This document shows, in pieces, positions 1 to 64,000 of a DNA stretch of 64,000 nt (position 1 is the first letter of the stretch; each line of letters opens with the position of its first letter). The notes beneath the pieces were generated by a model. The model did not search any database. It had not been told where the DNA came from and saw only the letters and a list, made by a program, of their open reading frames with translations. The position numbers were made by a program, and so were the translations under genes. This DNA comes from Nitrospinota bacterium (lineage in GTDB: Bacteria; Nitrospinota; Nitrospinia; Nitrospinales; VA-1), in assembly GCA_038108555.1 (NCBI GenBank), contig JAYNIA010000003.1, forward strand, positions 60,088 through 124,087. The letters are read 5' to 3'.

Positions 1-4
1 TTGT

Positions 5-51
5 CAGGGGGGAAATATTCTTCCCCCCTGTTAAGGGGGAATGAGGGGGTT
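5..51. repeat. GC-rich hairpin / REP-like element, copy 1
   Basis: Perfect 10-bp inverted repeat CAGGGGGGAA (5-14) / TTCCCCCCTG (21-30). The overlapping 28-mer CCCCCTGTTAAGGGGGAATGAGGGGGTT (24-51) recurs at 1507-1534, 25/28 identical by eye. Confidence 0.6.
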
Positions 52-162
52 GCTTATTATGCCTGATTAAATAAAAAATAGGGGAAGGAAAAAAATCCGA
101 AATTCATGAATACTGCTACCCGTTCATTTGATACTTCTTACAGCCTTCACCAAGCAGAGTGG

Positions 163-876
163 TCAGCTCTTTATGTCTAAAAGCGAACCAATCATTTCAT
201 CGTTGGCTTTGATAACGTTGACATTGGCCTTGAATGCCGCCTTGGAAACAATCTGGTCGACCATTTCTTCAGCAATGTCTACATTGGAGCCTTCGAGGAA
301 ACCAGAAAGAACATTCCCATTTCCGCCTGCGCCCGGTGCACCTACAACCGGTGCCCCCGATGCTGCTGATTCGTTCAGCAGGTTGCCACCAGCTGCACTC
401 AGTCCGCTTGGATTCTGAAAACTAGCTAGTTGAATCTGGCCGGCAACGATCGGTCCGTCTGGCGTCTGCGCAGAGACTCCACCATCAGAAGAGACACTGA
501 TTCCATTATTGTTCACGGGAATATTAATTTGCGGGATCAATGCATTACCGCTGGAATCCACCACTTGGCCCGCACCGTCCAAATTGAAACTCCCCGAGCG
601 GGTAAAACTGGTACCACCGTTCGGATTGGCAATCTGGAAAAATCCATTCCCCTCAATCGCAAGATCTAAAGGATTGTTGGTGGGAATCAATCCGCCCTGG
701 GTATTTACTTTGGAAATAGAATTTACCCTTGTACCGCCGGCTTTGTTATCTACGCTGTTAACCTGGCCTTTTTTGAAGCCAGAGGTCTGTACATTGGAAA
801 GGTTGTTTGCACTGTTTTGTAGTCGTTTCGATGCATTGTTTAATCCTGTTAACGCACTGAATGTAGGACCTAGCAT
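163..876 (-). CDS. flagellar basal-body rod protein, FlgG/FlgF family (237 aa)
   Basis: N-terminal rod motif LQNSANNLSNVQTSGFKK, central EGNGFFQ, and C-terminal LEGSNVDIAEEMVDQIVSKAAFKANVNVIKANDEMIGSLLDI, all typical of the rod/hook family. AAGGAGGG RBS lies just upstream of the ATG. Confidence 0.75.
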   Translation of the reverse strand: MLGPTFSALTGLNNASKRLQNSANNLSNVQTSGFKKGQVNSVDNKAGGTRVNSISKVNTQGGLIPTNNPLDLAIEGNGFFQIANPNGGTSFTRSGSFNLDGAGQVVDSSGNALIPQINIPVNNNGISVSSDGGVSAQTPDGPIVAGQIQLASFQNPSGLSAAGGNLLNESAASGAPVVGAPGAGGNGNVLSGFLEGSNVDIAEEMVDQIVSKAAFKANVNVIKANDEMIGSLLDIKS

Positions 877-892
877 ATTGCTACCCTCCTTC

Positions 893-1399
893 TCAGGAAT
901 ATAAGAACGTATCTTCCAAATTAGGTTCGATTGGTTTTCTTAGTGGAACTAATGAAAAACTCATCGCTGTTTCATCACAATTATCCTGATGCAGACATTG
1001 CTTGCAATCGTTCCAGACCTTTTGTGGCAAGTCTTCTTTATTTATGATTTGAAAACCCAGCTTTTCAAATAATGGAATCGCATAAGTGAGAACAAAAACC
1101 GTATCGCAATTGGGATTCAACAGCGCCTGCTCAATGCATTCCTTGACCATCTGCGTGGCGATGCCCTGACGATGGTAACGCGGGTCCACACCGAGAGAAC
1201 GGATTTCTACCAGATTGTCCCAACCGTATTTCAAGTTGCAGATGCCAATGATCTCCTCTGATTTTTCATAGACTCGGAAATCGGCAATGTTCTGTAAAAT
1301 TTCATCCAAAGGACGAAACAACATTTTGCCATCTTCAGAATAAAAACAGATCAGGTTTTGAATGGCCTGGGCATCTTCAAGCTTAGCTTCACGTAACAT
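893..1399 (-). CDS. GNAT N-acetyltransferase (short ArgA-like amino-acid N-acetyltransferase type)
   Basis: GNAT core EIRSLGVDPRYHRQGIATQMV. C-terminal LPQKVWNDCKQCLHQDNCDETAM tail is typical of the short ArgA-like GNAT family. Stop is 17 nt upstream of the flgG-like start. Confidence 0.75.
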   Translation of the reverse strand: MLREAKLEDAQAIQNLICFYSEDGKMLFRPLDEILQNIADFRVYEKSEEIIGICNLKYGWDNLVEIRSLGVDPRYHRQGIATQMVKECIEQALLNPNCDTVFVLTYAIPLFEKLGFQIINKEDLPQKVWNDCKQCLHQDNCDETAMSFSLVPLRKPIEPNLEDTFLYS

Positions 1400-1506
1400 T
1401 TAAAAATACCAATCCTTCTAAAAGTTTCAATAGGTTACCCGCTGGTAATTCCTTAGTATCGACGAGTTGACTCATTTAGTCAAGTAAACAGGAAAATCCA
1501 AAAAGT

Positions 1507-1534
1507 CCCCCTGTTAAGGAGGATTTAGGGGGTT
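1507..1534. repeat. GC-rich REP-like element, copy 2
   Basis: CCCCCTGTTAAGGAGGATTTAGGGGGTT, 25/28 identical to 24-51. Intergenic, about 60 nt downstream of the stop of the 1594-2160 gene. Confidence 0.6.
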
Positions 1535-1593
1535 TTAAATTGCGACCTCTTTCTGGTTGAAAAATCGCCTTATAGCAAATTGCCGACTGAATA

Positions 1594-2160
1594 TTAGCCC
1601 ACTCTATTGAGAGTATTTTTATCCGTGTGGTGGAAAAGGTTGGGATTGCCTTTGATCTGGATTTGTGTGTCCTGGTCGTAGCTGAAACTGTCGTTGTTAT
1701 GAATGGTGATTTTCATTTCAAAACGAACAGTTTTGAATTCTTCATCAAGAAATTTATTGGAACAGATTCCATAAGTTTCCGATCCCACATCCGCAGCGAG
1801 ATCAAACTCTTTCGCATCAGGTTCGACAGTGCCACCTGCAATGATGGAAACGTCACGCGGAACGATGGTGCAGCGCATTGCCTGTTTGTTTTCCGGGTCC
1901 CAAAGGTAGTAGCCGCGGTCTTCATGAAAAGCATCGCCGGTTTCTATTCGGTAAGCAGTCAGGGAATATCGCAGTCCATAAAGGGTCTGCTCATGATTAT
2001 TGACAGGGCCCATCGGCTCGAAAATCATTTCTTCACGGAACTTGTTGTTCTCTTCACTTTTTTTATCATCATCGGGAGCAACGTCATAACCCTTGTCGCC
2101 TTCCCATTTACAGGCGAGGGGGGCAAGTGGACCCAGATTTTTTAAAATTTCTTCAGACAT
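1594..2160 (-). CDS. nitrobindin/THAP4-like heme-binding beta-barrel (DUF1794-like) protein
   Basis: 188 aa. Pattern W.G.KGYDV...EEMIFEP....L.Y........G...HED.GYYLWDP resembles the FABP-like/nitrobindin family. Recognised by eye only. Confidence 0.5.
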   Translation of the reverse strand: MSEEILKNLGPLAPLACKWEGDKGYDVAPDDDKKSEENNKFREEMIFEPMGPVNNHEQTLYGLRYSLTAYRIETGDAFHEDRGYYLWDPENKQAMRCTIVPRDVSIIAGGTVEPDAKEFDLAADVGSETYGICSNKFLDEEFKTVRFEMKITIHNNDSFSYDQDTQIQIKGNPNLFHHTDKNTLNRVG

Positions 2161-2344
2161 AGCTCACTCCTTAAATTGACAAAATTTATTTGAGAACAGG
2201 TTTTAATTGGAAGACGGAAGGATAACGAATTATTTAATTAGGCGCAAGCCCACTTCGGGGGATGAATTATTTGCTTTAACCGTAAAGGGGCAACGGTACC
2301 CCGTGGTTTTTGAATTAACCTATTGGAACCCGCCCCTTGGTGGG

Positions 2345-3067
2345 CTAGTGGACAAGCTGGTCTTTGAGCTGGTCGATGAGGAGGATGTTGTTGATGGAGA
2401 TGGCGACTTTATCTGCCATGCGCTCGAGAAACTCGGTACCCAGACCTTCATGAAAATGAAACGCGTTGGGGCTACCAAAAGCAATGACACCCACCAAAGA
2501 ATCCTGGGCAACAATGGGGATGAGTGCTTCGGACTTGATAGGGTCGGAAACAAAAACTTCCGACTCTTCTATTTCACCGCGAAGGACCGGCTTGAGGTTG
2601 CCTTGCAACCAGTTTGAAGCAGTGTCTTTGGAAATGAATTTTACAGATTCGTCGAGCTCACCGTTATAGCGTTCGCGTAAACGGTCTTCCATGAAATGAT
2701 CGGATCCCTGAACGAGACAGACGGTCACACTTGGAATTCCAAACCGGTTGGGAATTTCCTGTCTTAACTGGTTGACCATTTGGTCCAAGTTGGTACTGGT
2801 CAACACCAGTTGTTCTATTTCGTATAAATGGTCTTGAATTTTTTCGTTGGCGCGTGAGATTTCGAACAACCACTTCAATTTACTTTTCAGATGTTCTTTA
2901 TCATCGTGCACCCTTTTGATAATTCGATCGGCTAGGCTCAAAGTGCTCATCGGCTCAATGGGAAGGTCTTCTTCTTTAATCTCTTTGATCTTTCTTAAAA
3001 GCTCGGGGTATTCGTTAAAAAATTCCGGGTGCTCATTGAGATAAATCGCAACTTGATCCTTATTCAT
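2345..3067 (-). CDS. DUF484 (YigA-like) GAF-type protein
   Basis: N-terminus VAIYLNEHPEFFNEYPELL is the hallmark of DUF484. The C-terminal half is GAF-like. Confidence 0.6.
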   Translation of the reverse strand: MNKDQVAIYLNEHPEFFNEYPELLRKIKEIKEEDLPIEPMSTLSLADRIIKRVHDDKEHLKSKLKWLFEISRANEKIQDHLYEIEQLVLTSTNLDQMVNQLRQEIPNRFGIPSVTVCLVQGSDHFMEDRLRERYNGELDESVKFISKDTASNWLQGNLKPVLRGEIEESEVFVSDPIKSEALIPIVAQDSLVGVIAFGSPNAFHFHEGLGTEFLERMADKVAISINNILLIDQLKDQLVH

Positions 3068-3224
3068 TTTAATTCCTTTAAGTAATTGATATCTTTATAT
3101 AAACAGGAATGCAATATACCACAAAGGAAGAGCCTTTAAAAGCTATAATATCAACAAATTCAATAGTTTGTGCAGGGCTCAGGATTCTTCATAAGGAGAC
3201 AAATTTGCCTCCCACTCCAGTAGG

Positions 3225-3341
3225 CTATACCCGGGCTTCTTTTGGAGGATCTTCAGGGGGTTTTGGGGGGGCTTTATGACCACAACCGGCAAGGCCGGTT
3301 CCAAGAATAAAAATTAAAAGAACGAAAAATACTTTCTGCAT
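3225..3341 (-). CDS. small lipoprotein, LptM/YifL-like (38 aa, below the ORF-track cutoff)
   Basis: Own translation: MQKVFFVLLIFILGTGLAGCGHKAPPKPPEDPPKEARV. It has a signal peptide plus lipobox LAGC followed by a G.K.P-rich tail. The ATG overlaps the argH stop (TAATG). It is followed by a DUF484 gene, comparable to E. coli yifL-dapF-yigA. Confidence 0.55.
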   Translation of the reverse strand: MQKVFFVLLIFILGTGLAGCGHKAPPKPPEDPPKEARV

Positions 3342-4741
3342 TATTTTAGCTTTCTGTTGAGGCGAGTGATTTGAGCACGAACCTGTTTTTTCGCCGTTCC
3401 CCCGTAAACATTTTTCCGATCCACCGAGTTATTAAGGGCAATATGGTCAAAAACATCTTCATCAAACCGTTTGGAAATTTTTCGCAGCTGAGCTAAAGAA
3501 ACGTCAGATAGTGTTTTACCTTTTTCCAGACAAAACGCGACTGTCTTTCCGGTAATCTCATGCGCATCGCGAAATGGGACACCTTTCAAAACCAGATAAT
3601 CTGCCAGGTCCGTTGCAGTGAGAAATCCTGAAGCCTCCAAATCTTTTTGAGGGATTGGAATGAACTTCGCGGATTTCATCATATCCGTAAAAATTCGCAG
3701 ACAAACCTTGAGGGTTTCTGCAGTATCGAAGATCGGCTCCTTGTCCTCCTGCAGATCTTTGTTATAGGCCAACGGCAATCCTTTCATCAGCGTAAGAAGA
3801 GACACCAGATTTCCAAAGACCCTTCCCGATTTTCCACGGATGAGTTCCGCTGCATCGGGATTTTTTTTCTGGGGCATGATGCTACTTCCAGTAGTAAAGG
3901 CATCGGACAATTCGAGGAATCCGAATTCGCTTGAATTCCAAATCACGACCTCTTCACAAAAACGACTGAGGTGCATCATGGCCAATGCAGATGCACTGCA
4001 GAACTCTGCTGCAAAATCGCGGTCGGCAACAGCATCCATACTGTTATGGGAAATTTCAGGAAACCCTAAAAGTTTTGCTGTGATTTTCCGGTCAATGGGA
4101 AAGTTGGTACCTGCCAGTGCTGCCGAGCCCAGGGGCATAACATTGATCCGCTTATAGGCATCGAAAAAACGTTCCTTGTCACGAAGCAGCATCTCAACAT
4201 ACGCGAGCAAATGGTGTGACAACAAAACAGGTTGCGCACGCTGCAAATGGGTATATCCCGGAATCAGATGATCGATATTTTTTTGTGCCAGCGAAACCAG
4301 AGCTTTGCACAGGCGATTGAGCTCATCTACTATGTCATCAATTTCTTTCCGGAGATAAAGACGAATATCGAGACAGACCTGGTCGTTTCGACTTCGTGCA
4401 GTATGAAGCTTTCCTGCAACCGGACCTACAATTTCCCGGAGCCGACTTTCAATATTCATATGAATATCTTCAAGACTGACACTGAATTCAAAACAGCCCT
4501 CATCGCATTCCTTCAAAATCCGCTTAAGACCTTTGATAATTTTATTGGATTCCGCCGTGGTGATGATTTTACAACGAGCCAGCATTTTGCAATGCGCGAT
4601 GCTGCCTTCAATGTCGCAATCATAAAGACGCTTATCGAAAGATATCGAAGCTGAAAAGGTTTCCATCAGCGAATCAGTCGAAATTTTGAATCGGCCGCCC
4701 CAGAGTTTTTTCTTCGGGGAAACACTTTTTTTATTTTTCAT
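3341..4741 (-). CDS. argH: argininosuccinate lyase
   Basis: 466 aa. LWGGRF N-terminus, HTARSRNDQV, and the fumarate-lyase signature GSSIMPQKKNPD. Confidence 0.95.
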   Translation of the reverse strand: MKNKKSVSPKKKLWGGRFKISTDSLMETFSASISFDKRLYDCDIEGSIAHCKMLARCKIITTAESNKIIKGLKRILKECDEGCFEFSVSLEDIHMNIESRLREIVGPVAGKLHTARSRNDQVCLDIRLYLRKEIDDIVDELNRLCKALVSLAQKNIDHLIPGYTHLQRAQPVLLSHHLLAYVEMLLRDKERFFDAYKRINVMPLGSAALAGTNFPIDRKITAKLLGFPEISHNSMDAVADRDFAAEFCSASALAMMHLSRFCEEVVIWNSSEFGFLELSDAFTTGSSIMPQKKNPDAAELIRGKSGRVFGNLVSLLTLMKGLPLAYNKDLQEDKEPIFDTAETLKVCLRIFTDMMKSAKFIPIPQKDLEASGFLTATDLADYLVLKGVPFRDAHEITGKTVAFCLEKGKTLSDVSLAQLRKISKRFDEDVFDHIALNNSVDRKNVYGGTAKKQVRAQITRLNRKLK

Positions 4742-4843
4742 TTATTTAATCCGGCGAAACATCGCAGGTTATGGGTCAATATTGATCAAGCAAAATAATG
4801 TTAAAAAAATCTTAAATTTTTTCTTATTTCCCTCAAGGCGGCA

Positions 4844-4876
4844 GCCTTGCCTCCCTCGCTAGAGGGCTGCTCGCCG
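4844..4876. repeat. tandem small GC hairpins (CAAGGC-ggca-GCCTTG; CCCTC-gcta-GAGGG)
   Basis: Read directly. The second hairpin belongs to the CCCYY-GNNA-RRGGG family also seen at 25-38, 4945-4958 and 43692-43705. Confidence 0.5.
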
Positions 4877-4944
4877 CAGGGGCAAAAATAAATTCATGAA
4901 ACTAAAAAAATTTAAAGAGGCAAAGAGAGTCAGACCTATTACCC

Positions 4945-4958
4945 CCCTCGTTAGAGGG
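4945..4958. repeat. CCCTC-gtta-GAGGG hairpin (REP-like family)
   Basis: The 14-nt hairpin and its flank (CCCTCGTTAGAGGGCTATGCGGCGG) resemble 4863-4887 (CCCTCGCTAGAGGGCTGCTCGCCGC). Confidence 0.5.
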
Positions 4959-6107
4959 CTATGCGGCGGAAGGTGGGATGAAGTCTCTTTTTTTATTCCA
5001 CTTATCTTTCTGCACAATATTAACATGGGTACCGCGAGGAACCATTTTTGCGAGAAAGTGGAGATACCAATCCTGAATATTCGGGCAACCCGCGCTACCA
5101 TTTCTCCAATCAAAATTCTTTTTGAAGAATTCGTTTACTTTACTCACATTGACGCCATGGATACCGTAACTACCCGGAACCGGTTCTCCCAGCTTTTTCA
5201 TACCCAGCCACCAGCGGCCTATTTCATGGTCTTTGTGTCCGAAGGGAATCGCCCTCACCCTCGTTTTTCCATCCACCTGTTCTTTTTTATACCAGGTGGG
5301 TTCATAAGCTTTATTTTTTATTACATATTCTCCAATAGGAGTTTCTTCTCCCGTGCGGCCAAAAATGGATTCGATCTGAAGGATTTCTTCATCGTTATAG
5401 TAAACCCGTAAGACACCGCTGTCTATGATTCCCAGGAGATACCATAATTGAGGGTCCTTATAATTGTAGGATGCTATCTTTTTTCCGTTGTATTTGAGAG
5501 TCATGAAGTTTCCTGATTTTTCATAACTCGCCTCTTTTTTGTTGTAAACCTGTTTGACGATGTATTTTAAGTTTTCTGTCACCTTGTTGTTTAAAATCAT
5601 TTGTTCAATTTGCTGGCTCAATTCAGCATTGAACTTTCTGGTTTCTTCCAGTTCAACAGAGGCAATAGACAGGTCGTTTCGAATTTGGTCCACTTCTTCC
5701 TTGGACACCAGGCCGACTTTATTTAGCCCCTGATACCAGGCCACATCGACTTTTTGCCGGGTCTGATTGTCGAGAACAACCTGGTAAACGACAACGCCAC
5801 CTAAAACGACAATCGCAATTCCCAGAGCGACCAGTTTCAATGTGTTTTTTACATTGCTGGATAAGCGGTAGCGGACAACCTCAAACTTTACTTTTTTGTC
5901 TTTCTCTTCCAGTGCACCAAATGTGGCGTCCTTGAATTTTTCCAGAAGGCGGGATTCGAGTTTTGAGAGAGGGTTGGTGCTGGTTCGGAGTTTTTCAATA
6001 ATCCAATAAAGATTTTCCCGGGTTTTGCGGTCATAACTTCCGGTAGGGTCCTTGGTACCTATCAAGTTGTACTCTGTAACGGTTAAAACCGATAGCTTGA
6101 TATCCAA
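4959..6107 (-). CDS. membrane-anchored L,D-transpeptidase (YkuD-domain) protein with novel N-terminal domain
   Basis: 382 aa. One TM (LVALGIAIVVLGGVVVYQVVL) and a coiled-coil. The C-terminal YkuD-like motif is GSYGIHGVN...NGSAGCPNI. The N-terminal ~70 aa are homologous to the N-terminus of the 6201-6752 product. Confidence 0.7.
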   Translation of the reverse strand: MDIKLSVLTVTEYNLIGTKDPTGSYDRKTRENLYWIIEKLRTSTNPLSKLESRLLEKFKDATFGALEEKDKKVKFEVVRYRLSSNVKNTLKLVALGIAIVVLGGVVVYQVVLDNQTRQKVDVAWYQGLNKVGLVSKEEVDQIRNDLSIASVELEETRKFNAELSQQIEQMILNNKVTENLKYIVKQVYNKKEASYEKSGNFMTLKYNGKKIASYNYKDPQLWYLLGIIDSGVLRVYYNDEEILQIESIFGRTGEETPIGEYVIKNKAYEPTWYKKEQVDGKTRVRAIPFGHKDHEIGRWWLGMKKLGEPVPGSYGIHGVNVSKVNEFFKKNFDWRNGSAGCPNIQDWYLHFLAKMVPRGTHVNIVQKDKWNKKRDFIPPSAA

Positions 6108-6200
6108 ATCCTTTAAACCTCAAACCAAAAAACCCGAACCTATCAGTTTCGAGCCATTTATAACGTGGGGGTTTTTAAAATAAAAAGGTGTTGAAAAAAT

Positions 6201-6752
6201 TTAGCCCGCCCTTTTGGTTATTTTACTTATCCATGGCAACGAATGAAGTTTTCTATTTCTAGGCCTTGAACAGCGGCCCTCAAACAAAGCCCCTTTTTCA
6301 ATGTTCAGGTTGGGAGAATGAATGTCACCTGAAACTTCTGCTTCTTTAGTGATTTTGACTTTATCTGTTGCCCGGATATCTCCTTTTACAACACCTTTAC
6401 ACAAAACTTCATCGGCAGCAATATTTGCAATCACCGTTGCGGCCTTTTCAATCAGAACCGATTCTGCAACTATTTCCCCGGAAAATTTACCTGCCACCTG
6501 GACTTTCCCAGGGTGATTTAATTTTTCCCTTGATTCTGTATTTTTTGGGAACAAAATGCCGAAAACCGCATTTTTAAATTTCTTATGAAGTTGTTTTTCA
6601 TCGCTGGTGCAATATTCCAACCCAATCGATAATCTTTTTATTATCCAGTGGAGTTTATCCAGTGTTTTTTTATCGTACACCCCTTCTGGATTCTTTTTAG
6701 CAAGAAATAAGAAATCTTTTTCCGCAAGAACTTTTAGTTTTATATCGGCCAT
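6201..6752 (-). CDS. bactofilin-domain protein with the same N-terminal domain as the adjacent L,D-transpeptidase
   Basis: 183 aa. The C-terminal half shows a bactofilin-type beta-helix repeat pattern (GEIVAESVLIEKAATVIANIAADEVLCKGVVKGDIRATDKVKITKEAEVSGDIHSPNLNIEKGALFEG). Confidence 0.65.
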   Translation of the reverse strand: MADIKLKVLAEKDFLFLAKKNPEGVYDKKTLDKLHWIIKRLSIGLEYCTSDEKQLHKKFKNAVFGILFPKNTESREKLNHPGKVQVAGKFSGEIVAESVLIEKAATVIANIAADEVLCKGVVKGDIRATDKVKITKEAEVSGDIHSPNLNIEKGALFEGRCSRPRNRKLHSLPWISKITKRAG

Positions 6753-6761
6753 GGGGGACGG

Positions 6762-8078
6762 TTATCCAACGCTACTGGCAATACGGCTAAACCGGCTTGC
6801 CCAGCTTCCCTGTCCCTTTTTCTGCAGAAACTGCAAAATTTCCTGGTTTGAATTGGACAAGGTGGGACAGTTTTTATTTTCTGAAATAATATTTTCTGCA
6901 ACCAGGTTTATACATTTTGATAAGGAACTGTCCTTATTATAAAACAAAGTTCCGCGGTTGTTGGTGATATTGATTATTTTATGATGCGGCACCATTCCCA
7001 CCATATGGATTCGGTCTTTGTATTCTTCAAAACGGTCCAAAGTCTCCAAGTACTCCCTTAACTGATCGAGACAATTCGAAATTTCTTTAGGGGATTGGCA
7101 TCGATTAAAAATGATTCCAAATTTCTTGTTGCTCAATATTTCTGTTACCGCCTCTTCTCCCCTTGCAGCAATCATCCTGTTGACATAAGCCTTATCCAAA
7201 CCTGTCAACCGGCCCTGCTCAAAATCCCTGTAAAAATCTTCGTAATAATCTATGAAAGAATGCAAAGCATCAATGCTTCCATTGACTGCAATACTATTGC
7301 TCATATCGAATATGAACAGGACCTGATCGATAGAGTTCATCAACGAGGATAAATGGTTCACGCCTCCCGCCGGAGTATCAAGGACGACATACTTGAATCG
7401 GTTAACAATTTCGTTAACAAATTCCAGAAATAGAAGGAGGAATGCCGGCTCATTAATTCGTTTCCGGTGGCTTCTTTTACCCAGGATTGGCACCTCCCCT
7501 CCCAGCAGGGAAAATTTGTACTCTTCTATATAATTAATAAATTCATCAGCCACGGGACGGGAATTGTTTTCATGTTCCTTTAAAACCTCTTTGAACTTAT
7601 CCATGTTTATCTTTTTCAAGAGAGGTTTAAGTACCTTGATCTGGTCTACGGAATGAATTTGACCGCGTTCGAGGAAAAACTCCTGCAATAGATTTCCGAA
7701 ATCAAATTCTGAAAAATGGAATAATTCAATATTCAAATTCTTATAGAGAGCCAGGCTTTTTTGTAACTGCTCATTATCCGCCTCAATATCCTTTTCCAGA
7801 TAAGCTTCGAACAAGGAAAGGATTCTGTAAATAGACTGAAGAAAATCGACCTGATAGGTTTTGTTAGCCAGTGTTTCGAACAAGTCGTAAAAGGTTTTTC
7901 GGGGATGGCTTTCCAGAATACTCGAAATAGTGGGAAGGCGTAAGTCCAGATCAAACAGACAGACGCTGTCATGGTCCAAAGTCTCGCCCAGCATGCGTGT
8001 CAACGCTGCGGTCGTATTAATCGACAACGTTGTTTTTCCTATTCCGCCTTTTGGACCGATGATTGAAATTACCGGCAT
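6762..8078 (-). CDS. orphan ParA/MinD-family P-loop ATPase with large insertion
   Basis: 438 aa. The deviant Walker A is GPKGGIGKTT at residues 8-17. The Walker B-like VVLDTPAG sits at about residue 231, against about residue 119 in the canonical ParA of this window. It starts immediately after the rsmI stop. Confidence 0.7.
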   Translation of the reverse strand: MPVISIIGPKGGIGKTTLSINTTAALTRMLGETLDHDSVCLFDLDLRLPTISSILESHPRKTFYDLFETLANKTYQVDFLQSIYRILSLFEAYLEKDIEADNEQLQKSLALYKNLNIELFHFSEFDFGNLLQEFFLERGQIHSVDQIKVLKPLLKKINMDKFKEVLKEHENNSRPVADEFINYIEEYKFSLLGGEVPILGKRSHRKRINEPAFLLLFLEFVNEIVNRFKYVVLDTPAGGVNHLSSLMNSIDQVLFIFDMSNSIAVNGSIDALHSFIDYYEDFYRDFEQGRLTGLDKAYVNRMIAARGEEAVTEILSNKKFGIIFNRCQSPKEISNCLDQLREYLETLDRFEEYKDRIHMVGMVPHHKIINITNNRGTLFYNKDSSLSKCINLVAENIISENKNCPTLSNSNQEILQFLQKKGQGSWASRFSRIASSVG

Positions 8079-8789
8079 TTATTTTTCCTTTTTCTTTTCA
8101 TTCGATCCCGCAATTACCAGGGTTAATTCGCCCTTCCATTTACGGTCTTGATTTGCCAGGTCTTCTAAATTTCCCCGAACCACTTCTTCATGAATTTTTG
8201 TAAGCTCTCTGGCAATGGAGATTTGCCTATTACCAAAAAATTTAAAAAGATCCTTTAGAGTTTTTTGAATACGATTCGGCGATTCAAAAATTACAAGTGT
8301 TCTTTTTTCTCCAGCCAGGTTTTCAAGGGTAGTTGTCCTACCTTTCTTCCGTGGAAGAAATCCCTCAAAAACAAATTTATCCATGGGTAGGCCGGAAACC
8401 GACAATGCGGCCAGCAAGGCTGATGGGCCCGGAATTGCGTTTACATTGATTCCCTCATCAAGCGCGGATTGCACTAAATGGTAATGCGGATCAGAAATTC
8501 CCGGGGTACCCGCATCTGAAACCAGGGCAATGTTCTCGCCTTTTTTCAGGCGGCCCATTAACATGGGACCTTTTTTAAATTTGTTATAACTGTTGTAACT
8601 GGAAAGAGGAGTGTGGATTTCATATCGATTCAATAAAATCCGTGTACGACGGGTGTCCTCGGCCGCGATTAGAGAAACGGTATCTAAAATCTCTTTTGCC
8701 CTTTGTGTGAAATCACCCAGATTCCCAATGGGGGTACTGACAATATAAATTGTCCCTTGATCCAGGGAGCCCCTTTCCACATTTCCCAT
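8079..8789 (-). CDS. rsmI: 16S rRNA (cytidine1402-2'-O)-methyltransferase
   Basis: GTIYIVSTPIGNLGDFTQRA...IAAEDTRRT N-terminus of the RsmI tetrapyrrole-methylase fold family. Confidence 0.9.
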   Translation of the reverse strand: MGNVERGSLDQGTIYIVSTPIGNLGDFTQRAKEILDTVSLIAAEDTRRTRILLNRYEIHTPLSSYNSYNKFKKGPMLMGRLKKGENIALVSDAGTPGISDPHYHLVQSALDEGINVNAIPGPSALLAALSVSGLPMDKFVFEGFLPRKKGRTTTLENLAGEKRTLVIFESPNRIQKTLKDLFKFFGNRQISIARELTKIHEEVVRGNLEDLANQDRKWKGELTLVIAGSNEKKKEK

Positions 8790-8864
8790 AAACAGAATAT
8801 ATTCTAATATCCCACCCTCAAAAACTCAATAAGTAATTTTAAATCAATGACTTGAGCTTTTTTC

Positions 8865-9293
8865 TCACCCGTTTTGGGTTTTGTTTGCGGGTTTCTTCTC
8901 TTTTTCTTCTGCTTTAACCAGGGGAATAATTTTCGTTTCCTTGCCGGTCATATCACAAGCTCCATCCAGCACTCCACCCAGCTCGATATAAAGAGCAGGA
9001 GATTTAACATTTCCCACCACTTTGCTAGTCGAATGAATTTCTACTTTTTTGGACGCCATCACGGTTCCTTCTACTCGACCCATGCAAATGACTGTCCCTG
9101 CAGAAATTTCTGCCATCAAATGACCTGTCTCACCAATAATTAAAGTATCTTCGGTTATAACCTGACCTTCAAACTTGCCATCTATGCGAACGGTTCCATC
9201 AAAGGTAAGCGAACCGTTAAAAACCGTATCTTCGCCCATATAGGCTTTTATTTGAGCATCGTCTTTTTTCATGTTTGTCTTTTCCTTCCACAT
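8865..9293 (-). CDS. bactofilin (polymer-forming cytoskeletal protein)
   Basis: 142 aa (possibly starting at the internal MKKDD). Beta-helix repeat FNGSLTFDGTVRIDGKFEGQVITEDTLIIGETGHLMAEISAGTVICMGRVEGTVMASKKVEIHSTSKVVGNVKSPALYIELGGVLDG, followed by a Lys/Glu-rich tail. Confidence 0.85.
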   Translation of the reverse strand: MWKEKTNMKKDDAQIKAYMGEDTVFNGSLTFDGTVRIDGKFEGQVITEDTLIIGETGHLMAEISAGTVICMGRVEGTVMASKKVEIHSTSKVVGNVKSPALYIELGGVLDGACDMTGKETKIIPLVKAEEKEKKPANKTQNG

Positions 9294-9318
9294 GAGAAGC
9301 TTTCCCTATTTTAAAATT

Positions 9319-10185
9319 TTATTTTTTACTGTTCCCCATCAACATTTGAATGCGCTCCAAATCATCATCGGAGTAATAGGTCACAACCAGTTTTCCGCCA
9401 TTTTTCTTGGGTGAGATATCCACCTTTGTTCCCAGCCTTCTTGCTAAATCCTTTTCTAGGTCTTTTATAAAAATATCCTTTTTGATCTTGGGTGCTGCTG
9501 ATTTTTCATCTGAACCTTTTTTTATTTTATTTACTTTGCTTTCCGTTTGCCGGACGGTTAAATCTTGTTTGAGTATTTCTTTTCTTAGAGCTTCCATTTG
9601 TTTGGTGTTTTCCAAACCCAGCAAAGCCCTTGCGTGTCCCATAGAAATTTTTCCTGAAACAAGATCTTCTTTAATATTTCTGGACAACTTTAAAAGCCGG
9701 ACAATATTAGCAACTGCAGCCCGGCTTTTTCCAACTTTTTCCGCCACCATTTCCTGCGTCAGTGCAAACTCATTTGACAACCTTGCGTAAGCTTCGGCTT
9801 CTTCAATTGGGTTTAAATCCTGGCGGTGGATATTTTCAATGATGGCAATTTCGAGGGATTGTGCATCGTTAACTTCTCGAATTACGGCTGGAATTTTTTT
9901 TAGGCCGAGTTTTTTGGAAGCACGCCAACGCCTTTCACCAACGATAAGTTCATAACCGGAATCAGACTTTTGTACCACCACCGGTTGCAATACCCCGTGC
10001 TCTTCAATAGAAGTCTTCAACTCCTCAAGTTTTTCATCATCAAAATAACTTCTGGGTTGCAGACGGTTGGGAAAAATTTCATCGACCGGCAAATCTGTAG
10101 TTGAAGAAGGCTCCGCTTCCGGGACTCCCATTTCAAAGTCGGGAATCAGGGCGTTGATCCCTTTTCCTAGAGCTTTTCTGTTCAT
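9319..10185 (-). CDS. parB: chromosome partitioning protein ParB
   Basis: ParB box LIVGERRWRASK, an HTH and a C-terminal dimerisation region. 4-nt overlap with parA. Confidence 0.95.
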   Translation of the reverse strand: MNRKALGKGINALIPDFEMGVPEAEPSSTTDLPVDEIFPNRLQPRSYFDDEKLEELKTSIEEHGVLQPVVVQKSDSGYELIVGERRWRASKKLGLKKIPAVIREVNDAQSLEIAIIENIHRQDLNPIEEAEAYARLSNEFALTQEMVAEKVGKSRAAVANIVRLLKLSRNIKEDLVSGKISMGHARALLGLENTKQMEALRKEILKQDLTVRQTESKVNKIKKGSDEKSAAPKIKKDIFIKDLEKDLARRLGTKVDISPKKNGGKLVVTYYSDDDLERIQMLMGNSKK

Positions 10186-10979
10186 GCCGCCGATCCTGTT
10201 AAAGAATTTTTGGGTCGAGTATCGTTTTTGGATCGGGAAATTATTTCTTTTGCAAGCTCAACATAAGAATCAGCCCCACGGGAGCGGCCTGCATAAAGCA
10301 TGATGGGCTTTCCATGACTGGGAGCCTCACTCAATCGCACATTCCTCGGAATTACACTTTTCAAAAGAAAATCGCTGAAATATTTTTGTACCTGATCCTT
10401 TACCTGGGTGGCCAGCAGAGTCCTTCCATCAAACATAGTCAATAAAATGCCTTCAACTTTTAGATCCGGGTTGATGGATTTTTTCACCAGCTTAAGAGTT
10501 TTTAATAAATGACTGAGTCCCTGCAACGCATAGTATTCGCACTGCATCGGTATCAACACCGAATTGGACACCGCTAACGCATTCAAGGTTAAAAGGCCCA
10601 ACGAGGGCGGGCAATCTATAACCACAAATTCATATTCATCGATTTGATTCAGCGCCTGCTTTAAAACTTTTTCGCGGCAATCTTTTGCCACCAGTTCAAT
10701 TTCAGCGCCCGTTAAATCTACTCTCGAAGGAATTATTTTGAGAGTTTCTATCTCCGTTGAGCAAGTGACTTCCTTGACACTGGCTTCACCCATTAATAGT
10801 TCGTAAACCCCTTTTGCATCTTCCTCCACACCCAATCCACTGGAGGCATTTCCCTGAGGGTCCACATCTATCAACAAAACTTTTTTGCCCGAAAGGGCTA
10901 TTGACGCAGAAAGGTTGATTGCAGTGGTTGTTTTTCCCACGCCGCCTTTTTGGTTTGCAATGCTGATTATTTTGCTCAT
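10182..10979 (-). CDS. parA: chromosome partitioning ATPase ParA/Soj
   Basis: Deviant Walker A NQKGGVGKTTT and FVVIDCPPS. 265 aa. Confidence 0.95.
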   Translation of the reverse strand: MSKIISIANQKGGVGKTTTAINLSASIALSGKKVLLIDVDPQGNASSGLGVEEDAKGVYELLMGEASVKEVTCSTEIETLKIIPSRVDLTGAEIELVAKDCREKVLKQALNQIDEYEFVVIDCPPSLGLLTLNALAVSNSVLIPMQCEYYALQGLSHLLKTLKLVKKSINPDLKVEGILLTMFDGRTLLATQVKDQVQKYFSDFLLKSVIPRNVRLSEAPSHGKPIMLYAGRSRGADSYVELAKEIISRSKNDTRPKNSLTGSAA

Positions 10980-11147
10980 GGAGGTGAAATTTAGGAGTTT
11001 TCAGGATTTTAACAAGTTGCCAAAAATAGTTGGGACGACTTTAAACCAAATTGCCTGAAATAATCTACCTAAAATTAGCATAAATCTTATTTACTAACAA
11101 ATATATTTCCTTTTTTAGCAAATATTTACCCACTTCATTGGGTCCAA

Positions 11148-11163
11148 TGTTTCACGTGAAACA
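11148..11163. promoter_or_regulatory. parS: parS centromere site 1
   Basis: Perfect palindrome TGTTTCACGTGAAACA, the canonical chromosomal parS consensus. Confidence 0.9.
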
Positions 11164-11192
11164 ATCAAATTGGGTGGGCTAAGTTCTGATAA

Positions 11193-11208
11193 TGTTTCAC
11201 GTGAAACA
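11193..11208. promoter_or_regulatory. parS: parS centromere site 2
   Basis: Second perfect TGTTTCACGTGAAACA, 45 bp after the first. It lies between the rsmG stop and the parA promoter region. Confidence 0.9.
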
Positions 11209-11213
11209 ATTTT

Positions 11214-11846
11214 TCATGCTTGGGACTTTTCAAAAACCATAAGGCTGGAATGTTTATCATTGAATCCGGTCACCATCAATTTTTTCTTCAGTGAAAAACC
11301 ATCAGCGGGGTTTAGAGCGTCCTTGATTTCCTCATGGTTTTTCTTCAGGACAACCTTCCCCCCCTCTCCCAAAAATGGGGAGGCTAAATATAGGCAGGTT
11401 TGTATATCTGAAACGGCTCTGAAAATTACTGCCTCGACCAATCCTTCGCTTTGAATATCTTCCGCCCTCTGGTTAACGACATTAATTCCCTTAAGACCAA
11501 GATTGAGAATTACGGCCTCGAGAAAGCTGCATCGTTTCCCCTGGCTATCAATTAATGTGATGGTTAATTCTGGATAAATAATTTTTAGAGGAATGCCAGG
11601 AAACCCTCCTCCACTGCCTATATCTACTACCTTCTCATTCGGGAATATAACCCGGGCATATTGCAGGGAATCAAAAATATGGCGCTGAAGAATTTCCAGG
11701 GCAGTTTTTTCTGAGGTGAGATTAATCTTCTGATTCCACTTTACCAGAAGTTCCAGATAATCACTAAACTGGGTCACCATTGTATTGGTGATATTTTGGG
11801 AGGTTAATTCCAGGCGGGGATCTTCTAAAACTTCCTTTATATCCAT
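11214..11846 (-). CDS. rsmG: 16S rRNA (guanine527-N7)-methyltransferase
   Basis: 210 aa. SAM motif VVDIGSGGGFPGIPLKI. Classical rsmG-parA-parB arrangement. Confidence 0.9.
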   Translation of the reverse strand: MDIKEVLEDPRLELTSQNITNTMVTQFSDYLELLVKWNQKINLTSEKTALEILQRHIFDSLQYARVIFPNEKVVDIGSGGGFPGIPLKIIYPELTITLIDSQGKRCSFLEAVILNLGLKGINVVNQRAEDIQSEGLVEAVIFRAVSDIQTCLYLASPFLGEGGKVVLKKNHEEIKDALNPADGFSLKKKLMVTGFNDKHSSLMVFEKSQA

Positions 11847-11876
11847 TTGGGGGAATATTTTAGAAATAGGGCTGAA

Positions 11877-12857
11877 TCAGCCTTTCAATATTTTTTTGAA
11901 TTCCTGGGTCAGCAAGGGGACAATTTTTATGGCATCGCCAACAATTCCATAATCAGCTACAGAAAATATGGCGGCATGGGGATCGGTGTTAATTGCAACA
12001 ATGCAGCGCGAGGAAGACATCCCTGCTAGATGCTGCACCGCACCTGAAATTCCGCAGGCAATATACAAATCGGGGGAAACCGTTCTACCGGTTTGACCTA
12101 CCTGATGGGTATATTCCTGCCAACCGTTATCCACCACTGGTCGAGACGCTGCCACCGCTGCACCTAGTACTTCCGCCAGGTCTTCGAGCAACTTAAAGTT
12201 TTCAGGCCCCTGCATACCCAGTCCACCGGAGACAATTATTCGGGCTTCTGTAATATCCAACTCGGCCCCTACTTCTCTGACAAGTCCTTTTACAATCACT
12301 GAAAAATCTGGAAGACTAGCCTCAATTTTTTCAACCTCGCCGGTCCGGGATTCATCTGCACCTTCCCCTCTAAAGACATTCGGACGTAAGGTAACAAGAT
12401 AGGGTTTGGGACCTTTCAATTGGCAAAGGGAATGTGCCTTACCAGAAAACAGCGGCCTTTTGACCATTAACTCCCCTTCTTCTGAGAGCTGCAGGTCAAT
12501 ACAATCGGTGGCTAACCCAACCTTCAATTGGGTGGCAACCGCTGCCGCAAGCTCCTTCCCATTATTGGAGGCTGACATTAGGACCAGATCGGGTTGAGAG
12601 TTTTCAATCTCACTCACCAGACCCGAAGTATATGCTTCGTGGGTGTAGTTTTCAAAGTCGGGATGAGAGCAAACATTCACCTTATCTGCCCCCTCTTGAA
12701 TTAAAGCTTGCGAATCCACATCGGGATTGCTGGAAAAATATAATGCGGTTATTGACTCAGATATTTTACCGGCTGCATTTAGAACTTCAAAGGTAACCGG
12801 CTTGATTCCATTTTGGTCGTGCTCTACGACCACAGCTATAGATAGGCTTTTTTCCAC
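11877..12857 (-). CDS. etfA: electron transfer flavoprotein subunit alpha
   Basis: C-terminal FAD-binding signature PDLYIACGISGAVQHLAGM. GTG start. Confidence 0.9.
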   Translation of the reverse strand: MEKSLSIAVVVEHDQNGIKPVTFEVLNAAGKISESITALYFSSNPDVDSQALIQEGADKVNVCSHPDFENYTHEAYTSGLVSEIENSQPDLVLMSASNNGKELAAAVATQLKVGLATDCIDLQLSEEGELMVKRPLFSGKAHSLCQLKGPKPYLVTLRPNVFRGEGADESRTGEVEKIEASLPDFSVIVKGLVREVGAELDITEARIIVSGGLGMQGPENFKLLEDLAEVLGAAVAASRPVVDNGWQEYTHQVGQTGRTVSPDLYIACGISGAVQHLAGMSSSRCIVAINTDPHAAIFSVADYGIVGDAIKIVPLLTQEFKKILKG

Positions 12858-13000
12858 GGGAAACGCTCAGTTATTTTATTAATTTGAAAAGGAGGAAGGA
12901 TAACCCAGTCGCAAAAAAACTACAACGGAGAAAAAAGGAGGAAGAATTAAAACAAAATTTTTGAAATTATAGGCTAGGCCCATTTATGCAAAAATATAAA

Positions 13001-13168
13001 TCAATACTTGCCGGGAGGCCTGAATAAAGGCAGATCGAGAATCCATTCCACTTCCCAGATTTCTCCAATAGTGCCAAGTCCAAGTAAAAGGACATAAACA
13101 ACAAGTGCAGCCAACCCTAACTTTTCTTTATTTTTTTGAAAAAAATTTTGGTCGGTGGTTTCATTCAT
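13001..13168 (-). CDS. possible 55-aa single-TM protein between etfB and etfA (below the ORF-track cutoff)
   Basis: Own translation: MNETTDQNFFQKNKEKLGLAALVVYVLLLGLGTIGEIWEVEWILDLPLFRPPGKY. One hydrophobic helix. No homology evidence. Confidence 0.3.
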   Translation of the reverse strand: MNETTDQNFFQKNKEKLGLAALVVYVLLLGLGTIGEIWEVEWILDLPLFRPPGKY

Positions 13169-13188
13169 TTTGAAAAAATCCTCTAAAA

Positions 13189-13980
13189 TTAAATGATCTT
13201 TTCTTCTTCACGGATGATGGTCGCCAACTGTTTAGCCATTTCTTCATCCGTACCCTCGAGAATTATTCCCTTTTTCCTCTCAGGAGGCAAGGAGAGTTTT
13301 ATTTCCTGCAATTTGTTATTTTCGGGATTTAGCGCTTCCGCATCCAACCCCAAATCTGTTGCGGAAAGGTTCTGGATCTCTTTTTTCTTGGCAGCCATTA
13401 TTCCTTTTAAGGAAGGAAGACGGGGTTCATTCAAACCTTTCTGACAAGTGGCAAGAAAAGGCAAAGTCATATTTTTTCGAATTTCACTTCCCCCTTCGAT
13501 CTGCCGGGTGATGTCTGCCGATTTAAAATCATCTGAAAATTGAATTTTGGTAACAATGGTAACAAAGGGTATTTCCAACAAAACAGCCAGTGCTGGTCCC
13601 ACTTGAGCCATATCATCATCGACAGCCTGCCGACCGCAAAGAACAAGATCAAAAGAATGTTTTTGAACAGCCCTGGCTAAAACACTCGCCACAAGAGAAT
13701 TGTCAATTCCATCGAATAACGGATCTGATATATGAACCGCATGATCAGCACCCATGGCCAGAGCTCTTTTCAGGGTTTCTTTTACGCTGTCGGGTCCCAG
13801 GGATAAAACCGTAATTTCCGAATCCGGCAAAGCGGTTTTAATGCGAACGGCTTCTTCGACGGCAAATTCGTCGTAAGGATTCATGATAAAGGGACTGCCA
13901 GGAGAAACTATTTTTTCATCCTGGATTTCAATCTTAGCCCCGGTATCCAGCACCTGTTTAATACAAACAATTATTTTCAT
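13189..13980 (-). CDS. etfB: electron transfer flavoprotein subunit beta
   Basis: MKIIVCIKQVLD N-terminus and overall EtfB pattern. 263 aa. Confidence 0.9.
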   Translation of the reverse strand: MKIIVCIKQVLDTGAKIEIQDEKIVSPGSPFIMNPYDEFAVEEAVRIKTALPDSEITVLSLGPDSVKETLKRALAMGADHAVHISDPLFDGIDNSLVASVLARAVQKHSFDLVLCGRQAVDDDMAQVGPALAVLLEIPFVTIVTKIQFSDDFKSADITRQIEGGSEIRKNMTLPFLATCQKGLNEPRLPSLKGIMAAKKKEIQNLSATDLGLDAEALNPENNKLQEIKLSLPPERKKGIILEGTDEEMAKQLATIIREEEKII

Positions 13981-14054
13981 TTAAAAATTCAATAGCCTAG
14001 TGACTGTCATAATCTATTATGTCATTGAACATTTAAATATAAAAACTAAACTTT

Positions 14055-14408
14055 TTATTTTAAAAATTTACTTATTTTCTTCAATCCCGCTTTGACATGT
14101 TCACGCAGGGCTTGCGGACTGATCTTCATTATTTTCGCTGCAAGATTCTTTTTAAGTCCGCCATAGAACACAAGGGAAACAGCAACAATCTGGCGGTCGG
14201 TCAGCCCCATACTGCCAATGTCGATGGATTGTTCTTTAAGATAGGAAAATTCTCCCTGAGGTTGGAATTCTAAACAATCACTATCCAACCCTTGAATATT
14301 GCTTAAAATTTCCAACTCATCTGAGGGAAAATACCTTAAATGATAATCCCCTTCTAGTTCCTTCAGGGACAATTCCTCTTTATTAATACCCAACCCTGAA
14401 TCAAACAT
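14055..14408 (-). CDS. sigma-70 region-4-like HTH protein (putative late/early regulator)
   Basis: C-terminus GLTDRQIVAVSLVFYGGLKKNLAAKIMKISPQALREHVKAGLKKI resembles sigma region 4. I prefer the internal start MFDSGL at 14408, whose ATG overlaps the upstream stop (ATGTTTGA). The track ORF extends to 14459. Confidence 0.5.
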   Translation of the reverse strand: MFDSGLGINKEELSLKELEGDYHLRYFPSDELEILSNIQGLDSDCLEFQPQGEFSYLKEQSIDIGSMGLTDRQIVAVSLVFYGGLKKNLAAKIMKISPQALREHVKAGLKKISKFLK

Positions 14409-14826
14409 TCCAGTACCTTTCGAAATATTTTTTAAATTGATGACCCTCATAAGCGACAAAATATGGAAACCATTTTGGTGGTCGTAATTCCGTCAGGTCT
14501 GATTTTAATCTCCCAGGTAGGGAGTCAGGTAATCCTGATATGGGGATTCCATTTATAAACATTTTGTCCTGGGAAACGGACACTCTCCAATATTCCCTCC
14601 CAATTTTAAAGTGAAACCACCACGCCTCTAGATCAATTTTGCCCTGGTATAAATAGTTACCGCAATACAAACACCTCCACCCCACTTGGGTTCGATACAA
14701 ACCACGCAAACCACATCCTCTTGATATTTCTTCCCCACTTTCGAGCAGGATTTTCTTTTTGAAACACTCTTTGAGATATTTTTCCTTTTTATGAAGCTTG
14801 TTATTCTTTATCTTGATTTTTGCCAT
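14401..14826 (-). CDS. hypothetical early protein (Cys-containing, 141 aa), divergent from the repressor
   Basis: ORF with a Lys-rich N-terminus and CG..(14)..CLYCG cysteines. Its position is equivalent to a cro/early gene. Confidence 0.45.
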   Translation of the reverse strand: MAKIKIKNNKLHKKEKYLKECFKKKILLESGEEISRGCGLRGLYRTQVGWRCLYCGNYLYQGKIDLEAWWFHFKIGREYWRVSVSQDKMFINGIPISGLPDSLPGRLKSDLTELRPPKWFPYFVAYEGHQFKKYFERYWNV

Positions 14827-14957
14827 AATCCATCTCCCAACTTTACAAACCCAAAATATATAAACATATCCAATTTTTTGGCTATATTAATTTAAAACTA
14901 TTAAATTTCATCCCGTACTATTCAAAATTATCCCCAAAAAATGCTATAATTGCTGAA

Positions 14958-15007
14958 ATATGTTTTGATAATGCCAATACCTAGGAGCATAAATCTTTAT
15001 CAAACAT
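14958..15007. promoter_or_regulatory. candidate operator / inverted repeat in the divergent switch region
   Basis: ATATGTTTTGATAA (14958-14971) and TTATCAAACAT (14997-15007) are near-complementary arms about 25 nt apart, inside the 297-bp divergent intergenic region. Confidence 0.3.
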
Positions 15008-15123
15008 CCTTTTTCCGAAACTTTAAAAGCACCCGTTTGAGCTTCGGAATTGGGACATTTTTCATTCAACCGAATATTAATATGAGACAATAGTCCCTAT
15101 TTGTCAAGTTTTTTTTAAAACTC

Positions 15124-16017
15124 ATGCCCATAAAAAATAGGATTTGGGAAAGAATAAAAGCATTACCGGGAAGTGATAATCTGGCAAAGTTTTGTCGGGA
15201 GGTAGGCTTAAATTATGAAAGTTATCGGAAAAGTTACCAGAGGAGTAATGGGCCTCCGGACTCCATAGCGTTGGAAAAAATAGCAAGCCATTTCGGATTG
15301 AATTTGAATTGGCTGATAACGGGTAAAGATTCGCTTAGTCCTATCAATCAAATCATCGGAAAAAAACTAAGGGAATATAGAAAGGCGAAAGGCTGGACCC
15401 TTGAGCAATTTGGGCAATATCTTGAAATGGTTCCGCAGATATTAAAAAATTACGAAAATGGAAGTTTGCCGGTTACTTTTGACTTAATAATTACCCTATC
15501 CGAAAAAATGAACATACCCGCCCACGAATTGATAAAAGAAGGGGGTGCGGCGTCTGTTCAAACCCCCGAGCTTAAAGTGTTTCAACCTGCAAGTATGTCG
15601 AATACACCGGCCATAAAAAGCGAAGATTATGTATCTATTCCCTTAACAGATTCCTCCATCGCAGCAGGCCAACCCATTATTCAGGAAAACAACATTGAAG
15701 ATTACGTTCTCCTCCACATTCGGGCTGCTGGAAAAAGAAATAATCTGGTTGCCAGTCGGGTAGATGGGGAATCAATGGAGCCCATGCTTCATTCAGGGGA
15801 TATTGTGGTTATAGATCGGGATGATAAAAAATGGTCCAAAAATAGAATTTTTGCAATATTCCATGAAGGGGGTTTGACCGCCAAATATTTAGAGAAACAA
15901 AAAAACCTGCTCCTGCTCAGGCCTATCAACCCCCTTTCCCAAGTGCAGATCATCAACCTGGATGAAAACCCAGATCCTGTTGTGGGTCGGGTTATTGGCG
16001 CGTGGAAAGAGTTATAA
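15124..16017 (+). CDS. phage repressor: two XRE-type HTH domains plus an S24 (LexA/CI-like) autopeptidase domain
   Basis: HTH1 ends ...LNLNWLITGK. HTH2 is IGKKLREYRKAKGWTLEQFGQYLEM. The S24 catalytic motif is VDGESMEP, with a later ...GGLTAKYLE lysine. Confidence 0.85.
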   Translation: MPIKNRIWERIKALPGSDNLAKFCREVGLNYESYRKSYQRSNGPPDSIALEKIASHFGLNLNWLITGKDSLSPINQIIGKKLREYRKAKGWTLEQFGQYLEMVPQILKNYENGSLPVTFDLIITLSEKMNIPAHELIKEGGAASVQTPELKVFQPASMSNTPAIKSEDYVSIPLTDSSIAAGQPIIQENNIEDYVLLHIRAAGKRNNLVASRVDGESMEPMLHSGDIVVIDRDDKKWSKNRIFAIFHEGGLTAKYLEKQKNLLLLRPINPLSQVQIINLDENPDPVVGRVIGAWKEL

Positions 16018-16078
16018 ATCCCTATCTATTTGCATTTTTTAGTTTTACAACAAATTCTGGTGGGGCATAATACTATTC

Positions 16079-16501
16079 ATGGAAGAAAAGAAAAAAGACA
16101 CAGGCCCCCCTCTCAAAATTTTACTGGCCGATGACACAGCGGTAAATGTTGCTTTAGCAACCAAATTAATGAAAAGAAGGGGTCATGACATTACCACGGT
16201 CGAAAATGGTCTTGAGGCCTTTGAAGCCTTTCAAAAGGATTCTTTCGATGTAATTCTTATGGATATCCACATGCCTGTTATGGATGGTTTGGAGTCCACC
16301 AAAAAAATAAGGGAATTCGAAACATCCAATCCTTCCAAGGCTCCCACACCTATTATCGCTATGACCGCAAATAACGAGCAAAGCGATCACGAAATCTATT
16401 TGAATAGTGGAATGAATGGAATCATTACCAAACCTTTAGAAATAAAAAAGGTTGTTTTCCAAATTCGGGAAATAATTGAAAAATTCCAGGCTCAATCCTG
16501 A
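16079..16501 (+). CDS. stand-alone response-regulator receiver (CheY-like) protein
   Basis: ILLADD...DVILMDIHMPVMDG...IIAMTA...ITKP receiver motifs, and no output domain. It has its own TTTACA-N16/17-(C)ATAAT promoter-like sequence at 16044-16072. Confidence 0.85.
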   Translation: MEEKKKDTGPPLKILLADDTAVNVALATKLMKRRGHDITTVENGLEAFEAFQKDSFDVILMDIHMPVMDGLESTKKIREFETSNPSKAPTPIIAMTANNEQSDHEIYLNSGMNGIITKPLEIKKVVFQIREIIEKFQAQS

Positions 16502-16517
16502 AAATCCCCTCTCTGTT

Positions 16518-16979
16518 TTATATTGTTGCAATTGCTTCCTTTTGAAATAAGACTGTAACAATAATTTTATCCCCCGGATTACCGGAACCCACTTGTGAGA
16601 ATTTCAAACCCAATCGATCACTAATTGAAAATACAACTTTTGTAGAAAGCGAAGTTTTTTCATATTGATTCCCATCAGTCAATGTCGCTTCATTATTTTG
16701 TGCTATAGAGTTTTTTAATATATCAATCTTAAGGTCCTGCCCTGTGGGAGGATTGAGAGAAAAAATTCCTATGGCCCGAACTGCAATTGTTTCTTCAGGA
16801 ACAAATCCATCAAAAAAAACCGTTTCATCAATGGCAGGACCATGAACGGAAAGGGTAAAACAAAGGAGGCTCCCCAAATCGTCAACGGCATTGGCAAATT
16901 CTGTATATTCGGTCTCCCAGTTCAAATCCCCGGCACCGGGTATGGGAAGGTTTAAATTGTTGGTGAAAGTGTTAGCCAT
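16518..16979 (-). CDS. putative tail fibre / receptor-binding accessory protein
   Basis: Last gene of the structural operon. The N-terminus MANTFTNNLNLPIPGAGDLNWETEY resembles the T.NL.LP.P..GD..W start of many phage fibre proteins. This rests on memory-based pattern recognition only. Confidence 0.4.
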   Translation of the reverse strand: MANTFTNNLNLPIPGAGDLNWETEYTEFANAVDDLGSLLCFTLSVHGPAIDETVFFDGFVPEETIAVRAIGIFSLNPPTGQDLKIDILKNSIAQNNEATLTDGNQYEKTSLSTKVVFSISDRLGLKFSQVGSGNPGDKIIVTVLFQKEAIATI

Positions 16980-17014
16980 TCATTGCCTCCTGATATTGGT
17001 ATTTGTATCGTCCT

Positions 17015-19909
17015 TTAATTTCTTTCCAGGCCTGCAAAACCACTGGTACCAAATTCCTGCAATCCAAACCCGGCATTGCCAATAAATCCACCCATTTGTC
17101 TGGCAAAAATTTTTATTGAATCCATCCTATTTTCAATTCCAGAACCCACGACTCTTTCCGATCCAAGAACAAGTGCCCTAATATTTTGAAGCTCATGAGT
17201 AGGTGGATTTATTTCAATGATGTCCCCTTTTTCTATTTCCATATTGTCTAGAAGCAGTGAAATTTCATAAACATCCCTGGGTTCCTTAAACTCATGTAAA
17301 TAAAAATTTCCAATATCTTTGGCCATGGGTTGGTCCCGGATCCAGTTAAAGTCAAACCCGTGGGGATTTTCTTTAATTCCAAATTTTTTTTGGGACTCCA
17401 TATCAAATAAATTTTCAACCGCCTGAAAATTATCCCCTACCCAGTTTCTTTTAAACTTGAGAACAATATAGTTAACAACATTACTAACCGGGTTACGCTT
17501 TGCCTTGAATCCAATTACCCCATTGGGATCAATTAAAACCATATTGTTGGGAATAATTTTGTTTATAGCCGTTTCTGTTGTAGAAAAATTTAAGGGGCGA
17601 AATAAAATTTTTGCCTGCCCAAGGTCCCAGTAAAAATAAGCCCGGCATTCCTTCCCCCATTGTTGCCACAACTCCTGGTAGGAAATCTTTTCCTTCAAAA
17701 TACCCGCAAAGGAGTAACCCGAATTTTCAAACAAAACCCCAGCCTGATCCATGAAAGTAGCATCAATGTTAGAGGAATCCAATCCCAACCCTTGAACCAG
17801 AGACCATTTATAAACATGGTCGGGACGCTCGATCAGCGAATTTTGGACTCCGGTAATGCTTCCCGACAAGTCATCTTTAACCCCTTCAATGGTAGCGGAG
17901 ACATTATCGGTAAATTCAATTCGTCTTCTTGCATATTCTATTTCGTAAGCCAGATGAACGATGAAAGCAGTTCTTCCATCACTTGATCCGTTATATTGAA
18001 TCTGACTCTCCCGGTTTTTAAACCAGGCCCAATCTCCATTCACATGGGAAGAAATATCAATTAAATCAACAACACTTCGGGTAGCTTTTTCAGCAGTAGA
18101 ATTTACAGAGGGACTTGAAGAGTGAGCGGTTATTTCTCCTGCCTTTGAAGTAAAAGTATTTGTTGCTTGTGAAGAAACCGAATCGGGGGTTGCCATGGTA
18201 ATAACCCGGGTGGCTGATCGAATATAAAAACTAATAAAAGTAGTATTGTGGCTAATTACAATTGTATTGCAGGCGTTATTAATGTTTCCCCCGGTGGTAT
18301 AGTTCTGAGCGGTTCCGCTTATGGACCAAAGCTGATAACCGAACGATCCGTTACATTGCGAAGTCGCAGATACTGCCTTGAAAGATCCACCTGATGCTGT
18401 TCCAGTCCATTCAAAAGCGATTCCATATTCTGCGGTATCCCAAGTACCCGGTCCCGGATCAGCGAAAGTAATAGTATGTGTTTGACCCGACGACAATGAT
18501 ATTACCTGCCCGCCTACACCGGATAATGCATTCTGAGTAATCTTTTGCGGGTTAGCTTCTGTATGTTGATGTTCCGGATCGCTGATAGGAAACCCCAATG
18601 TGTCCAAATGAGTATGAGTGATATCCGTCGTACCGCTTGCCACAATGACATCATCAACAGCGGGAGGTGACAAGGTTCCCACCTGACCGATACCAGAAAT
18701 ATGTGCAGTTAAACTATCATTGGGTAATTTTTCCTCAACAAAATGCTCGACCCTTAAAAATACTTTTCCAATTTCCCCAATTCTGGGCAAATCATCCGTT
18801 TGATTTAAAGAAAGTAAATTATTGTTCTGGTTGATTTTTGCATAATTTGTAGGGCTATTGGGTATGGCAGCATTTATGGGATCAACAGCATTATTACCCG
18901 TGCCTACCTGATCGTTTTGCACCTGAAGGAATTTGGTGTCAATGGAATCCGATTTTTTAGGTTTGGAGCTGAAAACCACTTCTCCCAGATTTACATCCGT
19001 CACATAATCCAGGGGGTCGGCAAGATGCCCATCCACTTTCACATTGGAAATTTGTTTTATGGGAAAGGCAGGGTCACTGAATAAATAGCGATGATCTGAG
19101 ACTTTTTCCAACACGGAATCATCCGCGTAATGAAACTCATTAATCCCACTGCATCCCAAAAACTGGGTTGAATTGATACTTGAATAATTAATTTCATCAT
19201 CATTGACTATTAAAGTCCCCGAAGGAGGGAAGTTCTCAGTCGAGGCCACGGTTAAAATCGTGCCTCCTGGAATAGCCACTGAAGTTAAAATTGTTTTTTG
19301 GGATTTTCGAACTAAAACGCCGGGGGCATTATCAATATTCCCAATAACAATAGGTTTGGTTTTTCCCAGTGAATTTTCCGGAGCATTTGGATAGTCACTC
19401 AGATTGATGGAATTCCCAATAATATTCGCCCCATAACTTTCTGAAATATCGATTAAATCAAAGGAGCAAATGGATTCATCAAAATTAACAGGGTCTCCTA
19501 TACGAGCCACGAAAATTTCTGCAAAATCTGAACTCGCTAAACCTTCACCATCAAACCATTGGTAAATCTTAACAATTGCCGATTCAGGAGGACGATGGCG
19601 GAACAAATTTGAAAACCTTTTACCCGAACCAATGAAATTTACAGGCGTATTGACAAGTTGAACTGTTAAACTACTTCCGGAATTGTTTGACAAAATATCG
19701 GAGGAAATCAGCCTGTCAATATTACCCATATCCTTTACTAAGGGAAACCAATCAACTCCATCGATATTTATTCCATCCCGATCTGTCAACCGCAGTTGCA
19801 GGGCTGGCAGCCCATTTATTTCTGGCCAATCTATTTGCATGAGATTAACCGGAGCATTCGCTTTTTTGTTTCGGGCTGCATTTAAACCTGTTGTAAAATC
19901 CGTTCTCAT
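17015..19909 (-). CDS. large tail / host-specificity protein (964 aa)
   Basis: Size and position after the small distal-tail genes. Two HxH motifs (THTH, HQH) lie at residues 431-449. Confidence 0.6.
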   Translation of the reverse strand: MRTDFTTGLNAARNKKANAPVNLMQIDWPEINGLPALQLRLTDRDGINIDGVDWFPLVKDMGNIDRLISSDILSNNSGSSLTVQLVNTPVNFIGSGKRFSNLFRHRPPESAIVKIYQWFDGEGLASSDFAEIFVARIGDPVNFDESICSFDLIDISESYGANIIGNSINLSDYPNAPENSLGKTKPIVIGNIDNAPGVLVRKSQKTILTSVAIPGGTILTVASTENFPPSGTLIVNDDEINYSSINSTQFLGCSGINEFHYADDSVLEKVSDHRYLFSDPAFPIKQISNVKVDGHLADPLDYVTDVNLGEVVFSSKPKKSDSIDTKFLQVQNDQVGTGNNAVDPINAAIPNSPTNYAKINQNNNLLSLNQTDDLPRIGEIGKVFLRVEHFVEEKLPNDSLTAHISGIGQVGTLSPPAVDDVIVASGTTDITHTHLDTLGFPISDPEHQHTEANPQKITQNALSGVGGQVISLSSGQTHTITFADPGPGTWDTAEYGIAFEWTGTASGGSFKAVSATSQCNGSFGYQLWSISGTAQNYTTGGNINNACNTIVISHNTTFISFYIRSATRVITMATPDSVSSQATNTFTSKAGEITAHSSSPSVNSTAEKATRSVVDLIDISSHVNGDWAWFKNRESQIQYNGSSDGRTAFIVHLAYEIEYARRRIEFTDNVSATIEGVKDDLSGSITGVQNSLIERPDHVYKWSLVQGLGLDSSNIDATFMDQAGVLFENSGYSFAGILKEKISYQELWQQWGKECRAYFYWDLGQAKILFRPLNFSTTETAINKIIPNNMVLIDPNGVIGFKAKRNPVSNVVNYIVLKFKRNWVGDNFQAVENLFDMESQKKFGIKENPHGFDFNWIRDQPMAKDIGNFYLHEFKEPRDVYEISLLLDNMEIEKGDIIEINPPTHELQNIRALVLGSERVVGSGIENRMDSIKIFARQMGGFIGNAGFGLQEFGTSGFAGLERN

Positions 19910-19934
19910 ATATTTTCCTAACAGAAAAATGCAT

Positions 19935-20252
19935 TCAATTTATTGCGTTATGGCCTAGTTTCATAAACTCGAGCTTGTCATCCAACGTCATGGACATGGA
20001 ATTGATTCTTTCATCTATATCTTCCCTTACACGTCTTTTCAGGATTTCCATCAATTTTTCTTTCCAATTTTCTTGTTGACGGAGCTGCATATAGAAATCT
20101 GATCGGAGGGTTATGGATTTAACAAATGCCAGGCTGCCATCCTTAAAAAATACACGTACTGGAAAATTTTGACGCTGACCTATTTCCTGAATTTCCTCTA
20201 CATCTATTTGAAACGAAAAATCCCCGGGAGTGCAGTTCTTCCAATCCAACAT
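19935..20252 (-). CDS. hypothetical tail-module protein (105 aa)
   Basis: ORF in operon context only. Confidence 0.45.
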   Translation of the reverse strand: MLDWKNCTPGDFSFQIDVEEIQEIGQRQNFPVRVFFKDGSLAFVKSITLRSDFYMQLRQQENWKEKLMEILKRRVREDIDERINSMSMTLDDKLEFMKLGHNAIN

Positions 20253-20261
20253 CTTTATCTC

Positions 20262-20642
20262 CTATTGTTTATGCAATTCTATCGAACCTGAGTACTTTCC
20301 AAATACAACCAACTGAAAATCAAAAGCGTTCATCCATCTGACCGTGTGGAGGTTAGCCTCCCTATCTTCAAATTCAAAAAGCTCAAATGACTTTTTAACC
20401 GTTTCAAAAAAACTCAATGCAGCATTCCGTTCGCTTTGACTTATATTGCTGAATAAAAACAGGAACGTTTCACGCTTTACCCCTTTTTCCTGAATATAGA
20501 TAGTCCCACCAGAAGTAACAGCCTTAATCTGTTCAGGAAAGTCAACCGGTTCAATGGCTGGATAATCGGGCATTTTTGTAGGAACCCATTGAGCTATCGG
20601 GGATACTTTTGTAGGAAAATAAAAACCAAAACTCATGAACAA
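20262..20642 (-). CDS. putative distal tail protein (126 aa)
   Basis: Position immediately after the tape-measure candidate. Confidence 0.4.
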   Translation of the reverse strand: MFMSFGFYFPTKVSPIAQWVPTKMPDYPAIEPVDFPEQIKAVTSGGTIYIQEKGVKRETFLFLFSNISQSERNAALSFFETVKKSFELFEFEDREANLHTVRWMNAFDFQLVVFGKYSGSIELHKQ

Positions 20643-20734
20643 ACTCCAATTAATGCTATCCGCTTGCGAGTAAAAGGATTAAAACTATTTTTTCTGGATG
20701 GAGCGAAGGAAAGGTTGATTCTAAAGTTTAATAT

Positions 20735-21499
20735 TTATTTTGATCTTCTTCTTTCAAGGCGGCGCAACTCATCCTGCAATTGAACGGCAAGCTGGCGAAA
20801 ATTCTGTCGACTCATGTTGGAAGGGCTCACAGAATCAGGAAGATTTAAATTGATATTTACATTTTTAATTGCCATTCCGGTGGTGTTACCCAACCTTCTT
20901 TCTTCAGCTTGGGTTTTATTTAGAACGGCTTCATCTTTGTATATTATTGCCAACATATCCCTGGGAACGCGGTCAATCCCAGTGGAAAACGCCTTTAATG
21001 AGCCAAAAGTATCAAATCCCCCGGGGTTGACTGAAGTCCCATCAAAGGCACCTGGGTTTGCTGAAGATTCGTCTTTATCTATATCAAAATCACTATCGTT
21101 TGAACCTTTAGAGCCAATTTTTTTAACTTTTATTTTTTGAATAATGGGCTTTGAAAAAGTTTTTTCGATTTTCTTTCGAATTTCCAAGGCCTCTTCTGTT
21201 GCTTTATCTACCAATTCAAGGTGTAGCAAAAATGGATTTTGAGCTTGAAAACTCCTCAATAACACTTCGATCTCCCTCAATTGATCGCGAACATTTGGAG
21301 GTAAAATTTGAAACTCAATTGGTTCGGCGTTTTCTAGATCTTTTAATAAATCAGCAATTACTTTAAATCCTTTATCATTTTGAACGCGATTAATCCCTTC
21401 CAATGCCTTTTTGTAGTTTTCAAGGGATTTTTGGGCTGATTCAGTAAACTGATCCTCAAACCTAACAACAATTTTAGTGTTTACAGTTGTTGAAACCAT
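20735..21499 (-). CDS. candidate (unusually short) tape-measure protein, 254 aa
   Basis: Position after two small chaperone-like ORFs. Helix-rich N-terminal half and a Gly/Asn-rich centre. No other long ORF lies between the tail tube candidate and the distal tail genes. Confidence 0.35.
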   Translation of the reverse strand: MVSTTVNTKIVVRFEDQFTESAQKSLENYKKALEGINRVQNDKGFKVIADLLKDLENAEPIEFQILPPNVRDQLREIEVLLRSFQAQNPFLLHLELVDKATEEALEIRKKIEKTFSKPIIQKIKVKKIGSKGSNDSDFDIDKDESSANPGAFDGTSVNPGGFDTFGSLKAFSTGIDRVPRDMLAIIYKDEAVLNKTQAEERRLGNTTGMAIKNVNINLNLPDSVSPSNMSRQNFRQLAVQLQDELRRLERRRSK

Positions 21500-21525
21500 A
21501 AAGAAGTACCAGAAATCATTTAATT

Positions 21526-21795
21526 TTAATACGGTTGCGATTTATTTAATCGAAAATTATCCATAAAAGCCATTGCTTTCCATTCAAAAATACTTAGATC
21601 ATTCTTTTCGAAAGGATATCCAGCCTTTTTTAGCAAGTACATAGTTTCCAGAGTCCCGACCCATGTTCGAAATTCATGAGGGTAGTTTTCAAGAATTTTT
21701 TGTGCCGGATGATTCAGGATATTCCATTCGGGGTTTTCAGTTTCTTCATAAACACGGCTTAAAAATTTCTGATACGCTACTTCCAGTTCCGGCAC
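21526..21795 (-). CDS. putative tail assembly chaperone (89 aa)
   Basis: Position only. Confidence 0.35.
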   Translation of the reverse strand: MPELEVAYQKFLSRVYEETENPEWNILNHPAQKILENYPHEFRTWVGTLETMYLLKKAGYPFEKNDLSIFEWKAMAFMDNFRLNKSQPY

Positions 21796-21815
21796 ATTTT
21801 CCTGAAAGTAGCCTA

Positions 21816-22211
21816 CTAGTTTTTTAAAACAGCATTTTCCATTTTTCCATTCACCCCCTCAAAAACCAGAGCTGCAGCATGCTTAAAGGATGGCAACACA
21901 AATTTTTTCCAATCAGGGGTTTTGGGGGTTAAAGGTTTTTCCATGCCCTTAACTGGGTCTGTAAAAACGGCTTCTCCAATATTGCCCTCCTTATCCTTTA
22001 CTTTTATATCCAGCAGCAACCGGTCAATAAAATCGATGCGCGCTGAGGAAGAGTGATCTTCCATCAGGTTTCCAGAGGTTCCAAATTTAAATCTCGATCT
22101 TAGAAAATTACAATATTCTTCCGATGTTGAGTTTCTTAGAATCAGAAGGACTTTAATTTCACCATAAGGGATTTCTATGTTTACAGTCCCGGGGTTAAGA
22201 TTTACTTTCAT
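21816..22211 (-). CDS. putative tail assembly chaperone (131 aa)
   Basis: Position only. Confidence 0.35.
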   Translation of the reverse strand: MKVNLNPGTVNIEIPYGEIKVLLILRNSTSEEYCNFLRSRFKFGTSGNLMEDHSSSARIDFIDRLLLDIKVKDKEGNIGEAVFTDPVKGMEKPLTPKTPDWKKFVLPSFKHAAALVFEGVNGKMENAVLKN

Positions 22212-22228
22212 CCTGGCCTCTCCATTGA

Positions 22229-23272
22229 TCAGCTTAAATAATGAGTTTGCTGGTTAATTATTTTTACAATCACCGATCCATATGTTTCATCTTCCAACAC
22301 CTGAAATTCGGCATTTACAGTAACAATATCTCCATCTCTATCTTTCTTTGCTTCTTTATAAACAACTTTTGGGAAAACAATGTCACAGGAAAAATTAAAA
22401 GTCCCCGATCCGCCTGATATAACCGACCCGGTAATGGGAATATTTAAAACATATGGGGTACCATTAATAAGTCCTGTTTTATGGGAGTCGTCTTGCATCT
22501 CCAATACAGCAGACAGACTCTGCTTGTATTTGTCACCACGTTCAACTCGCGATACAAAACCGCTTCCATCTCCCATTTCATAAATGGGATTTGCCTGATT
22601 ATCAATAGTCCATTCAAAAGACTGTAAGTCTCCCTGAAACGAAACCGGTGAACCCCCTACCGAAAGATCCCCTGCTGCAACGGAACCTGTGAGAGAACCG
22701 CCGCGAGTAAAATTCACATCGCCGTATCGGAGGTAAGATTCTCCGACAACCGTGGGTTTTAAATCAGAACTGAATTCTTCTTTTCCCATCCCTCCAAATT
22801 GAGCTTCCAGCTTTACAAAATCTCCCCTTTCACCACTTACTTTTACGGACTTGCCAAATAACCCGGTAAACCGTTTTGCTGCTATTCCATCATATTCCAC
22901 CATTGTCAGCGAGGGCAGGTTGATGTTATCCAAATCTCTTTCTATAAAATGCCGGTAAACGGTTGGATCATTGATATTATCCGGTTGATCTGTGGTCACC
23001 TTTCCCATAACCAGGGAAAGAAAATGAGCCAGGTTGTGGGGCATGGCGCGTTGTTGGTGACTTCCATCTAACTTCCAATTCAAAATTTCCTGGATTGCGG
23101 GTTCATTGAGCCCCGTTACCTCATTTTCATCAGTTTGAACTTCATTTGGATGAAGATCGGTAATGGGCCCTTCAAAATTGAATGCTGTTCCCAGGGTAGC
23201 TGTATTCCCATAAGAAGATTCTTTAATTATAGAAAATACGCGCCACCCAGTAGTTATTCTTTTGGTTGCCAT
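22229..23272 (-). CDS. putative major tail (tube) protein, 347 aa
   Basis: Position between the head-tail joining genes and the chaperones. Strongly expressed-looking ORF. Confidence 0.4.
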   Translation of the reverse strand: MATKRITTGWRVFSIIKESSYGNTATLGTAFNFEGPITDLHPNEVQTDENEVTGLNEPAIQEILNWKLDGSHQQRAMPHNLAHFLSLVMGKVTTDQPDNINDPTVYRHFIERDLDNINLPSLTMVEYDGIAAKRFTGLFGKSVKVSGERGDFVKLEAQFGGMGKEEFSSDLKPTVVGESYLRYGDVNFTRGGSLTGSVAAGDLSVGGSPVSFQGDLQSFEWTIDNQANPIYEMGDGSGFVSRVERGDKYKQSLSAVLEMQDDSHKTGLINGTPYVLNIPITGSVISGGSGTFNFSCDIVFPKVVYKEAKKDRDGDIVTVNAEFQVLEDETYGSVIVKIINQQTHYLS

Positions 23273-23329
23273 AAAATAATCCTCGAACTGTATAGGAAGA
23301 ACATCCTTCCCTTATTATTTTTTGAATTA

Positions 23330-23800
23330 TTAGAAAGAGGAGATTAATTCTATTTGTGCGGTGATCGTCGAAATAAAATAATAATATTCACCTTTTTTGA
23401 ATTGTTCCTCCGTGGTACTTACATTATTGACGAAGGCATCTATTCCCAAGTTATTTGTTGAGCTTTTTTGTTTTTCTAAAACTCGTTCAATGTTTTGAAC
23501 CAATGAAAGGTTATCCTCCATCCCCATTTGTGCGTTTCGATGCCGGGTTATTGCAACCACCTGAGCTGAAACTGTTTCTTTTATTTCATTGGTGGTTTGG
23601 ATTTCCTGCTGCTTCCCCTCTGAATTTGGCAAAATCGCCAGGGCAGGTAGGTCATTAGGAGCATAGAAAAGAGAATCTTTTTCATTTTGGATTGAAAACC
23701 CGCGTTTAAAAGTTTCTATGGTTTGAACGTTATTGGTTATCCATGGATCGTTTTCCAATGTGGTTTTGATGCCATTCGCTAAAGCTGCATAATCAGTCAC
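23330..23800 (-). CDS. putative tail terminator / head-tail joining protein (156 aa)
   Basis: Position only. Confidence 0.35.
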   Translation of the reverse strand: MTDYAALANGIKTTLENDPWITNNVQTIETFKRGFSIQNEKDSLFYAPNDLPALAILPNSEGKQQEIQTTNEIKETVSAQVVAITRHRNAQMGMEDNLSLVQNIERVLEKQKSSTNNLGIDAFVNNVSTTEEQFKKGEYYYFISTITAQIELISSF

Positions 23801-23817
23801 AAATTTTCCTCCAAAAG

Positions 23818-24300
23818 CTAAATTTGCTTTGTTCCAAATTCTTTTTTAAGAGCCTTTTCCATTTTTGTTTTGGCCTGAAGTGAAGCAGTTTCAACTGCAT
23901 TTCCCAAAACTCTAAAAGGGGGTGTGCCAGGATGGTTGAATTGTTTTACAGGATGCTTGGCCCCCGGCCAGAACAAATATTTCTTTTTCCTGGCTCGAAT
24001 AATATGAGGTCGGCTTCCAAATTCAAGAATTGGAGCGATAGGAGAATTGCTTTTCAAATATCCAGTAGAAAAAGATAGGGCATCTCCTTCTATAAATTCA
24101 GAATGAATAGATTGAAAATATTTTCCCGTTCTCATTCTGGGTTTTTTATCCTGGGAAAGAATTCGTTCCTTTGCAATACTTTCAGATTGATTTATTAACA
24201 TGCGACCCATTTCTCGGGCTGCATTTTGGACCCCAAAGGACAAACTCTCTAGCCATTTCCATAATCTTTCAAAGGATTTTATTTTATTATTAATGAACAT
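23818..24300 (-). CDS. HK97 gp10-like head-tail joining protein
   Basis: TGKYFQSIH...PIAPILEFGSRPHIIRAR resembles the gp10-family core (TG.l..Si....yA..vEfG). Confidence 0.55.
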   Translation of the reverse strand: MFINNKIKSFERLWKWLESLSFGVQNAAREMGRMLINQSESIAKERILSQDKKPRMRTGKYFQSIHSEFIEGDALSFSTGYLKSNSPIAPILEFGSRPHIIRARKKKYLFWPGAKHPVKQFNHPGTPPFRVLGNAVETASLQAKTKMEKALKKEFGTKQI

Positions 24301-24308
24301 AATATTAT

Positions 24309-24944
24309 TTAGAGCTGGACTAATCGATAAGGTTCCCAGAGCATCTTAACCAATGGTGGAAGAGGTATTCGGTTCATTTCCAATAACCCCGGGGTCGATT
24401 CATCGGATTCAAATAGTTTGGATTTATTGGAAAAAATAAGTTTTATCCAATGCAGCATTCCCTGTTTGATTCCTTCTGGAACATCGCTTACTAAAGATCC
24501 GTAGCCAGAAACAAACTCAATTTCAACGGAGCTAAATTTCCTAAGGCTTGTAGGCCAAGAACTATTTTCATTTAAGGCTATCCTTCCAGGAGAAGGAGCC
24601 GTATCGACAAAATAGTTTTCCGCATCAAAAACAGAAGCAATATTTCCCGTATCGTAGGTCTTGATAAAAACAACGGATTGAATGGGTGGCCTTGGGATAA
24701 CAATTATTCGCTCATTCAAATTGCCTGACCTGCCTTCACATCTAAAAGGAAGATGGTCAAGCCATAGTGTCCAAGTTTGGGTAATAAAGGATCTTCCGGT
24801 CCATTCTTCAGCCCGTTGGCGAACCGCAGTAATCATCGAAGATATTAAGTCGTCATTGTTTCCATCATCAATCCGCAGATGATTTTTCGCTTCCACCAAT
24901 GAAACCGGTTCAATAGAAGGTTGGGTTTTTATTTTTAGAGCCAT
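24309..24944 (-). CDS. head-tail connector (gp6-like, Phage_connect_1 type)
   Basis: LVEAKNHLRIDDGNNDDLISSMITAVRQRAEEWTGRSFITQTW is the typical N-terminal signature of this family. Confidence 0.7.
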   Translation of the reverse strand: MALKIKTQPSIEPVSLVEAKNHLRIDDGNNDDLISSMITAVRQRAEEWTGRSFITQTWTLWLDHLPFRCEGRSGNLNERIIVIPRPPIQSVVFIKTYDTGNIASVFDAENYFVDTAPSPGRIALNENSSWPTSLRKFSSVEIEFVSGYGSLVSDVPEGIKQGMLHWIKLIFSNKSKLFESDESTPGLLEMNRIPLPPLVKMLWEPYRLVQL

Positions 24945-24959
24945 AATTTGTTGATCAAC

Positions 24960-25154
24960 TTATTTTCCGGTTTTTGTTCTTTTATTTTCTGGAGCTTTTC
25001 CCAGATTTTTAGATTGAATCTTTTTTGCCCAGCGTTTGCGAAGAAAAACCTTGGCCAACTCTTCTGGAAGATCAACGGTATCTTCTGCGCAATAGGTGAA
25101 AACAGAGATACCATCGGGGGAACCCTGGCGAGTTTTCAACATTTTAATTTTCAT
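24960..25154 (-). CDS. small hypothetical head-module protein (64 aa)
   Basis: ORF fills the operon gap. No homology evidence. Confidence 0.3.
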   Translation of the reverse strand: MKIKMLKTRQGSPDGISVFTYCAEDTVDLPEELAKVFLRKRWAKKIQSKNLGKAPENKRTKTGK

Positions 25155-25215
25155 AAAGAATCCAAAAGATGAGGGTAATTCCTTTCCCAGAAAATGGGAA
25201 AGGAACTAAGGAATA

Positions 25216-25593
25216 TTAATTAACAGGTGCCAAGTGAGGAATGCCGCGAATTATCATCGCGGCGACCTGGGCACCGGTTGTAGCGCCGACAACGGTTAAC
25301 ACCGCTCGCAGGTAGCGTTTGCTTCCCTTGTATCCAACGCGCTGATTGGTATTAGAAACCAGGTCCACCAAAGACCCTTCCTGGTCATTGGCATTGACAT
25401 CGTTCCAGTTGGAATTATCATCGGATTCCTGAATCTTTGGTGTATGAGTACCATCCGTGACCGTACCAACACTAAAAACTATGGCCGAGGCCCGGAAATC
25501 CCTGATATCGACCCCGGCACCATTTTCATCTGCAATATAGTCATCAGGATCAATTGAATTGATCGCATCAAAATTGTTTTTCATATCTTTCAT
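25216..25593 (-). CDS. hypothetical capsid-associated protein (125 aa)
   Basis: Immediately downstream of the major capsid gene. Acidic. Confidence 0.45.
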   Translation of the reverse strand: MKDMKNNFDAINSIDPDDYIADENGAGVDIRDFRASAIVFSVGTVTDGTHTPKIQESDDNSNWNDVNANDQEGSLVDLVSNTNQRVGYKGSKRYLRAVLTVVGATTGAQVAAMIIRGIPHLAPVN

Positions 25594-25639
25594 TTGATTC
25601 TCCGTTATTTTTTTATGTATTTTTCCTTCAAAAAAACGA

Positions 25640-26836
25640 TTAGGCAGCAGTTTTCTGAATTGCGAAGGCTTCGAAATTCGTTACATCGCCCCCGGTGCGC
25701 TTCGTTGTATAAAATAAAACGAAGGGTTTTGAACTAAAGGGATCTCGAAGAACCCGCAGTCCCATTCGGTCCACAATGGTATAAGCCTGACTGAAATCAC
25801 CGAAGGCAACGGACAAAGAATTTGGGGCAACCTGAGGCATATCCTCCATGCGTTCAATGGCATGACCCAATAAAGTTTGAGGTTCGCCTTCCTGAAATCC
25901 TGGCTGCCAAATATATGAACCGCTGGAATCTTTGAGTTTGGAAACTTCTTCGATCGCACTTCGAGACATCAACCATTTGGCGTTGGGTACGTAGGGACTT
26001 TTTAAAGCATAAAACAAAGTTCGCAATCCGTCGGCGGTCAAGGAGCTGGCATCTCCTGTATTGATCTGTTGAACTTCCCCTGGATTATTTGTTCCCCCTG
26101 CATAAGTGAGAATTCCCCTTGGTTTTCCAACTCCGTCACCGTTGATATAAGAAGCGTTTTCTATGCGTGACATTTTGTCCGCAATCTTCATGGATAACCA
26201 CATTTCAACATCAATTCGGGAATCATCTAACAAGGTTTGCGTGGCCTTTGGCATAGCATATAGTTCGTGGACCGGAATCCGACGAACTCCAATTTTTGGG
26301 GTATTGGTTTCGGTTCGTGCGGCCCGTTCACTGGTCCACCCGCTGTCTGCTTCGTTTAGATCTTCCGGGATTTCAAGTGCATCCGTGGAGATCGTTTCCA
26401 CCGTTGCAATATTACGCATGGGCGAAGTTTCAAAAACTTTTTGAATGGCATGCTCTGAAATTTCCGGGGTCATCCAATAACCTCCATCCGGATCGCTATC
26501 AGAGGAAAGTAATTTCACCTCCTCTGCAGACAATAGTCCCTCCCCTTTACGCAGATAATTCGTAATGGCCTGTTTTCTGGTTTGAGAAAGTGGATCCGAA
26601 TTTTTTGTTTCATCCATAGCTATTCCCGGACGACTCAATTTAGTTTCAACTTTCTCTATCCGCTCCTTAACCTCGCTCAGATTTTGGATTTCCTTTGCAA
26701 TCCGGTTGACTTGTTCCTCTAAAACAGGGTCGGCATATCCCTTTTTCTGAATTTCAGATAGACGTTGGTCATTCTTTACCCTATGTTCCAAAAATGCCTG
26801 GTTCAGCTCTTCAACAAGTTGCTTTATTTCTTCCAT
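25640..26836 (-). CDS. major capsid protein, HK97 family
   Basis: 398 aa. N-terminal coiled-coil delta-like domain, then a pattern typical of HK97-fold MCPs. AAGGAGAG RBS. Gene order is portal-protease-capsid. Confidence 0.85.
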   Translation of the reverse strand: MEEIKQLVEELNQAFLEHRVKNDQRLSEIQKKGYADPVLEEQVNRIAKEIQNLSEVKERIEKVETKLSRPGIAMDETKNSDPLSQTRKQAITNYLRKGEGLLSAEEVKLLSSDSDPDGGYWMTPEISEHAIQKVFETSPMRNIATVETISTDALEIPEDLNEADSGWTSERAARTETNTPKIGVRRIPVHELYAMPKATQTLLDDSRIDVEMWLSMKIADKMSRIENASYINGDGVGKPRGILTYAGGTNNPGEVQQINTGDASSLTADGLRTLFYALKSPYVPNAKWLMSRSAIEEVSKLKDSSGSYIWQPGFQEGEPQTLLGHAIERMEDMPQVAPNSLSVAFGDFSQAYTIVDRMGLRVLRDPFSSKPFVLFYTTKRTGGDVTNFEAFAIQKTAA

Positions 26837-26956
26837 ATTGAACTCTCCTTAAAAAAGAAACCCCCGCCAGACCTTCCATGAAATGCCATATATAATAATG
26901 AACCTTTTCATTATTTTTGGCCCAAACGAGGGGAATAATAGTTAATTTCTAATAGA

Positions 26957-27643
26957 TTATGAGGCTTTTACTGTACTCAATAACTGGTGAAGGGAGGCCC
27001 TTAAAACTTCAATTTCCCTGGAGTTTTCGGCTTCAACAAAGTGGGGTTTTCCCGGCCCATTTTTGCTGTTAACAAGAAGGGATTTTAAGTTGTGGATAGC
27101 TAATTCTGTTTGTTTGTGATCCATTCCAACCGCATTTTTCAAAAACTGGCCGATCATTTCTTTTTTCCCTTTGACACTGATAACCCCTGCGTGTCGATTC
27201 ATGGGAAAAGTAACAACGCTATATTCGAGAAGTTGGATCTCTTTTAATCGGCGGACTTCAGGACGGTGGTGATCCGCCTCTTCTTTGATTACGCGAAAGC
27301 CAATAGACAACCCCGTTTTCCCGCCAATATTTTGAGCCATTTTCATGAGACTATGGCGTTCCCTAGCTGCGGTCACATTAAGGTCAAGTAAACCTCTAAC
27401 AAATAAACCGCGGTCATCCTCATAGGCTTCTACGTTCCAACCAATCTGGCGGGTGGGATCGTGGTGGTCGAGAATAGGGAATCGGCCCTTATTCTCTGTC
27501 AGTGTTTTTTTATAAGCGCCTTTTTCCACCACGTCGCCACCCAGATCAATAGATCCAAAGGTAGAGGCATACCCACAAAACTCACCAGAATCATTTATTG
27601 CATCCATTTTGAATGGAAACGATTTAAACTCTTTCATAGTCAC
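26957..27643 (-). CDS. prohead serine protease, HK97 family
   Basis: FCGYASTFGSIDLGGDVVEKGAYKKTL...ILDHHD pattern. Confidence 0.85.
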   Translation of the reverse strand: MTMKEFKSFPFKMDAINDSGEFCGYASTFGSIDLGGDVVEKGAYKKTLTENKGRFPILDHHDPTRQIGWNVEAYEDDRGLFVRGLLDLNVTAARERHSLMKMAQNIGGKTGLSIGFRVIKEEADHHRPEVRRLKEIQLLEYSVVTFPMNRHAGVISVKGKKEMIGQFLKNAVGMDHKQTELAIHNLKSLLVNSKNGPGKPHFVEAENSREIEVLRASLHQLLSTVKAS

Positions 27644-27648
27644 CTTCT

Positions 27649-28833
27649 TTAAATAGAAAAGTTTTGCAAACGGGGAACCAATTTATCCCCTCCAGGCACA
27701 TCATCGAATCCGACCATCCGGCGTTTTTCATTCAAAGTTAAAAAATCACTTTGATTCACACGATTCCATAAAGCCTCCTGGTCTTCAGACAAGGCTTCAA
27801 TACCATCTTTATTGAAATCCAAGAAAAGGTCTTTACCGAATCGGGGAACCAGCCAATTGTTAAGCGCATCGCGTAATCGATTCAAGAAAGGACAAACGAC
27901 TTCTGTGTACAAAGCTTTCCGTGCTTCTTTACGGTTTTGATAAGTTGCCGGGCCCAAACCTATCAACTCGGGAGGTACGTTATAAACCTGAGCAACCTGC
28001 AGGGCGCTCATTTTTAATCCTTCAATCCAATCCATATCTTTTGGAGAGATACCCAACTCTTTCCATTCCAGATCCTGTTCCAATAACAAAGGGTCCCTGG
28101 CGTTATTCACTCCTTGTATCTGCCGACGCATTTCTGATTTCAATCGTTCAAACTGTTCATCGGTCAACCGTTGCTTGCAGGTCAAAGCCCCGGAGGGAAC
28201 CGCCGCATTTTGTAGTAGCGACGCATTCCATTTGTCACCATTGTTTAATTTATCAATGGCTAAAGCTGCTACCTGTATTGGTGATAAACCATACCAATCG
28301 TCCAAAGGATGAAACAATTTGAGATGAAGAATCCGTTCCGGCGAAAATTTTACCTTCCGTCCGGATACCGTATACTCGTACCCACCTACAAAATGTATGG
28401 GATCAGGAATCACCCTCATTCGATCTGGACGCAAGGTATATAGTTCTTTGGGAGGGCTATTATGAGGTCCGATACATTCCAGATAAGCGTTGCCGGACAA
28501 ATAGAAAAAGCTGGCAACCGATTCCACCCATTCAAATTTTCCCTGCAATGGATTAGGCCTTTCCATTAGATCTAGAATAGGATGCTGCAAAACTTCCCGG
28601 CGTTCGCCATTAGGCAAATTACGAAATAGCAACCAAGGAACACCCGCAACAGCTGAGGAAATTTCTTTCACACAAGAAAATAGAACACTATTTTGTGTGA
28701 ACCCTTCTTTGGCTAAAATTTCGTAATCCGTCTTGGGGGAAACTCCGTGTCCTCCAGGCAACCACAACGTCATGGCGCGGGTGGCGGTACTACCTTTTTT
28801 TCTGATTCTTTTGAACCAATCTATTAATTTCAT
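27649..28833 (-). CDS. portal protein, HK97 family
   Basis: 394 aa. Position and overall pattern. Confidence 0.85.
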   Translation of the reverse strand: MKLIDWFKRIRKKGSTATRAMTLWLPGGHGVSPKTDYEILAKEGFTQNSVLFSCVKEISSAVAGVPWLLFRNLPNGERREVLQHPILDLMERPNPLQGKFEWVESVASFFYLSGNAYLECIGPHNSPPKELYTLRPDRMRVIPDPIHFVGGYEYTVSGRKVKFSPERILHLKLFHPLDDWYGLSPIQVAALAIDKLNNGDKWNASLLQNAAVPSGALTCKQRLTDEQFERLKSEMRRQIQGVNNARDPLLLEQDLEWKELGISPKDMDWIEGLKMSALQVAQVYNVPPELIGLGPATYQNRKEARKALYTEVVCPFLNRLRDALNNWLVPRFGKDLFLDFNKDGIEALSEDQEALWNRVNQSDFLTLNEKRRMVGFDDVPGGDKLVPRLQNFSI

Positions 28834-28882
28834 AATTTTAAAAAACTAATATGGGAGAAAGAAAAACAAAAAAATATCCTTC

Positions 28883-29668
28883 TTAAATAACAGCAGCTAT
28901 ACCGGTTGGATTTGCAAACGATGAGCTGGTGTATTTTGTGTTGGGAAATTTATGTTGAGGACGCCCTTCTCTATCAATTAAAACAATCCAATCTTCTGGC
29001 TGATAGTAGGTGACCCAATAAAACCCGTTCGAGGGATCATAGGTAATCCCTTGCAACGAAGTAGGAACTGGATCCAGCTTTTCCAGGGTAACCGAATGGA
29101 TAAAATTCATACCCAGATCAAAAACAAACAGGGAGTTAAAAAAATTATCGGTAATGATAATTCGTTGAAGTACCGGATCGATACACAAATCCTGAGGGCT
29201 GGCCAATCCTGATGTTGATAGATCAAAAGTCTGGATCAAACTGCCATTTCTTTGGAGATGATAAAGGTTGAAGGATGTGAGTCCGTCCGATATTAGCCAA
29301 AGAGTAAAATCCCATGGATCAATGCAAATACCTTCAATTTGAGTTGCGGAAGGGTCGAATTGATCAATCCCAAAAGAACTTATGGGAGAACCATTTTGGG
29401 AATCAATATTCCAAACACGAATATCGGTCGATGTTCCGCTGCTATTATTTTCGGTAGAAACCCATAGAGAATTATCCGAAGGGTCCAATGCCAATCCATC
29501 AGGAGGTGGATTGACAGGAGAAAAAACGCTGGAGGGGATAGAGTTTCCTATTTCATTTCCCCATTTATCGACCTTAAAAATCTTTCTTGCATCGCTTGAA
29601 ATTATTAAGGATCCGTTTAAAAATCTATTATTTGATACAATGGGTGACAGGCTTGAAGATTTAATCAT
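28883..29668 (-). CDS. NHL/SMP-30-like beta-propeller repeat protein inserted between terminase and portal
   Basis: About five or six repeats of the G(L/I).(L/I/Y)DP......W/I type (GLALDPSDNSLWV, GICIDPWDFTLWL, DLCIDPVLQRIII, GITYDPSNGFYWV). The ATG overlaps the upstream stop (TAATG). Confidence 0.6.
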   Translation of the reverse strand: MIKSSSLSPIVSNNRFLNGSLIISSDARKIFKVDKWGNEIGNSIPSSVFSPVNPPPDGLALDPSDNSLWVSTENNSSGTSTDIRVWNIDSQNGSPISSFGIDQFDPSATQIEGICIDPWDFTLWLISDGLTSFNLYHLQRNGSLIQTFDLSTSGLASPQDLCIDPVLQRIIITDNFFNSLFVFDLGMNFIHSVTLEKLDPVPTSLQGITYDPSNGFYWVTYYQPEDWIVLIDREGRPQHKFPNTKYTSSSFANPTGIAAVI

Positions 29669-29964
29669 TACTCACCTGCCAAATAATCGCCCGCAGATGA
29701 CCCCGCTGAATTGGTACCCACTCGCACCCAAAAACCTTTTGCTTCAAACCCAACGGGACAATTTTTAAAAATTACAATTTCTCCCTCAACATTCTGCACT
29801 TCAAGATCACCTGCAACTCCACAATAAATAACGCGACAAACCCTGGAAAGAGGGTTTACTGCATGTGGCGTTACTGTTTCCCAATGCACAGGTGGACTTT
29901 CCAATCCCTGCTGGGAATATTTATCTTTCCAACGGCTGGACGCTAACAATATGTCTTGGGGCAT
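29668..29964 (-). CDS. 98-aa protein, possibly head-spike-base-like (RcGTA rcc01079-type). Tentative.
   Basis: GLESPPVHWETVTP....L....RVIYCGVAGDLEVQNVEGEIVIFKNCPVG matches my recollection of the spike-base family consensus (gl.sP....itP.d..L....al.vG.aGdl.v....G..v.f.nv.aG). Not verified. Confidence 0.35.
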   Translation of the reverse strand: MPQDILLASSRWKDKYSQQGLESPPVHWETVTPHAVNPLSRVCRVIYCGVAGDLEVQNVEGEIVIFKNCPVGFEAKGFWVRVGTNSAGSSAGDYLAGE

Positions 29965-29992
29965 ATTATCTTCCTTTCATATCCGGAAATTT

Positions 29993-31585
29993 TCAGGTTA
30001 ATCTTCTAATTCGTGGACCAGACAACCCTGAGTTAATCAAATTAAAAAACATTTCCAGAGCATCGGGTCCGTCATCGTGATTGGCTTTGGGGAAATATTT
30101 CAATTGATCCAACAACAAGGTCTGGTTTTTTCGAAATCGAATCAATCCATTTTTAATATGAGGTTGCAATTTTGAAATCCTCAAAATTTTATCGTTAATG
30201 GGTCTCACCCCTTCGACTGGAGGATAAATTTTCCTTCGTGCTCCTTCTTTAATTACCTGATCTTTAAACAATTGTTGAAACTGTACTTCCTCAATGGCGA
30301 TTTTTTCAAAGTGATACTTTTTTTGATATTCGAACAGGGTTTCCATTATTGAATCAGGATGGCGTTTTTCAATATCAGCTTGAATAATATCGATGATGCC
30401 ATCGGGGTTTACACAACCTACTAATATTGCAGATGGGTCTGCTTTTTTAGATGCTGACCCCATGGAAGGATCAACCGCGCAGTAGAAATGACTGTTTTTG
30501 TCTAAAAAAATTGGTTCCGGAATAAACCGAAACCATTCTTCCTGAAAAAGACAATCATCAGGGTTAACCGGTTCATTTTGCTTCTCTGAATCAAAATAGG
30601 CAGGTCCATCGGAAACTCGCATCGTCATCAAAAAGTAATACGATTCTGCTTCGGGCCAGAGAACTTTTGTTCCCTCTAACATTTCGATTTTATGTTTATC
30701 AAAAAACCTTTTTGCTCTGTTCTCCGCATCAACAACTCTGGAAGTAAAAAGTGATTCCCATTTTTCCCAAAGTTTTGAAGAAGACCATTTGATTACAGCT
30801 TTCCACTTTTTACCATGCCAACCCGGCCTGACTAATAATCTTGAAAGTAAAGAGTCGTAATGAAGAATTGTTCCCACCACTATGAAAACGGTAGAGCGAC
30901 CTCCAATTTTCATTAGGGCTTTAAAAAACCATTTACGATCTTTTTCACGTTGGTCAGGGGAATCAATATTTTCATCATCTTCCAGGTCATCGCAAATAAC
31001 AAGATCAGGTCTCCGGTTTCCATGGCGTGCGCCTCGAAACCGTTTTCTTTTTCCACAACTGCGAACAGCTACTCCATTTTTCGTAACAATTTTTGTGGCC
31101 TTCCAAGTTCTACCCGAACCACAAACCTCTGGGAAGTCCTCTATCAACCTTTCATTCGCTTCAAGTTCAACTTTAATCTGCTCCAGAAGCTCTTCTGATT
31201 GGTCGGAGGTATCAGAAACTAAAACAATAAATTTTTTTCTTAATCCGACAATGCACCAAAGGGGTAAGATTAAAGAAGAGAGTGTTGATTTAGCATTGCC
31301 GCGGGGAGCGGCCAAAGCTTCTTTACTTCCTTTGCCGGAAACTTGCGATTCAATTATTAGCTGGCCAAATCGTTTGAACATTTCCTCATGCATTTGGGAG
31401 CATTTTTCGGTCAGGTGATGCGGGAAATAATGTCTGGCAAAAAACTTCAAGTCTTTTAGAGCTTTTTCTTTGTGTTTTTCTTTTTGTTTATGGCTCCTTT
31501 TATTGAAGGGTTTGAGCTTTTCTTTAATTTTATTTCCTGTTGCCTCTTTTGGCCTTTTGCTTCTAATTCCTGGTAATCCCACCAT
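29993..31585 (-). CDS. terL: terminase large subunit
   Basis: Walker A-like AAPRGNAKST, Walker B LVICDDLEDDE, and C-terminal nuclease motif HDDGPDALE. The start is uncertain, either the ATG at 31585 or the TTG at 31450. Confidence 0.85.
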   Translation of the reverse strand: MVGLPGIRSKRPKEATGNKIKEKLKPFNKRSHKQKEKHKEKALKDLKFFARHYFPHHLTEKCSQMHEEMFKRFGQLIIESQVSGKGSKEALAAPRGNAKSTLSSLILPLWCIVGLRKKFIVLVSDTSDQSEELLEQIKVELEANERLIEDFPEVCGSGRTWKATKIVTKNGVAVRSCGKRKRFRGARHGNRRPDLVICDDLEDDENIDSPDQREKDRKWFFKALMKIGGRSTVFIVVGTILHYDSLLSRLLVRPGWHGKKWKAVIKWSSSKLWEKWESLFTSRVVDAENRAKRFFDKHKIEMLEGTKVLWPEAESYYFLMTMRVSDGPAYFDSEKQNEPVNPDDCLFQEEWFRFIPEPIFLDKNSHFYCAVDPSMGSASKKADPSAILVGCVNPDGIIDIIQADIEKRHPDSIMETLFEYQKKYHFEKIAIEEVQFQQLFKDQVIKEGARRKIYPPVEGVRPINDKILRISKLQPHIKNGLIRFRKNQTLLLDQLKYFPKANHDDGPDALEMFFNLINSGLSGPRIRRLT

Positions 31586-31914
31586 TGCTGGATAACTTTT
31601 TCTTCAATTTTTTCGACGTGATCCCCTATTAAGTGAGCTGCTGAAACTTCTTTGTTTTCAGCTAAATAAACCGCAACTGTTTGAAGAGTTTCTGAAAGCA
31701 GTTGCATGGGGTCTATCTTCCCGGTTTGGATTTTAAGTTTGAGTAAATCCTGGATTTTTCCAATATATGCACAATAAACACGGTGGTTTTTCAAATCGTC
31801 AGGTGATTTTTTAATCAGTTTCTGAACTACCTTTTTATTTTCCTCCAACTCATTTATCAGCCTTGATAAATCCGATAATTCACCATTTAAAACTTTAAGC
31901 GATCTTGTTGTCAC
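31456..31914 (-). CDS. putative terminase small subunit (by position only)
   Basis: 152 aa, helical, with a Lys-rich tail. Overlaps the annotated terL ORF by 130 nt. Confidence 0.3.
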   Translation of the reverse strand: MTTRSLKVLNGELSDLSRLINELEENKKVVQKLIKKSPDDLKNHRVYCAYIGKIQDLLKLKIQTGKIDPMQLLSETLQTVAVYLAENKEVSAAHLIGDHVEKIEEKVIQQWWDYQELEAKGQKRQQEIKLKKSSNPSIKGAINKKKNTKKKL

Positions 31915-32260
31915 TTACATTCAAGGCTCCTACAATTTGATTTACCGATTTATTTAGTTCATTAAGCTGTTTAAAAATCCTTGAAATAAGTCCCTCCGTT
32001 TTACCCACGGCAATATAAAAAGCTTTTTTTTCTACATATTGCTCAAAGTTGTATTTTTGATCGCTTTGCCTGGTTTTTTCCAATTCACGAAGGAGGTTTT
32101 CCATTTCTTCCAGATTTTGTTTTAGATCATTCAACCTTCTATTATTTTCTCCAATCATCCAGCGAACAAACCATCCAAGGGTTCCCAAAGTAAATAATGC
32201 GAAAAAGGTCAACCAGGGGGTTAAAGTTCTAAATAGCTCCAGGGACATATGGAATCTCAA
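31895..32260 (-). CDS. membrane-anchored coiled-coil protein (i-spanin-like architecture)
   Basis: N-terminal TM LTPWLTFFALFTLGTLGWFVRWMI, followed by a coiled-coil (NDLKQNLEEMENLLRELEKTRQ). Confidence 0.4.
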   Translation of the reverse strand: MRFHMSLELFRTLTPWLTFFALFTLGTLGWFVRWMIGENNRRLNDLKQNLEEMENLLRELEKTRQSDQKYNFEQYVEKKAFYIAVGKTEGLISRIFKQLNELNKSVNQIVGALNVSDNKIA

Positions 32261-32292
32261 AAAACGGAGTGTTATTAATAGATTTTTTTCAA

Positions 32293-32526
32293 TTAGGAGT
32301 GAGGAAAATTTACTTTTTTCACGACCTCATGGATTACCTCTTCCTGATTATTTTTTATAGCAGCCCTTAAAGTTGAAAGCCCCACTGCCTCCAAAACCCA
32401 TGTCATCGAGTCACTGGATACAAACTCATGAAGGGAAATATTACCGGTGGAAAAATTTAAAAATGATATGAAAAGCATCAAAACTGAAGTGAGATAAGTC
32501 TTTCTTCCCTTTAACCAGTCCATCAT
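32293..32526 (-). CDS. small membrane protein, holin-like
   Basis: 77 aa. KGRKTYLTSVLMLFISFLNF TM segment plus a second amphipathic segment. First gene of the operon. Confidence 0.4.
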   Translation of the reverse strand: MMDWLKGRKTYLTSVLMLFISFLNFSTGNISLHEFVSSDSMTWVLEAVGLSTLRAAIKNNQEEVIHEVVKKVNFPHS

Positions 32527-32559
32527 AAACTCTTTTATTGAATTGTTATTTTGAAAGGT

Positions 32560-32580
32560 GGGCCGGGAATCTCCCGGCCC
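32560..32580. other. perfect 9-bp stem hairpin GGGCCGGGA-atc-TCCCGGCCC at the element/dnaA boundary
   Basis: Read directly. Followed by ATTTTA on the plus strand. Lies 34 nt beyond the first gene of the phage-like operon. Confidence 0.5.
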
Positions 32581-32981
32581 ATTTTAGGTAGGAAACAATC
32601 CTTTGCACAAAGTATTGGGGAGATAAATAGAATTTTTGGGCATTTTTTAATTTTGAGTAAATTTACAATTTATAAATCCTTTAAAAAAAGAATGCCAACC
32701 TCTCCTCTCACTATATGTAATTCAAAGGAAGGTAATAAATTCCTAAACTATTGGAAAAAGAAGGTTTTTTTTCAGTAAAAATGAAGCATTGAAAATTCAA
32801 AGTGACTGGAAGGAAAATTAAAAATTTAACGAAAAATTTTTTGGGTCTAAAAACTTTTGTTAATACATGAGTTGAGTCGATAGATCTTTTTTACAATTTT
32901 TTCATGTTGCTTTTACAATTGTCATTCTATATATTGACGCCTCAATTCCCCCTACAAACGATTTTAATTGCTCCGGTTTTT

Positions 32982-34352
32982 ATGGAACCCAAAGAAACTA
33001 TTTGGAAAAAATGTCTCGAAAAAATTGAGGAAAGCATCCTTCCTGATAGTTTCGCAACCTGGTTTTCATCCACGTATCCCCGGAATATGGATGACGGGTT
33101 AATAACCATCGCTGTTCCCAACCAGTTTTACAGAAAATGTTTAATTGAGAACTACCGGGAATTAATAGAGGACACTCTAAAAAATGTATCGGAACAACCC
33201 CTCTTGGTGGACTTTTGTGTTGAATCGGAAAAAGTAGCCCAAACAGAACCACAAAAACATACCGCAGTCGCTGTTGAGGAACCGGAACCTCGGGGCACTT
33301 CAATTAAAACAGAGTCTTGTACTAAAACACTCAGCCCTAAGTATAGTTTTTCCAACTTTATCGTGGGTTCGAGCAATCAATTTGCCCATGCGGCAGCTTT
33401 GGCTGTGGCTAATAATCCAACCTTGGCCTACAATCCCCTTTTTATTTATGGCGCTGTGGGTTTGGGAAAGACCCATCTCTTACATGCAATAGGTAATCAA
33501 ATTTGTGAAAACAACCCGGGATCAAGAGTTCGTTACATTTCTGCCGAAAGTTTCACTGTCGATTTGATTGAATCAATCAAAAAAGACAAAATGCCATTTT
33601 TCAGAGAGCGTTATAGGCCCTTGGATATTCTGCTGGTAGACGACATTCAATTCATTGCCGGTAAGGAAAGGACACAAGAAGAGTTTTTCTACACTTTCAA
33701 TGCTCTTTACGAATCACACAAACAGGTTGTAATTTCGAGTGATAGATATCCTAAAGATATTCACAATATGGAAGAAAGGCTGCGTTCCCGGTTTGAATCC
33801 GGTTTAATTGCCGATATCAATCCTCCGGACTTGGAAACCAAGGTTGCTATTCTCTACAAAAAAGCGGAGCTCCATAAAAAACACATTCCACAAGACGTTG
33901 CTATCTTTATAGCAAGCAACATAAAATCAAATATCCGGGAGCTGGAAGGGTTCCTTTTAAGGATTATCGCTTACTCGTCTTTCACTCACCGGGAATTGGA
34001 TTTGGAGTTGACTAAAGAGGTTTTGAAAGATTTTACGTTTGATAAAACAAGGAATTTTACCATCCAAAATATCCTCAAAACAGTGGCGTCCTACTACGAC
34101 ATAAAAGTGTCCGATATTAAGTCAAAAAGGAGAACCCGGGAGATTTCAAACACCCGCCAAATAGCGATGTATTTGTGCCGGGAACACACAAAATCTTCCT
34201 TGCCGGAAATTGGTAAACAGTTCGGAGGTAAGGATCACACAACGGTAATTTTCTCCCACAAAAAGATATCAAATAGTATCAAAGAAAACAATGATTTACA
34301 GAGCTCCATTCGCGAGATTTTAAACCTGATAGAAAATGGAAAACCTGTATAA
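32982..34352 (+). CDS. dnaA: chromosomal replication initiator DnaA
   Basis: Start trimmed to MEPKETIWKKCLEKIE. Walker A GAVGLGKTHLLHAIG, LLVDDIQF, and the C-terminal DnaA signature GGKDHTTVIFSHKKI. Confidence 0.95.
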   Translation: MEPKETIWKKCLEKIEESILPDSFATWFSSTYPRNMDDGLITIAVPNQFYRKCLIENYRELIEDTLKNVSEQPLLVDFCVESEKVAQTEPQKHTAVAVEEPEPRGTSIKTESCTKTLSPKYSFSNFIVGSSNQFAHAAALAVANNPTLAYNPLFIYGAVGLGKTHLLHAIGNQICENNPGSRVRYISAESFTVDLIESIKKDKMPFFRERYRPLDILLVDDIQFIAGKERTQEEFFYTFNALYESHKQVVISSDRYPKDIHNMEERLRSRFESGLIADINPPDLETKVAILYKKAELHKKHIPQDVAIFIASNIKSNIRELEGFLLRIIAYSSFTHRELDLELTKEVLKDFTFDKTRNFTIQNILKTVASYYDIKVSDIKSKRRTREISNTRQIAMYLCREHTKSSLPEIGKQFGGKDHTTVIFSHKKISNSIKENNDLQSSIREILNLIENGKPV

Positions 34353-34498
34353 AACATGTCAAAAACAGGTTAAAAAAACACCCAAAATAGGGTATAATTC
34401 AGGCAGTAAAAGTTTCCCCCACCTTTGCTAAAAATGCGGCATTTTTACTAACAACTTCTTCTTTAAAATCTACCTTTTAAGTTGGGAACTTAGAGCGT

Positions 34499-37186
<2,688 letters not shown>

Positions 37187-37240
37187 TTTTTTGTCCAAAC
37201 ATTGTTTCTAAAAATATTTTTTCCCAAGAAAGGCTAAAGA

Positions 37241-39658
37241 ATGCCCGAAACCATTGACCCGATAAGCATTGACGATGAAATGAAAAGCGCTTACCTCGAT
37301 TATGCCATGAGCGTAATTATTGGTCGCGCTTTGCCGGATATCAGGGACGGGCTAAAACCAGTGCATCGCAGGGTTTTATTTGCCATGCATGAGACGGGGA
37401 ATGTTTTTAATAAACCTTATAAGAAATCCGCACGTATTGTGGGTGACGTCATAGGTAAATACCATCCGCACGGTGACCAGGCAGTTTATGACACCATCGT
37501 TCGTTTGGCCCAAGAGTTCTCGCAGCGAAACCCTCTGGTAGATGGCCAGGGAAACTTTGGTTCCATCGATGGCGATTCGGCGGCTGCAATGCGATACACA
37601 GAAATCCGCATGCAGGAAATCACCGGAGAATTATTACGCGATTTGGAAAAAGAAACTGTCCAGTTTGTACCTAACTACGACGAGTCGACCAAAGAGCCTT
37701 CGGTTCTTCCCGCAAGCTTTCCCCAGTTACTGGTTAATGGTTCATCCGGGATTGCGGTTGGAATGGCAACGAACATTCCTCCGCATAATTTGGGAGAAAT
37801 TGTGGATGCCGCAGTTTACCTGATTGATGAACCGGAATGTTCCATTGATGATTTAATTCAAATTGTGAAAGGTCCTGATTTTCCCACAAAGGGAATCATT
37901 CATGGAACCAATGGAATTATTTCTGCCTATAAAACGGGACGGGGAATTATCCGGGTAAGGGGTCGTGCAGAAATTGAAACCATGGAAAAAGGAGATCGGG
38001 AAAGGATTGTAATTAACGAGCTACCTTTCCAGGTAAATAAAGCCCGGTTGGTTGAAAAAATAGCAGAACTGGTCAGGGATAAAAAACTGGAAGGGATCTC
38101 CGACCTTAGAGATGAGTCTGATCGCGAGGGAGTTAGGGTTGTTGTCGAGTTGAAAAAGGGCACGATGGGTCAGGTGGTTTTGAATACGCTTTATAAAAAT
38201 ACTCAACTGCAAGATACGTTCGGGGTAATCCTCCTCGCATTGGTCAACAACCAGCCCAAGGTATTAACTTTAAAAGAATATTTACGCTACTTTATTCTGT
38301 TTCGCAAAGAAGTCGTAACCCTTCGAACAGAATTTGACCTTAGAAAAGCCCGGGAAAAAGAACATATTCTTGAAGGATTGAAAATTGCTCTCGATAATCT
38401 CGATGCGGTTGTAAAACTCATTCGAGACGCTGAAGACCCTGTCTCAGCAAAGGAAGGCCTCATGTCCACTTTTGAGTTGTCGGAAATACAGGCGAAGTCA
38501 ATTTTGGAAATGAGATTGCAAAGGTTAACGGGTTTGGAGCGACAGAAAATTTTAGATGATCTGGAAGATATTCGGAAGAAAATCGAAGAGTACCTTCACA
38601 TCCTCGCGAATGAGGACGTAAAACTAAAAATCATTAAAGAAGAACTCATTGAAATAAAAACCAAATACAGTGACGAGCGAAGAACAGAAATAGTTGAAAC
38701 AGATGAAGGGGATCTGGTTATTGAAGATCTGATTGCCGATGAGGATACTGTGGTGGTTTATACCCGTAGCGGTTATATCAAACGCCATTCCGTCGATAAC
38801 TACCGGGCGCAACGGCGCGGTGGCAAGGGGATTCGTGGTATGGATCTTAAAGAGGAGGATGTTGTTGAAAAACTTTTCATTGCCTCAACTCTCAGTCACA
38901 TGCTTGTTTTTACCAGCATTGGAAAAGTTCATTGGTTAAGGGTTTTCTCAATTCCTGAAGTCAGCCGCACAGCAAAAGGAAAATCCATAGCAAATCTTTT
39001 GAGTTTGCAACCTGGAGAATCGATTGCCAGTATTTTATCGGTTCGAAAATTTGAAGAAGATAAATTTGTGATGGTTGCGACGGAACGTGGAATCGTAAAG
39101 AAAACTTCATTGATGGCCTATAGCAAACCCAGACAAGGAGGGGTCATAGGGTTAACCATTGACGATGGAGACCGGTTGATTGGCGCAGAGCTGTGTGATG
39201 GTGAAAGCGATATTCTATTGGCGACTGAAAAAGGGTTTTCTATTCGATTCTCTGAAAAAGAAGCCCGACCCATTGGTAGAACCGGAAGAGGTGTCAGGGG
39301 CATTCGCTTAAAACCAGATGATCGTGTTGTTGGAGCCGAGATAGTTCACCCGGGTAATATGTTATTGACCGTCACCTCGAATGGATATGGAAAGAGAACC
39401 CAGCTTGAGGAGTACCCGGTTCAGGGCCGGGGCGGCCTTGGGGTCATGACCATTCGTTGCAATGATAAAATTGGAGCGGTTGTGGGTATTCAACAGGTAA
39501 CGGATAACGATCAGCTATTGGTTATCACTTCCGATGGAAATATTGTTCGAATGAAGGTAAATGAAATTTCTGTAATTGGCCGAAACACCCAGGGGGTAAG
39601 GCTTGTAGGAACCGGTGAGTCAAACCGGGTTGTAAGTGTAGAAAAACTGGTTGAGTAA
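37241..39658 (+). CDS. gyrA: DNA gyrase subunit A
   Basis: [12 protein letters not shown] and the active-site AAMRYTE. Beta-pinwheel C-terminal domain. Confidence 0.97.
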
Positions 39659-39686
39659 ATTAAACGGAAATTTCGCTTTCTGAAAT

Positions 39687-40487
39687 ATGAATAAAAAAGT
39701 TTCTCCCGCCTCATCTTTGGCCATTTTTTTTTCTGCCCTGTTTTTTCTCGTTTCCTGCGGCGAACAAAGTGATCCTTTAATAAATAAAGCCAATGAAGAA
39801 TGGATTCAGGGGCATAATCATAGTGCCCTTGAGTTGCTGAACGAAGTTTTAAAAAAAAATCCTTCCGGTCCTAAAGCAGAAGAAGCCCTTTTCAGGATGG
39901 GAGAGATCCATCATTTCAGTTTGAACAACAGCACACGGGCTTTGGTTTTTTTCCAGGAGGTTCGGCAAATGAATCCCCAGGGGCCTTTTGGATTTAAAGC
40001 TCAAAAATATATCGCAGAAATAGCGGAGTTTGGATTAAAGGATTACGACCAGGCCATTATTGAATATCAAAACCTGATTAATTTTTATAAGAATGAGCCT
40101 TCCAATGGGGATCACCAGTACCGTATTGCTTCGATTTATTATAAAAAACAAAATTACGAACAGGCTCTGGTAGAACTACAAATTCTTTTGGAGAATTATC
40201 CCGACAGTCCCTGGGCCGAGGAAACAAAATTTAAAATTATTGAAATTCTTTATGCGCTAAACCGCTGCCCTGAAGCCAGAGAACAATACCGGCATTTCAA
40301 TTTGGAATACTCAGAAAGCCGCTTTAAATCAGAAATGGATTTTGTGGTCGCATCTTGCCTTGAAGAAGAAGGCCATCTTCAAGATGCATACAACCGGTTT
40401 AAGGCATTAGAGGGGCAATATACTTATCCCGCAATATTGAAAATGAAACTGGTAGGAATAGAAAAAAGGATTGAAAAGAAAAGATAA
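39687..40487 (+). CDS. TPR-repeat lipoprotein (BamD/YbgF-like)
   Basis: Signal peptide with lipobox LVSC, and several TPR-like repeats. The stop overlaps the serS ATG. Confidence 0.6.
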   Translation: MNKKVSPASSLAIFFSALFFLVSCGEQSDPLINKANEEWIQGHNHSALELLNEVLKKNPSGPKAEEALFRMGEIHHFSLNNSTRALVFFQEVRQMNPQGPFGFKAQKYIAEIAEFGLKDYDQAIIEYQNLINFYKNEPSNGDHQYRIASIYYKKQNYEQALVELQILLENYPDSPWAEETKFKIIEILYALNRCPEAREQYRHFNLEYSESRFKSEMDFVVASCLEEEGHLQDAYNRFKALEGQYTYPAILKMKLVGIEKRIEKKR

Positions 40488-41758
40488 TGCTAGATATTAA
40501 ATTTATCCGGGAAAACCTTGAAACCGTAAAGAAAGGTCTTGAACGCCGAAATGGGACCCGACCTGACCTAGAGTCTTTGTTAAACCAGGAGGATGAAAGG
40601 CGACAGGGACTTCAGGAGTCTGAGCAATTAAAAAATAAAAAGAAGAAACTTTCTGCTGAAGTTGGAAGGCTCAAACAGCAGGGAGAAGATGCCTCCCAAC
40701 AAATGGAAGAAGTGAAAAACCTGAATGTATCTATCAAAGAATTAGATGACAAGGTTGAAGAGCTGGCATCTTCTATCCACGAAAAACTTTTGGGGATTCC
40801 CAATCTGCCTGATAAAAGTATTCCTGATGGTCAAGATGAGTCTGGCAACCGGTTTATTCGTGATTGGGGAAGCAAACCAGAAATAACCAAACCTCTCAAT
40901 CATGTTGAAATTGGTGAAAAGCTTGGACTCTTGGATATGAAACGGGCTGCAAAAATTTCCGGCGCCAGGTTTGCAGTTTACCGTGGGGGAGGAGCGGCTT
41001 TGCTGAGGGGATTGATCAACTTTATGGTGGATGTCCAGACTCAGGAGAATGGATATGAGGAACTCTACCCTCCCTTCCTGGTCAATGAAGAGAGTCTGCT
41101 TGGTACAGGCCAATTACCCAAGTTCGGTGAAGAACTATTTACCATGAGGGATGATCCTCTTTTTCTGATTCCGACAGCGGAGGTTCCTGTTACAAACTTC
41201 CACAGATCAGAAATTTTGGAAGAAGAAGCATTACCCATTTGTTATACCGCTTATACTCCCTGTTTCCGGAGAGAAGCAGGGTCTTATGGAAAAGATACTC
41301 AGGGTTTAATCCGGCAACACCAGTTTGACAAAGTGGAACTGGTGAAATTTTGTAAAGCCAGTGAATCTGGACAGGAATTGGAAAAACTTTTGGTGGACGC
41401 GGAATCGATATTAAAGAAATTGGATTTACACTATCGGGTCATGGAATTATGTGTTGGAGATCTGGGGTTTTCTTCAACGAAAACCTATGACCTTGAGGTA
41501 TGGCTACCCAGTCAAAATACATATAGAGAAATATCATCATGCAGTAACTTTACAGATTATCAGGCACGTCGGGCAAAGATTCGTTGTAAAAAGAAAACCG
41601 GGGGAAAACCGGAATTCGTCCATACTTTGAATGGATCGGGCCTCGCAGCGGGTCGGCTGTTTGTGGCCATTCTGGAAAATTACCAAAATGAAGATGGAAC
41701 AGTTACGGTTCCAGAAGCGATTCGGCCCTATTTAAAAGGACGCGAGGTTTTATCGTAA
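40487..41758 (+). CDS. serS: seryl-tRNA synthetase
   Basis: N-terminal coiled-coil arm plus class II motifs (FRREAGSYGKDTQGLIRQHQF, GSGLAAGRLFVAILENYQ). Confidence 0.97.
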   Translation: MLDIKFIRENLETVKKGLERRNGTRPDLESLLNQEDERRQGLQESEQLKNKKKKLSAEVGRLKQQGEDASQQMEEVKNLNVSIKELDDKVEELASSIHEKLLGIPNLPDKSIPDGQDESGNRFIRDWGSKPEITKPLNHVEIGEKLGLLDMKRAAKISGARFAVYRGGGAALLRGLINFMVDVQTQENGYEELYPPFLVNEESLLGTGQLPKFGEELFTMRDDPLFLIPTAEVPVTNFHRSEILEEEALPICYTAYTPCFRREAGSYGKDTQGLIRQHQFDKVELVKFCKASESGQELEKLLVDAESILKKLDLHYRVMELCVGDLGFSSTKTYDLEVWLPSQNTYREISSCSNFTDYQARRAKIRCKKKTGGKPEFVHTLNGSGLAAGRLFVAILENYQNEDGTVTVPEAIRPYLKGREVLS

Positions 41759-41861
41759 AAATTAAGGGGTTATCATTGATTTTAAAAGGCTAACCGGGGA
41801 AAACAGTTCCCTTGACTTTTGACTTCAAGTAGATAAATATAAGCCCTGTCCGATACATTCA

Positions 41862-41947
41862 GGAGGGATGGCCGAGTGGTTTAAGGCGGCGGTCTTGAAA
41901 ACCGTTGAACGAAAGTTCCGTGGGTTCGAATCCTACTCCCTCCGCCA
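41862..41947 (+). tRNA. tRNA-Ser (anticodon UGA), CCA encoded
   Basis: Manual cloverleaf. Acceptor GGAGGGA/TCCCTCC, anticodon loop CTTGAAA, long variable arm GAAC-gaaa-GTTC, T-loop TTCGAAT. Confidence 0.9.
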
Positions 41948-42002
41948 TCAGGCTATACCTGAAGGTAGAATTTCCGGACCTAGAAAATAAATTTAATGAT
42001 TA

Positions 42003-42094
<92 letters not shown>

Positions 42095-42145
42095 CCCTAT
42101 GGGGGCTTTGGGGTTACAAACAAAAAAATAAAAAGGCCAAACCCA

Positions 42146-42748
42146 ATGAAAGCTAAAAATTTATTCAAAGCATTTTTCTTTATAGCTGCGGGTCTGCTGA
42201 TAAGTTGTTCAGGAAGTGGTGATGACGATACACCCCCTCCACAAGCTAAAAGGATCAGCGAGGTTAATGTTCCCAAGTTTGAAGGGTCAAGATCGAAACC
42301 GGTTCAAGCGGTTGCTGAAAATATGCCTTCTACCAATCCCGAAGAGGTTCATCCCGGCGTAAAAGAAGGAGTCAAAATCGATCGTGGGATTGTGGTTCCC
42401 AAGGATGTCGAAGGCCAATGGAAAGCTGTAAAACTAATGGTTCGAAACAAGGTGGATGAATCCAGAAATTCCATGAAAACGGCTTCCCTGGGTAGCAGTT
42501 TTCAGTTGGAAGGATCGGATATTAAAGTGACTGTTGGTCCTTTTATGCCGAACTTTGTAATGACCCAAACTAATTACACTTCCAAGGGAAACGAATTGAC
42601 CAACCCTGCGGTCCGGTTGGTAGTTGAAGAAAAAGGTAAAACATTATATGAAGGATGGGCATTTTCCAAATACCCGACAATGTACGCTTTTGAACATGAC
42701 GAGTTTGCATTGCAGTTAATGGATTATATCCCTGCCGATGTTTCCTGA
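42146..42748 (+). CDS. lipoprotein of unknown function (200 aa)
   Basis: Signal peptide plus lipobox LISC, then a Gly/Asp/Pro linker. Confidence 0.6.
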   Translation: MKAKNLFKAFFFIAAGLLISCSGSGDDDTPPPQAKRISEVNVPKFEGSRSKPVQAVAENMPSTNPEEVHPGVKEGVKIDRGIVVPKDVEGQWKAVKLMVRNKVDESRNSMKTASLGSSFQLEGSDIKVTVGPFMPNFVMTQTNYTSKGNELTNPAVRLVVEEKGKTLYEGWAFSKYPTMYAFEHDEFALQLMDYIPADVS

Positions 42749-42770
42749 TATAATGTAAAGAAAAAAACAG

Positions 42771-42844
42771 GCGCCCATGGCTCAGCTGGATAGAGCGACG
42801 GTTTGCGGTACCGTAGGTCGGAGGTTCGAGTCCTCCTGGGCGCG
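42771..42844 (+). tRNA. tRNA-Arg with anticodon GCG (no CCA encoded)
   Basis: Acceptor GCGCCCA/TGGGCGC. D-loop AGCTGGATA (A20) as in E. coli tRNA-Arg(ACG). Perfect anticodon stem ACGGT/ACCGT, loop TT-GCG-GT, T-arm GGAGG-TTCGAGT-CCTCC. Confidence 0.8.
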
Positions 42845-42997
42845 CTCTTTTTTACTTGGTTTCATAATCCCCTATTTAATTCAATTTGTTGGAGTTAGGG
42901 TTTTTAATCGGGTATTTTTAGCGGAAAAAAAGGACTCTTTTTTGAATAAAACTAATCTTGCTGTTATCTTCAATATAAAGGAAAACTCTAAGAGGAA

Positions 42998-43366
42998 ATG
43001 ACCATGGATATAGTTAAAGATTTCATGTCCACCCCTGTCCTAAGTGTTGATGTCAATGCTCCGGTAGAAGAAGCAGCAAAGATAATGCAGGAAAAAAGTG
43101 TGAGTTGCCTTTTGGTCAAGGAAAATGAGGACCACATCGGTCTCATTACAACAACCGATCTGGTTAAAAAAGTTATGGCTAAAGGATTGGATGCCAAAGC
43201 CACAAAATGTAATGACGTTATGTCAAAGCCGGTTCTTTCTATAAACCATTACCTTACCCGAAGTGATGCCAATTTGATGATGCAGAGAAACCAAATTAAG
43301 CATCTTGCAGTTACAGATCAAAAAACGGTGATTGGAATATTAACTCCCAAAGATATGATTGCCTAA
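42998..43366 (+). CDS. CBS-domain pair protein
   Basis: 122 aa. Two CBS motifs (VKDFMSTPVLSV..., DVMSKPVLSI...HLAVTD). Confidence 0.8.
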   Translation: MTMDIVKDFMSTPVLSVDVNAPVEEAAKIMQEKSVSCLLVKENEDHIGLITTTDLVKKVMAKGLDAKATKCNDVMSKPVLSINHYLTRSDANLMMQRNQIKHLAVTDQKTVIGILTPKDMIA

Positions 43367-43520
43367 AGATACTGGAAGTATTGGCGACATAACGATTGAA
43401 TATTCGTTTCGATAAAATTAAAATATTCCCTTATCTGCGGTTGGGTCGGGCAAAACGTCTTGGGTCAGAAAAAAAGACGTGGTCTCGGCCTTTTTTTATT
43501 AAAATGCATTAGCACCTGAG

Positions 43521-43610
<90 letters not shown>

Positions 43611-43691
43611 CTATTAGCAGAGGGCAGTTTGCAAAAAGTGAGAGCAGTAACATCAAGTTAATACGAGATGTTTTTGTTTTAAAAAATAATC

Positions 43692-43705
43692 CCCTCGCAA
43701 GAGGG
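43692..43705. repeat. CCCTC-gcaa-GAGGG hairpin (REP-like family)
   Basis: Same 14-nt hairpin architecture as 4863-4876 and 4945-4958. Confidence 0.45.
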
Positions 43706-43722
43706 TAAAAATATTGGCAGTT

Positions 43723-43819
43723 TTGTTGGGCCCCACGCAACATGGCTTTGTGAAACCCGTCAGGTCCGGAAGGAAGCAGCGGTAACAAAATCCCTTGTGT
43801 GCTGTGGGATCCCCAGCAA
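43723..43819 (+). ncRNA. ffs: signal recognition particle RNA (4.5S type)
   Basis: Conserved domain IV core GTCAGGTCCGGAAGGAAGCAGC. The 5' TTGTTGGGCCCCACGCAACA pairs with the 3' TGTGTGCTGTGGGATCCCCAGCAA. Classical ffs-dnaX-ybaB-recR synteny. Ends are approximate. Confidence 0.8.
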
Positions 43820-43860
43820 TTCTGCCTTTCCCCTTCGTTTTATTTATAAGGTTCATCCTT

Positions 43861-45444
43861 ATGGACTTCCAGGTATCCGCGCGTAAATGGCGTCCGCAAA
43901 AATTCAGTGAGCTGATTGGTCAGGAACATATCGTCCGAACTCTTTCCAATGCCATCGAACTTGAGCGTGTTTCCCACGCTTTTTTATTTTCAGGAACTCG
44001 CGGGGTAGGAAAAACGACAACCGCGCGAATCCTCGCACGGGTTTTGAATTGTGAGAAGGGGCCTACCATAGACCCTTGCGGTGTCTGTTCCTTTTGTACA
44101 GAAATAACCGATGGAAATTGCGTTGATGTCCAGGAAATAGATGGAGCTTCCAACAATGGAGTTCAGGAGGTTCGTGATCTCATTGACAACGTGCAATATG
44201 CCACTTCCGCTGCCCGGTACAAGGTATACATCATTGATGAGGTTCATATGCTTTCGAAAAGTGCTTTCAATGCATTATTGAAAACACTTGAAGAGCCCCC
44301 GGCTAAAGTCATTTTCATATTTGCAACAACCGAACTGATAAAAATTCCAGAAACGATCCTTTCCCGGTGTCAATGTTTCGAGTTCAAACCCCTGTCTCAA
44401 TCGCAAATCACCAAACAATTGCAGTTGATTTGTGATCAGGAAAAAATAGAAATCGAGAAAAGGGGACTTGAAGATATATCCAAAATCGGCGCAGGAAGTA
44501 TGCGCGATGCCCAGAGTCTGTTAGACCAGGTTATAGCCTATAGTGGACGAAAGGTGGATACGGAATCCGTAGAAGCCGTATTGGGAATTGTGGGAGGGAA
44601 TACCCTTGAAACTTTTGTTGACCGACTAATAGAACGGGAACCGTCAGCACTGGTAACACTGATTCAGGAAATTGTGAAACAGGGAAAAGACCTGGGATTG
44701 TTCTGCAGAAGCCTGATGGAATATCTAAGGAATCTTTTGATCGTAAAAATTTCCAACCAGCCGGAAGCCCTATTGAACACGCAAACCTATAGTTTGGAAA
44801 AATTAAAAGAACAGGCAGAAAAGCTTCATGCAGATGAATTGCAGGTCATGTTTTCGGTTCTTTCAAAAACTGAAATGGATATGAAAAGAAGTTCCCTGTC
44901 ACAAATGGTTTTTGAAATGGCTTTGTTACGGTTGATTGAAACACGACCTTTTAAAAAAATAGACGAACTTATTAATACTATCAACCAGGCAGAAAGCGCT
45001 TTTGTTCCGCCTGCTCAAAGTCCATCAGCGGAAAACATATCTAACAATGCCCCAGTTCCGACACAGGTGGTTGAAAATGCCCCGGTTTCGTGGGATCAAT
45101 TCAAACAACAGGTTGCTCGCACCAAACCCTTTTTCGAACATTATCTTGAAAAATGCCAAGTGAAAGTTTTTAACGATAAAGAACTTCATCTAACGTTTTC
45201 AGATAATTTTACTTTTGATCTGGTAGAAACACCCGAAAATATTCAGTATCTGAAAGAAATTGCAAAAACCGTTTGTGGCCATGATTTGGATATAAAGTTA
45301 ACCCTCGATGCAACCTCTTCGGAACCTGTTGCGCCGACCGAAGAAAAAAAAAAGCCTTTAGAGTCTGATGGGGGACAACAGAAATCTGAATCGGAAATTA
45401 TTCAGGACGCACTGGACATTTTTGGTGGGATTGTGATCAAATAA
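43861..45444 (+). CDS. dnaX: DNA polymerase III subunit gamma/tau
   Basis: Start trimmed to MDFQVSARKWRPQKF, because the longer ORF overlaps the SRP RNA. Walker A GTRGVGKTTTARILA. Confidence 0.93.
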   Translation: MDFQVSARKWRPQKFSELIGQEHIVRTLSNAIELERVSHAFLFSGTRGVGKTTTARILARVLNCEKGPTIDPCGVCSFCTEITDGNCVDVQEIDGASNNGVQEVRDLIDNVQYATSAARYKVYIIDEVHMLSKSAFNALLKTLEEPPAKVIFIFATTELIKIPETILSRCQCFEFKPLSQSQITKQLQLICDQEKIEIEKRGLEDISKIGAGSMRDAQSLLDQVIAYSGRKVDTESVEAVLGIVGGNTLETFVDRLIEREPSALVTLIQEIVKQGKDLGLFCRSLMEYLRNLLIVKISNQPEALLNTQTYSLEKLKEQAEKLHADELQVMFSVLSKTEMDMKRSSLSQMVFEMALLRLIETRPFKKIDELINTINQAESAFVPPAQSPSAENISNNAPVPTQVVENAPVSWDQFKQQVARTKPFFEHYLEKCQVKVFNDKELHLTFSDNFTFDLVETPENIQYLKEIAKTVCGHDLDIKLTLDATSSEPVAPTEEKKKPLESDGGQQKSESEIIQDALDIFGGIVIK

Positions 45445-45491
45445 AAATTATTACCTTAACGAGGAAAGTGCCCAGAGGCATTTAATCCATT

Positions 45492-45818
45492 ATGTTTGAT
45501 AAAGGTTGGACGGGATTATTTAAACAAGCTACGGAAATGCAATCCAAACTGGCTGAAATTCAGGAAGGGTTGGCAGAGAAGACCGTTGAAGTGAGTACCG
45601 GCGGGGGAATGGTAAAGGTGGTGGCGAACGGCCTTAATGAAATAATTTCTATTAAAATAGATGATGAACTGATTAACATGAACGACCGTGAAGTCCTCGA
45701 AGACTTGATGGCTGCCGCAATAAACGAAGTCAGTAAAAAAGTAAAAGAATTGGCCCAAGAGGAGATGACAAAAATTACCGGAGGCCTAAAAATCCCCGGC
45801 CTCTTCCCACCAACTTGA
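45492..45818 (+). CDS. ybaB: nucleoid-associated protein YbaB/EbfC
   Basis: 108 aa. LFKQATEMQSKLAEIQEGL...GGGMVKVVANG pattern. Confidence 0.9.
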   Translation: MFDKGWTGLFKQATEMQSKLAEIQEGLAEKTVEVSTGGGMVKVVANGLNEIISIKIDDELINMNDREVLEDLMAAAINEVSKKVKELAQEEMTKITGGLKIPGLFPPT

Positions 45819-45905
45819 TAAGAAAAACCAGAATTTTTCTGATAAAGGGGCAACACTTTTGTTTCAATTTAACAAGCTTCGACCAAATACCAACGGAGGT
45901 ACTCC

Positions 45906-46505
45906 GTGAAGAGGCCGCCGGCGGTTATAGAGTTGATTGATGAGTTAAAAAAGCTTCCAGGTATTGGACAAAAAACAGCCGAACGTCTTTCTTTTTATTT
46001 GATGCGCGGCAAAGCCGATCAGGCCAACAAGCTTGCAAATGCCATCCAGAATATTAAAGAAAAAATAATTCTTTGTTCTTCCTGTTATGGAATAACCGAA
46101 GCAGACCCTTGTCCCATTTGTTCGGACACCTCACGCGACCAAAAACAAATCTGCGTAGTTGAAGAACCCCATGATGTTTATGTTATGGAGAACATGGGAT
46201 ATTTCAAAGGTGTGTACCATGTTTTGATGGGGGTTATCTCACCTTTGGATGGGATCGGTCCAGACGATTTGAATATTGAGCCTTTGAAAGAAAAAGTTGG
46301 CAAACAAGGAATTCGGGAGGTGATTCTTGCGACCAACCCGGATATGGAAGGAGAATCCACCGCAGTTTTTATATCCAAAGTTCTGAAGCCCCTTAATGTG
46401 AAAGTCACCCGCATTGCCAGGGGTTTGCCGGTGGGATCGGATATTGAATACGCCGATTCTGTTACCCTGCTGAAGTCTTTGGAAGGTCGTATGGAAATGG
46501 GCTAG
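45906..46505 (+). CDS. recR: recombination protein RecR
   Basis: HhH LPGIGQKTAERL, zinc finger CSSCYGITEADPCPIC, and a Toprim domain. GTG start. Confidence 0.95.
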   Translation: MKRPPAVIELIDELKKLPGIGQKTAERLSFYLMRGKADQANKLANAIQNIKEKIILCSSCYGITEADPCPICSDTSRDQKQICVVEEPHDVYVMENMGYFKGVYHVLMGVISPLDGIGPDDLNIEPLKEKVGKQGIREVILATNPDMEGESTAVFISKVLKPLNVKVTRIARGLPVGSDIEYADSVTLLKSLEGRMEMG

Positions 46506-46542
46506 CACACTAGGCGTGGGGCCAATAGGTCAGGACATATAT

Positions 46543-46580
46543 GGCCAACCATGTGGTTGGGCCTTTTACTATTGTTTTGC
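46543..46580 (+). terminator. probable intrinsic terminator after recR
   Basis: GGCCAACC-atgt-GGTTGGGCC (one bulge), followed by TTTTACTATTGTTTT. Confidence 0.45.
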
Positions 46581-46682
46581 TTATATTTTTTCCTACGTAG
46601 TGGGAAAAATATTTTAATTGCTATTGACATTTAGGTAAAACTGGACTATTTTTCAATGTTTTAAGCTTTCAATCGACTCCAT

Positions 46683-46757
46683 TCCGGTGTGGCGCAATGG
46701 TAGCGCAATCGGCTGTTAACCGATGTGTTACAGGTTCGAGTCCTGTCACCGGAGCCA
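46683..46757 (+). tRNA. tRNA-Asn (anticodon GUU), CCA encoded
   Basis: Acceptor TCCGGTG/CACCGGA, anticodon loop CTGTTAA, T-loop TTCGAGT. Confidence 0.9.
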
Positions 46758-46794
46758 TTTATATACCGTCATTAAAGACGGAACGCAAAATTGA

Positions 46795-46829
46795 AACCCT
46801 GCCAGACTCCGGCAGGGTTTTGTTTTTTT
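46795..46829 (+). terminator. intrinsic terminator after tRNA-Asn
   Basis: 9-bp stem AACCCTGCC/GGCAGGGTT, 7-nt loop, then TTGTTTTTTT. Confidence 0.8.
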
Positions 46830-46909
46830 GGAAACAGGTTGCATTGCTAAAAATGATTGGTTATTCTCTCTCAAGTGAGAAAAAACCTTTTTCAACAATA
46901 AGATACGAC

Positions 46910-47881
46910 ATGATTAACCGTCCCAGAAGAAATCGACTGACCGCAGGAATTCGCGGATTGGTGCAGGAAACAACGATCCAGCCCCGGAACCTGGTCTGGC
47001 CGACTTTTGTACAAGAGGGTACGAACCAAAGAACGGCCATTGGTTCCATGCCGGGGGTCGCCCGACTTTCTATCGACCAGTTGGTGGCCGACTCAAAAAA
47101 GGCTTTCGAGCTGGGAATTCCGGCTGTCGCACTTTTTCCGGCCATTGATGATTCCCTGAAAAATTCTGAAGGTAAGGAAAGTTTAAATCCTGATGGATTA
47201 CTCCAACGGGCGATCAAGGAATTAAAAAACCAAATCCCTGAGATGGTGGTTATTACTGATGTTGCTTTGGACCCCTATTCCAGTGACGGCCATGACGGTC
47301 TCGTAAGGGATGGACAAATACTCAATGATGAAACGCTACCGCTGCTTGCAGGCATGGCCGTGGCTCAGGCACAGGCCGGCGCAGATGTCGTTGCTCCCTC
47401 CGATATGATGGATGGTCGGGTGGAAGCAATTCGACTGGCACTCGATGAAGCAGGATTCGAAAATGTTTTGATCTGCAGTTATTGCGCGAAGTACGCGTCA
47501 TCCTTTTATGGGCCCTTTCGTGATGCTTTGGAATCGGCACCGAAAGAAGGAGACAAGAAAACCTATCAGATGGACCCGGCCAATGTCCGTGAGGCCATCC
47601 GTGAAATACATGCCGATGAGGAGGAAGGAGCGGACTGGCTATTGATCAAGCCTGGCTTGCCTTATCTGGATGTGATACGTTTGACGCGCGAACACTCGGA
47701 GTTGCCCATTGCCGCTTATCATGTCAGTGGAGAGTATGCGATGCTGAAAGCCGCCGCTGAAAAAGGTTGGCTCGATTATGAGAACTGCCTGATGGAAGCT
47801 CTTTTGAGTATGAGACGGGCAGGAGCCGACATGATCTTCACGTATGGGGCCATTGAAGCCGCCAAACTCATGCATCGATAA
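46910..47881 (+). CDS. hemB: porphobilinogen synthase (delta-aminolevulinate dehydratase)
   Basis: MINRPRRNR...VWPTFVQEG N-terminus, DVALDPYSSDGHDG, active-site region SYCAKYASSFYGPFRDA. An alternative start at 46853 is possible. The track ORF from 46697 overlaps tRNA-Asn. Confidence 0.9.
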   Translation: MINRPRRNRLTAGIRGLVQETTIQPRNLVWPTFVQEGTNQRTAIGSMPGVARLSIDQLVADSKKAFELGIPAVALFPAIDDSLKNSEGKESLNPDGLLQRAIKELKNQIPEMVVITDVALDPYSSDGHDGLVRDGQILNDETLPLLAGMAVAQAQAGADVVAPSDMMDGRVEAIRLALDEAGFENVLICSYCAKYASSFYGPFRDALESAPKEGDKKTYQMDPANVREAIREIHADEEEGADWLLIKPGLPYLDVIRLTREHSELPIAAYHVSGEYAMLKAAAEKGWLDYENCLMEALLSMRRAGADMIFTYGAIEAAKLMHR

Positions 47882-47932
47882 CAATATTAAAGTTCCATCC
47901 CGTTTTTTCCAACTCTCACCTTAAAGGCCGCC

Positions 47933-48748
47933 GTGTCTAAAACCGAACACTGGGTTCATGATTTAGATCCTTTCCTTCTCCAGTTCACAGAAAACTTTGG
48001 CATCCGTTATTACGGGCTGGCATATGCGTTGGGATTTGTTGCAGCCATTTGGTTACTCCATATTTTCTGTAAGAAGGGGAAAGCGGCGCTCACACCCGAG
48101 CAACAGTCATTAACCATAACCGCAATTATGGTGGGGGTCCTTTTAGGGGGTCGCCTGGGTTATATGTTTTTCTATGCTTTTCAGGATTTGATTCACCGAC
48201 CCTGGAGCGTCTTTCAGGTTTGGAAAGGAGGCATGGCAAGTCATGGAGGATTCATCGGGGTAATCATTGCCTGCTGGTGGATTTCGAAAAAACTAAATAT
48301 CAGCTTTTTACAACTCGGCGATATTTTATGTCCCTTGGTTCCACCGGGAATTTTTTTGGGCCGCATTGCCAATTTCATCAATGGAGAATTATGGGGAAAA
48401 GTTTCCAACGTTTCCTGGGCCGTTATTTTTCCGCAAAGCGCACCCATTGGAACGCCATTGGAGTTGATTGTTCCCCGGCACCCCTCACAACTTTATGCGG
48501 CAGGATTGGAAGGATTGTTGTTGCTGATTTATTCCCAATGGAGATTCTGGCGGACGGATGTTTTAGCAACCCCTGGAAGATTGACCGGAGAATTTTTAGC
48601 CCTCTATTCTGTGGTTCGGATTTTTGGGGAGCAGTTTCGCGAACCCGATGCCCCACTCATCATGGACCTCAGCCGCGGCAGTTTTTACAGTCTTTTTCTT
48701 TTAGCTGCCGGCACTTTCCTTATTCTCCGCTCACGAAAAACCGCCTGA
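47933..48748 (+). CDS. lgt: prolipoprotein diacylglyceryl transferase
   Basis: Polytopic membrane protein with YYGLAYALGF and the GGMASHGG signature. GTG start. Confidence 0.9.
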   Translation: MSKTEHWVHDLDPFLLQFTENFGIRYYGLAYALGFVAAIWLLHIFCKKGKAALTPEQQSLTITAIMVGVLLGGRLGYMFFYAFQDLIHRPWSVFQVWKGGMASHGGFIGVIIACWWISKKLNISFLQLGDILCPLVPPGIFLGRIANFINGELWGKVSNVSWAVIFPQSAPIGTPLELIVPRHPSQLYAAGLEGLLLLIYSQWRFWRTDVLATPGRLTGEFLALYSVVRIFGEQFREPDAPLIMDLSRGSFYSLFLLAAGTFLILRSRKTA

Positions 48749-48800
48749 ATTTTTCCCAAATCCCCCCTCCATTAGCACCCGTTACAAAAACCCTAAGAGA

Positions 48801-48982
48801 TAGTTATAAATGGGTTTAATACTAGTTACAAATAGTGGTTATGGTAGTTATAATCACTAAATAGTATAGTTATAATTAAAAAACCACCAATATATTGTAT
48901 ATATTGATAAAAAAACAACCTGTTTTGCCATCATTGACAATGATCTATAACTAGTTATAATAATTATTACAACTAGTTATAA
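48801..48982. repeat. six copies of TAGTTATAA in two 22-bp-phased blocks (iteron/operator-like)
   Basis: Copies start at 48801, 48823 (TAGTTACAA), 48845, 48867, 48952 and 48974. Copy 5 is part of the 14-bp palindrome TATAACTAGTTATA (48946-48959). Confidence 0.75.
48934..48961 (+). promoter_or_regulatory. consensus sigma70-type promoter TTGACA-N16-TATAAT
   Basis: TTGACA at 48934-48939 and TATAAT at 48956-48961, overlapped by repeat copy 5. The ATG is at 49000. Confidence 0.55.
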
Positions 48983-48999
48983 TATAGGTTTCTTAAAAA

Positions 49000-50055
49000 A
49001 TGGTCAAAAATCAGGCTGAAGAAATACGGGCTTATCTGCTGGATAAGATCCCGGTGCACCCGAAAAACATCGTGGCCAAAGCAGCGAAGGCATTTGCCTG
49101 CAGCCGGACGACGGTGCACCGGCATTTGAACCGGTTGCTCCGCGATGGAAAAATCATCAAGTCCGGCACCACCCGCCAGGTGCAATATTTTTTAAAGACC
49201 GATAAGAATAAAGAGATTCATGTGTCTTTGAAAAACCCTGTAGAAGAACACAAAGTCTGGAAGGAAAATTTTCAGGAAGATTTTAAAAACTTACCCAAAA
49301 ACATTCGTGAAATTTGCGAATACGGTTTTCAGGAAATGCTTAACAACGCCATCGATCATTCTGAAGGAACCAGAGTAAATATAAAAACGGAGTGGACATC
49401 AGACAACATCGAGTTATTTATTGAAGATGATGGTATTGGAATATTTAGAAAGATTAAGAATACCTTGAACCTTGAAGATGAGCGCGAAAGCGCATTACAC
49501 CTTTCTAAAGGCAAGTTTACTACAGATCCAGAACACCATACTGGGGAAGGAATTTTTTTTACATCAAGGGCTTTCGATGATTTTATCATTCATTCAAAAG
49601 GAATGTTTTATAAACGGGAAAACTTGGATAAAGACTGGTTCATCGAATCAAAGAATAGTTCAAATCTCCTTGGAACAGGCTTATTAATGAAAATTAGCTT
49701 AAATTCAAATAGGGTAATCCAGGATATTTTTTCAGAATTTGTGGGAGAAAACTCGGATGGAATGCCCAAATTTGAAAAAACCCATATTATGGTTGTCCTG
49801 AGTAACTTGGGTGATGAGCGCTATATATCTCGCTCGCAAGCTCGCCGTATAGTTCTGGGTTTGGAAAAGTTCAAACATGTGGTCTTAGATTTTAAAGATG
49901 TTTCAACAGTGGGTCAGGGGTTTGTTGATGAAGTATTTCGTGTGTTTCAAAACAAGTATCCAAAAATTAAAATCGAGTACACCAACGCCAATGACGATGT
50001 GAAATTTATGATTGAGCGTAGTCTTCCACCGTTGCCAAATGGCGTGATAAAATAA
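49000..50055 (+). CDS. wHTH + GHKL (HATPase_c-like) ATPase + STAS-like (DUF4325-like) fusion protein
   Basis: N-terminus ...AFACSRTTVHRHLNRLLRDGKIIK. N-box EMLNNAIDHSE, G1 EDDGIGIF, G2 HHTGEGIFFTSRAF. C-terminus HVVLDFKDVSTVGQGFVDEVFRVF. Confidence 0.65.
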   Translation: MVKNQAEEIRAYLLDKIPVHPKNIVAKAAKAFACSRTTVHRHLNRLLRDGKIIKSGTTRQVQYFLKTDKNKEIHVSLKNPVEEHKVWKENFQEDFKNLPKNIREICEYGFQEMLNNAIDHSEGTRVNIKTEWTSDNIELFIEDDGIGIFRKIKNTLNLEDERESALHLSKGKFTTDPEHHTGEGIFFTSRAFDDFIIHSKGMFYKRENLDKDWFIESKNSSNLLGTGLLMKISLNSNRVIQDIFSEFVGENSDGMPKFEKTHIMVVLSNLGDERYISRSQARRIVLGLEKFKHVVLDFKDVSTVGQGFVDEVFRVFQNKYPKIKIEYTNANDDVKFMIERSLPPLPNGVIK

Positions 50056-50077
50056 AAGGAAAAAATCTATTTAATCC

Positions 50078-50758
50078 ATGGATATAAAATCCGGAATATT
50101 GGCGTTGATGTTATTCCTTTTGCCGCAGGCGGAGTTGAAAACCGTCAACGGTGAAGTGATTTCCATTAAAGACGGCGATACTTTTGTAATAAAGGATCAG
50201 AGGGACAAGCTTTATAAAGTGAGGCTTTCTGATATCGACGCCCCGGAAATTGGCCAACCTTTTGGTCGACCGGCAAAAAGATTGTTGGAGGATTTGGCTT
50301 TAAATAAAATTGTAAGGGTCAACTACACATTGGTTGATAAGTATGGACGATTGATCGGCGAAGTGTTTCTACCCGATGGAAAAATGTTAAACGAGGAAGC
50401 TATTAAAAATGGATTGGCCTGGCATTACCGGGTGAAGCATCCGCACAGTACCTTTTTAGAAAAGATGGAGTACAAAGCCTGGAAAAAGAAAATGGGGTTG
50501 TGGGTGCAGGATAACCCTATTCCTCCCTGGGAGTATCGTCGGGAGGCCCGGGTGCCTAATCCTCCAACCAACGAGGAGAATATGGACTATGACCTTTATC
50601 TGACTTATGGGATTATTGGCGATCCCAAAACCCGGATTTATCAATGGCCCATGTGCAAAGATTATCCTAAATCCCGGAAAGGTTATATTCCTTTTGGAAA
50701 TTTACTGGATGCGGAGACGTTGGGATATCGTGCTGCAAGAGGTTGTGAAACTAATTAA
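50078..50758 (+). CDS. secreted staphylococcal-nuclease-like (SNase/thermonuclease) protein with C-terminal extension
   Basis: Signal peptide MDIKSGILALMLFLLPQAEL. SNase core KDGDTFVI...VRLSDIDAPEIGQPFG...YGRLIGEV...GLAWHY. The C-terminal ~70 aa contain ...IYQWPMCKDYPKSRKGYIPFGNLLDAETLGYRAARGC. Confidence 0.8.
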   Translation: MDIKSGILALMLFLLPQAELKTVNGEVISIKDGDTFVIKDQRDKLYKVRLSDIDAPEIGQPFGRPAKRLLEDLALNKIVRVNYTLVDKYGRLIGEVFLPDGKMLNEEAIKNGLAWHYRVKHPHSTFLEKMEYKAWKKKMGLWVQDNPIPPWEYRREARVPNPPTNEENMDYDLYLTYGIIGDPKTRIYQWPMCKDYPKSRKGYIPFGNLLDAETLGYRAARGCETN

Positions 50759-50819
50759 TGTCATCCCCTATTTCATTGGGTAATATGGAAGCGTTACCTT
50801 TTTTTAATACAAAATAAAA

Positions 50820-52241
50820 ATGACAGAACTCTTATTCGTAGTTGATAACGATGTTCCCCACAGGAGCATGATGACCACCTGGTTGGAAGATCAGGGTTAT
50901 AAGGTCAAAGTTTTTGATAACGGTGAGTTGTGTCTGAATTGTCTTGATGAGAACCCGGGAGCCATATGTCTGGACATCAATATGCCCGGATTGCCGGGAC
51001 TGGAAATCCTGAAACAATTGCGTCTGGCCAACCGGGACATTCCGGTCATGGTGGTCACAAAAGACGATGCATTGGATTCTGCAATTGAAGCCATGAAAAT
51101 TGGTGCTTTCGATTACATGGTGAAGCCGGTGGATAAAATCCGGCTAAAAACCAATGTGGAAAAGGCCATCGAAATGCATACTATGGTTGCAAAAATCCAG
51201 CGTTTGCAGGGAGAGCTTAAAAAAACCTATTCCTATAAAAACATTGTGGGCCAAAGCGAGCCCATGCGCCAGGTTTTCGGGCAGATTGATGAAGTATCGG
51301 GAATTAACATCAACGTTTTTATAGGGGGAGAAAGCGGAACAGGTAAGGAGCTGGTTGCAAAAGCGATCCATTTTAACAGTGCTTATAAGAGTGGAGATTT
51401 TGTGGCTATCAATTGCGGGGCTATACCTGAAGCATTACAGGAAAACGAATTCTTTGGCCATGAAAAAGGCGCGTTTACCGGGGCAGATGATTCGCGACAG
51501 GGAAAACTTGAGGTTGCAAATGGAGGCACTCTGTTTTTAGATGAAATAGGTGAAATGTCGCCCAAGATGCAGGTAAAACTTTTGCGGTTTTTACAAGAAA
51601 AAAGTTTTGAAAAAGTAGGTGGAACAAAAAAAATTCATGTGGATTTAAGAATCATTTCCGCAACCAACCGAAACCTGGAGGATGCGGTCAGAGAAGGCCG
51701 TTTTCGGGAAGACCTTTATTACCGATTGATGGTGTATCTCATCTCATTGCCCCCGTTGAGAGTAAGGAAAGAAGATATACCTCTGTTGATAAATCATTTT
51801 TTAAAAAAATATAAAAACGAAATTCCCAAGAATATTTCAACGGTAAGTTCGCATGCGATGGAAGCGTTGATGCGTTATCCCTGGCCGGGAAATGTCAGGC
51901 AGCTTGAAAATGAAATATACCGGGCGATGGTCACCACTCAAACCAACAGTGTTCAAATTGAAAACCTGTCGCCGGAAATCCAAAAACTGAGAGAAGGATA
52001 TGTCGACCATGGAAACCAATTTGTTCCCTATATGGACCAATCAGAAAAAATGTCCTTTCCCGCCAGTCCGCCATCAATTTCACCAACGTTGACAGGTACC
52101 AAATTTAATGAAATAGAAAAAAATGCGATGATAGAAGCTCTGGATCGTGCAAATGGAAACATCCCTATGGCGGCGAAGGCCCTGGGTATAAGCCGGGCCA
52201 CCTTTTACAGGAAAATTAAAAAATATCGATCTGCCAGTTAA
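50820..52241 (+). CDS. sigma54-dependent response regulator (NtrC family)
   Basis: Receiver domain (aspartate region ICLDINMPGLPG), AAA+ domain (GESGTGKE, GHEKGAFTGA) and a C-terminal Fis-type HTH (AAKALGISRATFYRKIKK). No adjacent histidine kinase. Confidence 0.92.
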   Translation: MTELLFVVDNDVPHRSMMTTWLEDQGYKVKVFDNGELCLNCLDENPGAICLDINMPGLPGLEILKQLRLANRDIPVMVVTKDDALDSAIEAMKIGAFDYMVKPVDKIRLKTNVEKAIEMHTMVAKIQRLQGELKKTYSYKNIVGQSEPMRQVFGQIDEVSGININVFIGGESGTGKELVAKAIHFNSAYKSGDFVAINCGAIPEALQENEFFGHEKGAFTGADDSRQGKLEVANGGTLFLDEIGEMSPKMQVKLLRFLQEKSFEKVGGTKKIHVDLRIISATNRNLEDAVREGRFREDLYYRLMVYLISLPPLRVRKEDIPLLINHFLKKYKNEIPKNISTVSSHAMEALMRYPWPGNVRQLENEIYRAMVTTQTNSVQIENLSPEIQKLREGYVDHGNQFVPYMDQSEKMSFPASPPSISPTLTGTKFNEIEKNAMIEALDRANGNIPMAAKALGISRATFYRKIKKYRSAS

Positions 52242-52260
52242 TTCCTCCCCCCAATTCTCA

Positions 52261-52317
52261 ATTGTCTCAAAAAATCTCATATTGATACTTTTTATCTCAT
52301 TTTGATACATTGTCTCA
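52261..52317. promoter_or_regulatory. direct repeats, candidate enhancer (UAS) for the sigma54 activator
   Basis: ATTGTCTCA occurs at 52261 and 52309. TCTCAT(A/T)TTGATAC occurs at 52275 and 52295, 20 bp apart. The block lies 100-170 bp upstream of the -24/-12 candidate. Confidence 0.35.
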
Positions 52318-52416
52318 TTTTTATTAAATTGTTATTCCGATAACCCAAACTTAAGAAAGCTAATAACCTTTTATAAAATAAAGGGTTTATTATTTTTTCC
52401 CACATTTGTGGGGGTA

Positions 52417-52432
52417 TGGCATATATTATGCA
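52417..52432 (+). promoter_or_regulatory. candidate sigma54 (-24/-12) promoter
   Basis: TGGCATATATTATGCA. GG and GC are at the exact consensus spacing of TGGCAC-N5-TTGCA, with two mismatches outside the GG/GC dinucleotides. Confidence 0.5.
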
Positions 52433-52453
52433 ATTACATATTGTATATGTAAT
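52433..52453. promoter_or_regulatory. perfect 9-bp inverted repeat ATTACATAT-tgt-ATATGTAAT abutting the -12 element
   Basis: Read directly. It may be an operator or a 5'-leader hairpin. Confidence 0.4.
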
Positions 52454-52479
52454 GCATGATATTCGGAAAGGTAAATAAA

Positions 52480-52722
52480 ATGACGACAGCAACCATAAAA
52501 ACTCAATCTCAAAACCCTGTCAAGCGGAGTGAAAAGGTAAGAAAAAAGTCTGGCAAAAAGGCTCCGGCCAAGAAATCTCCCTGGACAGCGGTATTTATTT
52601 TCCTGATCTTTGCGGGTCTGGTGGCATATTTGTTCTCCCCGAACGTTCCAGACTCGCAAAGAGCGGGTTCTACAGGAAAAAATATATCTGAAGGTGGTTT
52701 TGTGGGCAGGTTGGCAAAATAA
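52480..52722 (+). CDS. small Lys-rich single-TM protein (80 aa; the track ORF starts at 52456)
   Basis: MTTATIKTQSQNPVKRSEKVRKKSGKKAPAKKSPW, then TM TAVFIFLIFAGLVAYLF. GAAAGG lies 10 nt upstream of the ATG at 52480. Confidence 0.45.
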   Translation: MTTATIKTQSQNPVKRSEKVRKKSGKKAPAKKSPWTAVFIFLIFAGLVAYLFSPNVPDSQRAGSTGKNISEGGFVGRLAK

Positions 52723-52737
52723 AGAGCTTGATTTGCC

Positions 52738-53154
52738 ATGCCTGTTCAACCAAATGGGAAGATTGTTAAGGACTTCCAAAAAGGCGAAACCCTAATCTGC
52801 GAAGGTGATAGGAGCGATTGCGCTTATATCATGGAATCCGGGAGGGCAGAGGTTCTAAAAAGCCTCCCGAATGGCAGGAGCCAGGTGGTAGGTGTCCTTT
52901 CAGAAAACGATATTTTTGGGGAACTGGGTCTTATTGATGGATTTCCCAGATCGGCTACCGTAAAGGCTTTGGAGCCTTGCCGGGTTTCTGTTTTAACCCA
53001 GGAGGCTTTCAATTCCTTAGCAAAGCATAACCCTCAGGCGCTAATGCCCATATTAAAAATTTTAGCAAACCGTCTCCGGCAAACCCTGGTAATACTGGAC
53101 GAATTAGAATCCAAAGAAAAAACTACAAAATCAATTCCTGTTGGTAGTCTGTAG
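52738..53154 (+). CDS. stand-alone cyclic-nucleotide-binding (CNB) domain protein, paralog 1
   Basis: Phosphate-binding cassette FGELGLIDGFPRSATVKA. 138 aa with no output domain. Confidence 0.85.
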   Translation: MPVQPNGKIVKDFQKGETLICEGDRSDCAYIMESGRAEVLKSLPNGRSQVVGVLSENDIFGELGLIDGFPRSATVKALEPCRVSVLTQEAFNSLAKHNPQALMPILKILANRLRQTLVILDELESKEKTTKSIPVGSL

Positions 53155-53266
53155 CGATACATAATTCATTCCATAAGATCTTCATTGCTCGTCTTGCGGG
53201 GACAGGCCACTTGACGAAAAAATTTAGCCAAATTCAATTCATGTTTTTCATAAGGATGTGAATAAG

Positions 53267-53662
53267 ATGAAAACTAACAATTATAAAAAAGGCGAAGTTA
53301 TTATTAAGGAAGGTTCTCTTAGTACCGGGGCTTTTATCATAGAATCTGGACGCGTAGAAGTTTCAAAAAATTTACCGAATGGAAAATCCCAAGTAATATC
53401 CATCCTTGATAAAAATGATATTTTTGGAGAGATGGGTTTGATCGATCAATTGCCAAGGTCAGCAACGGTCAGGGCTCTGGAAGACAGTTCTATTTCTATT
53501 ATGACGCCAGACAATTTTAATTTACTTGCAAAAAGAAATCCCCAGGCACTGATGCCCATTTTAAAGGTATTGGCTACACGCTTGAGAAGCACACTCAAAA
53601 TCCTGGAAGAAATAGACGAAAAGGAATCCCAAAATCAAGCGGCGGTAGCGGGAAGTATTTAG
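53267..53662 (+). CDS. stand-alone CNB domain protein, paralog 2
   Basis: FGEMGLIDQLPRSATVRA. Start chosen at MKTNNYKKGE by alignment with paralog 3. The track ORF starts at the GTG at 53258. Confidence 0.85.
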   Translation: MKTNNYKKGEVIIKEGSLSTGAFIIESGRVEVSKNLPNGKSQVISILDKNDIFGEMGLIDQLPRSATVRALEDSSISIMTPDNFNLLAKRNPQALMPILKVLATRLRSTLKILEEIDEKESQNQAAVAGSI

Positions 53663-53694
53663 TTAAATTATCAAATAAGTTTTAACCAAAAAAA

Positions 53695-53736
53695 CCTGAG
53701 CCGGCACGGATAAGTGCCGGTTTTTCAGGTTTTTTT
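53695..53736 (+). terminator. intrinsic (bidirectional-looking) terminator after CNB paralog 2
   Basis: CCGGCAC-ggataa-GTGCCGG followed by TTTTT. An outer CCTGA/TCAGG pairing is flanked by A7 and T7 runs. Confidence 0.75.
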
Positions 53737-53856
53737 GTTTTTTTACCATCTAAGGGAATATTGATTTTTCCAAGTTAAAGTAATAGACTGAGAAGAATCT
53801 TGGAAAAGAAAGAATGGATCGTTTTTCCGATATTTATTTCAAAATAGTTGAGGGTT

Positions 53857-54249
53857 ATGAAAACGAGATATTACAAAAAAGGTGATGAAATAATAAAAGA
53901 AGGCATGTTGAGCGATTGTGCCTACATCATCGAATCAGGGCGGGTGGAAGTTTCCAAGCAAAAGCCGAATGGTGAAAAACAGAGCATAGGAATTTTGCAG
54001 GAAAATGACATTTTTGGTGAAATGGGATTGATAGATGGCCTGCCCCGCTCGGCCAGTGTAGTAGCTTTAGAGGATTGCTCTATCTCCATCATGACCCAGG
54101 AAGCTTTTAATTCTCTGGCCCAGCATAATGCTCAAGCTCTGATGCCCATTCTCAAAGTTCTGGCAAAGCGCCTACGTTCTACCCTCCGATTGGTGGAAGA
54201 TTTGCAGGACGGCAAAAACCCCCCCTCTTCCATTGGTGAAAACGTCTAA
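53857..54249 (+). CDS. stand-alone CNB domain protein, paralog 3
   Basis: FGEMGLIDGLPRSASVVA. The ATG at 53857 is preceded by GAGGG. The track ORF starts at the TTG at 53848. Confidence 0.85.
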   Translation: MKTRYYKKGDEIIKEGMLSDCAYIIESGRVEVSKQKPNGEKQSIGILQENDIFGEMGLIDGLPRSASVVALEDCSISIMTQEAFNSLAQHNAQALMPILKVLAKRLRSTLRLVEDLQDGKNPPSSIGENV

Positions 54250-54378
54250 ATTTCACCTTTGTTTTACTCTCACCCCTTTAGTTTTTTGCTCCAGTATTTG
54301 CAAGCTTGCAGTGGAGAACAAAGGTGGTGTAAGCTGAAACATCCAGGTTGTTCCTTAAACTAAACTTTTTAAATTATT

Positions 54379-55650
54379 ATGGTTTCAGAGTTATTGTCTC
54401 CTGCCGGGAGTCCTGAAAAATTAAAATATGCTTTTGCCTATGGTGCCGATGCGGTCTATGCGGGGATTCCAAAGTTTTCCCTCCGGGCCAAGGAAAATCC
54501 TTTTAAAGATCACCTCTTAAAAGAAGCGATTGACTACACCCATAAATTGGGAAAAAAAATTTTTATAACAGCCAATATTCTTCCTCCCAATAGAAAAATT
54601 GAATCGTTTAAAAAATCTTTAGCTCAACATGCTGAGATGGGACCGGATGCTTTTATCATGGCGGATCCTGGAATGATTCAATTCGCCTTGAAAGAGTTTC
54701 CTGAAATTCCTGTTCATTTGTCGGTGCAAACAAACACCATTAACTGGTCCTCGGTCGAGTTCTGGCACAACCTGGGCGTGAAACGGATTATTCTTTCGCG
54801 TGAATTATCCCTTGAGGAAATCAGTGAGATTCATGAAAAAGTTCCTGGAATCGAGTTGGAATCTTTCGTACATGGTGCCATTTGCATTGCATATTCCGGC
54901 CGTTGTTTATTATCGAATTATTTTAACCATCGTGATGCCAATCAGGGAACCTGCACCAATAGCTGTCGCTGGGAGTACGATATTCATGAGGAAAAAGGCA
55001 ATGATATGGAGGAATACCAGCCTCTTAAAGGGCAATATGCCATTGAAGAAAAGCAAAGGGATGGAGAGTTAATGCCAATTGAAGAGGATGAGCATGGAAC
55101 CTATATCATGAATTCGAAAGACCTTCGGGCCATCGAGTTTCTGGGTCCTTTAAAAAAAGCGGGTGTTGTTTCTTTTAAAATTGAAGGCCGGTCCAAATCA
55201 ATTTATTACCTTTCTTTGGTGACTCGAGCTTATCGACAAGCTATTGATGACTTGGAGAACAATCGGAAATTTAATCCTGGTTTGATTGCCGAAATTGGAA
55301 AGACGGCCAATCGGGGTTTCACTTCGGCTTTTTTAATTTCAGCGGCAAACCGTGAAACAGAAAGGTTCGACTCCCCCCAGGAAATAAATCAGCCGCAGAT
55401 TTTTGGAGGTCAGGTGGTTAATGAGCGTTCCGGATGGATGGAGGTCGATGTCAGAAACAGAATCGAGTTAGGCGATGAGGCTGAATGCCTTTCCCCGGGC
55501 GGACAATACAAATTTAAAATAAATGCTATGGAGTCGAAAGCAGGGGAGAAAATTTCTGTGGCACATGGAGGAAATGGAACGGTTTGGGTTCAGGCAGAGG
55601 GCCCGGTAGAACCCTATTCGTTACTGAGTCTTTTTAAAAATTCTTCCTGA
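54379..55650 (+). CDS. peptidase U32 family protein (YegQ/TrhP-like)
   Basis: ELLSPAGSPEKLKYAFAYGADAVYAG N-terminus and the E.F.HGA.C..YSGRCLLS core, typical of U32. Confidence 0.85.
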   Translation: MVSELLSPAGSPEKLKYAFAYGADAVYAGIPKFSLRAKENPFKDHLLKEAIDYTHKLGKKIFITANILPPNRKIESFKKSLAQHAEMGPDAFIMADPGMIQFALKEFPEIPVHLSVQTNTINWSSVEFWHNLGVKRIILSRELSLEEISEIHEKVPGIELESFVHGAICIAYSGRCLLSNYFNHRDANQGTCTNSCRWEYDIHEEKGNDMEEYQPLKGQYAIEEKQRDGELMPIEEDEHGTYIMNSKDLRAIEFLGPLKKAGVVSFKIEGRSKSIYYLSLVTRAYRQAIDDLENNRKFNPGLIAEIGKTANRGFTSAFLISAANRETERFDSPQEINQPQIFGGQVVNERSGWMEVDVRNRIELGDEAECLSPGGQYKFKINAMESKAGEKISVAHGGNGTVWVQAEGPVEPYSLLSLFKNSS

Positions 55651-55696
55651 TAACGTAGTATGTTGAAATGAGATATTACTCAGGGATGTTTTAATT

Positions 55697-55870
55697 CTAG
55701 TCATTTTTTGCGGAATTTGCCCAGGAAATTGTAAGCACGACTCCGACGATCAAAATTACCAAAACCCAATCTGTGAAGGTGCTAATCCTGTAATCAAAAA
55801 TATCCTTTGCGAGTGTGCCATCAAATGCTATGGCAAATAAAATAAAAACAAATAATATTAAAAATTTCAT
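55697..55870 (-). CDS. possible 57-aa two-TM membrane protein (below the ORF-track cutoff)
   Basis: Own translation: MKFLILFVFILFAIAFDGTLAKDIFDYRISTFTDWVLVILIVGVVLTISWANSAKND. Confidence 0.3.
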   Translation of the reverse strand: MKFLILFVFILFAIAFDGTLAKDIFDYRISTFTDWVLVILIVGVVLTISWANSAKND

Positions 55871-56038
55871 CAAAGATTAATTTCCCTGGAATTTTTTGAC
55901 CCTTCGATGGGAGATTTTACACCAAATAATTGCTTAGTCTATTGATTGCAAAGGATAAATTTCTTTGCTCTCCATTTGAAGCATCTTATAATGGTCATTT
56001 TAAGATTGTATTTTCAACCGTTAATCTAAAAATAAATT

Positions 56039-57046
56039 ATGCCGGTTCCCGTTTTTCAAGCATTTAAAATAGGCTCATATATTTTCAGGCAAAAAATGAA
56101 AGGTAAAAAGCGTTATCCTTTAGTGATGATGCTGGAGCCTTTATTCCGTTGCAACCTGGAATGCATTGGGTGTGGAAAAATTCAAAAACCCAATGAAATT
56201 CTGAAACAAAATATGAGCCCCGAACAATGCTTTAAGGCAGCAAAAGAATGTGGGGCTCCTGTAGTTTCCATTGCCGGAGGCGAGCCTTTAATGCATCCGC
56301 AGATTGTGGAAATAGTCGAGGGTCTGATTGCTCAAAAAAGATTTATTTACCTGTGCACAAATGCCATTTTGTTAAAGGAGCATTTAGACCTGTTGCCCGT
56401 AAGCCCTTATCTCACCCTTTCCATCCATCTGGATGGTATGGAAGAAGACCATGACCGAGTGGTAGATCAGGAAGGTACATTTAAACTGGCTACAGAAGCG
56501 GTTCGGGAAGCCAAGAAAAGAGGTTTCCGAGTTACCAGTGCAACCACCTTTTTTGAGGATACTACGATAGAAAAAGCGGAAGAGTTTCTGGACTTCTTGA
56601 AACCTCTTGGGGTGGATGGAATTACGATGGCCTCTGCTTTCAGATACCCTGATGCTCCCGACCAGGACCATTTTTTTGGCAGAAGAAAAACGTTTGAATT
56701 TTTCGATAAGCTTCTGGAAAAAAACAAAAACGGTCGATGGGATATCAATCACTCCCCACTATACCTTGAGTTTTTAAGAGGAAAGAGGGATTACTCATGT
56801 ACCCCCTGGGGTAATCCAAACTACTCGGTGCTGGGTTGGCAAAAACCCTGCTATTTACTCGATGAAGGTTATGCGGAAACATTTAAGGAGTTGATGGAAA
56901 CTACGGAATGGGAAAACTACGGCCACGAAAATAATAAAAAGTGTGCGGACTGCACGGCCCATTGTGGATATGAACCCACCGCCGTAGATGAAGCAACCTC
57001 CACCATTCGAGGTATGTTCGACTCCGCCAAAATGGTATTTCAATAG
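56039..57046 (+). CDS. hpnH: adenosyl-hopene transferase (hopanoid side-chain radical SAM enzyme)
   Basis: N-terminus ...KIGSYIFRQKMKGKKRYPLVMMLEPLFRCNLECIGCGKIQ is the characteristic HpnH start, with a CxxxCxxC cluster. Confidence 0.85.
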   Translation: MPVPVFQAFKIGSYIFRQKMKGKKRYPLVMMLEPLFRCNLECIGCGKIQKPNEILKQNMSPEQCFKAAKECGAPVVSIAGGEPLMHPQIVEIVEGLIAQKRFIYLCTNAILLKEHLDLLPVSPYLTLSIHLDGMEEDHDRVVDQEGTFKLATEAVREAKKRGFRVTSATTFFEDTTIEKAEEFLDFLKPLGVDGITMASAFRYPDAPDQDHFFGRRKTFEFFDKLLEKNKNGRWDINHSPLYLEFLRGKRDYSCTPWGNPNYSVLGWQKPCYLLDEGYAETFKELMETTEWENYGHENNKKCADCTAHCGYEPTAVDEATSTIRGMFDSAKMVFQ

Positions 57047-57047
57047 G

Positions 57048-57512
57048 CTAGTTTTGGTCTAGAGACTCCGGCAGGACGGTTTCGGCGTTTGTTATTGCGT
57101 CTTTCAATTGTTCCGGGGTAATTCCTTCCGCCATTTTCAGGTTGGCCCCCTCCAGCAATGTGTTTTCCAGTTCGGCTTGCATTAAATCTGCCCGCACTAG
57201 ATTGGTATTTTTCAAATTGCTGTTTTTCAGATTGGCCCACCTTAGATTTGCTCCCCGTAAGTTTGCGCCTTCCAGGTTGGTATTTTCAAGATTGGCGTTT
57301 TTAAAATACGCACCGTAAAGATAGGCTCCTTCAAGATTGGCATCTTTCAGGTTGGCTCCAATTAAAACAGCCCCTCTCAATTTGCAGTTTTTTAAGTCTG
57401 CATATTTACCTTCGTTACCCTTCGAATCAAGCCATTTTTTATGGTCGGAAAGGATAATTTTTAGTTCGGCGGCTGAGATTGCTTCGGAAGAATCGGAAGT
57501 TTGATCGTTCAT
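57048..57512 (-). CDS. pentapeptide-repeat protein
   Basis: About 20 consecutive A(D/N)L..-type pentapeptides (ANLKDANLEGAYLYGAYFKNANLENTNLEGANLRGANLRWANLKNSNL...). Confidence 0.9.
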   Translation of the reverse strand: MNDQTSDSSEAISAAELKIILSDHKKWLDSKGNEGKYADLKNCKLRGAVLIGANLKDANLEGAYLYGAYFKNANLENTNLEGANLRGANLRWANLKNSNLKNTNLVRADLMQAELENTLLEGANLKMAEGITPEQLKDAITNAETVLPESLDQN

Positions 57513-57563
57513 CCGGGTATTGTACCTTCAAGACAATACCGGAAGCAAGCCTTCTGGATGGGA

Positions 57564-58409
57564 TTAGGAAGCTATGACCTGATCGTAAAGTTTTTTAAAT
57601 CTTTTATTATTGGGATCGACCTGCAACGCTTTTTCTAAAGATAATTTTGCAGATTTTTTATTTTTAGCTTTAAGGTGTGTTGTGGCGAGCTGATAGTAGG
57701 CTTCAAGGTAAAGCGGATTTACCTGGAGCGAGCTTTGAAAAGCCTGAACCGCTTTTTCAGTATTTCCCATGGTTTTGTAAAGAACACCCAGGTTGAATTG
57801 GGTGAGCATTCCATTGGTATTTAACTTCAGGGATTTTAATAGAGTGGTTTCGGCTTTTTCGAATTCCCCGGTGACCCGGTAACTGTCCCCCAGGTTATTC
57901 AAGAAGGTGGTATTCCCCGGTTCAAATGTAATTGCCTTTTTATAATATTCAATGGCTTTATCCAGTTTTTTTTCTGACTTATAAATATTTCCAATATTGT
58001 TTAAGGCTTTTCCATCATTGTCATCGTTTTTTAAACTGACTGCTTTTTCCCAATCCATCAAGGCCTGATCTTTGTTTCCAGAGGTGTAATGGACCATTCC
58101 CAGATTGATATAGGCCTGTGTATCCATGGGATCGAGAGAGATGGCTTTTTCAAAATTGACTTCTGCTTCATCATGACGACTCATTCCAAACAAAAGGAGT
58201 CCTTTTTTCCGATATATTTTTGAGTTTTCAGGATTGAACTTAATGGCCAAGTCGAATTCCTCAATCGCATTTTTAAAAAGGTTTAATTGAGCAAACTCCA
58301 GACCCAATTTGTAATGCGATTCAGATTCTTTAATATCAATTTTAGATTGACCGGATGAGCAAGCAGAGAAAAATGAAATGATTAAAGCGAAGAAAATAAA
58401 GTTTCTCAT
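57564..58409 (-). CDS. TPR-repeat lipoprotein
   Basis: Signal peptide with lipobox FSAC, and at least 6 TPR units. Confidence 0.8.
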   Translation of the reverse strand: MRNFIFFALIISFFSACSSGQSKIDIKESESHYKLGLEFAQLNLFKNAIEEFDLAIKFNPENSKIYRKKGLLLFGMSRHDEAEVNFEKAISLDPMDTQAYINLGMVHYTSGNKDQALMDWEKAVSLKNDDNDGKALNNIGNIYKSEKKLDKAIEYYKKAITFEPGNTTFLNNLGDSYRVTGEFEKAETTLLKSLKLNTNGMLTQFNLGVLYKTMGNTEKAVQAFQSSLQVNPLYLEAYYQLATTHLKAKNKKSAKLSLEKALQVDPNNKRFKKLYDQVIAS

Positions 58410-58441
58410 AGTTCAGATCCTTTGAACAATAAGTAGGGTAA

Positions 58442-58476
58442 GAAAAAAGGGGCCAACCATTCCTGGCTGGCCCCTG
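58442..58476 (-). terminator. strong intrinsic terminator after the secreted-paralog pair
   Basis: On the minus strand: AGGGGCCAGCC-aggaat-GGTTGGCCCCT (one mismatch), followed by TTTTTT. Confidence 0.75.
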
Positions 58477-58495
58477 GAAAAAACTAATGGTTTTA

Positions 58496-59176
58496 CTAGT
58501 TAATTCCACGTACAGGGCGAGCAACTTCTTGCCCTGATAGCTGGTTCTGACCTAAGGTGGAATTAATGGTAGTCAAGTTACCACCCAGGGTAGAGTCTTG
58601 GGCGTCACCAACAAATTCCATAGCAAAACCTGTTCCTGATGATTCAATGAAGACAATCCCCCAAATGCTGAGCTGCGCGAGATTGTCAAATTTATGCGTA
58701 CTTCCAACAGTGACGAAGCGGCTTGCAGCTGCAGCTTCAGCACGTTCGCTCAGTGCAGTTACACGAATGGCACCGAACTGTGCTGAATCAACCGTTGGAA
58801 TCAAATGAGTTCGAGAATCTGTAAACGAACTATTTGAAGTGTTGATTGTGGAGTGACTTTGATTCACTACAAATACCCGATGGGTTTCACCGGCATCAAC
58901 AGTAAAAATTGCTACACGACCCGCTGTATTGTTTACAGTAGTGGTCATGTCAATAACTTCCAGGGCTACACCAATTTGTGTCAATGCAGTATCCAGAGAA
59001 GGATGACTGACACCAATGAAGGTATAACTGTCATTGGGTACAGCCTGGGCATAGGGTGAATAAGCCAAACGAGAGCTGTGCCGGGTATCTGGCGCTGTCG
59101 TTTGTGCTTGCACTGATTGGGTGAACGCAATCATCCCAAAAAGCAAAAGCAACATTATTTTATTAAACTGTTTCAT
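58496..59176 (-). CDS. secreted protein of unknown family, paralog A (226 aa)
   Basis: Signal peptide ...FTQSVQA/QT. Shares SPY.Q....SYTFI.VSH.SL...QIGV and LS.WG.V..E...TGFAMEF.GD..DS with paralog B. Confidence 0.7.
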   Translation of the reverse strand: MKQFNKIMLLLLFGMIAFTQSVQAQTTAPDTRHSSRLAYSPYAQAVPNDSYTFIGVSHPSLDTALTQIGVALEVIDMTTTVNNTAGRVAIFTVDAGETHRVFVVNQSHSTINTSNSSFTDSRTHLIPTVDSAQFGAIRVTALSERAEAAAASRFVTVGSTHKFDNLAQLSIWGIVFIESSGTGFAMEFVGDAQDSTLGGNLTTINSTLGQNQLSGQEVARPVRGIN

Positions 59177-59229
59177 GGATCTATCTCCTAATTGGAATAT
59201 TCATTCATTAATGGAATTTTGAGTAAACA

Positions 59230-59859
59230 CTACGGTGCTGCCGGTCCAGATACACTTGCTGCCGCACCAACAAATACCGGAGCTGCTGCTGAATCGACCA
59301 TGTCGCCAATGAATTCCATGGCGAAACCGGTTGTGTTTTGCTCTACAACCACCGCACCCCAAAAAGACAACATAGTTGCATCACGGAAACCTGCACCGGT
59401 GGTACCTTGATCCAATCTTAATGTGGTTGAGCCTTGGTCACCAATAACCGTGGTGGGTGAAGTTGCAATGGGATCAATACGAATATGCCCATGCTCAAAG
59501 TTGGTGGTTCCTGTAATGAATTGTCCCGTCGGAATACTCGTTGGGTTAATAGTAGCGTGATTTGTTCTCGCAATGAATATTCTCTCGGTATTTCCAGATT
59601 CGATGGTAAAAGATACTGCTGTTCCAAAAGCAGATTGATCATTTGTAATTGCATTGATGGTTACACCTATTTGCGAGGCCATACCAGAAAGCGAGGTGTG
59701 ACTGACTGCAATAAATGTATATGAACCAGAATCTGACTGCCAGTAAGGAGAAACAATCCTGGAACTGTTTTCTACAGCAAAAGCGTTTCCTGCCAAGAGG
59801 GCAAGAAAAGCCAATATTGCGACCATATTTGGAACTCGCTTTATCAGCTTAGTTTTCAT
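59230..59859 (-). CDS. secreted protein of unknown family, paralog B (209 aa)
   Basis: Signal peptide ...LLAGNAFA/VE. Thr/Ser/Gly/Ala-rich with no Cys. Homologous to paralog A. Confidence 0.7.
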   Translation of the reverse strand: MKTKLIKRVPNMVAILAFLALLAGNAFAVENSSRIVSPYWQSDSGSYTFIAVSHTSLSGMASQIGVTINAITNDQSAFGTAVSFTIESGNTERIFIARTNHATINPTSIPTGQFITGTTNFEHGHIRIDPIATSPTTVIGDQGSTTLRLDQGTTGAGFRDATMLSFWGAVVVEQNTTGFAMEFIGDMVDSAAAPVFVGAAASVSGPAAP

Positions 59860-60259
59860 TATACTTCTCTCCTATATATATGCTTCAAAATGAAATTGAT
59901 ATCTAGTTTGGTTGAATCTGTGGAACATTATTTTTTCCAGGCACCTCCTTATTGTTATTAAGTTCAAATTTCTATATTGATCATGAGGTAGTCAAAAATG
60001 CTCTATCTCATTGAGTATTATAGCATATTGGCTTTTCCATGCTTTTTCGAAATTCCATTTTCAAGTCCTTTAAAAAGCTAAAAATAGCCATAACCCATTA
60101 AAAATAATAGGTTTTTTAGCTTCCCTACCCAAGGGGATCACGTGCTAAATTTGGAGCAATACTTTACATAGCTTGTATCGGACGCAGGCATGCAATTCTT
60201 TAGAATTATTTTCACAAAAATGGACAAAATTAGTCAGGCCTTTGAAACAACATAACCTA

Positions 60260-60288
60260 TTGAGAATGAAGACCTTATTTGCTATAAT
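60260..60288 (+). promoter_or_regulatory. sigma70-type promoter TTGAGA-N17-TATAAT upstream of the pilF-like operon
   Basis: TTGAGA at 60260-60265 and TATAAT at 60283-60288. The ATG at 60354 is preceded by GGGGAGG. Confidence 0.5.
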
Positions 60289-60353
60289 CCGGAAATGCTC
60301 ACGAAATTTTTATGCTTTTTACCTGAAAGATCGGTCCTTTTCGGGGAGGAATT

Positions 60354-61133
60354 ATGAGGTTCTTAATTTGGAAAGTGCCTGTAATCGTTCTACTGGTAAG
60401 TTTTCCGCTTTTTGGTTGTGCAACTTCGGGTGGTGTGGATTCCCTGGTAGAGAAGAAGGAGCTTGCCCAGAAGAAGTATAGAGAAGCGCTTCAGTTTGGA
60501 TCTTTGAACCAAAAAAGTAAAATGTTGAAGGCTCTAAATGAAGCTATTGAGCTTGACCCAAACGATGCCAATTTTCATTTTTATCTTGGGCAGTCCTATT
60601 TCGTAGAAGGAGATTTCGAAAGGGCGGAATCAGAATTTTTAAAAAGTATCCACTTAAACAATGGGTTAAGAGATGCCTATGAACAACTTGGGCAAATTAG
60701 CATGAGGAAAAAGGAATGGAAAAAGGCCATTGCAAATTTTAATAAAACCTTGTCCCTTCCCGGAACTCGTAATCCTTTACAAATATATAATTGGCTAGCT
60801 CTGAGTCATTATAATCTGGGTGAAAACGAACAGGCTGAAGTTGAATGGAAAAAGGCGCTTCAAATAAAAGAAAATGCTGCTATTCGTCTCAATCTAGGCC
60901 TGGCTTATATAGATAAATCCAAATTTGAATTAGCAAAAGATTCTCTGGAAATGGCAATCCAGCTCCAGCCCCGGTTTGCACAGGCGCATTTTGAGTTGGC
61001 CCAACTCTATATCCGGGAAAATAAAAAGGAAAAAGCCAAGGAACATTTTAAAAACACGATTCTATATTCTCCAAGGAGCGCATTCGCAATGCAGTCCAAG
61101 GAATATCTGGAAAAAATTGACCTGAGAAAATAG
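60354..61133 (+). CDS. TPR lipoprotein, PilF/PilW-like
   Basis: Lipobox LFGC and a TPR array. It lies directly upstream of a RodZ-like gene, as pilF does in Pseudomonas. Confidence 0.6.
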   Translation: MRFLIWKVPVIVLLVSFPLFGCATSGGVDSLVEKKELAQKKYREALQFGSLNQKSKMLKALNEAIELDPNDANFHFYLGQSYFVEGDFERAESEFLKSIHLNNGLRDAYEQLGQISMRKKEWKKAIANFNKTLSLPGTRNPLQIYNWLALSHYNLGENEQAEVEWKKALQIKENAAIRLNLGLAYIDKSKFELAKDSLEMAIQLQPRFAQAHFELAQLYIRENKKEKAKEHFKNTILYSPRSAFAMQSKEYLEKIDLRK

Positions 61134-61141
61134 TTAGGGCT

Positions 61142-62044
61142 ATGGTAGAAAATTTCGGATCCTATTTAAAACATGAAAGGGAATTACGGGGAGTTCCTTT
61201 GGAGGAGATATCCGGGGCTACCAAGATTCATATCCGATTCCTGCAGGCTTTAGAAGACAACCGGTTTGACGATTTACCGGGGGAAGTGTTTATCAAAGGC
61301 TATATCCGGTCTTATGCAGATACTATTGGTTCGGATGTGGAAGAAGTTTTGAATATTTATGAGGAATCCGTTGGAGTCAAGTCTCAAAAAAATGATACTC
61401 CTTCAGAATCTCAACCGAATGTATCCGCTAAAAAGTTCCTGGGTATGGCGTTGGGGGGACTTTTATTAATAGCCCTGGGTTTTGGAATCAAGTTTTTAAT
61501 TTTGGATGAAAATAATACAAAGCCGGAAAAAGTAAGTAAGCCGTCTATGCAACCCAGCTCAGCGGTTAAGAAAGAGATAGCTCCAAAAATAGAAGAAGAG
61601 CCTATTAAAGAAGTGATTGTAGAAAAGACTGTGCTTCCAACCGAGACAACTGTTAAAGAAGAAAAAGAAGTAGCGGCGGTTTCTGAAGAGGAAAAGAAAA
61701 CAGAATCTGTGGAACCGGAAACGGAAATTCAAAAGCAGGAAGCTAGCTCGACGCCAAAAGAAGAAGCAGGCTCAGAGGGCATAGAAAATCCTAAGCCCTT
61801 AAAGCTTACCATAAAAGTTGAAAACGATTCATGGTTCAATTTAACCATTGATGATTTCCGAGAGGAAGATTTTATATTGCAGGCAGGTGAAGTAAAAAGC
61901 TATTGGGGAAATGAAGTTTTTCGGTTAACCATTGGTAACAAAAATGGGACAGAAATAATTTTGAATGAAAAGAGCTTGGTTCTTCCGGAAGGAAAGGAAA
62001 ACGTCATAAAAGATTTTATTATTAACACTAAATTAATCGAGTGA
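61142..62044 (+). CDS. rodZ: RodZ-like cytoskeleton protein (HTH + TM + DUF4115)
   Basis: N-terminal HTH FGSYLKHERELRGVPLEEISGATKIHIRFLQALEDNRFDDLPGEVFIKGYIRSYA, a TM segment, a Glu/Lys/Pro-rich linker and a C-terminal DUF4115-like beta domain. Confidence 0.8.
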   Translation: MVENFGSYLKHERELRGVPLEEISGATKIHIRFLQALEDNRFDDLPGEVFIKGYIRSYADTIGSDVEEVLNIYEESVGVKSQKNDTPSESQPNVSAKKFLGMALGGLLLIALGFGIKFLILDENNTKPEKVSKPSMQPSSAVKKEIAPKIEEEPIKEVIVEKTVLPTETTVKEEKEVAAVSEEEKKTESVEPETEIQKQEASSTPKEEAGSEGIENPKPLKLTIKVENDSWFNLTIDDFREEDFILQAGEVKSYWGNEVFRLTIGNKNGTEIILNEKSLVLPEGKENVIKDFIINTKLIE

Positions 62045-62047
62045 GCC

Positions 62048-63121
62048 GTGGCAAAAATAGACGCATTTTTTAAATTGATGAATGATCAAGGTGCTTCTGA
62101 CCTGCATTTGGTTGCAGGTTCGCAGCCAATTTTACGTGTTCATGGAGATATGGAGAGGGTGAAATACAAGCCTCTCGATAATGATGAATTAAAAGCAATG
62201 CTTTATGAGATTGCCCCAGAAAACAAGATAAAAGTTTTTGAGGAAACGGGCGACGTTGACTTTGCATATGAAATTCCCGGATTGGCAAGATACCGTGCAA
62301 ATTATTTTCAACAGAAATGGGGAGTTGGCGCCGTATTCAGGGAAATTCCAAGTACTATTTTGACCGCAGAACAACTGAACCTACCCAGGGTTATTACAAA
62401 ATTGTCCATGCTCCACAAGGGGATGGTTTTAGTTACCGGTCCTACGGGTAGTGGTAAGTCCACAACCTTGGCGGCGATGATGGATTATGTAAATAGAAAC
62501 AAGAAAAGTCATATTATCACTGTTGAAGACCCGGTGGAGTTTGTTCATCAAAGTCAAAGTTGTATTGTGAATCACCGCGAGGTTGGGGTTCACACGCATG
62601 GGTTTAAATCTGCCTTAAAGGGAGCCCTTCGGGAAGACCCGGATATCATTCTGGTAGGTGAAATGCGTGATTTGGAAACCATCGAACTGGCTTTGGAAGC
62701 GGCTTCAACCGGTCACCTTGTTTTTGGAACTTTGCATACACAAAGTGCCGCAAAAACAATTGACCGTGTGATTGATGTTTTCCCTGCTCATCAGCAGGCG
62801 CAAATTAGAACCACTCTGTCGGAATCACTAAAAGGAGTCGTAGCCCAGAACCTGTTCAAGCGGATTGATAAAAAAGGTCGAATGGCGGTATTGGAAGTTT
62901 TAGTGGTAACACCTGCGGTTTCCAACTTGATTCGTGAGGGAAAGACATTCCAGATTCCTTCTGCAATACAAACGGGGAAAAAATTTGGAATGCAGTCTCT
63001 TGATGATGCAATTTTAGAAGCTTTAGAAGCTAAAAAGATCAGTGCGGAAGATGCTTATGATAAAGCAATAGTCAAAGAACGTTTTCTTCCATATTTGAAA
63101 ACACCTCCAGAATTTATTTGA
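62048..63121 (+). CDS. pilT: type IV pilus retraction ATPase PilT
   Basis: GASDLHL, Walker A GPTGSGKSTTLAAM, and LREDPDIILVGEMRDLETI...GHLVFGTLHT. GTG start. Confidence 0.9.
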   Translation: MAKIDAFFKLMNDQGASDLHLVAGSQPILRVHGDMERVKYKPLDNDELKAMLYEIAPENKIKVFEETGDVDFAYEIPGLARYRANYFQQKWGVGAVFREIPSTILTAEQLNLPRVITKLSMLHKGMVLVTGPTGSGKSTTLAAMMDYVNRNKKSHIITVEDPVEFVHQSQSCIVNHREVGVHTHGFKSALKGALREDPDIILVGEMRDLETIELALEAASTGHLVFGTLHTQSAAKTIDRVIDVFPAHQQAQIRTTLSESLKGVVAQNLFKRIDKKGRMAVLEVLVVTPAVSNLIREGKTFQIPSAIQTGKKFGMQSLDDAILEALEAKKISAEDAYDKAIVKERFLPYLKTPPEFI

Positions 63122-63128
63122 GCGAGCT

Positions 63129-64000
63129 ATGAGAAAAGCGGAAATAGATCATATTCTAACCACCATGCTGGAAGCTTTCGGAAACATTTCCGATTTAAAT
63201 ATCACGGTGGGAAAACCCTGCCAGGTGGAATCTTCGGGACAGTTGACAGGGGTTCCTATTGTTCCTCCGATAGAAAAGTTGACTCCCTTTCAGGCAGAAG
63301 TTTTTGCTTTGAATCTAATAAACTCTGACCGTCGATTGACAGAAATACTGATCCGCGAAGGTTCATGTGACTGTTCGTATTTTCTCGTGGGAAAGGCGCG
63401 CTTTCGAGTCAATATTTTTGCACAACGTGGGTATTATTCCGTGGTTTTGAGAAAGCTTGAAACACGAATTCCTTCGATTGAGGATTTAAAGCTTCCGCCC
63501 CAGTTTGCAAAGGCTGCTGAAGAAAAAAATGGATTGATTCTTGTAACAGGTGCAACGGGAAGTGGTAAATCGACAACTCTTGCAGCCTTGTTGAATAAAA
63601 TGAATGAAGAGAAATCCATGCACATCATTACCCTGGAAGACCCGGTGGAGTTTGTGCATCCGCATAAAAAAGCCACCTTTAACCAAAGGGAATTGGGAAG
63701 TGACTATGATGCATTTTCAAGCGGGTTGCGTGCGGCTCTAAGGCAAGCGCCGAAAGTCATTCTGGTGGGTGAAATGCGGGACCGGGAAACGGTGGAGATC
63801 GGTATGAGCGCTGCGGAAACCGGGCATCTGGTTATGAGTACTTTGCATACGGTTGATGCAGGTCAAACGATTAACAGGATTGTGGGTATGTTTTCCCAGG
63901 AAGAAGAGCAACAAATAAGAATTCGATTGGCAGATACGGTCCGTTGGATTATTTGTCAACGTCTCCTTCCAAAAGTCGGGGGTGGTCGTGTAGCGCTTTT
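63129..64000 (+). CDS. second PilT/PilU-family ATPase (3' end outside the window)
   Basis: Own translation from the ATG at 63129: MRKAEIDHILTTML...GATGSGKSTTLAALL...LRQAPKVILVGEMRDRETVE...GHLVMSTLHT. Absent from the track because no stop lies in the window. Confidence 0.85.
   Translation, partial: MRKAEIDHILTTMLEAFGNISDLNITVGKPCQVESSGQLTGVPIVPPIEKLTPFQAEVFALNLINSDRRLTEILIREGSCDCSYFLVGKARFRVNIFAQRGYYSVVLRKLETRIPSIEDLKLPPQFAKAAEEKNGLILVTGATGSGKSTTLAALLNKMNEEKSMHIITLEDPVEFVHPHKKATFNQRELGSDYDAFSSGLRAALRQAPKVILVGEMRDRETVEIGMSAAETGHLVMSTLHTVDAGQTINRIVGMFSQEEEQQIRIRLADTVRWIICQRLLPKVGGGRVAL

Follow-up and report, generated by a model that had tools for sequence, protein, structure and literature searches.

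Why would a chromosome keep a complete set of phage head and tail genes, without the means of excising or copying them, right beside the gene that starts replication? In a metagenome-assembled genome of Nitrospinota, a phylum of marine nitrite oxidizers, a phage-derived cluster of about 18.5 kb lies between etfB and dnaA at positions 14055–32526 of the window (the whole stretch of DNA that was analyzed, 64,000 nucleotides), and it is older than the split of the lineages carrying it. With slightly better than even confidence, we read it as a siphovirus domesticated long ago, a viriform or GTA-like factory of particles that was fixed in a Nitrospinaceae-level ancestor and passed down vertically from there. 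This makes it a strong candidate for a gene transfer agent (GTA) that is new and arose independently, with gene transfer itself being an inference in the absence of particle, induction or packaging data. No publication describing the cluster was found in the literature.

The cluster consists of a minus-strand late operon of 24 genes (holin-like, TerS-like, TerL, portal, S78 protease, HK97 capsid, connectors, tube, tape measure, and hub genes among them); genes for an S24 repressor, for a receiver protein, and for a sigma-like protein lie outside the operon. All ORFs listed in an initial annotation, made from the letters alone, were recovered at the same coordinates, and its placement of the dnaA start at 32983 is probably right (the longest ORF begins at 32904). 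It had also recognized no integrase, replication or endolysin genes, and HMM searches against Pfam, PHROGs, and NCBIfam bore this out, as no family of integrases, recombinases, transposases, replication proteins or lysins was detected in the window. Direct repeats (att) were not found at the cluster boundaries, no tRNA lies within 41.8 kb, and the GC content equals that of the flanks, i.e., it is host-like. Since the minimum of the cumulative GC skew falls at 34,636, the cluster lies close to the origin and reads co-directionally with the left replichore, as first proposed.

A still-autonomous temperate phage that excises and replicates through unrecognized or host-encoded functions and always integrates beside dnaA could nevertheless be imagined, given the CI-like repressor, the early/late switch layout, a capsid lineage that suits genomes of ~40 kb, and the fact that the IMG/VR pipeline flags fragments of the cluster as viral. 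We consider it very unlikely. In the precomputed Pfam annotation of 9 related loci, integrase/recombinase, replication and lysin families are absent (recombinase or replication genes in 0/9), att repeats are missing, and only 18.5 kb separate the conserved host genes etfB and dnaA. No complete phage with the cluster was found among GenBank phages or in IMG/VR, the contigs of the latter being merely pieces of the same chromosomal cluster. None of the observations that would have overturned the domestication hypothesis (an integrase or replication module, att repeats, a complete phage relative) was made in the window. Moreover, distances between elements follow those between host DnaA proteins, with shared nearest neighbors.

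Dozens of Nitrospinota genomes, including the cultured Nitrospina watsonii and Ca. Nitrohelix, carry the same cluster in the same gene order between etfB and dnaA-gyrB-gyrA at DnaA identities to the window down to 60%. Locus and gene order are identical wherever flanks are visible (dnaA adjoins in 12 genome loci, etfB in 8, and both can be seen in L014, L017, L030, and L032), and dnaA-gyrB was located upstream in 18/18 metagenome contigs with a TerL identity of at least 56% and at least 2.5 kb of upstream sequence; metagenome contigs with TerL relatives of at most 53% identity had 0 element genes. Element proteins co-diverge with DnaA (Mantel r: TerL 0.81, portal 0.91, capsid 0.87, tube 0.97, hub 0.95; p between 2e-4 and 4e-3), and the nearest neighbors of DnaA and TerL agree. 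Vertical conservation and purifying selection, as opposed to patchy presence, had been named beforehand as a check with a clear outcome here, and the shared locus and order, the co-divergence with DnaA and dN/dS values of 0.04–0.26 together point to an ancient, vertically inherited, selected particle cluster, supporting the domesticated or GTA-like interpretation first suggested. The fallback offered with it, a recently decayed prophage, is ruled out because the insertion predates lineages with only 60% DnaA identity.

The dN/dS range covers all 24 genes in the comparison of L014 with L017 (dS 0.3–0.9), with 0.048 for TerL, 0.046 for portal, and 0.055 for capsid next to 0.031 for DnaA. Several lineages have lost parts of the cluster, which is therefore dispensable, a point against our preferred explanation: L012 has IS elements in place of the head module, L030 retains only the head of the particle, in L032 the late operon is reduced to lysis genes, TerL and a stub of the portal gene, and L035 misses TerL. 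Such decayed copies, the essential nature of the locus, and the regulators that outlive the structural genes (e.g., in L032) would be compatible with an inert remnant, kept because deletions near dnaA/oriC are deleterious or because the host co-opted the repressor and receiver. This reading, already disfavored, seems barely credible to us, as lineages down to 60% DnaA identity keep every one of the 24 ORFs intact, each of them under purifying selection, and portal, capsid and tube evolve at ~0.85× the DnaA rate while dS > 1 would have erased neutral sequence; the large-block deletions in L012, L030, and L032 additionally indicate that the site tolerates deletion.

The head, packaging and candidate lysis genes are:

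31895–32526, minus strand: p121 (N-terminal transmembrane segment and coiled coil) and p77 (two hydrophobic segments), weak matches only
31456–31914, minus strand: p152, candidate small terminase by position only, no family match
29993–31585, minus strand: TerL, large terminase (phrog_38, E 4e-115)
28883–29964, minus strand: NHL-repeat propeller protein (261 aa; NHL, E 2.6e-6) and p98
27649–28833, minus strand: portal (PF04860, E 9e-81)
26957–27643, minus strand: S78 prohead protease (PF04586, E 5e-24)
25640–26836, minus strand: HK97-type major capsid (PF05065, E 2e-79; TIGR01554)
within 24309–25593 (together with the adaptor), minus strand: p64 and p125 (phrog_5707, head-associated, E 1.5e-22 for p125)
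24309–24944, minus strand: head-tail adaptor, 211 aa (TIGR02215, E 6e-27; PF05135; phrog_442, E 9e-21)

The structural labels given initially are backed by HMMs or folds, but for 'holin', 'spanin', and 'TerS' the sole grounds are protein size, gene position, and a transmembrane or coiled-coil character. The first late genes, p121 and p77, are accordingly only candidate lysis or holin-type proteins; in other clades they lie immediately 3′ of a Peptidase_M15_3 gene that heads the operon, so the assumption that lysis genes are located elsewhere holds for the window's clade and not for the others. The absence of a recognizable endolysin from the window's clade counts against our preferred explanation. 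p152 precedes TerL in all loci (30–67% identity) and overlaps its start by ~130 nt, an overlap that recurs in L023 and L033. The NHL protein and p98, restricted to the closest clade (L005, L011, L018, L044, L046, and L048), are clade-specific cargo in the slot between TerL and portal. Capsid, protease and portal have dN/dS values of 0.046–0.083. The closest phage relatives of TerL are Mu-like Pseudomonas phages (DMS3, MP38, the D3112 group; 41% identity), and Mu-like phages package by headful from integrated copies. By capsid, the closest relatives are phages of 40–62 kb, hence the head may accommodate the entire 18.5-kb cluster, in which case the classical GTA criterion, a head too small for the locus that encodes it, would not be satisfied.

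The remaining late genes encode the tail:

23330–24300, minus strand: p156 (candidate tail terminator) and neck160, both conserved
23818–24300, minus strand: neck160, Neck1/HK97 gp10-like tail completion protein (phrog_5, E 8e-10)
22229–23272, minus strand: tail tube, fused double-domain (PF18906, E 6e-12; AF2 pLDDT 86)
21526–22211, minus strand: p89 and p131, between tube and tape measure
20735–21499, minus strand: tmp254, tape measure, 254 aa, match in the C-terminal motif region
19935–20642, minus strand: p105 and p126, small tail-tip proteins between tape measure and hub
17015–19909, minus strand: p964, baseplate hub/tip attachment protein of the T5 pb3/lambda gpJ class (AF2 pLDDT 82.6)
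16518–16979, minus strand: p153, last late gene, no family match

Foldseek matched the AF2 model of the tube to that of Thermus phage P74-26 (8ed0_A, E 1.6e-15, TM 0.71) and to T5 pb6, and p964 to T5 pb3 (7zqp_b, E 2e-14), DT57C, lambda gpJ, and T1; nearly all of the 99 sequence homologues of p964 are from Nitrospinota. The cluster thus shares with T5 and P74-26 the fused double-domain tube, for which trimeric rings are expected, and with T5 the hub fold, although sequence identity is only 9–14% and its tape measure is far shorter, which by the rule of 0.15 nm tail length per tape-measure residue predicts a tail of ~40–60 nm. The tape measure is indeed short, as annotated, but 254 aa is specific to this allele, with orthologues in relatives reaching 330–385 aa; their hydrophobic middle is absent here and in L008. 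The window thus carries a deletion allele that might be impaired, which is a further point against our preferred explanation. The C-terminal motif region matches the 609-aa tape measure of L028/L034 (PF09718, Tape_meas_lam_C). Judged from their position, p89 and p131 (28–80% identical across loci, with counterparts in the lambda-like prophage L028) are candidate tail assembly chaperones. Profile searches gave no family match for p105 and p126, which invariably adjoin the hub, tube-less variants included (dN/dS 0.13–0.22), and for which a distal-tail or gpM-like role is inferred. p153, kept downstream of the hub (33–77% identity, dN/dS 0.18), is probably a fibre protein or an accessory of the tail tip.

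The tail module (p156, tube, p131, p89, and tape measure) is shared at 28–64% identity with the lambda-like Nitrospinota (pro)phages L027 and L028/L034, and L027 additionally has the hub, p126, p105, p153, and an M15 endolysin. These differ in having a lambda gpA terminase, a lambda-type portal, an S49 or fused protease-capsid and a tape measure of 609–614 aa, and they occupy other loci, one being a second copy in the same genome (OFTM191).

Control of the late operon appears to be encoded within the cluster:

32559–32612, minus strand: late-operon leader, 10-bp GC hairpin (32559–32581) and palindrome CTTTGTGCAAAG (32601–32612)
16079–16501, plus strand: rec140, receiver-only response regulator (PF00072, E 3.4e-25)
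15124–16017, plus strand: rep297, CI/LexA-like repressor, two XRE-type HTH and S24 autopeptidase (PF00717, E 1.4e-17; HTH_19, HTH_3; phrog_4, E 2e-37)
14827–15123, no strand: divergent switch region, palindrome GACAATAG-tcc-CTATTTGTC at 15086–15105
14401–14826, minus strand: p141, Cys-rich early protein, divergent from the repressor
14055–14459, minus strand: sig134, sigma-70 region-4-like HTH (phrog_3512 'sigma factor', E 8.9e-5; NF004113, residues 85–122, E 2.5e-4)

The dual-HTH S24 repressor and the receiver-only protein were both confirmed by these Pfam matches, and the sigma region-4-like protein is present with weak support (E 9e-5). Aligned with E. coli LexA, rep297 retains the cleavage site (AAG) and both members of the Ser/Lys dyad (in GxSM and TxK); it is 52–85% identical across all loci (dN/dS 0.066) and shares an operon with rec140 (46–93%, dN/dS 0.062). 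p141, without a family match in profile searches, is kept at 43–71% identity even in loci without structural genes (dN/dS 0.09). The palindrome of the switch region, a candidate operator whose function is inferred, occurs once in the window (chance expectation 0) and shares bases with the -35 hexamer of a promoter-like site that a promoter scan placed on the minus strand. Orthologues of sig134, the second early-operon gene, sit at the same site beside etfB (44–74% identity, dN/dS 0.064), and it is a candidate late-operon activator, a role that is likewise inferred.

From this layout a mechanism can be proposed, in which rep297 would repress the divergent early operon (p141 and sig134) until DNA damage activates RecA, which would trigger self-cleavage of the repressor, an SOS induction that is inferred only. 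sig134 would then start transcription of the late operon, a single unit of 16 kb, at the conserved leader beside dnaA, and HK97-type heads would be joined to short non-contractile tails built from a P74-26/T5-type trimeric-ring tube, a tape measure of 250–385 aa, and a pb3/gpJ-type hub. In the absence of integrase, excisionase and replication genes, a headful-type terminase would have to act on the unexcised chromosome, and the particles would consequently contain host DNA, either in general or from inside the element into the origin-proximal region. The presumed payoff is gene transfer among kin; in-situ packaging and DNA transfer are both inferences.

PBSX of Bacillus subtilis, a fixed defective phage with a repressor, a sigma-like factor (the Xre/Xpf logic, in which the latter activates late genes), and a late operon, offers a different template. 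The cluster resembles it in being a fixed chromosomal defective phage without self-transfer, in its cleavable or XRE-type repressor and sigma-like positive factor, in its single late operon (terminase, head, tail, lysis), and in the expected SOS-type induction. It may be asked whether the particles are killers or part of an SOS-triggered altruistic lysis module, harming competitors or benefiting kin with DNA transfer incidental or absent, the more so as selection still maintains the regulators, TerL and the lysis genes in L030/L032 (dN/dS 0.10–0.27 for regulators, 0.12 for TerL) though most structural genes are gone. We regard this as unlikely, since head, portal, protease and terminase, none of which a killer tail or lysis module needs, are constrained like the tail genes (dN/dS 0.05), and the window's clade lost the endolysin and kept all else. 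PBSX further differs in that its tail is contractile and that it encodes an amidase and holins of its own, and it is limited to a species group whereas the cluster spans lineages to 60% DnaA identity; no sequence homology between the two was detected.

For the domesticated, GTA-like particle factory, a close parallel is RcGTA (Rhodogtaviriformidae) of the Alphaproteobacteria, also a chromosomal, structural-only head-tail cluster (15–18 kb) without integrase and replication genes, vertically inherited under purifying selection, with an HK97-type capsid, S78 protease, portal, TIGR02215-type adaptor and gpJ-class hub, and with no endolysin in the cluster, as in the window's clade. The two are not homologous and have independent origins: RcGTA-specific NCBIfam/Pfam tail families had no match in the cluster, whose TerL is of the DMS3/Mu-like lineage, whose tube is a fused double-domain protein, and which lies at a fixed origin-proximal site in another host phylum, with phages of 40–62 kb as capsid relatives. 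Where RcGTA is under CtrA/GafA control, the cluster brings an S24 repressor, a receiver and a sigma-like gene of its own, and this phage-type repressor, with no reliance on obvious host regulators, speaks against our reading. In BaGTA run-off replication (Bartonella) and lateral transduction by prophages that do not excise (S. aureus, Salmonella P22), a chromosomal region is likewise amplified locally or packaged in situ, with a headful terminase acting on unexcised DNA; for the cluster the source of amplification would be the chromosomal oriC, without a phage replication module, and experimental evidence is lacking.

The late-operon leader is a conserved sequence without assigned function. 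Its palindrome CTTTGTGCAAAG occurs once in the window, and the position of the hairpin and the TGCGCA box is conserved in 8 loci, with double changes in 6/14 pairs.

Every ORF listed in the initial annotation was found in the window, and profile searches agreed with its structural and regulatory assignments for the following proteins of the head-tail cluster located between etfB and dnaA at 14.05–32.53 kb (hereafter the element), the sigma-like protein giving a weak match only:

Profile matches of element proteins
TerL: phrog_38, E 4e-115
Portal: PF04860, E 9e-81
S78 prohead protease: E 5e-24
HK97 capsid: PF05065, E 2e-79; TIGR01554
Head-tail adaptor: TIGR02215, E 6e-27
Neck1/gp10-like protein: phrog_5, E 8e-10
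Tail tube protein: PF18906, E 6e-12
Dual-HTH S24 repressor: PF00717, E 1.4e-17; phrog_4, E 2e-37
Receiver-only protein: PF00072, E 3e-25
Sigma region-4-like protein: weak match, E 9e-5 and 2.5e-4

The HK97-like siphovirus structural module is complete (HK97-fold capsid, S78 protease, PF04860 portal, tube, tape measure, and hub), and the GC content of the element equals that of its flanks. Pfam, PHROGs, and NCBIfam searches of every ORF between etfB and dnaA matched no integrase, recombinase, transposase, replication or lysin families, as had been claimed for integrase, replication, and endolysin genes, and the precomputed Pfam tables of related loci (numbered with L; homologous loci in other genomes or metagenome contigs) contained no integration, excision or replication genes. 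Direct and inverted repeats were searched across 13.9–33.1 kb, yielding only short AT-rich chance repeats and none at the boundaries that could represent att sites. The element is not flanked by a tRNA gene either, the nearest one being located at 41.8 kb, and no Rfam families were detected within it. An integrase considered at tRNA-Asn (46.7 kb) was dismissed, as the overlapping ORF is hemB (ALAD). None of the hallmarks of an intact temperate prophage is present in the window, which has neither an integrase and att sites nor a replication module or a full lysis cassette. The genes for the TerS candidate and TerL overlap by ~125–130 nt in different frames (window 31456–31585; L023 3023–3152; L033 9803–9926); this overlap is kept across distant loci, and on the TerL side it covers an N-terminal extension of basic character.

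By homology to the annotated loci L032 and L018, the gene order in the window is parB-parA-rsmG-etfA-etfB, the element, and dnaA-gyrB-gyrA, which is a classical origin region. The cumulative GC-skew minimum lies at 34,636, placing the element in the left replichore, no more than ~2 kb away from the skew switch, with its transcription co-directional with replication. DnaA boxes (TTATCCACA and TTWTNCACA, at most 1 mismatch) were not clearly clustered in the spacers p77-dnaA and dnaA-gyrB, their counts being at chance level, so the origin is placed only by GC skew and the orientation of genes. At 32904–39658, gyrB and then gyrA directly follow dnaA, with dnaN and recF absent there. The longest dnaA ORF starts from 32904, yet the lengths of its orthologues (448–455 aa) point to the ATG at 32983.

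A tube-protein profile, run against a single genome of each GTDB species, gave 25 loci, nearly all from Nitrospinota, and further loci were recovered through TerL and hub homologues (four long contigs, Ca. Nitrohelix vancouverensis CP048620, and the isolate Nitrospina watsonii OX336137, here L043). Tube-protein homologues, where named, belonged to Nitrospinota, Nitrospinae or Nitrospina, while the capsid sequence of the window was found on metagenome-derived contigs only. Gene order was identical in all compared loci, and wherever flanks were visible, dnaA-gyrB adjoined the terminase side (L012, L014, L015, L017, L020, L023, L025, L026, L030–L033) and etfB the regulator side (L008, L014, L016–L018, L030, L032, L043). 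The N. watsonii locus ends 579 bp before the end of the chromosome record, consistent with dnaA at the record start. Metagenomes were scanned independently with a TerL profile, which returned 62 loci; of these, 18 combined a TerL identity of ≥ 56% with ≥ 2.5 kb of sequence upstream, and all 18 had dnaA there, usually together with gyrB, and TerL relatives at ≤ 53% identity came without any other element gene. Two exceptions were noted: L035 (Nitrospina sp. MSP), which lacks TerL and has other upstream genes, and the short contig L071, with no dnaA upstream. Many loci are MAG contigs, and redundancy between collections is possible for some. The comparison of the etfB-dnaA region among relatives, proposed in the initial annotation to separate vertical conservation from patchy presence, came out in favor of the former, with the same locus and order; the patchy distribution, variable insertion sites, and close free-phage relatives of an intact temperate prophage were not observed, and the locus is fixed.

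Distances between element proteins follow those between DnaA proteins, with Mantel r of 0.81 for TerL, 0.91 for the portal, 0.87 for the capsid, 0.97 for the tube, 0.95 for the hub, and 0.92 for the repressor (pairwise protein distances, p from 2e-4 to 4e-3), and nearest neighbors were identical in the DnaA and element-gene data sets. Slopes against DnaA of ~0.85 imply that the portal, capsid, and tube change slightly slower than DnaA. For the unsaturated pair L014/L017 (dS 0.3–0.9), NG86 dN/dS ranged from 0.04 to 0.26 across all 24 element genes (e.g., TerL 0.048, portal 0.046, capsid 0.055, tube 0.061; DnaA 0.031). Other pairs gave similar values, with the caveat that most are dS-saturated and that pairwise NG86 estimates are not equivalent to a full codon-model analysis. 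Co-divergence and dN/dS together indicate that the insertion is older than the split of lineages at 60% DnaA identity to the window and that all genes have been kept by selection, which refutes the fallback reading of a recently decayed prophage and likewise rules out an inert remnant. As in a GTA or viriform, the element is chromosomal and inherited vertically with the host lineage, its structural genes are under purifying selection, and genes with which it could integrate, excise or replicate itself are absent. Divergence between L013 and L015 is mosaic, with dS of 0.02–0.1 in regulators and TerL vs. 0.3–0.4 in portal and tail genes, and nucleotide identity of 96–100% at both ends vs. 89–92% mid-locus, indicating recent recombination within the cluster.

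Complete phage relatives were not found: GenBank phages gave TerL and capsid matches only (39–51% identity), the tube and hub had no match in 50,697 phage records, and IMG/VR contained only fragments of the chromosomal cluster. The near-identical complete phages that would have argued against a GTA-like element were hence missing from both collections. By TerL, the closest phages are Mu-like Pseudomonas phages (41% identity), while the closest phage capsids (39–51% identity) come from 40–62 kb genomes, a hint of a head capacity > 18.5 kb (the T number is not readable from sequence). Two relatives, L027 and L028/L034 (the latter a second copy in Nitrospinaceae OFTM191), combine the tail module of the element with lambda-type head genes (gpA terminase, lambda portal, S49 or fused protease-capsid), and L027 additionally shares the hub and the M15 endolysin with the element. 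Both are probably true phage relatives, and L027, whose bin is labelled Alphaproteobacteria OFTM68, is probably mis-binned. With regard to RcGTA, the element matches only generic HK97-type head families and TIGR02215; tail/baseplate families of the g12–g15 type remained unmatched, and p126, p105, p964, p153, the tape measure, and the chaperone candidates had no NCBIfam or Pfam match. Membership in the RcGTA family was rejected, as no GTA-specific families were found with NCBIfam and Pfam. Among the papers searched, those on gene transfer agents, prophages, and terminases of Nitrospina/Nitrospinae yielded no description of the element. We rate it as a head-tail cluster that is anchored at the origin and was domesticated independently in Nitrospinota.

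Structure models placed the tail among siphoviruses: the 347-aa tube (pLDDT 86) is of the P74-26/T5 class, matching the tubes of P74-26 (TM 0.71) and T5 (pb6) with their fused double domain, and the 964-aa protein (pLDDT 82.6) falls in the pb3 class, matching the baseplate hubs T5 pb3 (E 2e-14), DT57C, lambda gpJ, and T1, while its sequence family is confined to Nitrospinota. The 254-aa protein is identified from its sequence as the tape measure, its C-terminal region being homologous to a 609-aa tape measure with Tape_meas_lam_C in a lambda-like Nitrospinota prophage. Its shortness in the window stands, but not as the GTA-like family trait it had been taken for: it is a deletion allele, lacking (as in L008) a hydrophobic middle segment of its orthologues, which measure 330–385 aa, vs. 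~610 aa in related phages. Two positions serve as cargo slots. Between TerL and the portal, p98 and an NHL propeller protein occur in the window's clade, and Laminin_G, tape-measure-like paralogues or SocA elsewhere; between p89 and the tape measure gene, relatives carry Zn-ribbon membrane proteins on the opposite strand. The latter form arrays of small Zn-ribbon and transmembrane genes (L005 11772–12919; L006; L011; L018 2587–3162; L036 7603–7902), and close relatives differ more in this interval than anywhere else in the element (53–69% nucleotide identity vs. a background of 85–98%). The paralogues between TerL and the portal (L018 80–1144 and 3190–4296; L020–L022; L033 11602–12111; L059–L063) sit in an unusual place for a tape measure gene, and a second p131-p89-tape measure set was observed upstream of the tube gene in L007 and L009.

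Several natural variants were recovered. The full variant is present in the Ca. Nitrohelix vancouverensis enrichment, while N. watsonii and L031 lack a six-gene block (neck160-p156-tube-p131-p89-tape measure), with head, adaptor, p126, p105, and hub intact and dN/dS of 0.13–0.24 (dS saturated). This suggests a podovirus-like particle, or lineage-specific gain or loss of the tube module. Only the head module is left in L030, only lysis genes, TerL, and a portal stub in L032, and in L012 (5480–7809) IS3-family (rve) and IS110-family transposases take the place of the head module, with tail genes and regulators retained. These deletions imply that the element is dispensable in some lineages and that large deletions are tolerated at the site.

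The absence of a lysis enzyme, noted in the initial annotation, holds for the window and its whole clade (TerL identity ≥ 72%) but not for the family. A 130-aa Peptidase_M15_3 gene (E 1.9e-17), a candidate endolysin, occupies the head of the late operon upstream of the p77 homologue in L020–L023, L027, L030, L032, L033, L060–L064, L066, L075, and L079, and its position directly before p77 and p121 in several clades supports a lysis role for these two. The missing enzyme was therefore rejected as a family trait. The M15 protein had no tblastn match in the whole 64 kb, although other lysin types outside the scanned ORFs are not excluded.

Alignment of the S24 repressor (rep297) with E. coli LexA showed that the AAG cleavage site and the Ser/Lys dyad are kept; judging by these residues, the LexA-type cleavage site would tie the element to host RecA/SOS. 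The repressor is co-transcribed with the receiver-only protein (rec140), divergently from the early protein p141 and the sigma-like sig134, and the 297-bp spacer contains a unique palindrome overlapping a promoter-like -35 hexamer. Regulators persist under selection where structural genes are gone (L030, L032). A variable large gene, absent from the window, lies between the repressor and p141/sig134 in L022, L024, L035, L036, L030 (18417–19622), and L032 (13742–15280), encoding a 400–750-aa coiled-coil protein with a weak AAA_23 match. The leader of the late operon (window 32559–32612) comprises the palindrome CTTTGTGCAAAG (TGCGCA core) and a GC-rich hairpin, both lying 40–100 nt ahead of the first late gene. 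Their positions are conserved at the equivalent site in L005, L011, L013–L015, L017, and L031; the hairpin stems differ in sequence, with both sides changing in 6/14 pairs (covarying). As no sense-direction U-tail follows the hairpin, this is not a plain terminator, and a role as an activator site, in antitermination or in connection with pac is possible.

While gene content, missing functions, fixed locus, co-divergence, purifying selection, and folds are demonstrated, the function is inferred: an SOS-triggered switch would start the chain, the sigma-like activator would turn on the one late operon, heads of the HK97 type and short siphovirus tails would be assembled, and, in the absence of excision and replication functions, a headful terminase would act on the chromosome without prior excision, so that the particles would contain host DNA. 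A role like that of PBSX, in killing or in altruistic lysis, is the main alternative. The layout of repressor, sigma-like late activator, and one late operon fits PBSX (the sigma match is weak, and no binding or activation data exist), whereas the contractile tail of PBSX is not found in the element, which has no sheath gene. On this inferred function, we consider the element GTA-like in its working and PBSX-like in its layout, and a homologous member of neither family.

The terminase genes and the start of the late operon lie ≤ 2 kb from the GC-skew minimum at dnaA, and excision and replication are impossible for the element itself. An unlikely, more specific possibility is that it acts as an origin-anchored lateral-transduction engine, using chromosomal replication initiation as its replication module and packaging from the terminase end. 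Packaging would begin at or close to the terminase genes and proceed along with late transcription; the whole 18.5-kb element would go into the first headful, and the left replichore next to the origin (etfAB, rsmG, parAB, and beyond) would be exported at high frequency in those that follow. Lateral transduction would explain the conserved oriC-side position, the coexistence of decayed and intact copies (incoming copies repair), and the mosaic dS within the element in closely related lineages.

Returning to the reading as an independently domesticated cluster, only a handful of such head-tail particle systems are known to us (RcGTA, BaGTA, VSH-1, Dd1, VTA, PBSX-like), and the element would add one from a separate phylum. 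Nitrospinota are the dominant nitrite oxidizers of the ocean, with small, slow-growing populations, and to our knowledge their routes of gene exchange are essentially unknown. Its presence in cultured N. watsonii and in the Ca. Nitrohelix vancouverensis enrichment makes the question directly testable, and the invariant dnaA-side position, the element's own SOS-type switch, and the tube-less, head-only, and lysis-only variants provide a comparative series on which phage parts are selected and why. For viromics, a caution arises, as prophage callers label the element viral (IMG/VR entries) although it is a host locus.

Outside the element, two further groups of genes were observed in the window: three tandem genes at 52738–54249, each encoding one single-domain cyclic-nucleotide-binding protein of 133–138 aa, and, at 49000–50758, a gene for a histidine-kinase-type ATPase with DUF4325 (STAS-like) adjoining a staphylococcal-nuclease-like gene, a pair that may constitute a defence or stress module.

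Follow-up and report, generated by a model that had tools for sequence, protein, structure and literature searches.

A predicted sigma-54 operon for a small membrane protein and stand-alone cyclic-nucleotide-binding proteins in Nitrospinota

CbpA of Pseudomonas aeruginosa, cited in a review (PMC11139211), is a cAMP receptor that differs from the CRP-type regulator Vfr and for which no output is established. Mycobacterial Rv1636/MSMEG_3811 binds cAMP through its only domain, lacks an effector domain and has been proposed to determine how much cAMP is free (PMC11107214). Crystal structures with cAMP and with cGMP exist for the cNMP-sensing domain of Bd1971, a Bdellovibrio EAL phosphodiesterase. 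CbpA is larger than the proteins described here and carries a second, degenerate CAP-like domain; it is not known to occur in tandem copies or under sigma-54 control. Single-domain PilZ proteins and the regulatory subunits of PKA act in trans through protein contacts. Here we compare with these systems a locus lying in a 64-kb stretch of Nitrospinota DNA, the whole of which we call the window.

Locus layout and distribution

On the + strand, a sigma-54 activator (EBP) is followed by tandem palindromes, a -24/-12 element, an 80-aa membrane ORF (hereafter the small ORF), the cyclic-nucleotide-binding genes CNB1 and CNB2, a terminator and finally CNB3 (Table 1). All features listed in the original prediction are present where it had placed them. 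It knew of no described system with this layout, and we likewise found no published description. The layout is restricted to Nitrospinota. In Nitrospina-type marine nitrite oxidisers, the regulatory wiring is conserved.

Table 1. Features of the locus, with positions in the window
Feature	Position	Strand	Basis
Orphan NtrC-type sigma-54 activator, 473 aa	50820..52241	+	Pfam domains, orthologues in place
Half-site-like ATTGTCTCA, exact 9-nt direct repeat	52261..52269 and 52309-52317	+	Repeat search
Putative activator site 1, imperfect palindrome ATCTCA-TAT-TGATAC	52274..52288	+	Repeat search, alignment; centre ~-162
Putative activator site 2, ATCTCA-TTT-TGATAC	52294..52308	+	Repeat search, alignment; centre ~-142
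G/C palindrome CCCAC-ATTT-GTGGG just 5' of the -24 element	52399..52412	+	16-spacer alignment
Predicted sigma-54 promoter TGGCAT-N5-ATGCA (TGGCATATATTATGCA)	52417..52432	+	Position conserved, pattern unique in window
80-aa single-pass membrane protein (predicted)	52480..52722	+	Conserved start and ribosome-binding site; hydropathy, charge
CNB1, CNB-only, 138 aa	52738..53154	+	PF00027, E 2.8e-26
CNB2, CNB-only, 131 aa	53267..53662	+	PF00027; start by ribosome-binding-site spacing and gene calls
Intrinsic terminator, end of predicted sigma-54 operon	53687..53737	+	dG -35.1 kcal/mol, z -5.45
Sigma-70-type CNB3 promoter TTGATT-N17-TAGACT	53761..53789	+	-35 at 53761-66, -10 at 53784-89
CNB3, CNB-only, 130 aa	53857..54249	+	PF00027; AlphaFold2 model

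The locus is core, syntenic across the clade and adjoins hemB, lgt and dnaX; since all neighbouring genes are syntenic as well, gene order alone is no proof of a functional link. Relatives keep the arrangement of CNB genes, small ORF and activator, whose co-occurrence the original prediction had proposed to examine, and wherever a Nitrospinaceae locus has the module, the small ORF lies next to CNB1. CNB3 is found in loci L027, L028 and L030. In L028 it is kept without the activator, the small ORF, CNB1 or CNB2, and in L033 the whole block is absent, with a decayed CNB3 alone remaining; the module is therefore dispensable. In the deep-branching L027, the operon consists of two small-protein paralogs and one CNB-like gene. 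Searches of the window and of 807 kb from other loci revealed no binding partner, cyclase, phosphodiesterase, rpoN or cognate kinase, and the RpoN box had no match across the 807 kb; the ligand and the output of the CNB proteins are therefore inferred.

Activator, promoter and extent of the operon

The activator had been read as an orphan response regulator of the NtrC type, and its Pfam domain set agrees: a Response_reg receiver (PF00072, E 2.6e-24), a Sigma54_activat AAA+ domain (PF00158, E 2.9e-69), AAA_lid_14 and a C-terminal Fis-type HTH_8 (PF02954, E 1.9e-14). The GAFTGA loop and a Walker A motif (GESGTGKE) are readable in the translation, as are the receiver residues D9/D11, D52 (LDINMPG), T80 and K102 (VKP). 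The protein reaches the cut-off of no NCBIfam equivalog (432 bits for AtoC, where 714 are required, and 421 for NtrC, where 558.6 are) and is the orthologue of no named regulator. Its own orthologues, 66-92% identical, occupy the same position in Nitrospinota loci. A Pfam search of the neighbouring genes found no HisKA-type kinase; the gene two upstream (49000-50055) has a GHKL ATPase domain with the HisKA domain absent.

From the -24/-12 element, whose GG (52418-19) and GC (52430-31) have the spacing of the consensus TGGCAC-N5-TTGCW, transcription would start near 52443. The pattern TGGCAY-N5-RTGCW stands at the same alignment position in 16/16 orthologous Nitrospinota spacers, TGGCA and TGC being invariant, and this clade-derived pattern occurs once in the window (0.11 expected). 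The loose -24/-12 consensus with one mismatch is not enriched there (10 found versus 9 expected). Of the 341 columns in the alignment, 36 are invariant, and most of these belong to the activator sites, to the -24/-12 element or to the ribosome-binding site and start codon. Most of the 16 spacers retain the adjoining G/C palindrome; L012 and L013 have lost it.

Further upstream, the original prediction had described direct repeats. Both copies are present (ATCTCATATTGATAC, 52274; ATCTCATTTTGATAC, 52294; spacing 20 bp), but they are really two tandem imperfect palindromes, and sister species carry near-perfect palindromes, GTCTCA-N3-TGAGAC (GTCTCAnnnTGAGAC), at the same position. Palindromes of the form GTMTCA-N3-TGAKAC, about 20 bp apart, are kept in the orthologous Nitrospinota spacers, and in the window this pattern occurs at these two sites alone (0.19 expected). 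A TGTCTC(A) block in the upstream half-site-like region is likewise conserved in the 16-locus alignment. The predicted -24/-12 promoter and upstream activator site are both conserved across the clade, and sigma-54 control of the small ORF operon, a comparative prediction, is strongly supported.

The true start of the small ORF is the conserved ATG at 52480. Its product has one hydrophobic segment (residues 35-53), with charges of +11/-1 on the N-terminal side, and is predicted to place the basic N-terminus in the cytoplasm and a 27-aa C-terminal tail outside. The family comprises 58 clusters, with a conserved SPW-TM-SPNVPDSQ core; its named members are all Nitrospinota, and it has no Pfam match. 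The proposed small membrane protein is, judged by this conservation, a real conserved gene.

CNB1 begins 15 nt past the small ORF stop codon, and the CNB1-CNB2 spacer lacks a terminator-like fold (z +0.67). After CNB2, a hairpin and T-run are conserved in orthologous spacers, and the strong terminator noted earlier between the second and third paralogs is upheld, with 0/200 shuffles folding as well. Most orthologous CNB3 spacers then carry TTGATT or TTGCAA, N17, and TAGACT, TAAACT or TACACT; the TTGATT block is still found upstream of CNB3 in L028. Because both the terminator after CNB2 and the sigma-70-type promoter are conserved, CNB3 would form a separate transcription unit. The predicted sigma-54 operon comprises the small ORF, CNB1 and CNB2, with CNB2 last in this genome; one species group has a terminator-like hairpin directly after CNB1, which may leave CNB2 outside the operon there. 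The original notion of a triplicated set under sigma-54 therefore holds for CNB1 and CNB2 but not for CNB3, which has its own conserved promoter beyond the terminator and is kept in L028.

The CNB proteins and their possible roles

The three paralogs had been described as CNB domains with no output and an intact phosphate-binding cassette, and both points stand: PF00027 is the sole Pfam domain (E 1e-24 to 1e-26), and FGE(L/M)GLID..PRSA(T/S)V is intact in all three. No DNA-binding, catalytic or membrane domain was found in CNB1-3, and HTH_Crp gave no match. Against the NCBIfam CRP model they score 57 bits (cut-off 266). Pairwise identity is 57-64%, close to the 60-65% estimated by eye. The original prediction noted that CNB domains normally regulate an attached output, but the CNB-only architecture is itself not unusual: the best 120 homologues are all PF00027-only proteins (120/120; 107-161 aa), and a 50% representative library also contains short single-domain relatives.

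The AlphaFold2 model of CNB3 (pLDDT 90) combines an eight-strand barrel with helices spanning residues 81-90 and 92-117, and matches CRP-family sensor domains at TM 0.72-0.76; the top structural matches are the cAMP-bound Bd1971, GlxR, M. tuberculosis CRP and E. coli CAP sensor domains. By alignment and model, each CNB protein corresponds to the CRP sensor barrel, hinge and long C-helix (the dimerisation helix), terminating 10-25 residues past that helix. Residues G54/E55, R64/S65, R105 and T109 align to E. coli CRP G71/E72, R82/S83, R123 and T127, which we take, from established CRP structures, to contact cAMP. At these positions, 123 homologues and all three orthologue groups show little or no variation.

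A ligand other than cAMP or cGMP is, in our judgement, improbable. The absence of any cyclase from the window and the 807 kb from other loci would suit it, as would the diversity of ligands in the CRP/FNR superfamily; it is opposed by the conservation of the full cNMP signature and of the CRP R123/T127 equivalents, and by the closest solved relatives being cAMP- or cGMP-bound domains (30-41% identity). We give very little credence to a split Pycsar-like anti-phage effector, in which a CNB sensor and a separate membrane protein would respond to a cyclic pyrimidine. Pycsar systems set a pyrimidine cyclase gene beside a CNB effector fused to TIR or TM domains. PADLOC PycTIR and effector models do match the CNB proteins (E 1e-12 to 1e-13) and the small TM protein lies directly 5' of CNB1, but the matches are confined to the CNB domain, the locus has neither a cyclase nor a TIR or multi-TM effector, and it is core, syntenic and under predicted two-component/sigma-54 control.

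CNB1, CNB2 and CNB3 sequences form separate clades across species, which favours distinct roles over simple dosage. An N-terminal extension and a P(V/A)GSL tail distinguish the CNB1 clade. CNB3 has the highest mean identity within its group (0.77; the other two reach 0.67 and 0.69); it is the slowest-evolving and probably the ancestral paralog. We interpret CNB1-3 as cNMP receptors that would act via protein contacts, with a constitutive CNB3, sigma-54-induced CNB1 and CNB2, and CNB1 working with the membrane protein; we assign this reading a probability of roughly 0.4. The proteins would be dimeric receptors of cAMP or cGMP, acting in trans. CNB3 would be the constitutive receptor, and CNB1 and CNB2 would be added once an unlinked kinase had phosphorylated the activator. 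CNB1 may pair with the membrane protein whose translation immediately precedes its own, so that a fraction of the receptors would sit at the membrane. A two-component signal would in this way alter how the cell's cyclic-nucleotide level is read. The pairing of CNB1 with the small protein is suggested by their adjacency and by one co-deletion event, a single deletion in L025 that removed both genes, rather than by independent losses.

An inducible sponge, in which partnerless CNB1 and CNB2, and perhaps CNB3, sequester cAMP or cGMP and lower the free pool, seems to us a doubtful alternative. It would account for intact binding residues without an output domain and for two copies placed under a predicted inducible promoter, and M. 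tuberculosis Rv1636 is a precedent for a single-domain cAMP sponge (PMC11107214). Buffering would need neither three separately maintained paralog groups, each with its own conserved tail, nor a co-transcribed conserved membrane protein, and the surface formed by hinge and C-helix shows as much conservation as the ligand pocket.

That surface bears on a further reading, which we hold to be rather unlikely: the CNB proteins may remodel dimers through the C-helix, with CNB3 or another CNB-helix protein, or may feed back on the activator, as PspA binds PspF, so that cNMP would tune sigma-54-dependent or other transcription. The hinge and C-helix are nearly identical in the three groups (48/130 positions common, with only 4 conservative positions group-specific), and the modelled fold overlays the dimerising sensor module of CRP. 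In a widespread Nitrospinaceae protein, moreover, a CNB3-like domain (62% identity) is joined to the C-terminal part of the activator family, namely the last AAA-lid helix, linker and HTH_8 (40% identity, E 3e-22). Downstream of this fusion gene lie direct repeats and a promoter of the -24/-12 type. Such a fusion can, however, arise merely from gene neighbourhood; it was not seen in the 64-kb window, and the upstream repeats at the fusion locus do not have the sequence of the activator sites in the window. It is a long shot, in our view, that the CNB proteins partner the sigma-54 activator or its DNA-bound relatives in a cNMP-dependent way and that the operon encodes its own cNMP-gated feedback. 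If so, the module would couple cNMP signalling directly to enhancer-dependent transcription, and the fusion would be the same partnership hard-wired in one polypeptide, a CRP analogue on a Fis-type HTH.

Comparison with known systems

The closest solved CNB by both sequence and fold is the sensing domain of Bd1971 (39-42% identity), which is fused to an EAL output, whereas CNB1-3 stand alone. With CbpA, the present proteins share the character of candidate bacterial cAMP receptors that are not transcription factors. Like Rv1636/MSMEG_3811, they are single-domain and lack an effector domain, an architecture compatible with a sponge; Rv1636/MSMEG_3811, unlike CNB1-3, has the USP fold and is encoded by a single gene, abundant and constitutive. 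With the CRP/FNR factors (E. coli CAP, GlxR, M. tuberculosis CRP), they have in common the barrel, cassette, hinge, dimerisation helix and cAMP-contact residues, but not the C-terminal winged-helix DNA-binding domain.

At the level of the operon, the Psp system (PspF, the pspA operon, PspB/PspC) offers an analogy: a sigma-54 operon beside its activator, with a small single-pass membrane protein, and soluble operon proteins that, by analogy only, could feed back on the activator. It differs in that nothing here matches Pfam PspA, PspB or PspC and that the present activator has a receiver domain. NtrC at glnAp2 resembles the locus in its receiver, GAFTGA-bearing AAA+ and Fis-type HTH domains, and in two dyad-symmetric sites that precede a GG-N10-GC promoter by over 100 bp. 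Unlike NtrC, the activator described here has no linked kinase, and its predicted target is an operon of cNMP-sensor-only proteins. The parts are each known singly; we found no earlier description of their combination.

Predicted promoter, activator sites and transcription units

All the features that the original prediction had listed, from the activator gene to the terminator, were found in the region (see table). A direct reading of the translation of the orphan NtrC-type activator (EBP) reveals its GAFTGA and Walker A motifs and the receiver residues D9/D11, D52, T80 and K102. Its NCBIfam scores lie below every named regulator's cut-off (AtoC, 432 bits against 714; NtrC, 421 against 558.6), which marks the protein as a generic response regulator of the NtrC family. 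Among the genes neighbouring EBP, Pfam detected no HisKA kinase, and neither a cyclase nor a histidine kinase was seen in the window, where all ORF translations were read by eye and ten candidates searched with Pfam; outside 47–57 kb the window was mostly examined by eye, with Pfam limited to candidates. A search for rpoN in 807 kb of locus sequence returned no RpoN-box peptide.

The predicted sigma-54 promoter lies between EBP and the gene of the small membrane protein (the small ORF). In an alignment of 16 orthologous spacers between these two genes (341 columns), TGGCAY-N5-RTGCW occupies an identical position in 16/16, with TGGCA and TGC invariant, and the 36 invariant columns are mostly those of the upstream sites, -24/-12 element, ribosome-binding site and start codon. 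The GG/GC positions would place the transcription start near 52443. This motif occurs once in the window (0.11 expected); since a loose sigma-54 consensus is not enriched there, the sigma-54 case rests on position and conservation. The direct repeats described upstream are also present, but they form a tandem pair of imperfect palindromes (GTMTCA-N3-TGAKAC), spaced by about 20 bp, which become near-perfect in sister species (GTCTCAnnnTGAGAC) and are found nowhere else in the window (0.19 expected). They lie 113–146 nt 5' of the -24 element, a typical activator geometry. In our view the evidence for sigma-54 and EBP acting at the small-ORF promoter is indirect but strong; activator and promoter are ordinary representatives of their respective kinds.

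A further G/C palindrome, CCCAC-ATTT-GTGGG, sits 4 nt 5' of the -24 element; it is kept in most orthologous spacers, is lost in loci L012 and L013, and may be a second regulator site. An Rfam search of 50500–54600 gave a single match (E 0.68) that overlaps the terminator, and no known RNA element.

Sigma-54 control had been proposed for all three genes encoding cyclic-nucleotide-binding (CNB) proteins, which is supported for the predicted small ORF-CNB1-CNB2 operon but not for CNB3, set apart by a conserved terminator and its own sigma-70-type promoter. The strong terminator expected between CNB2 and CNB3 is borne out by a stable hairpin that orthologues retain with its T-run; a consensus promoter/terminator scanner, whose counts equalled those of shuffled sequences, missed this bulged structure. 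The CNB3 promoter pair (-35, TTGATT or TTGCAA; 17-nt spacer; -10, TAGACT, TAAACT or TACACT) is conserved in most orthologous spacers, and a TTGATT block likewise precedes CNB3 in locus L028, though EBP, the small ORF, CNB1 and CNB2 are absent there. The U32 gene 3' of CNB3 also has its own clade-conserved -35/-10 pair. The predicted units are therefore EBP; small ORF-CNB1-CNB2 from the sigma-54 promoter, ending at the terminator; CNB3 from the sigma-70-type promoter; and U32.

Between CNB1 and CNB2 no terminator-like fold is found in the window (z +0.67). In one species group (L010, L017–L023), CNB1 is followed by a conserved hairpin resembling a terminator, GGACCGGTA-loop-TACCGGTCC, and by a T-rich run, and CNB2 may there be transcribed on its own or in part; the CNB2 of this group is also nearer CNB3 in the tree.

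Coordinates of features in the window and, where a locus handle is given, in relatives' loci
Feature	Position	Description
HTH/GHKL/DUF4325 gene	49000-50055	HTH + GHKL ATPase (HATPase_c / HATPase_c_2) + STAS-like DUF4325, no HisKA (Pfam)
HTH/GHKL/DUF4325 and nuclease-like gene pair	49000-50758	5' of EBP
EBP	50820-52241 (+)	473 aa; Response_reg + Sigma54_activat (E 2.9e-69) + AAA_lid_14 + HTH_8 (Pfam)
G/C palindrome	52399-52412	
-24/-12 element	52417-52432	TGGCATATATTATGCA; GG 52418-19, GC 52430-31
Small ORF	52480-52722 (+)	80 aa; conserved ATG start at 52480
CNB1	52738-53154	
CNB2	53267-53662	
Terminator hairpin	53687-53737	dG -35.1 kcal/mol, z -5.45
CNB3 promoter, sigma-70-type	53761-66 (-35), 53784-89 (-10)	
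CNB3	53857-54249	
CNB3-U32 spacer hairpin	54255-54348	Long, imperfect; dG -32.9 kcal/mol, z -2.28
U32 promoter	54306-11, 54330-35	TTGCAG, 18-nt spacer, TAAGCT with TG before
Prophage-like block	~14000-32300 and 32904-39658	Translations by eye
S24/LexA-type repressor	15124-16017	Bounds the block (Pfam)
Stand-alone receiver protein	16079-16501	Bounds the block (Pfam)
Long tail or fibre-like ORF	17015-19909	By eye
Capsid	25640-26836	By eye
Portal	27649-28833	By eye
Large terminase	29993-31585	By eye
CNB-HTH_8 fusion genes	L081 238-978; L082 2553-3293; L084 2390-3130	Also in L083, L085-L087
-24/-12-type element	L082 ~3641-3657	TTGGCATGTCCTGTGCA; 3' of fusion gene
MscS-type channel genes	L083 869-4072	Two, with CNB domains
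Variant locus	L024 5454-6005	Bactofilin-like gene in CNB2's place
Variant locus	L025 2770-2860	One clean deletion fuses codon 8 of small ORF to CNB1 tail
Variant locus	L028 4782-4986	SNase directly followed by CNB3
Variant locus	L033 1-2870	lgt directly followed by decayed CNB3; whole block gone
Tandem CNB-only array	L032 3937-5861	Four genes: 131, 115, 152-157, 128 aa

Conservation of the locus in Nitrospinota

Homologues bear Nitrospina, Nitrospinae or Nitrospinaceae names, identical genes lie on contigs of five sequencing runs, and the arrangement is conserved in relatives: the order dnaX-ybaB-recR-hemB-lgt-[HTH/GHKL/DUF4325]-SNase-EBP-small-CNB-CNB-CNB-U32-radical SAM recurs across MAGs in which CNB1 identity falls to 59–81%. 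Such whole-neighbourhood synteny limits gene order as proof of a functional link. When each species was represented by a single genome, relatives with more than 50% identity came from Nitrospinota records, with a single Gammaproteobacteria-labelled exception, and the next best matches fall to 33%. That exception (MAG OFTM143, locus L014) carries a fully syntenic Nitrospinaceae locus with 70–93% protein identity, and is therefore probably mis-binned or mislabelled. The layout was not seen outside the phylum: in 46 loci with distant CNB relatives, EBP, tandem CNB genes and the small ORF were absent within 5 kb.

Besides the natural variants tabulated, L016 has two CNB genes, and L027 carries a pair of small-protein paralogs together with a short CNB whose cassette is degenerate. 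What the sigma-54 operon has in common across genomes is thus the small protein and a CNB1-like gene, and the module as such is dispensable. In the loci reaching furthest from the window (L027, L028, L030), the CNB copy found is CNB3-like and next to U32.

The gene pair for the HTH/GHKL/DUF4325 and staphylococcal-nuclease-like proteins is kept 5' of EBP in all loci and is present even in L028, which lacks EBP; the sole PADLOC match of the nuclease-like protein is SNc+LTD (1e-11). A second locus of the CG11 Nitrospinae MAG (L032) holds four tandem CNB-only genes 3' of a LOG-family-like gene, with no -24/-12 motif seen upstream, so that tandem arrays of output-less CNB genes occur more than once in the phylum. 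Elsewhere in the window, a prophage-like block adjoins dnaA, gyrB and gyrA, so that the window probably lies near the replication origin.

CNB proteins, small membrane protein and a natural fusion

As predicted, the three CNB proteins are output-less, cNMP_binding being the sole Pfam domain of each. Their computed identities of 57–64% are close to the 60–65% estimated by eye, with the lower bound beneath it. A neighbour-joining tree without branch support gathers CNB1 and CNB3 into one clade each and divides CNB2 by species group into two clusters, of which one lies nearer CNB3; CNB3 evolves slowest (mean pairwise identity 0.77 versus 0.67 and 0.69). The predicted CNB3 structure (pLDDT 90) comprises an eight-strand barrel, a cassette helix and helices 81–90 and 92–117. 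In an alignment with E. coli CRP, CNB3 G54/E55, R64/S65, R105 and T109 match G71/E72, R82/S83, R123 and T127, the CRP residues in contact with the ribose, phosphate and adenine. Across 123 homologues, and within each orthologue group, these positions show little or no variation. All three groups share 48/130 positions, among them the entire hinge and C-helix (NPxALMPILKxLxxRLRxTL). Just four positions, all conservative, are specific to a group, and the differences between paralogs lie chiefly in the tails and the N-terminal extension of CNB1. Because the C-helices are near-identical, CNB heterodimers are plausible.

In the small protein, a single hydrophobic segment (residues 35–53) follows an N-terminal side with +11/-1 charges, and the SPW-TM-SPNVPDSQ core is conserved; the protein's family of 58 clusters has no Pfam match, and all named members are Nitrospinota.

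A 246-aa CNB-HTH_8 fusion, found in more than 120 clusters (90–100% identity) and on many marine metagenome contigs, has one taxon-named cluster, labelled Nitrospinaceae. Its N-terminus is CNB3-like (62% identity to the window CNB3), and its C-terminus consists of the last AAA-lid helix, linker and Fis-type HTH_8 of the activator family (40% identity to EBP residues 349–470, E 3e-22), with neither receiver nor AAA+ domain. The gene is followed by three to four direct repeats containing ATTATTG-N2-CAATAAT, a -24/-12-type element and, beyond it, a gene whose product (238 aa in L084) is a secreted, acidic, repetitive protein rich in His, Pro and Asp. We take the fusion as a lead pointing to EBP as a CNB partner, and it may reflect a functional partnership, or it may be a by-product of CNB and activator genes being neighbours.

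In L083, two MscS-type channel genes with CNB domains lie 5–7 kb from the fusion gene, one of them split, probably by a frameshift in this low-coverage contig; cNMP-gated outputs therefore exist in the fusion lineage. Proteins P0255 and P0316 (291–292 aa) join a CNB domain (46–48% identity to CNB3) to a C-terminal region that is FHA-like by eye.

Proposed role and comparison with known systems

From its sequence, we read the locus as a clade-specific module whose wiring is clear and whose output has to be inferred. We favour the view that CNB1–3 are trans-acting dimeric cNMP receptors: CNB3 would be the constitutive receptor, a two-component signal would add CNB1 and CNB2, and CNB1 would work with the membrane protein translated just upstream. 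A pure sponge, in which the proteins only sequester cNMP, has a precedent in Rv1636 (PMC11107214), yet three orthologous paralogs have been kept, each with its own tail, the CNB surface outside the pocket is conserved, and the membrane protein is co-transcribed in the predicted operon, all of which argues against sequestration as the sole role.

Output-less CNB proteins are a very common form of the domain among Pfam architectures, and we know of almost none with a known function. The locus offers a tractable case, with a defined conserved promoter and activator site, three orthologous paralog groups that are regulated differently, a candidate membrane partner and a natural fusion pointing to the activator's DNA-binding domain. 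According to PMC8026999, no marine nitrite oxidisers known are more abundant than Nitrospinota; our literature search found nothing on their cyclic-nucleotide signalling, or on that of Nitrospina. It also found no account of CNB-only proteins, whether in Nitrospina or controlled by sigma-54, nor of this layout, for which the original prediction likewise knew of none.

Pycsar-like defence is ruled out, as the PADLOC matches arise through the CNB domain alone, neither a cyclase nor a TIR accompanies them, and the locus is syntenic as well as core. A CRP-type transcription factor is likewise ruled out by Pfam, NCBIfam and the model: the proteins fit the definition of the CNB domain and fall outside the CRP family in having no HTH. 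The CNB3 model superposes on the CRP-family sensor domain and C-helix (TM 0.72–0.76), as it does on the Bd1971 domain that binds cAMP or cGMP (39–42% identity). Should the CNB proteins prove to be trans-acting receptors or feedback regulators, bacterial cNMP signalling would gain a mode other than that of CRP-type factors; should they be sponges, the one precedent known would have a counterpart with the CNB fold.
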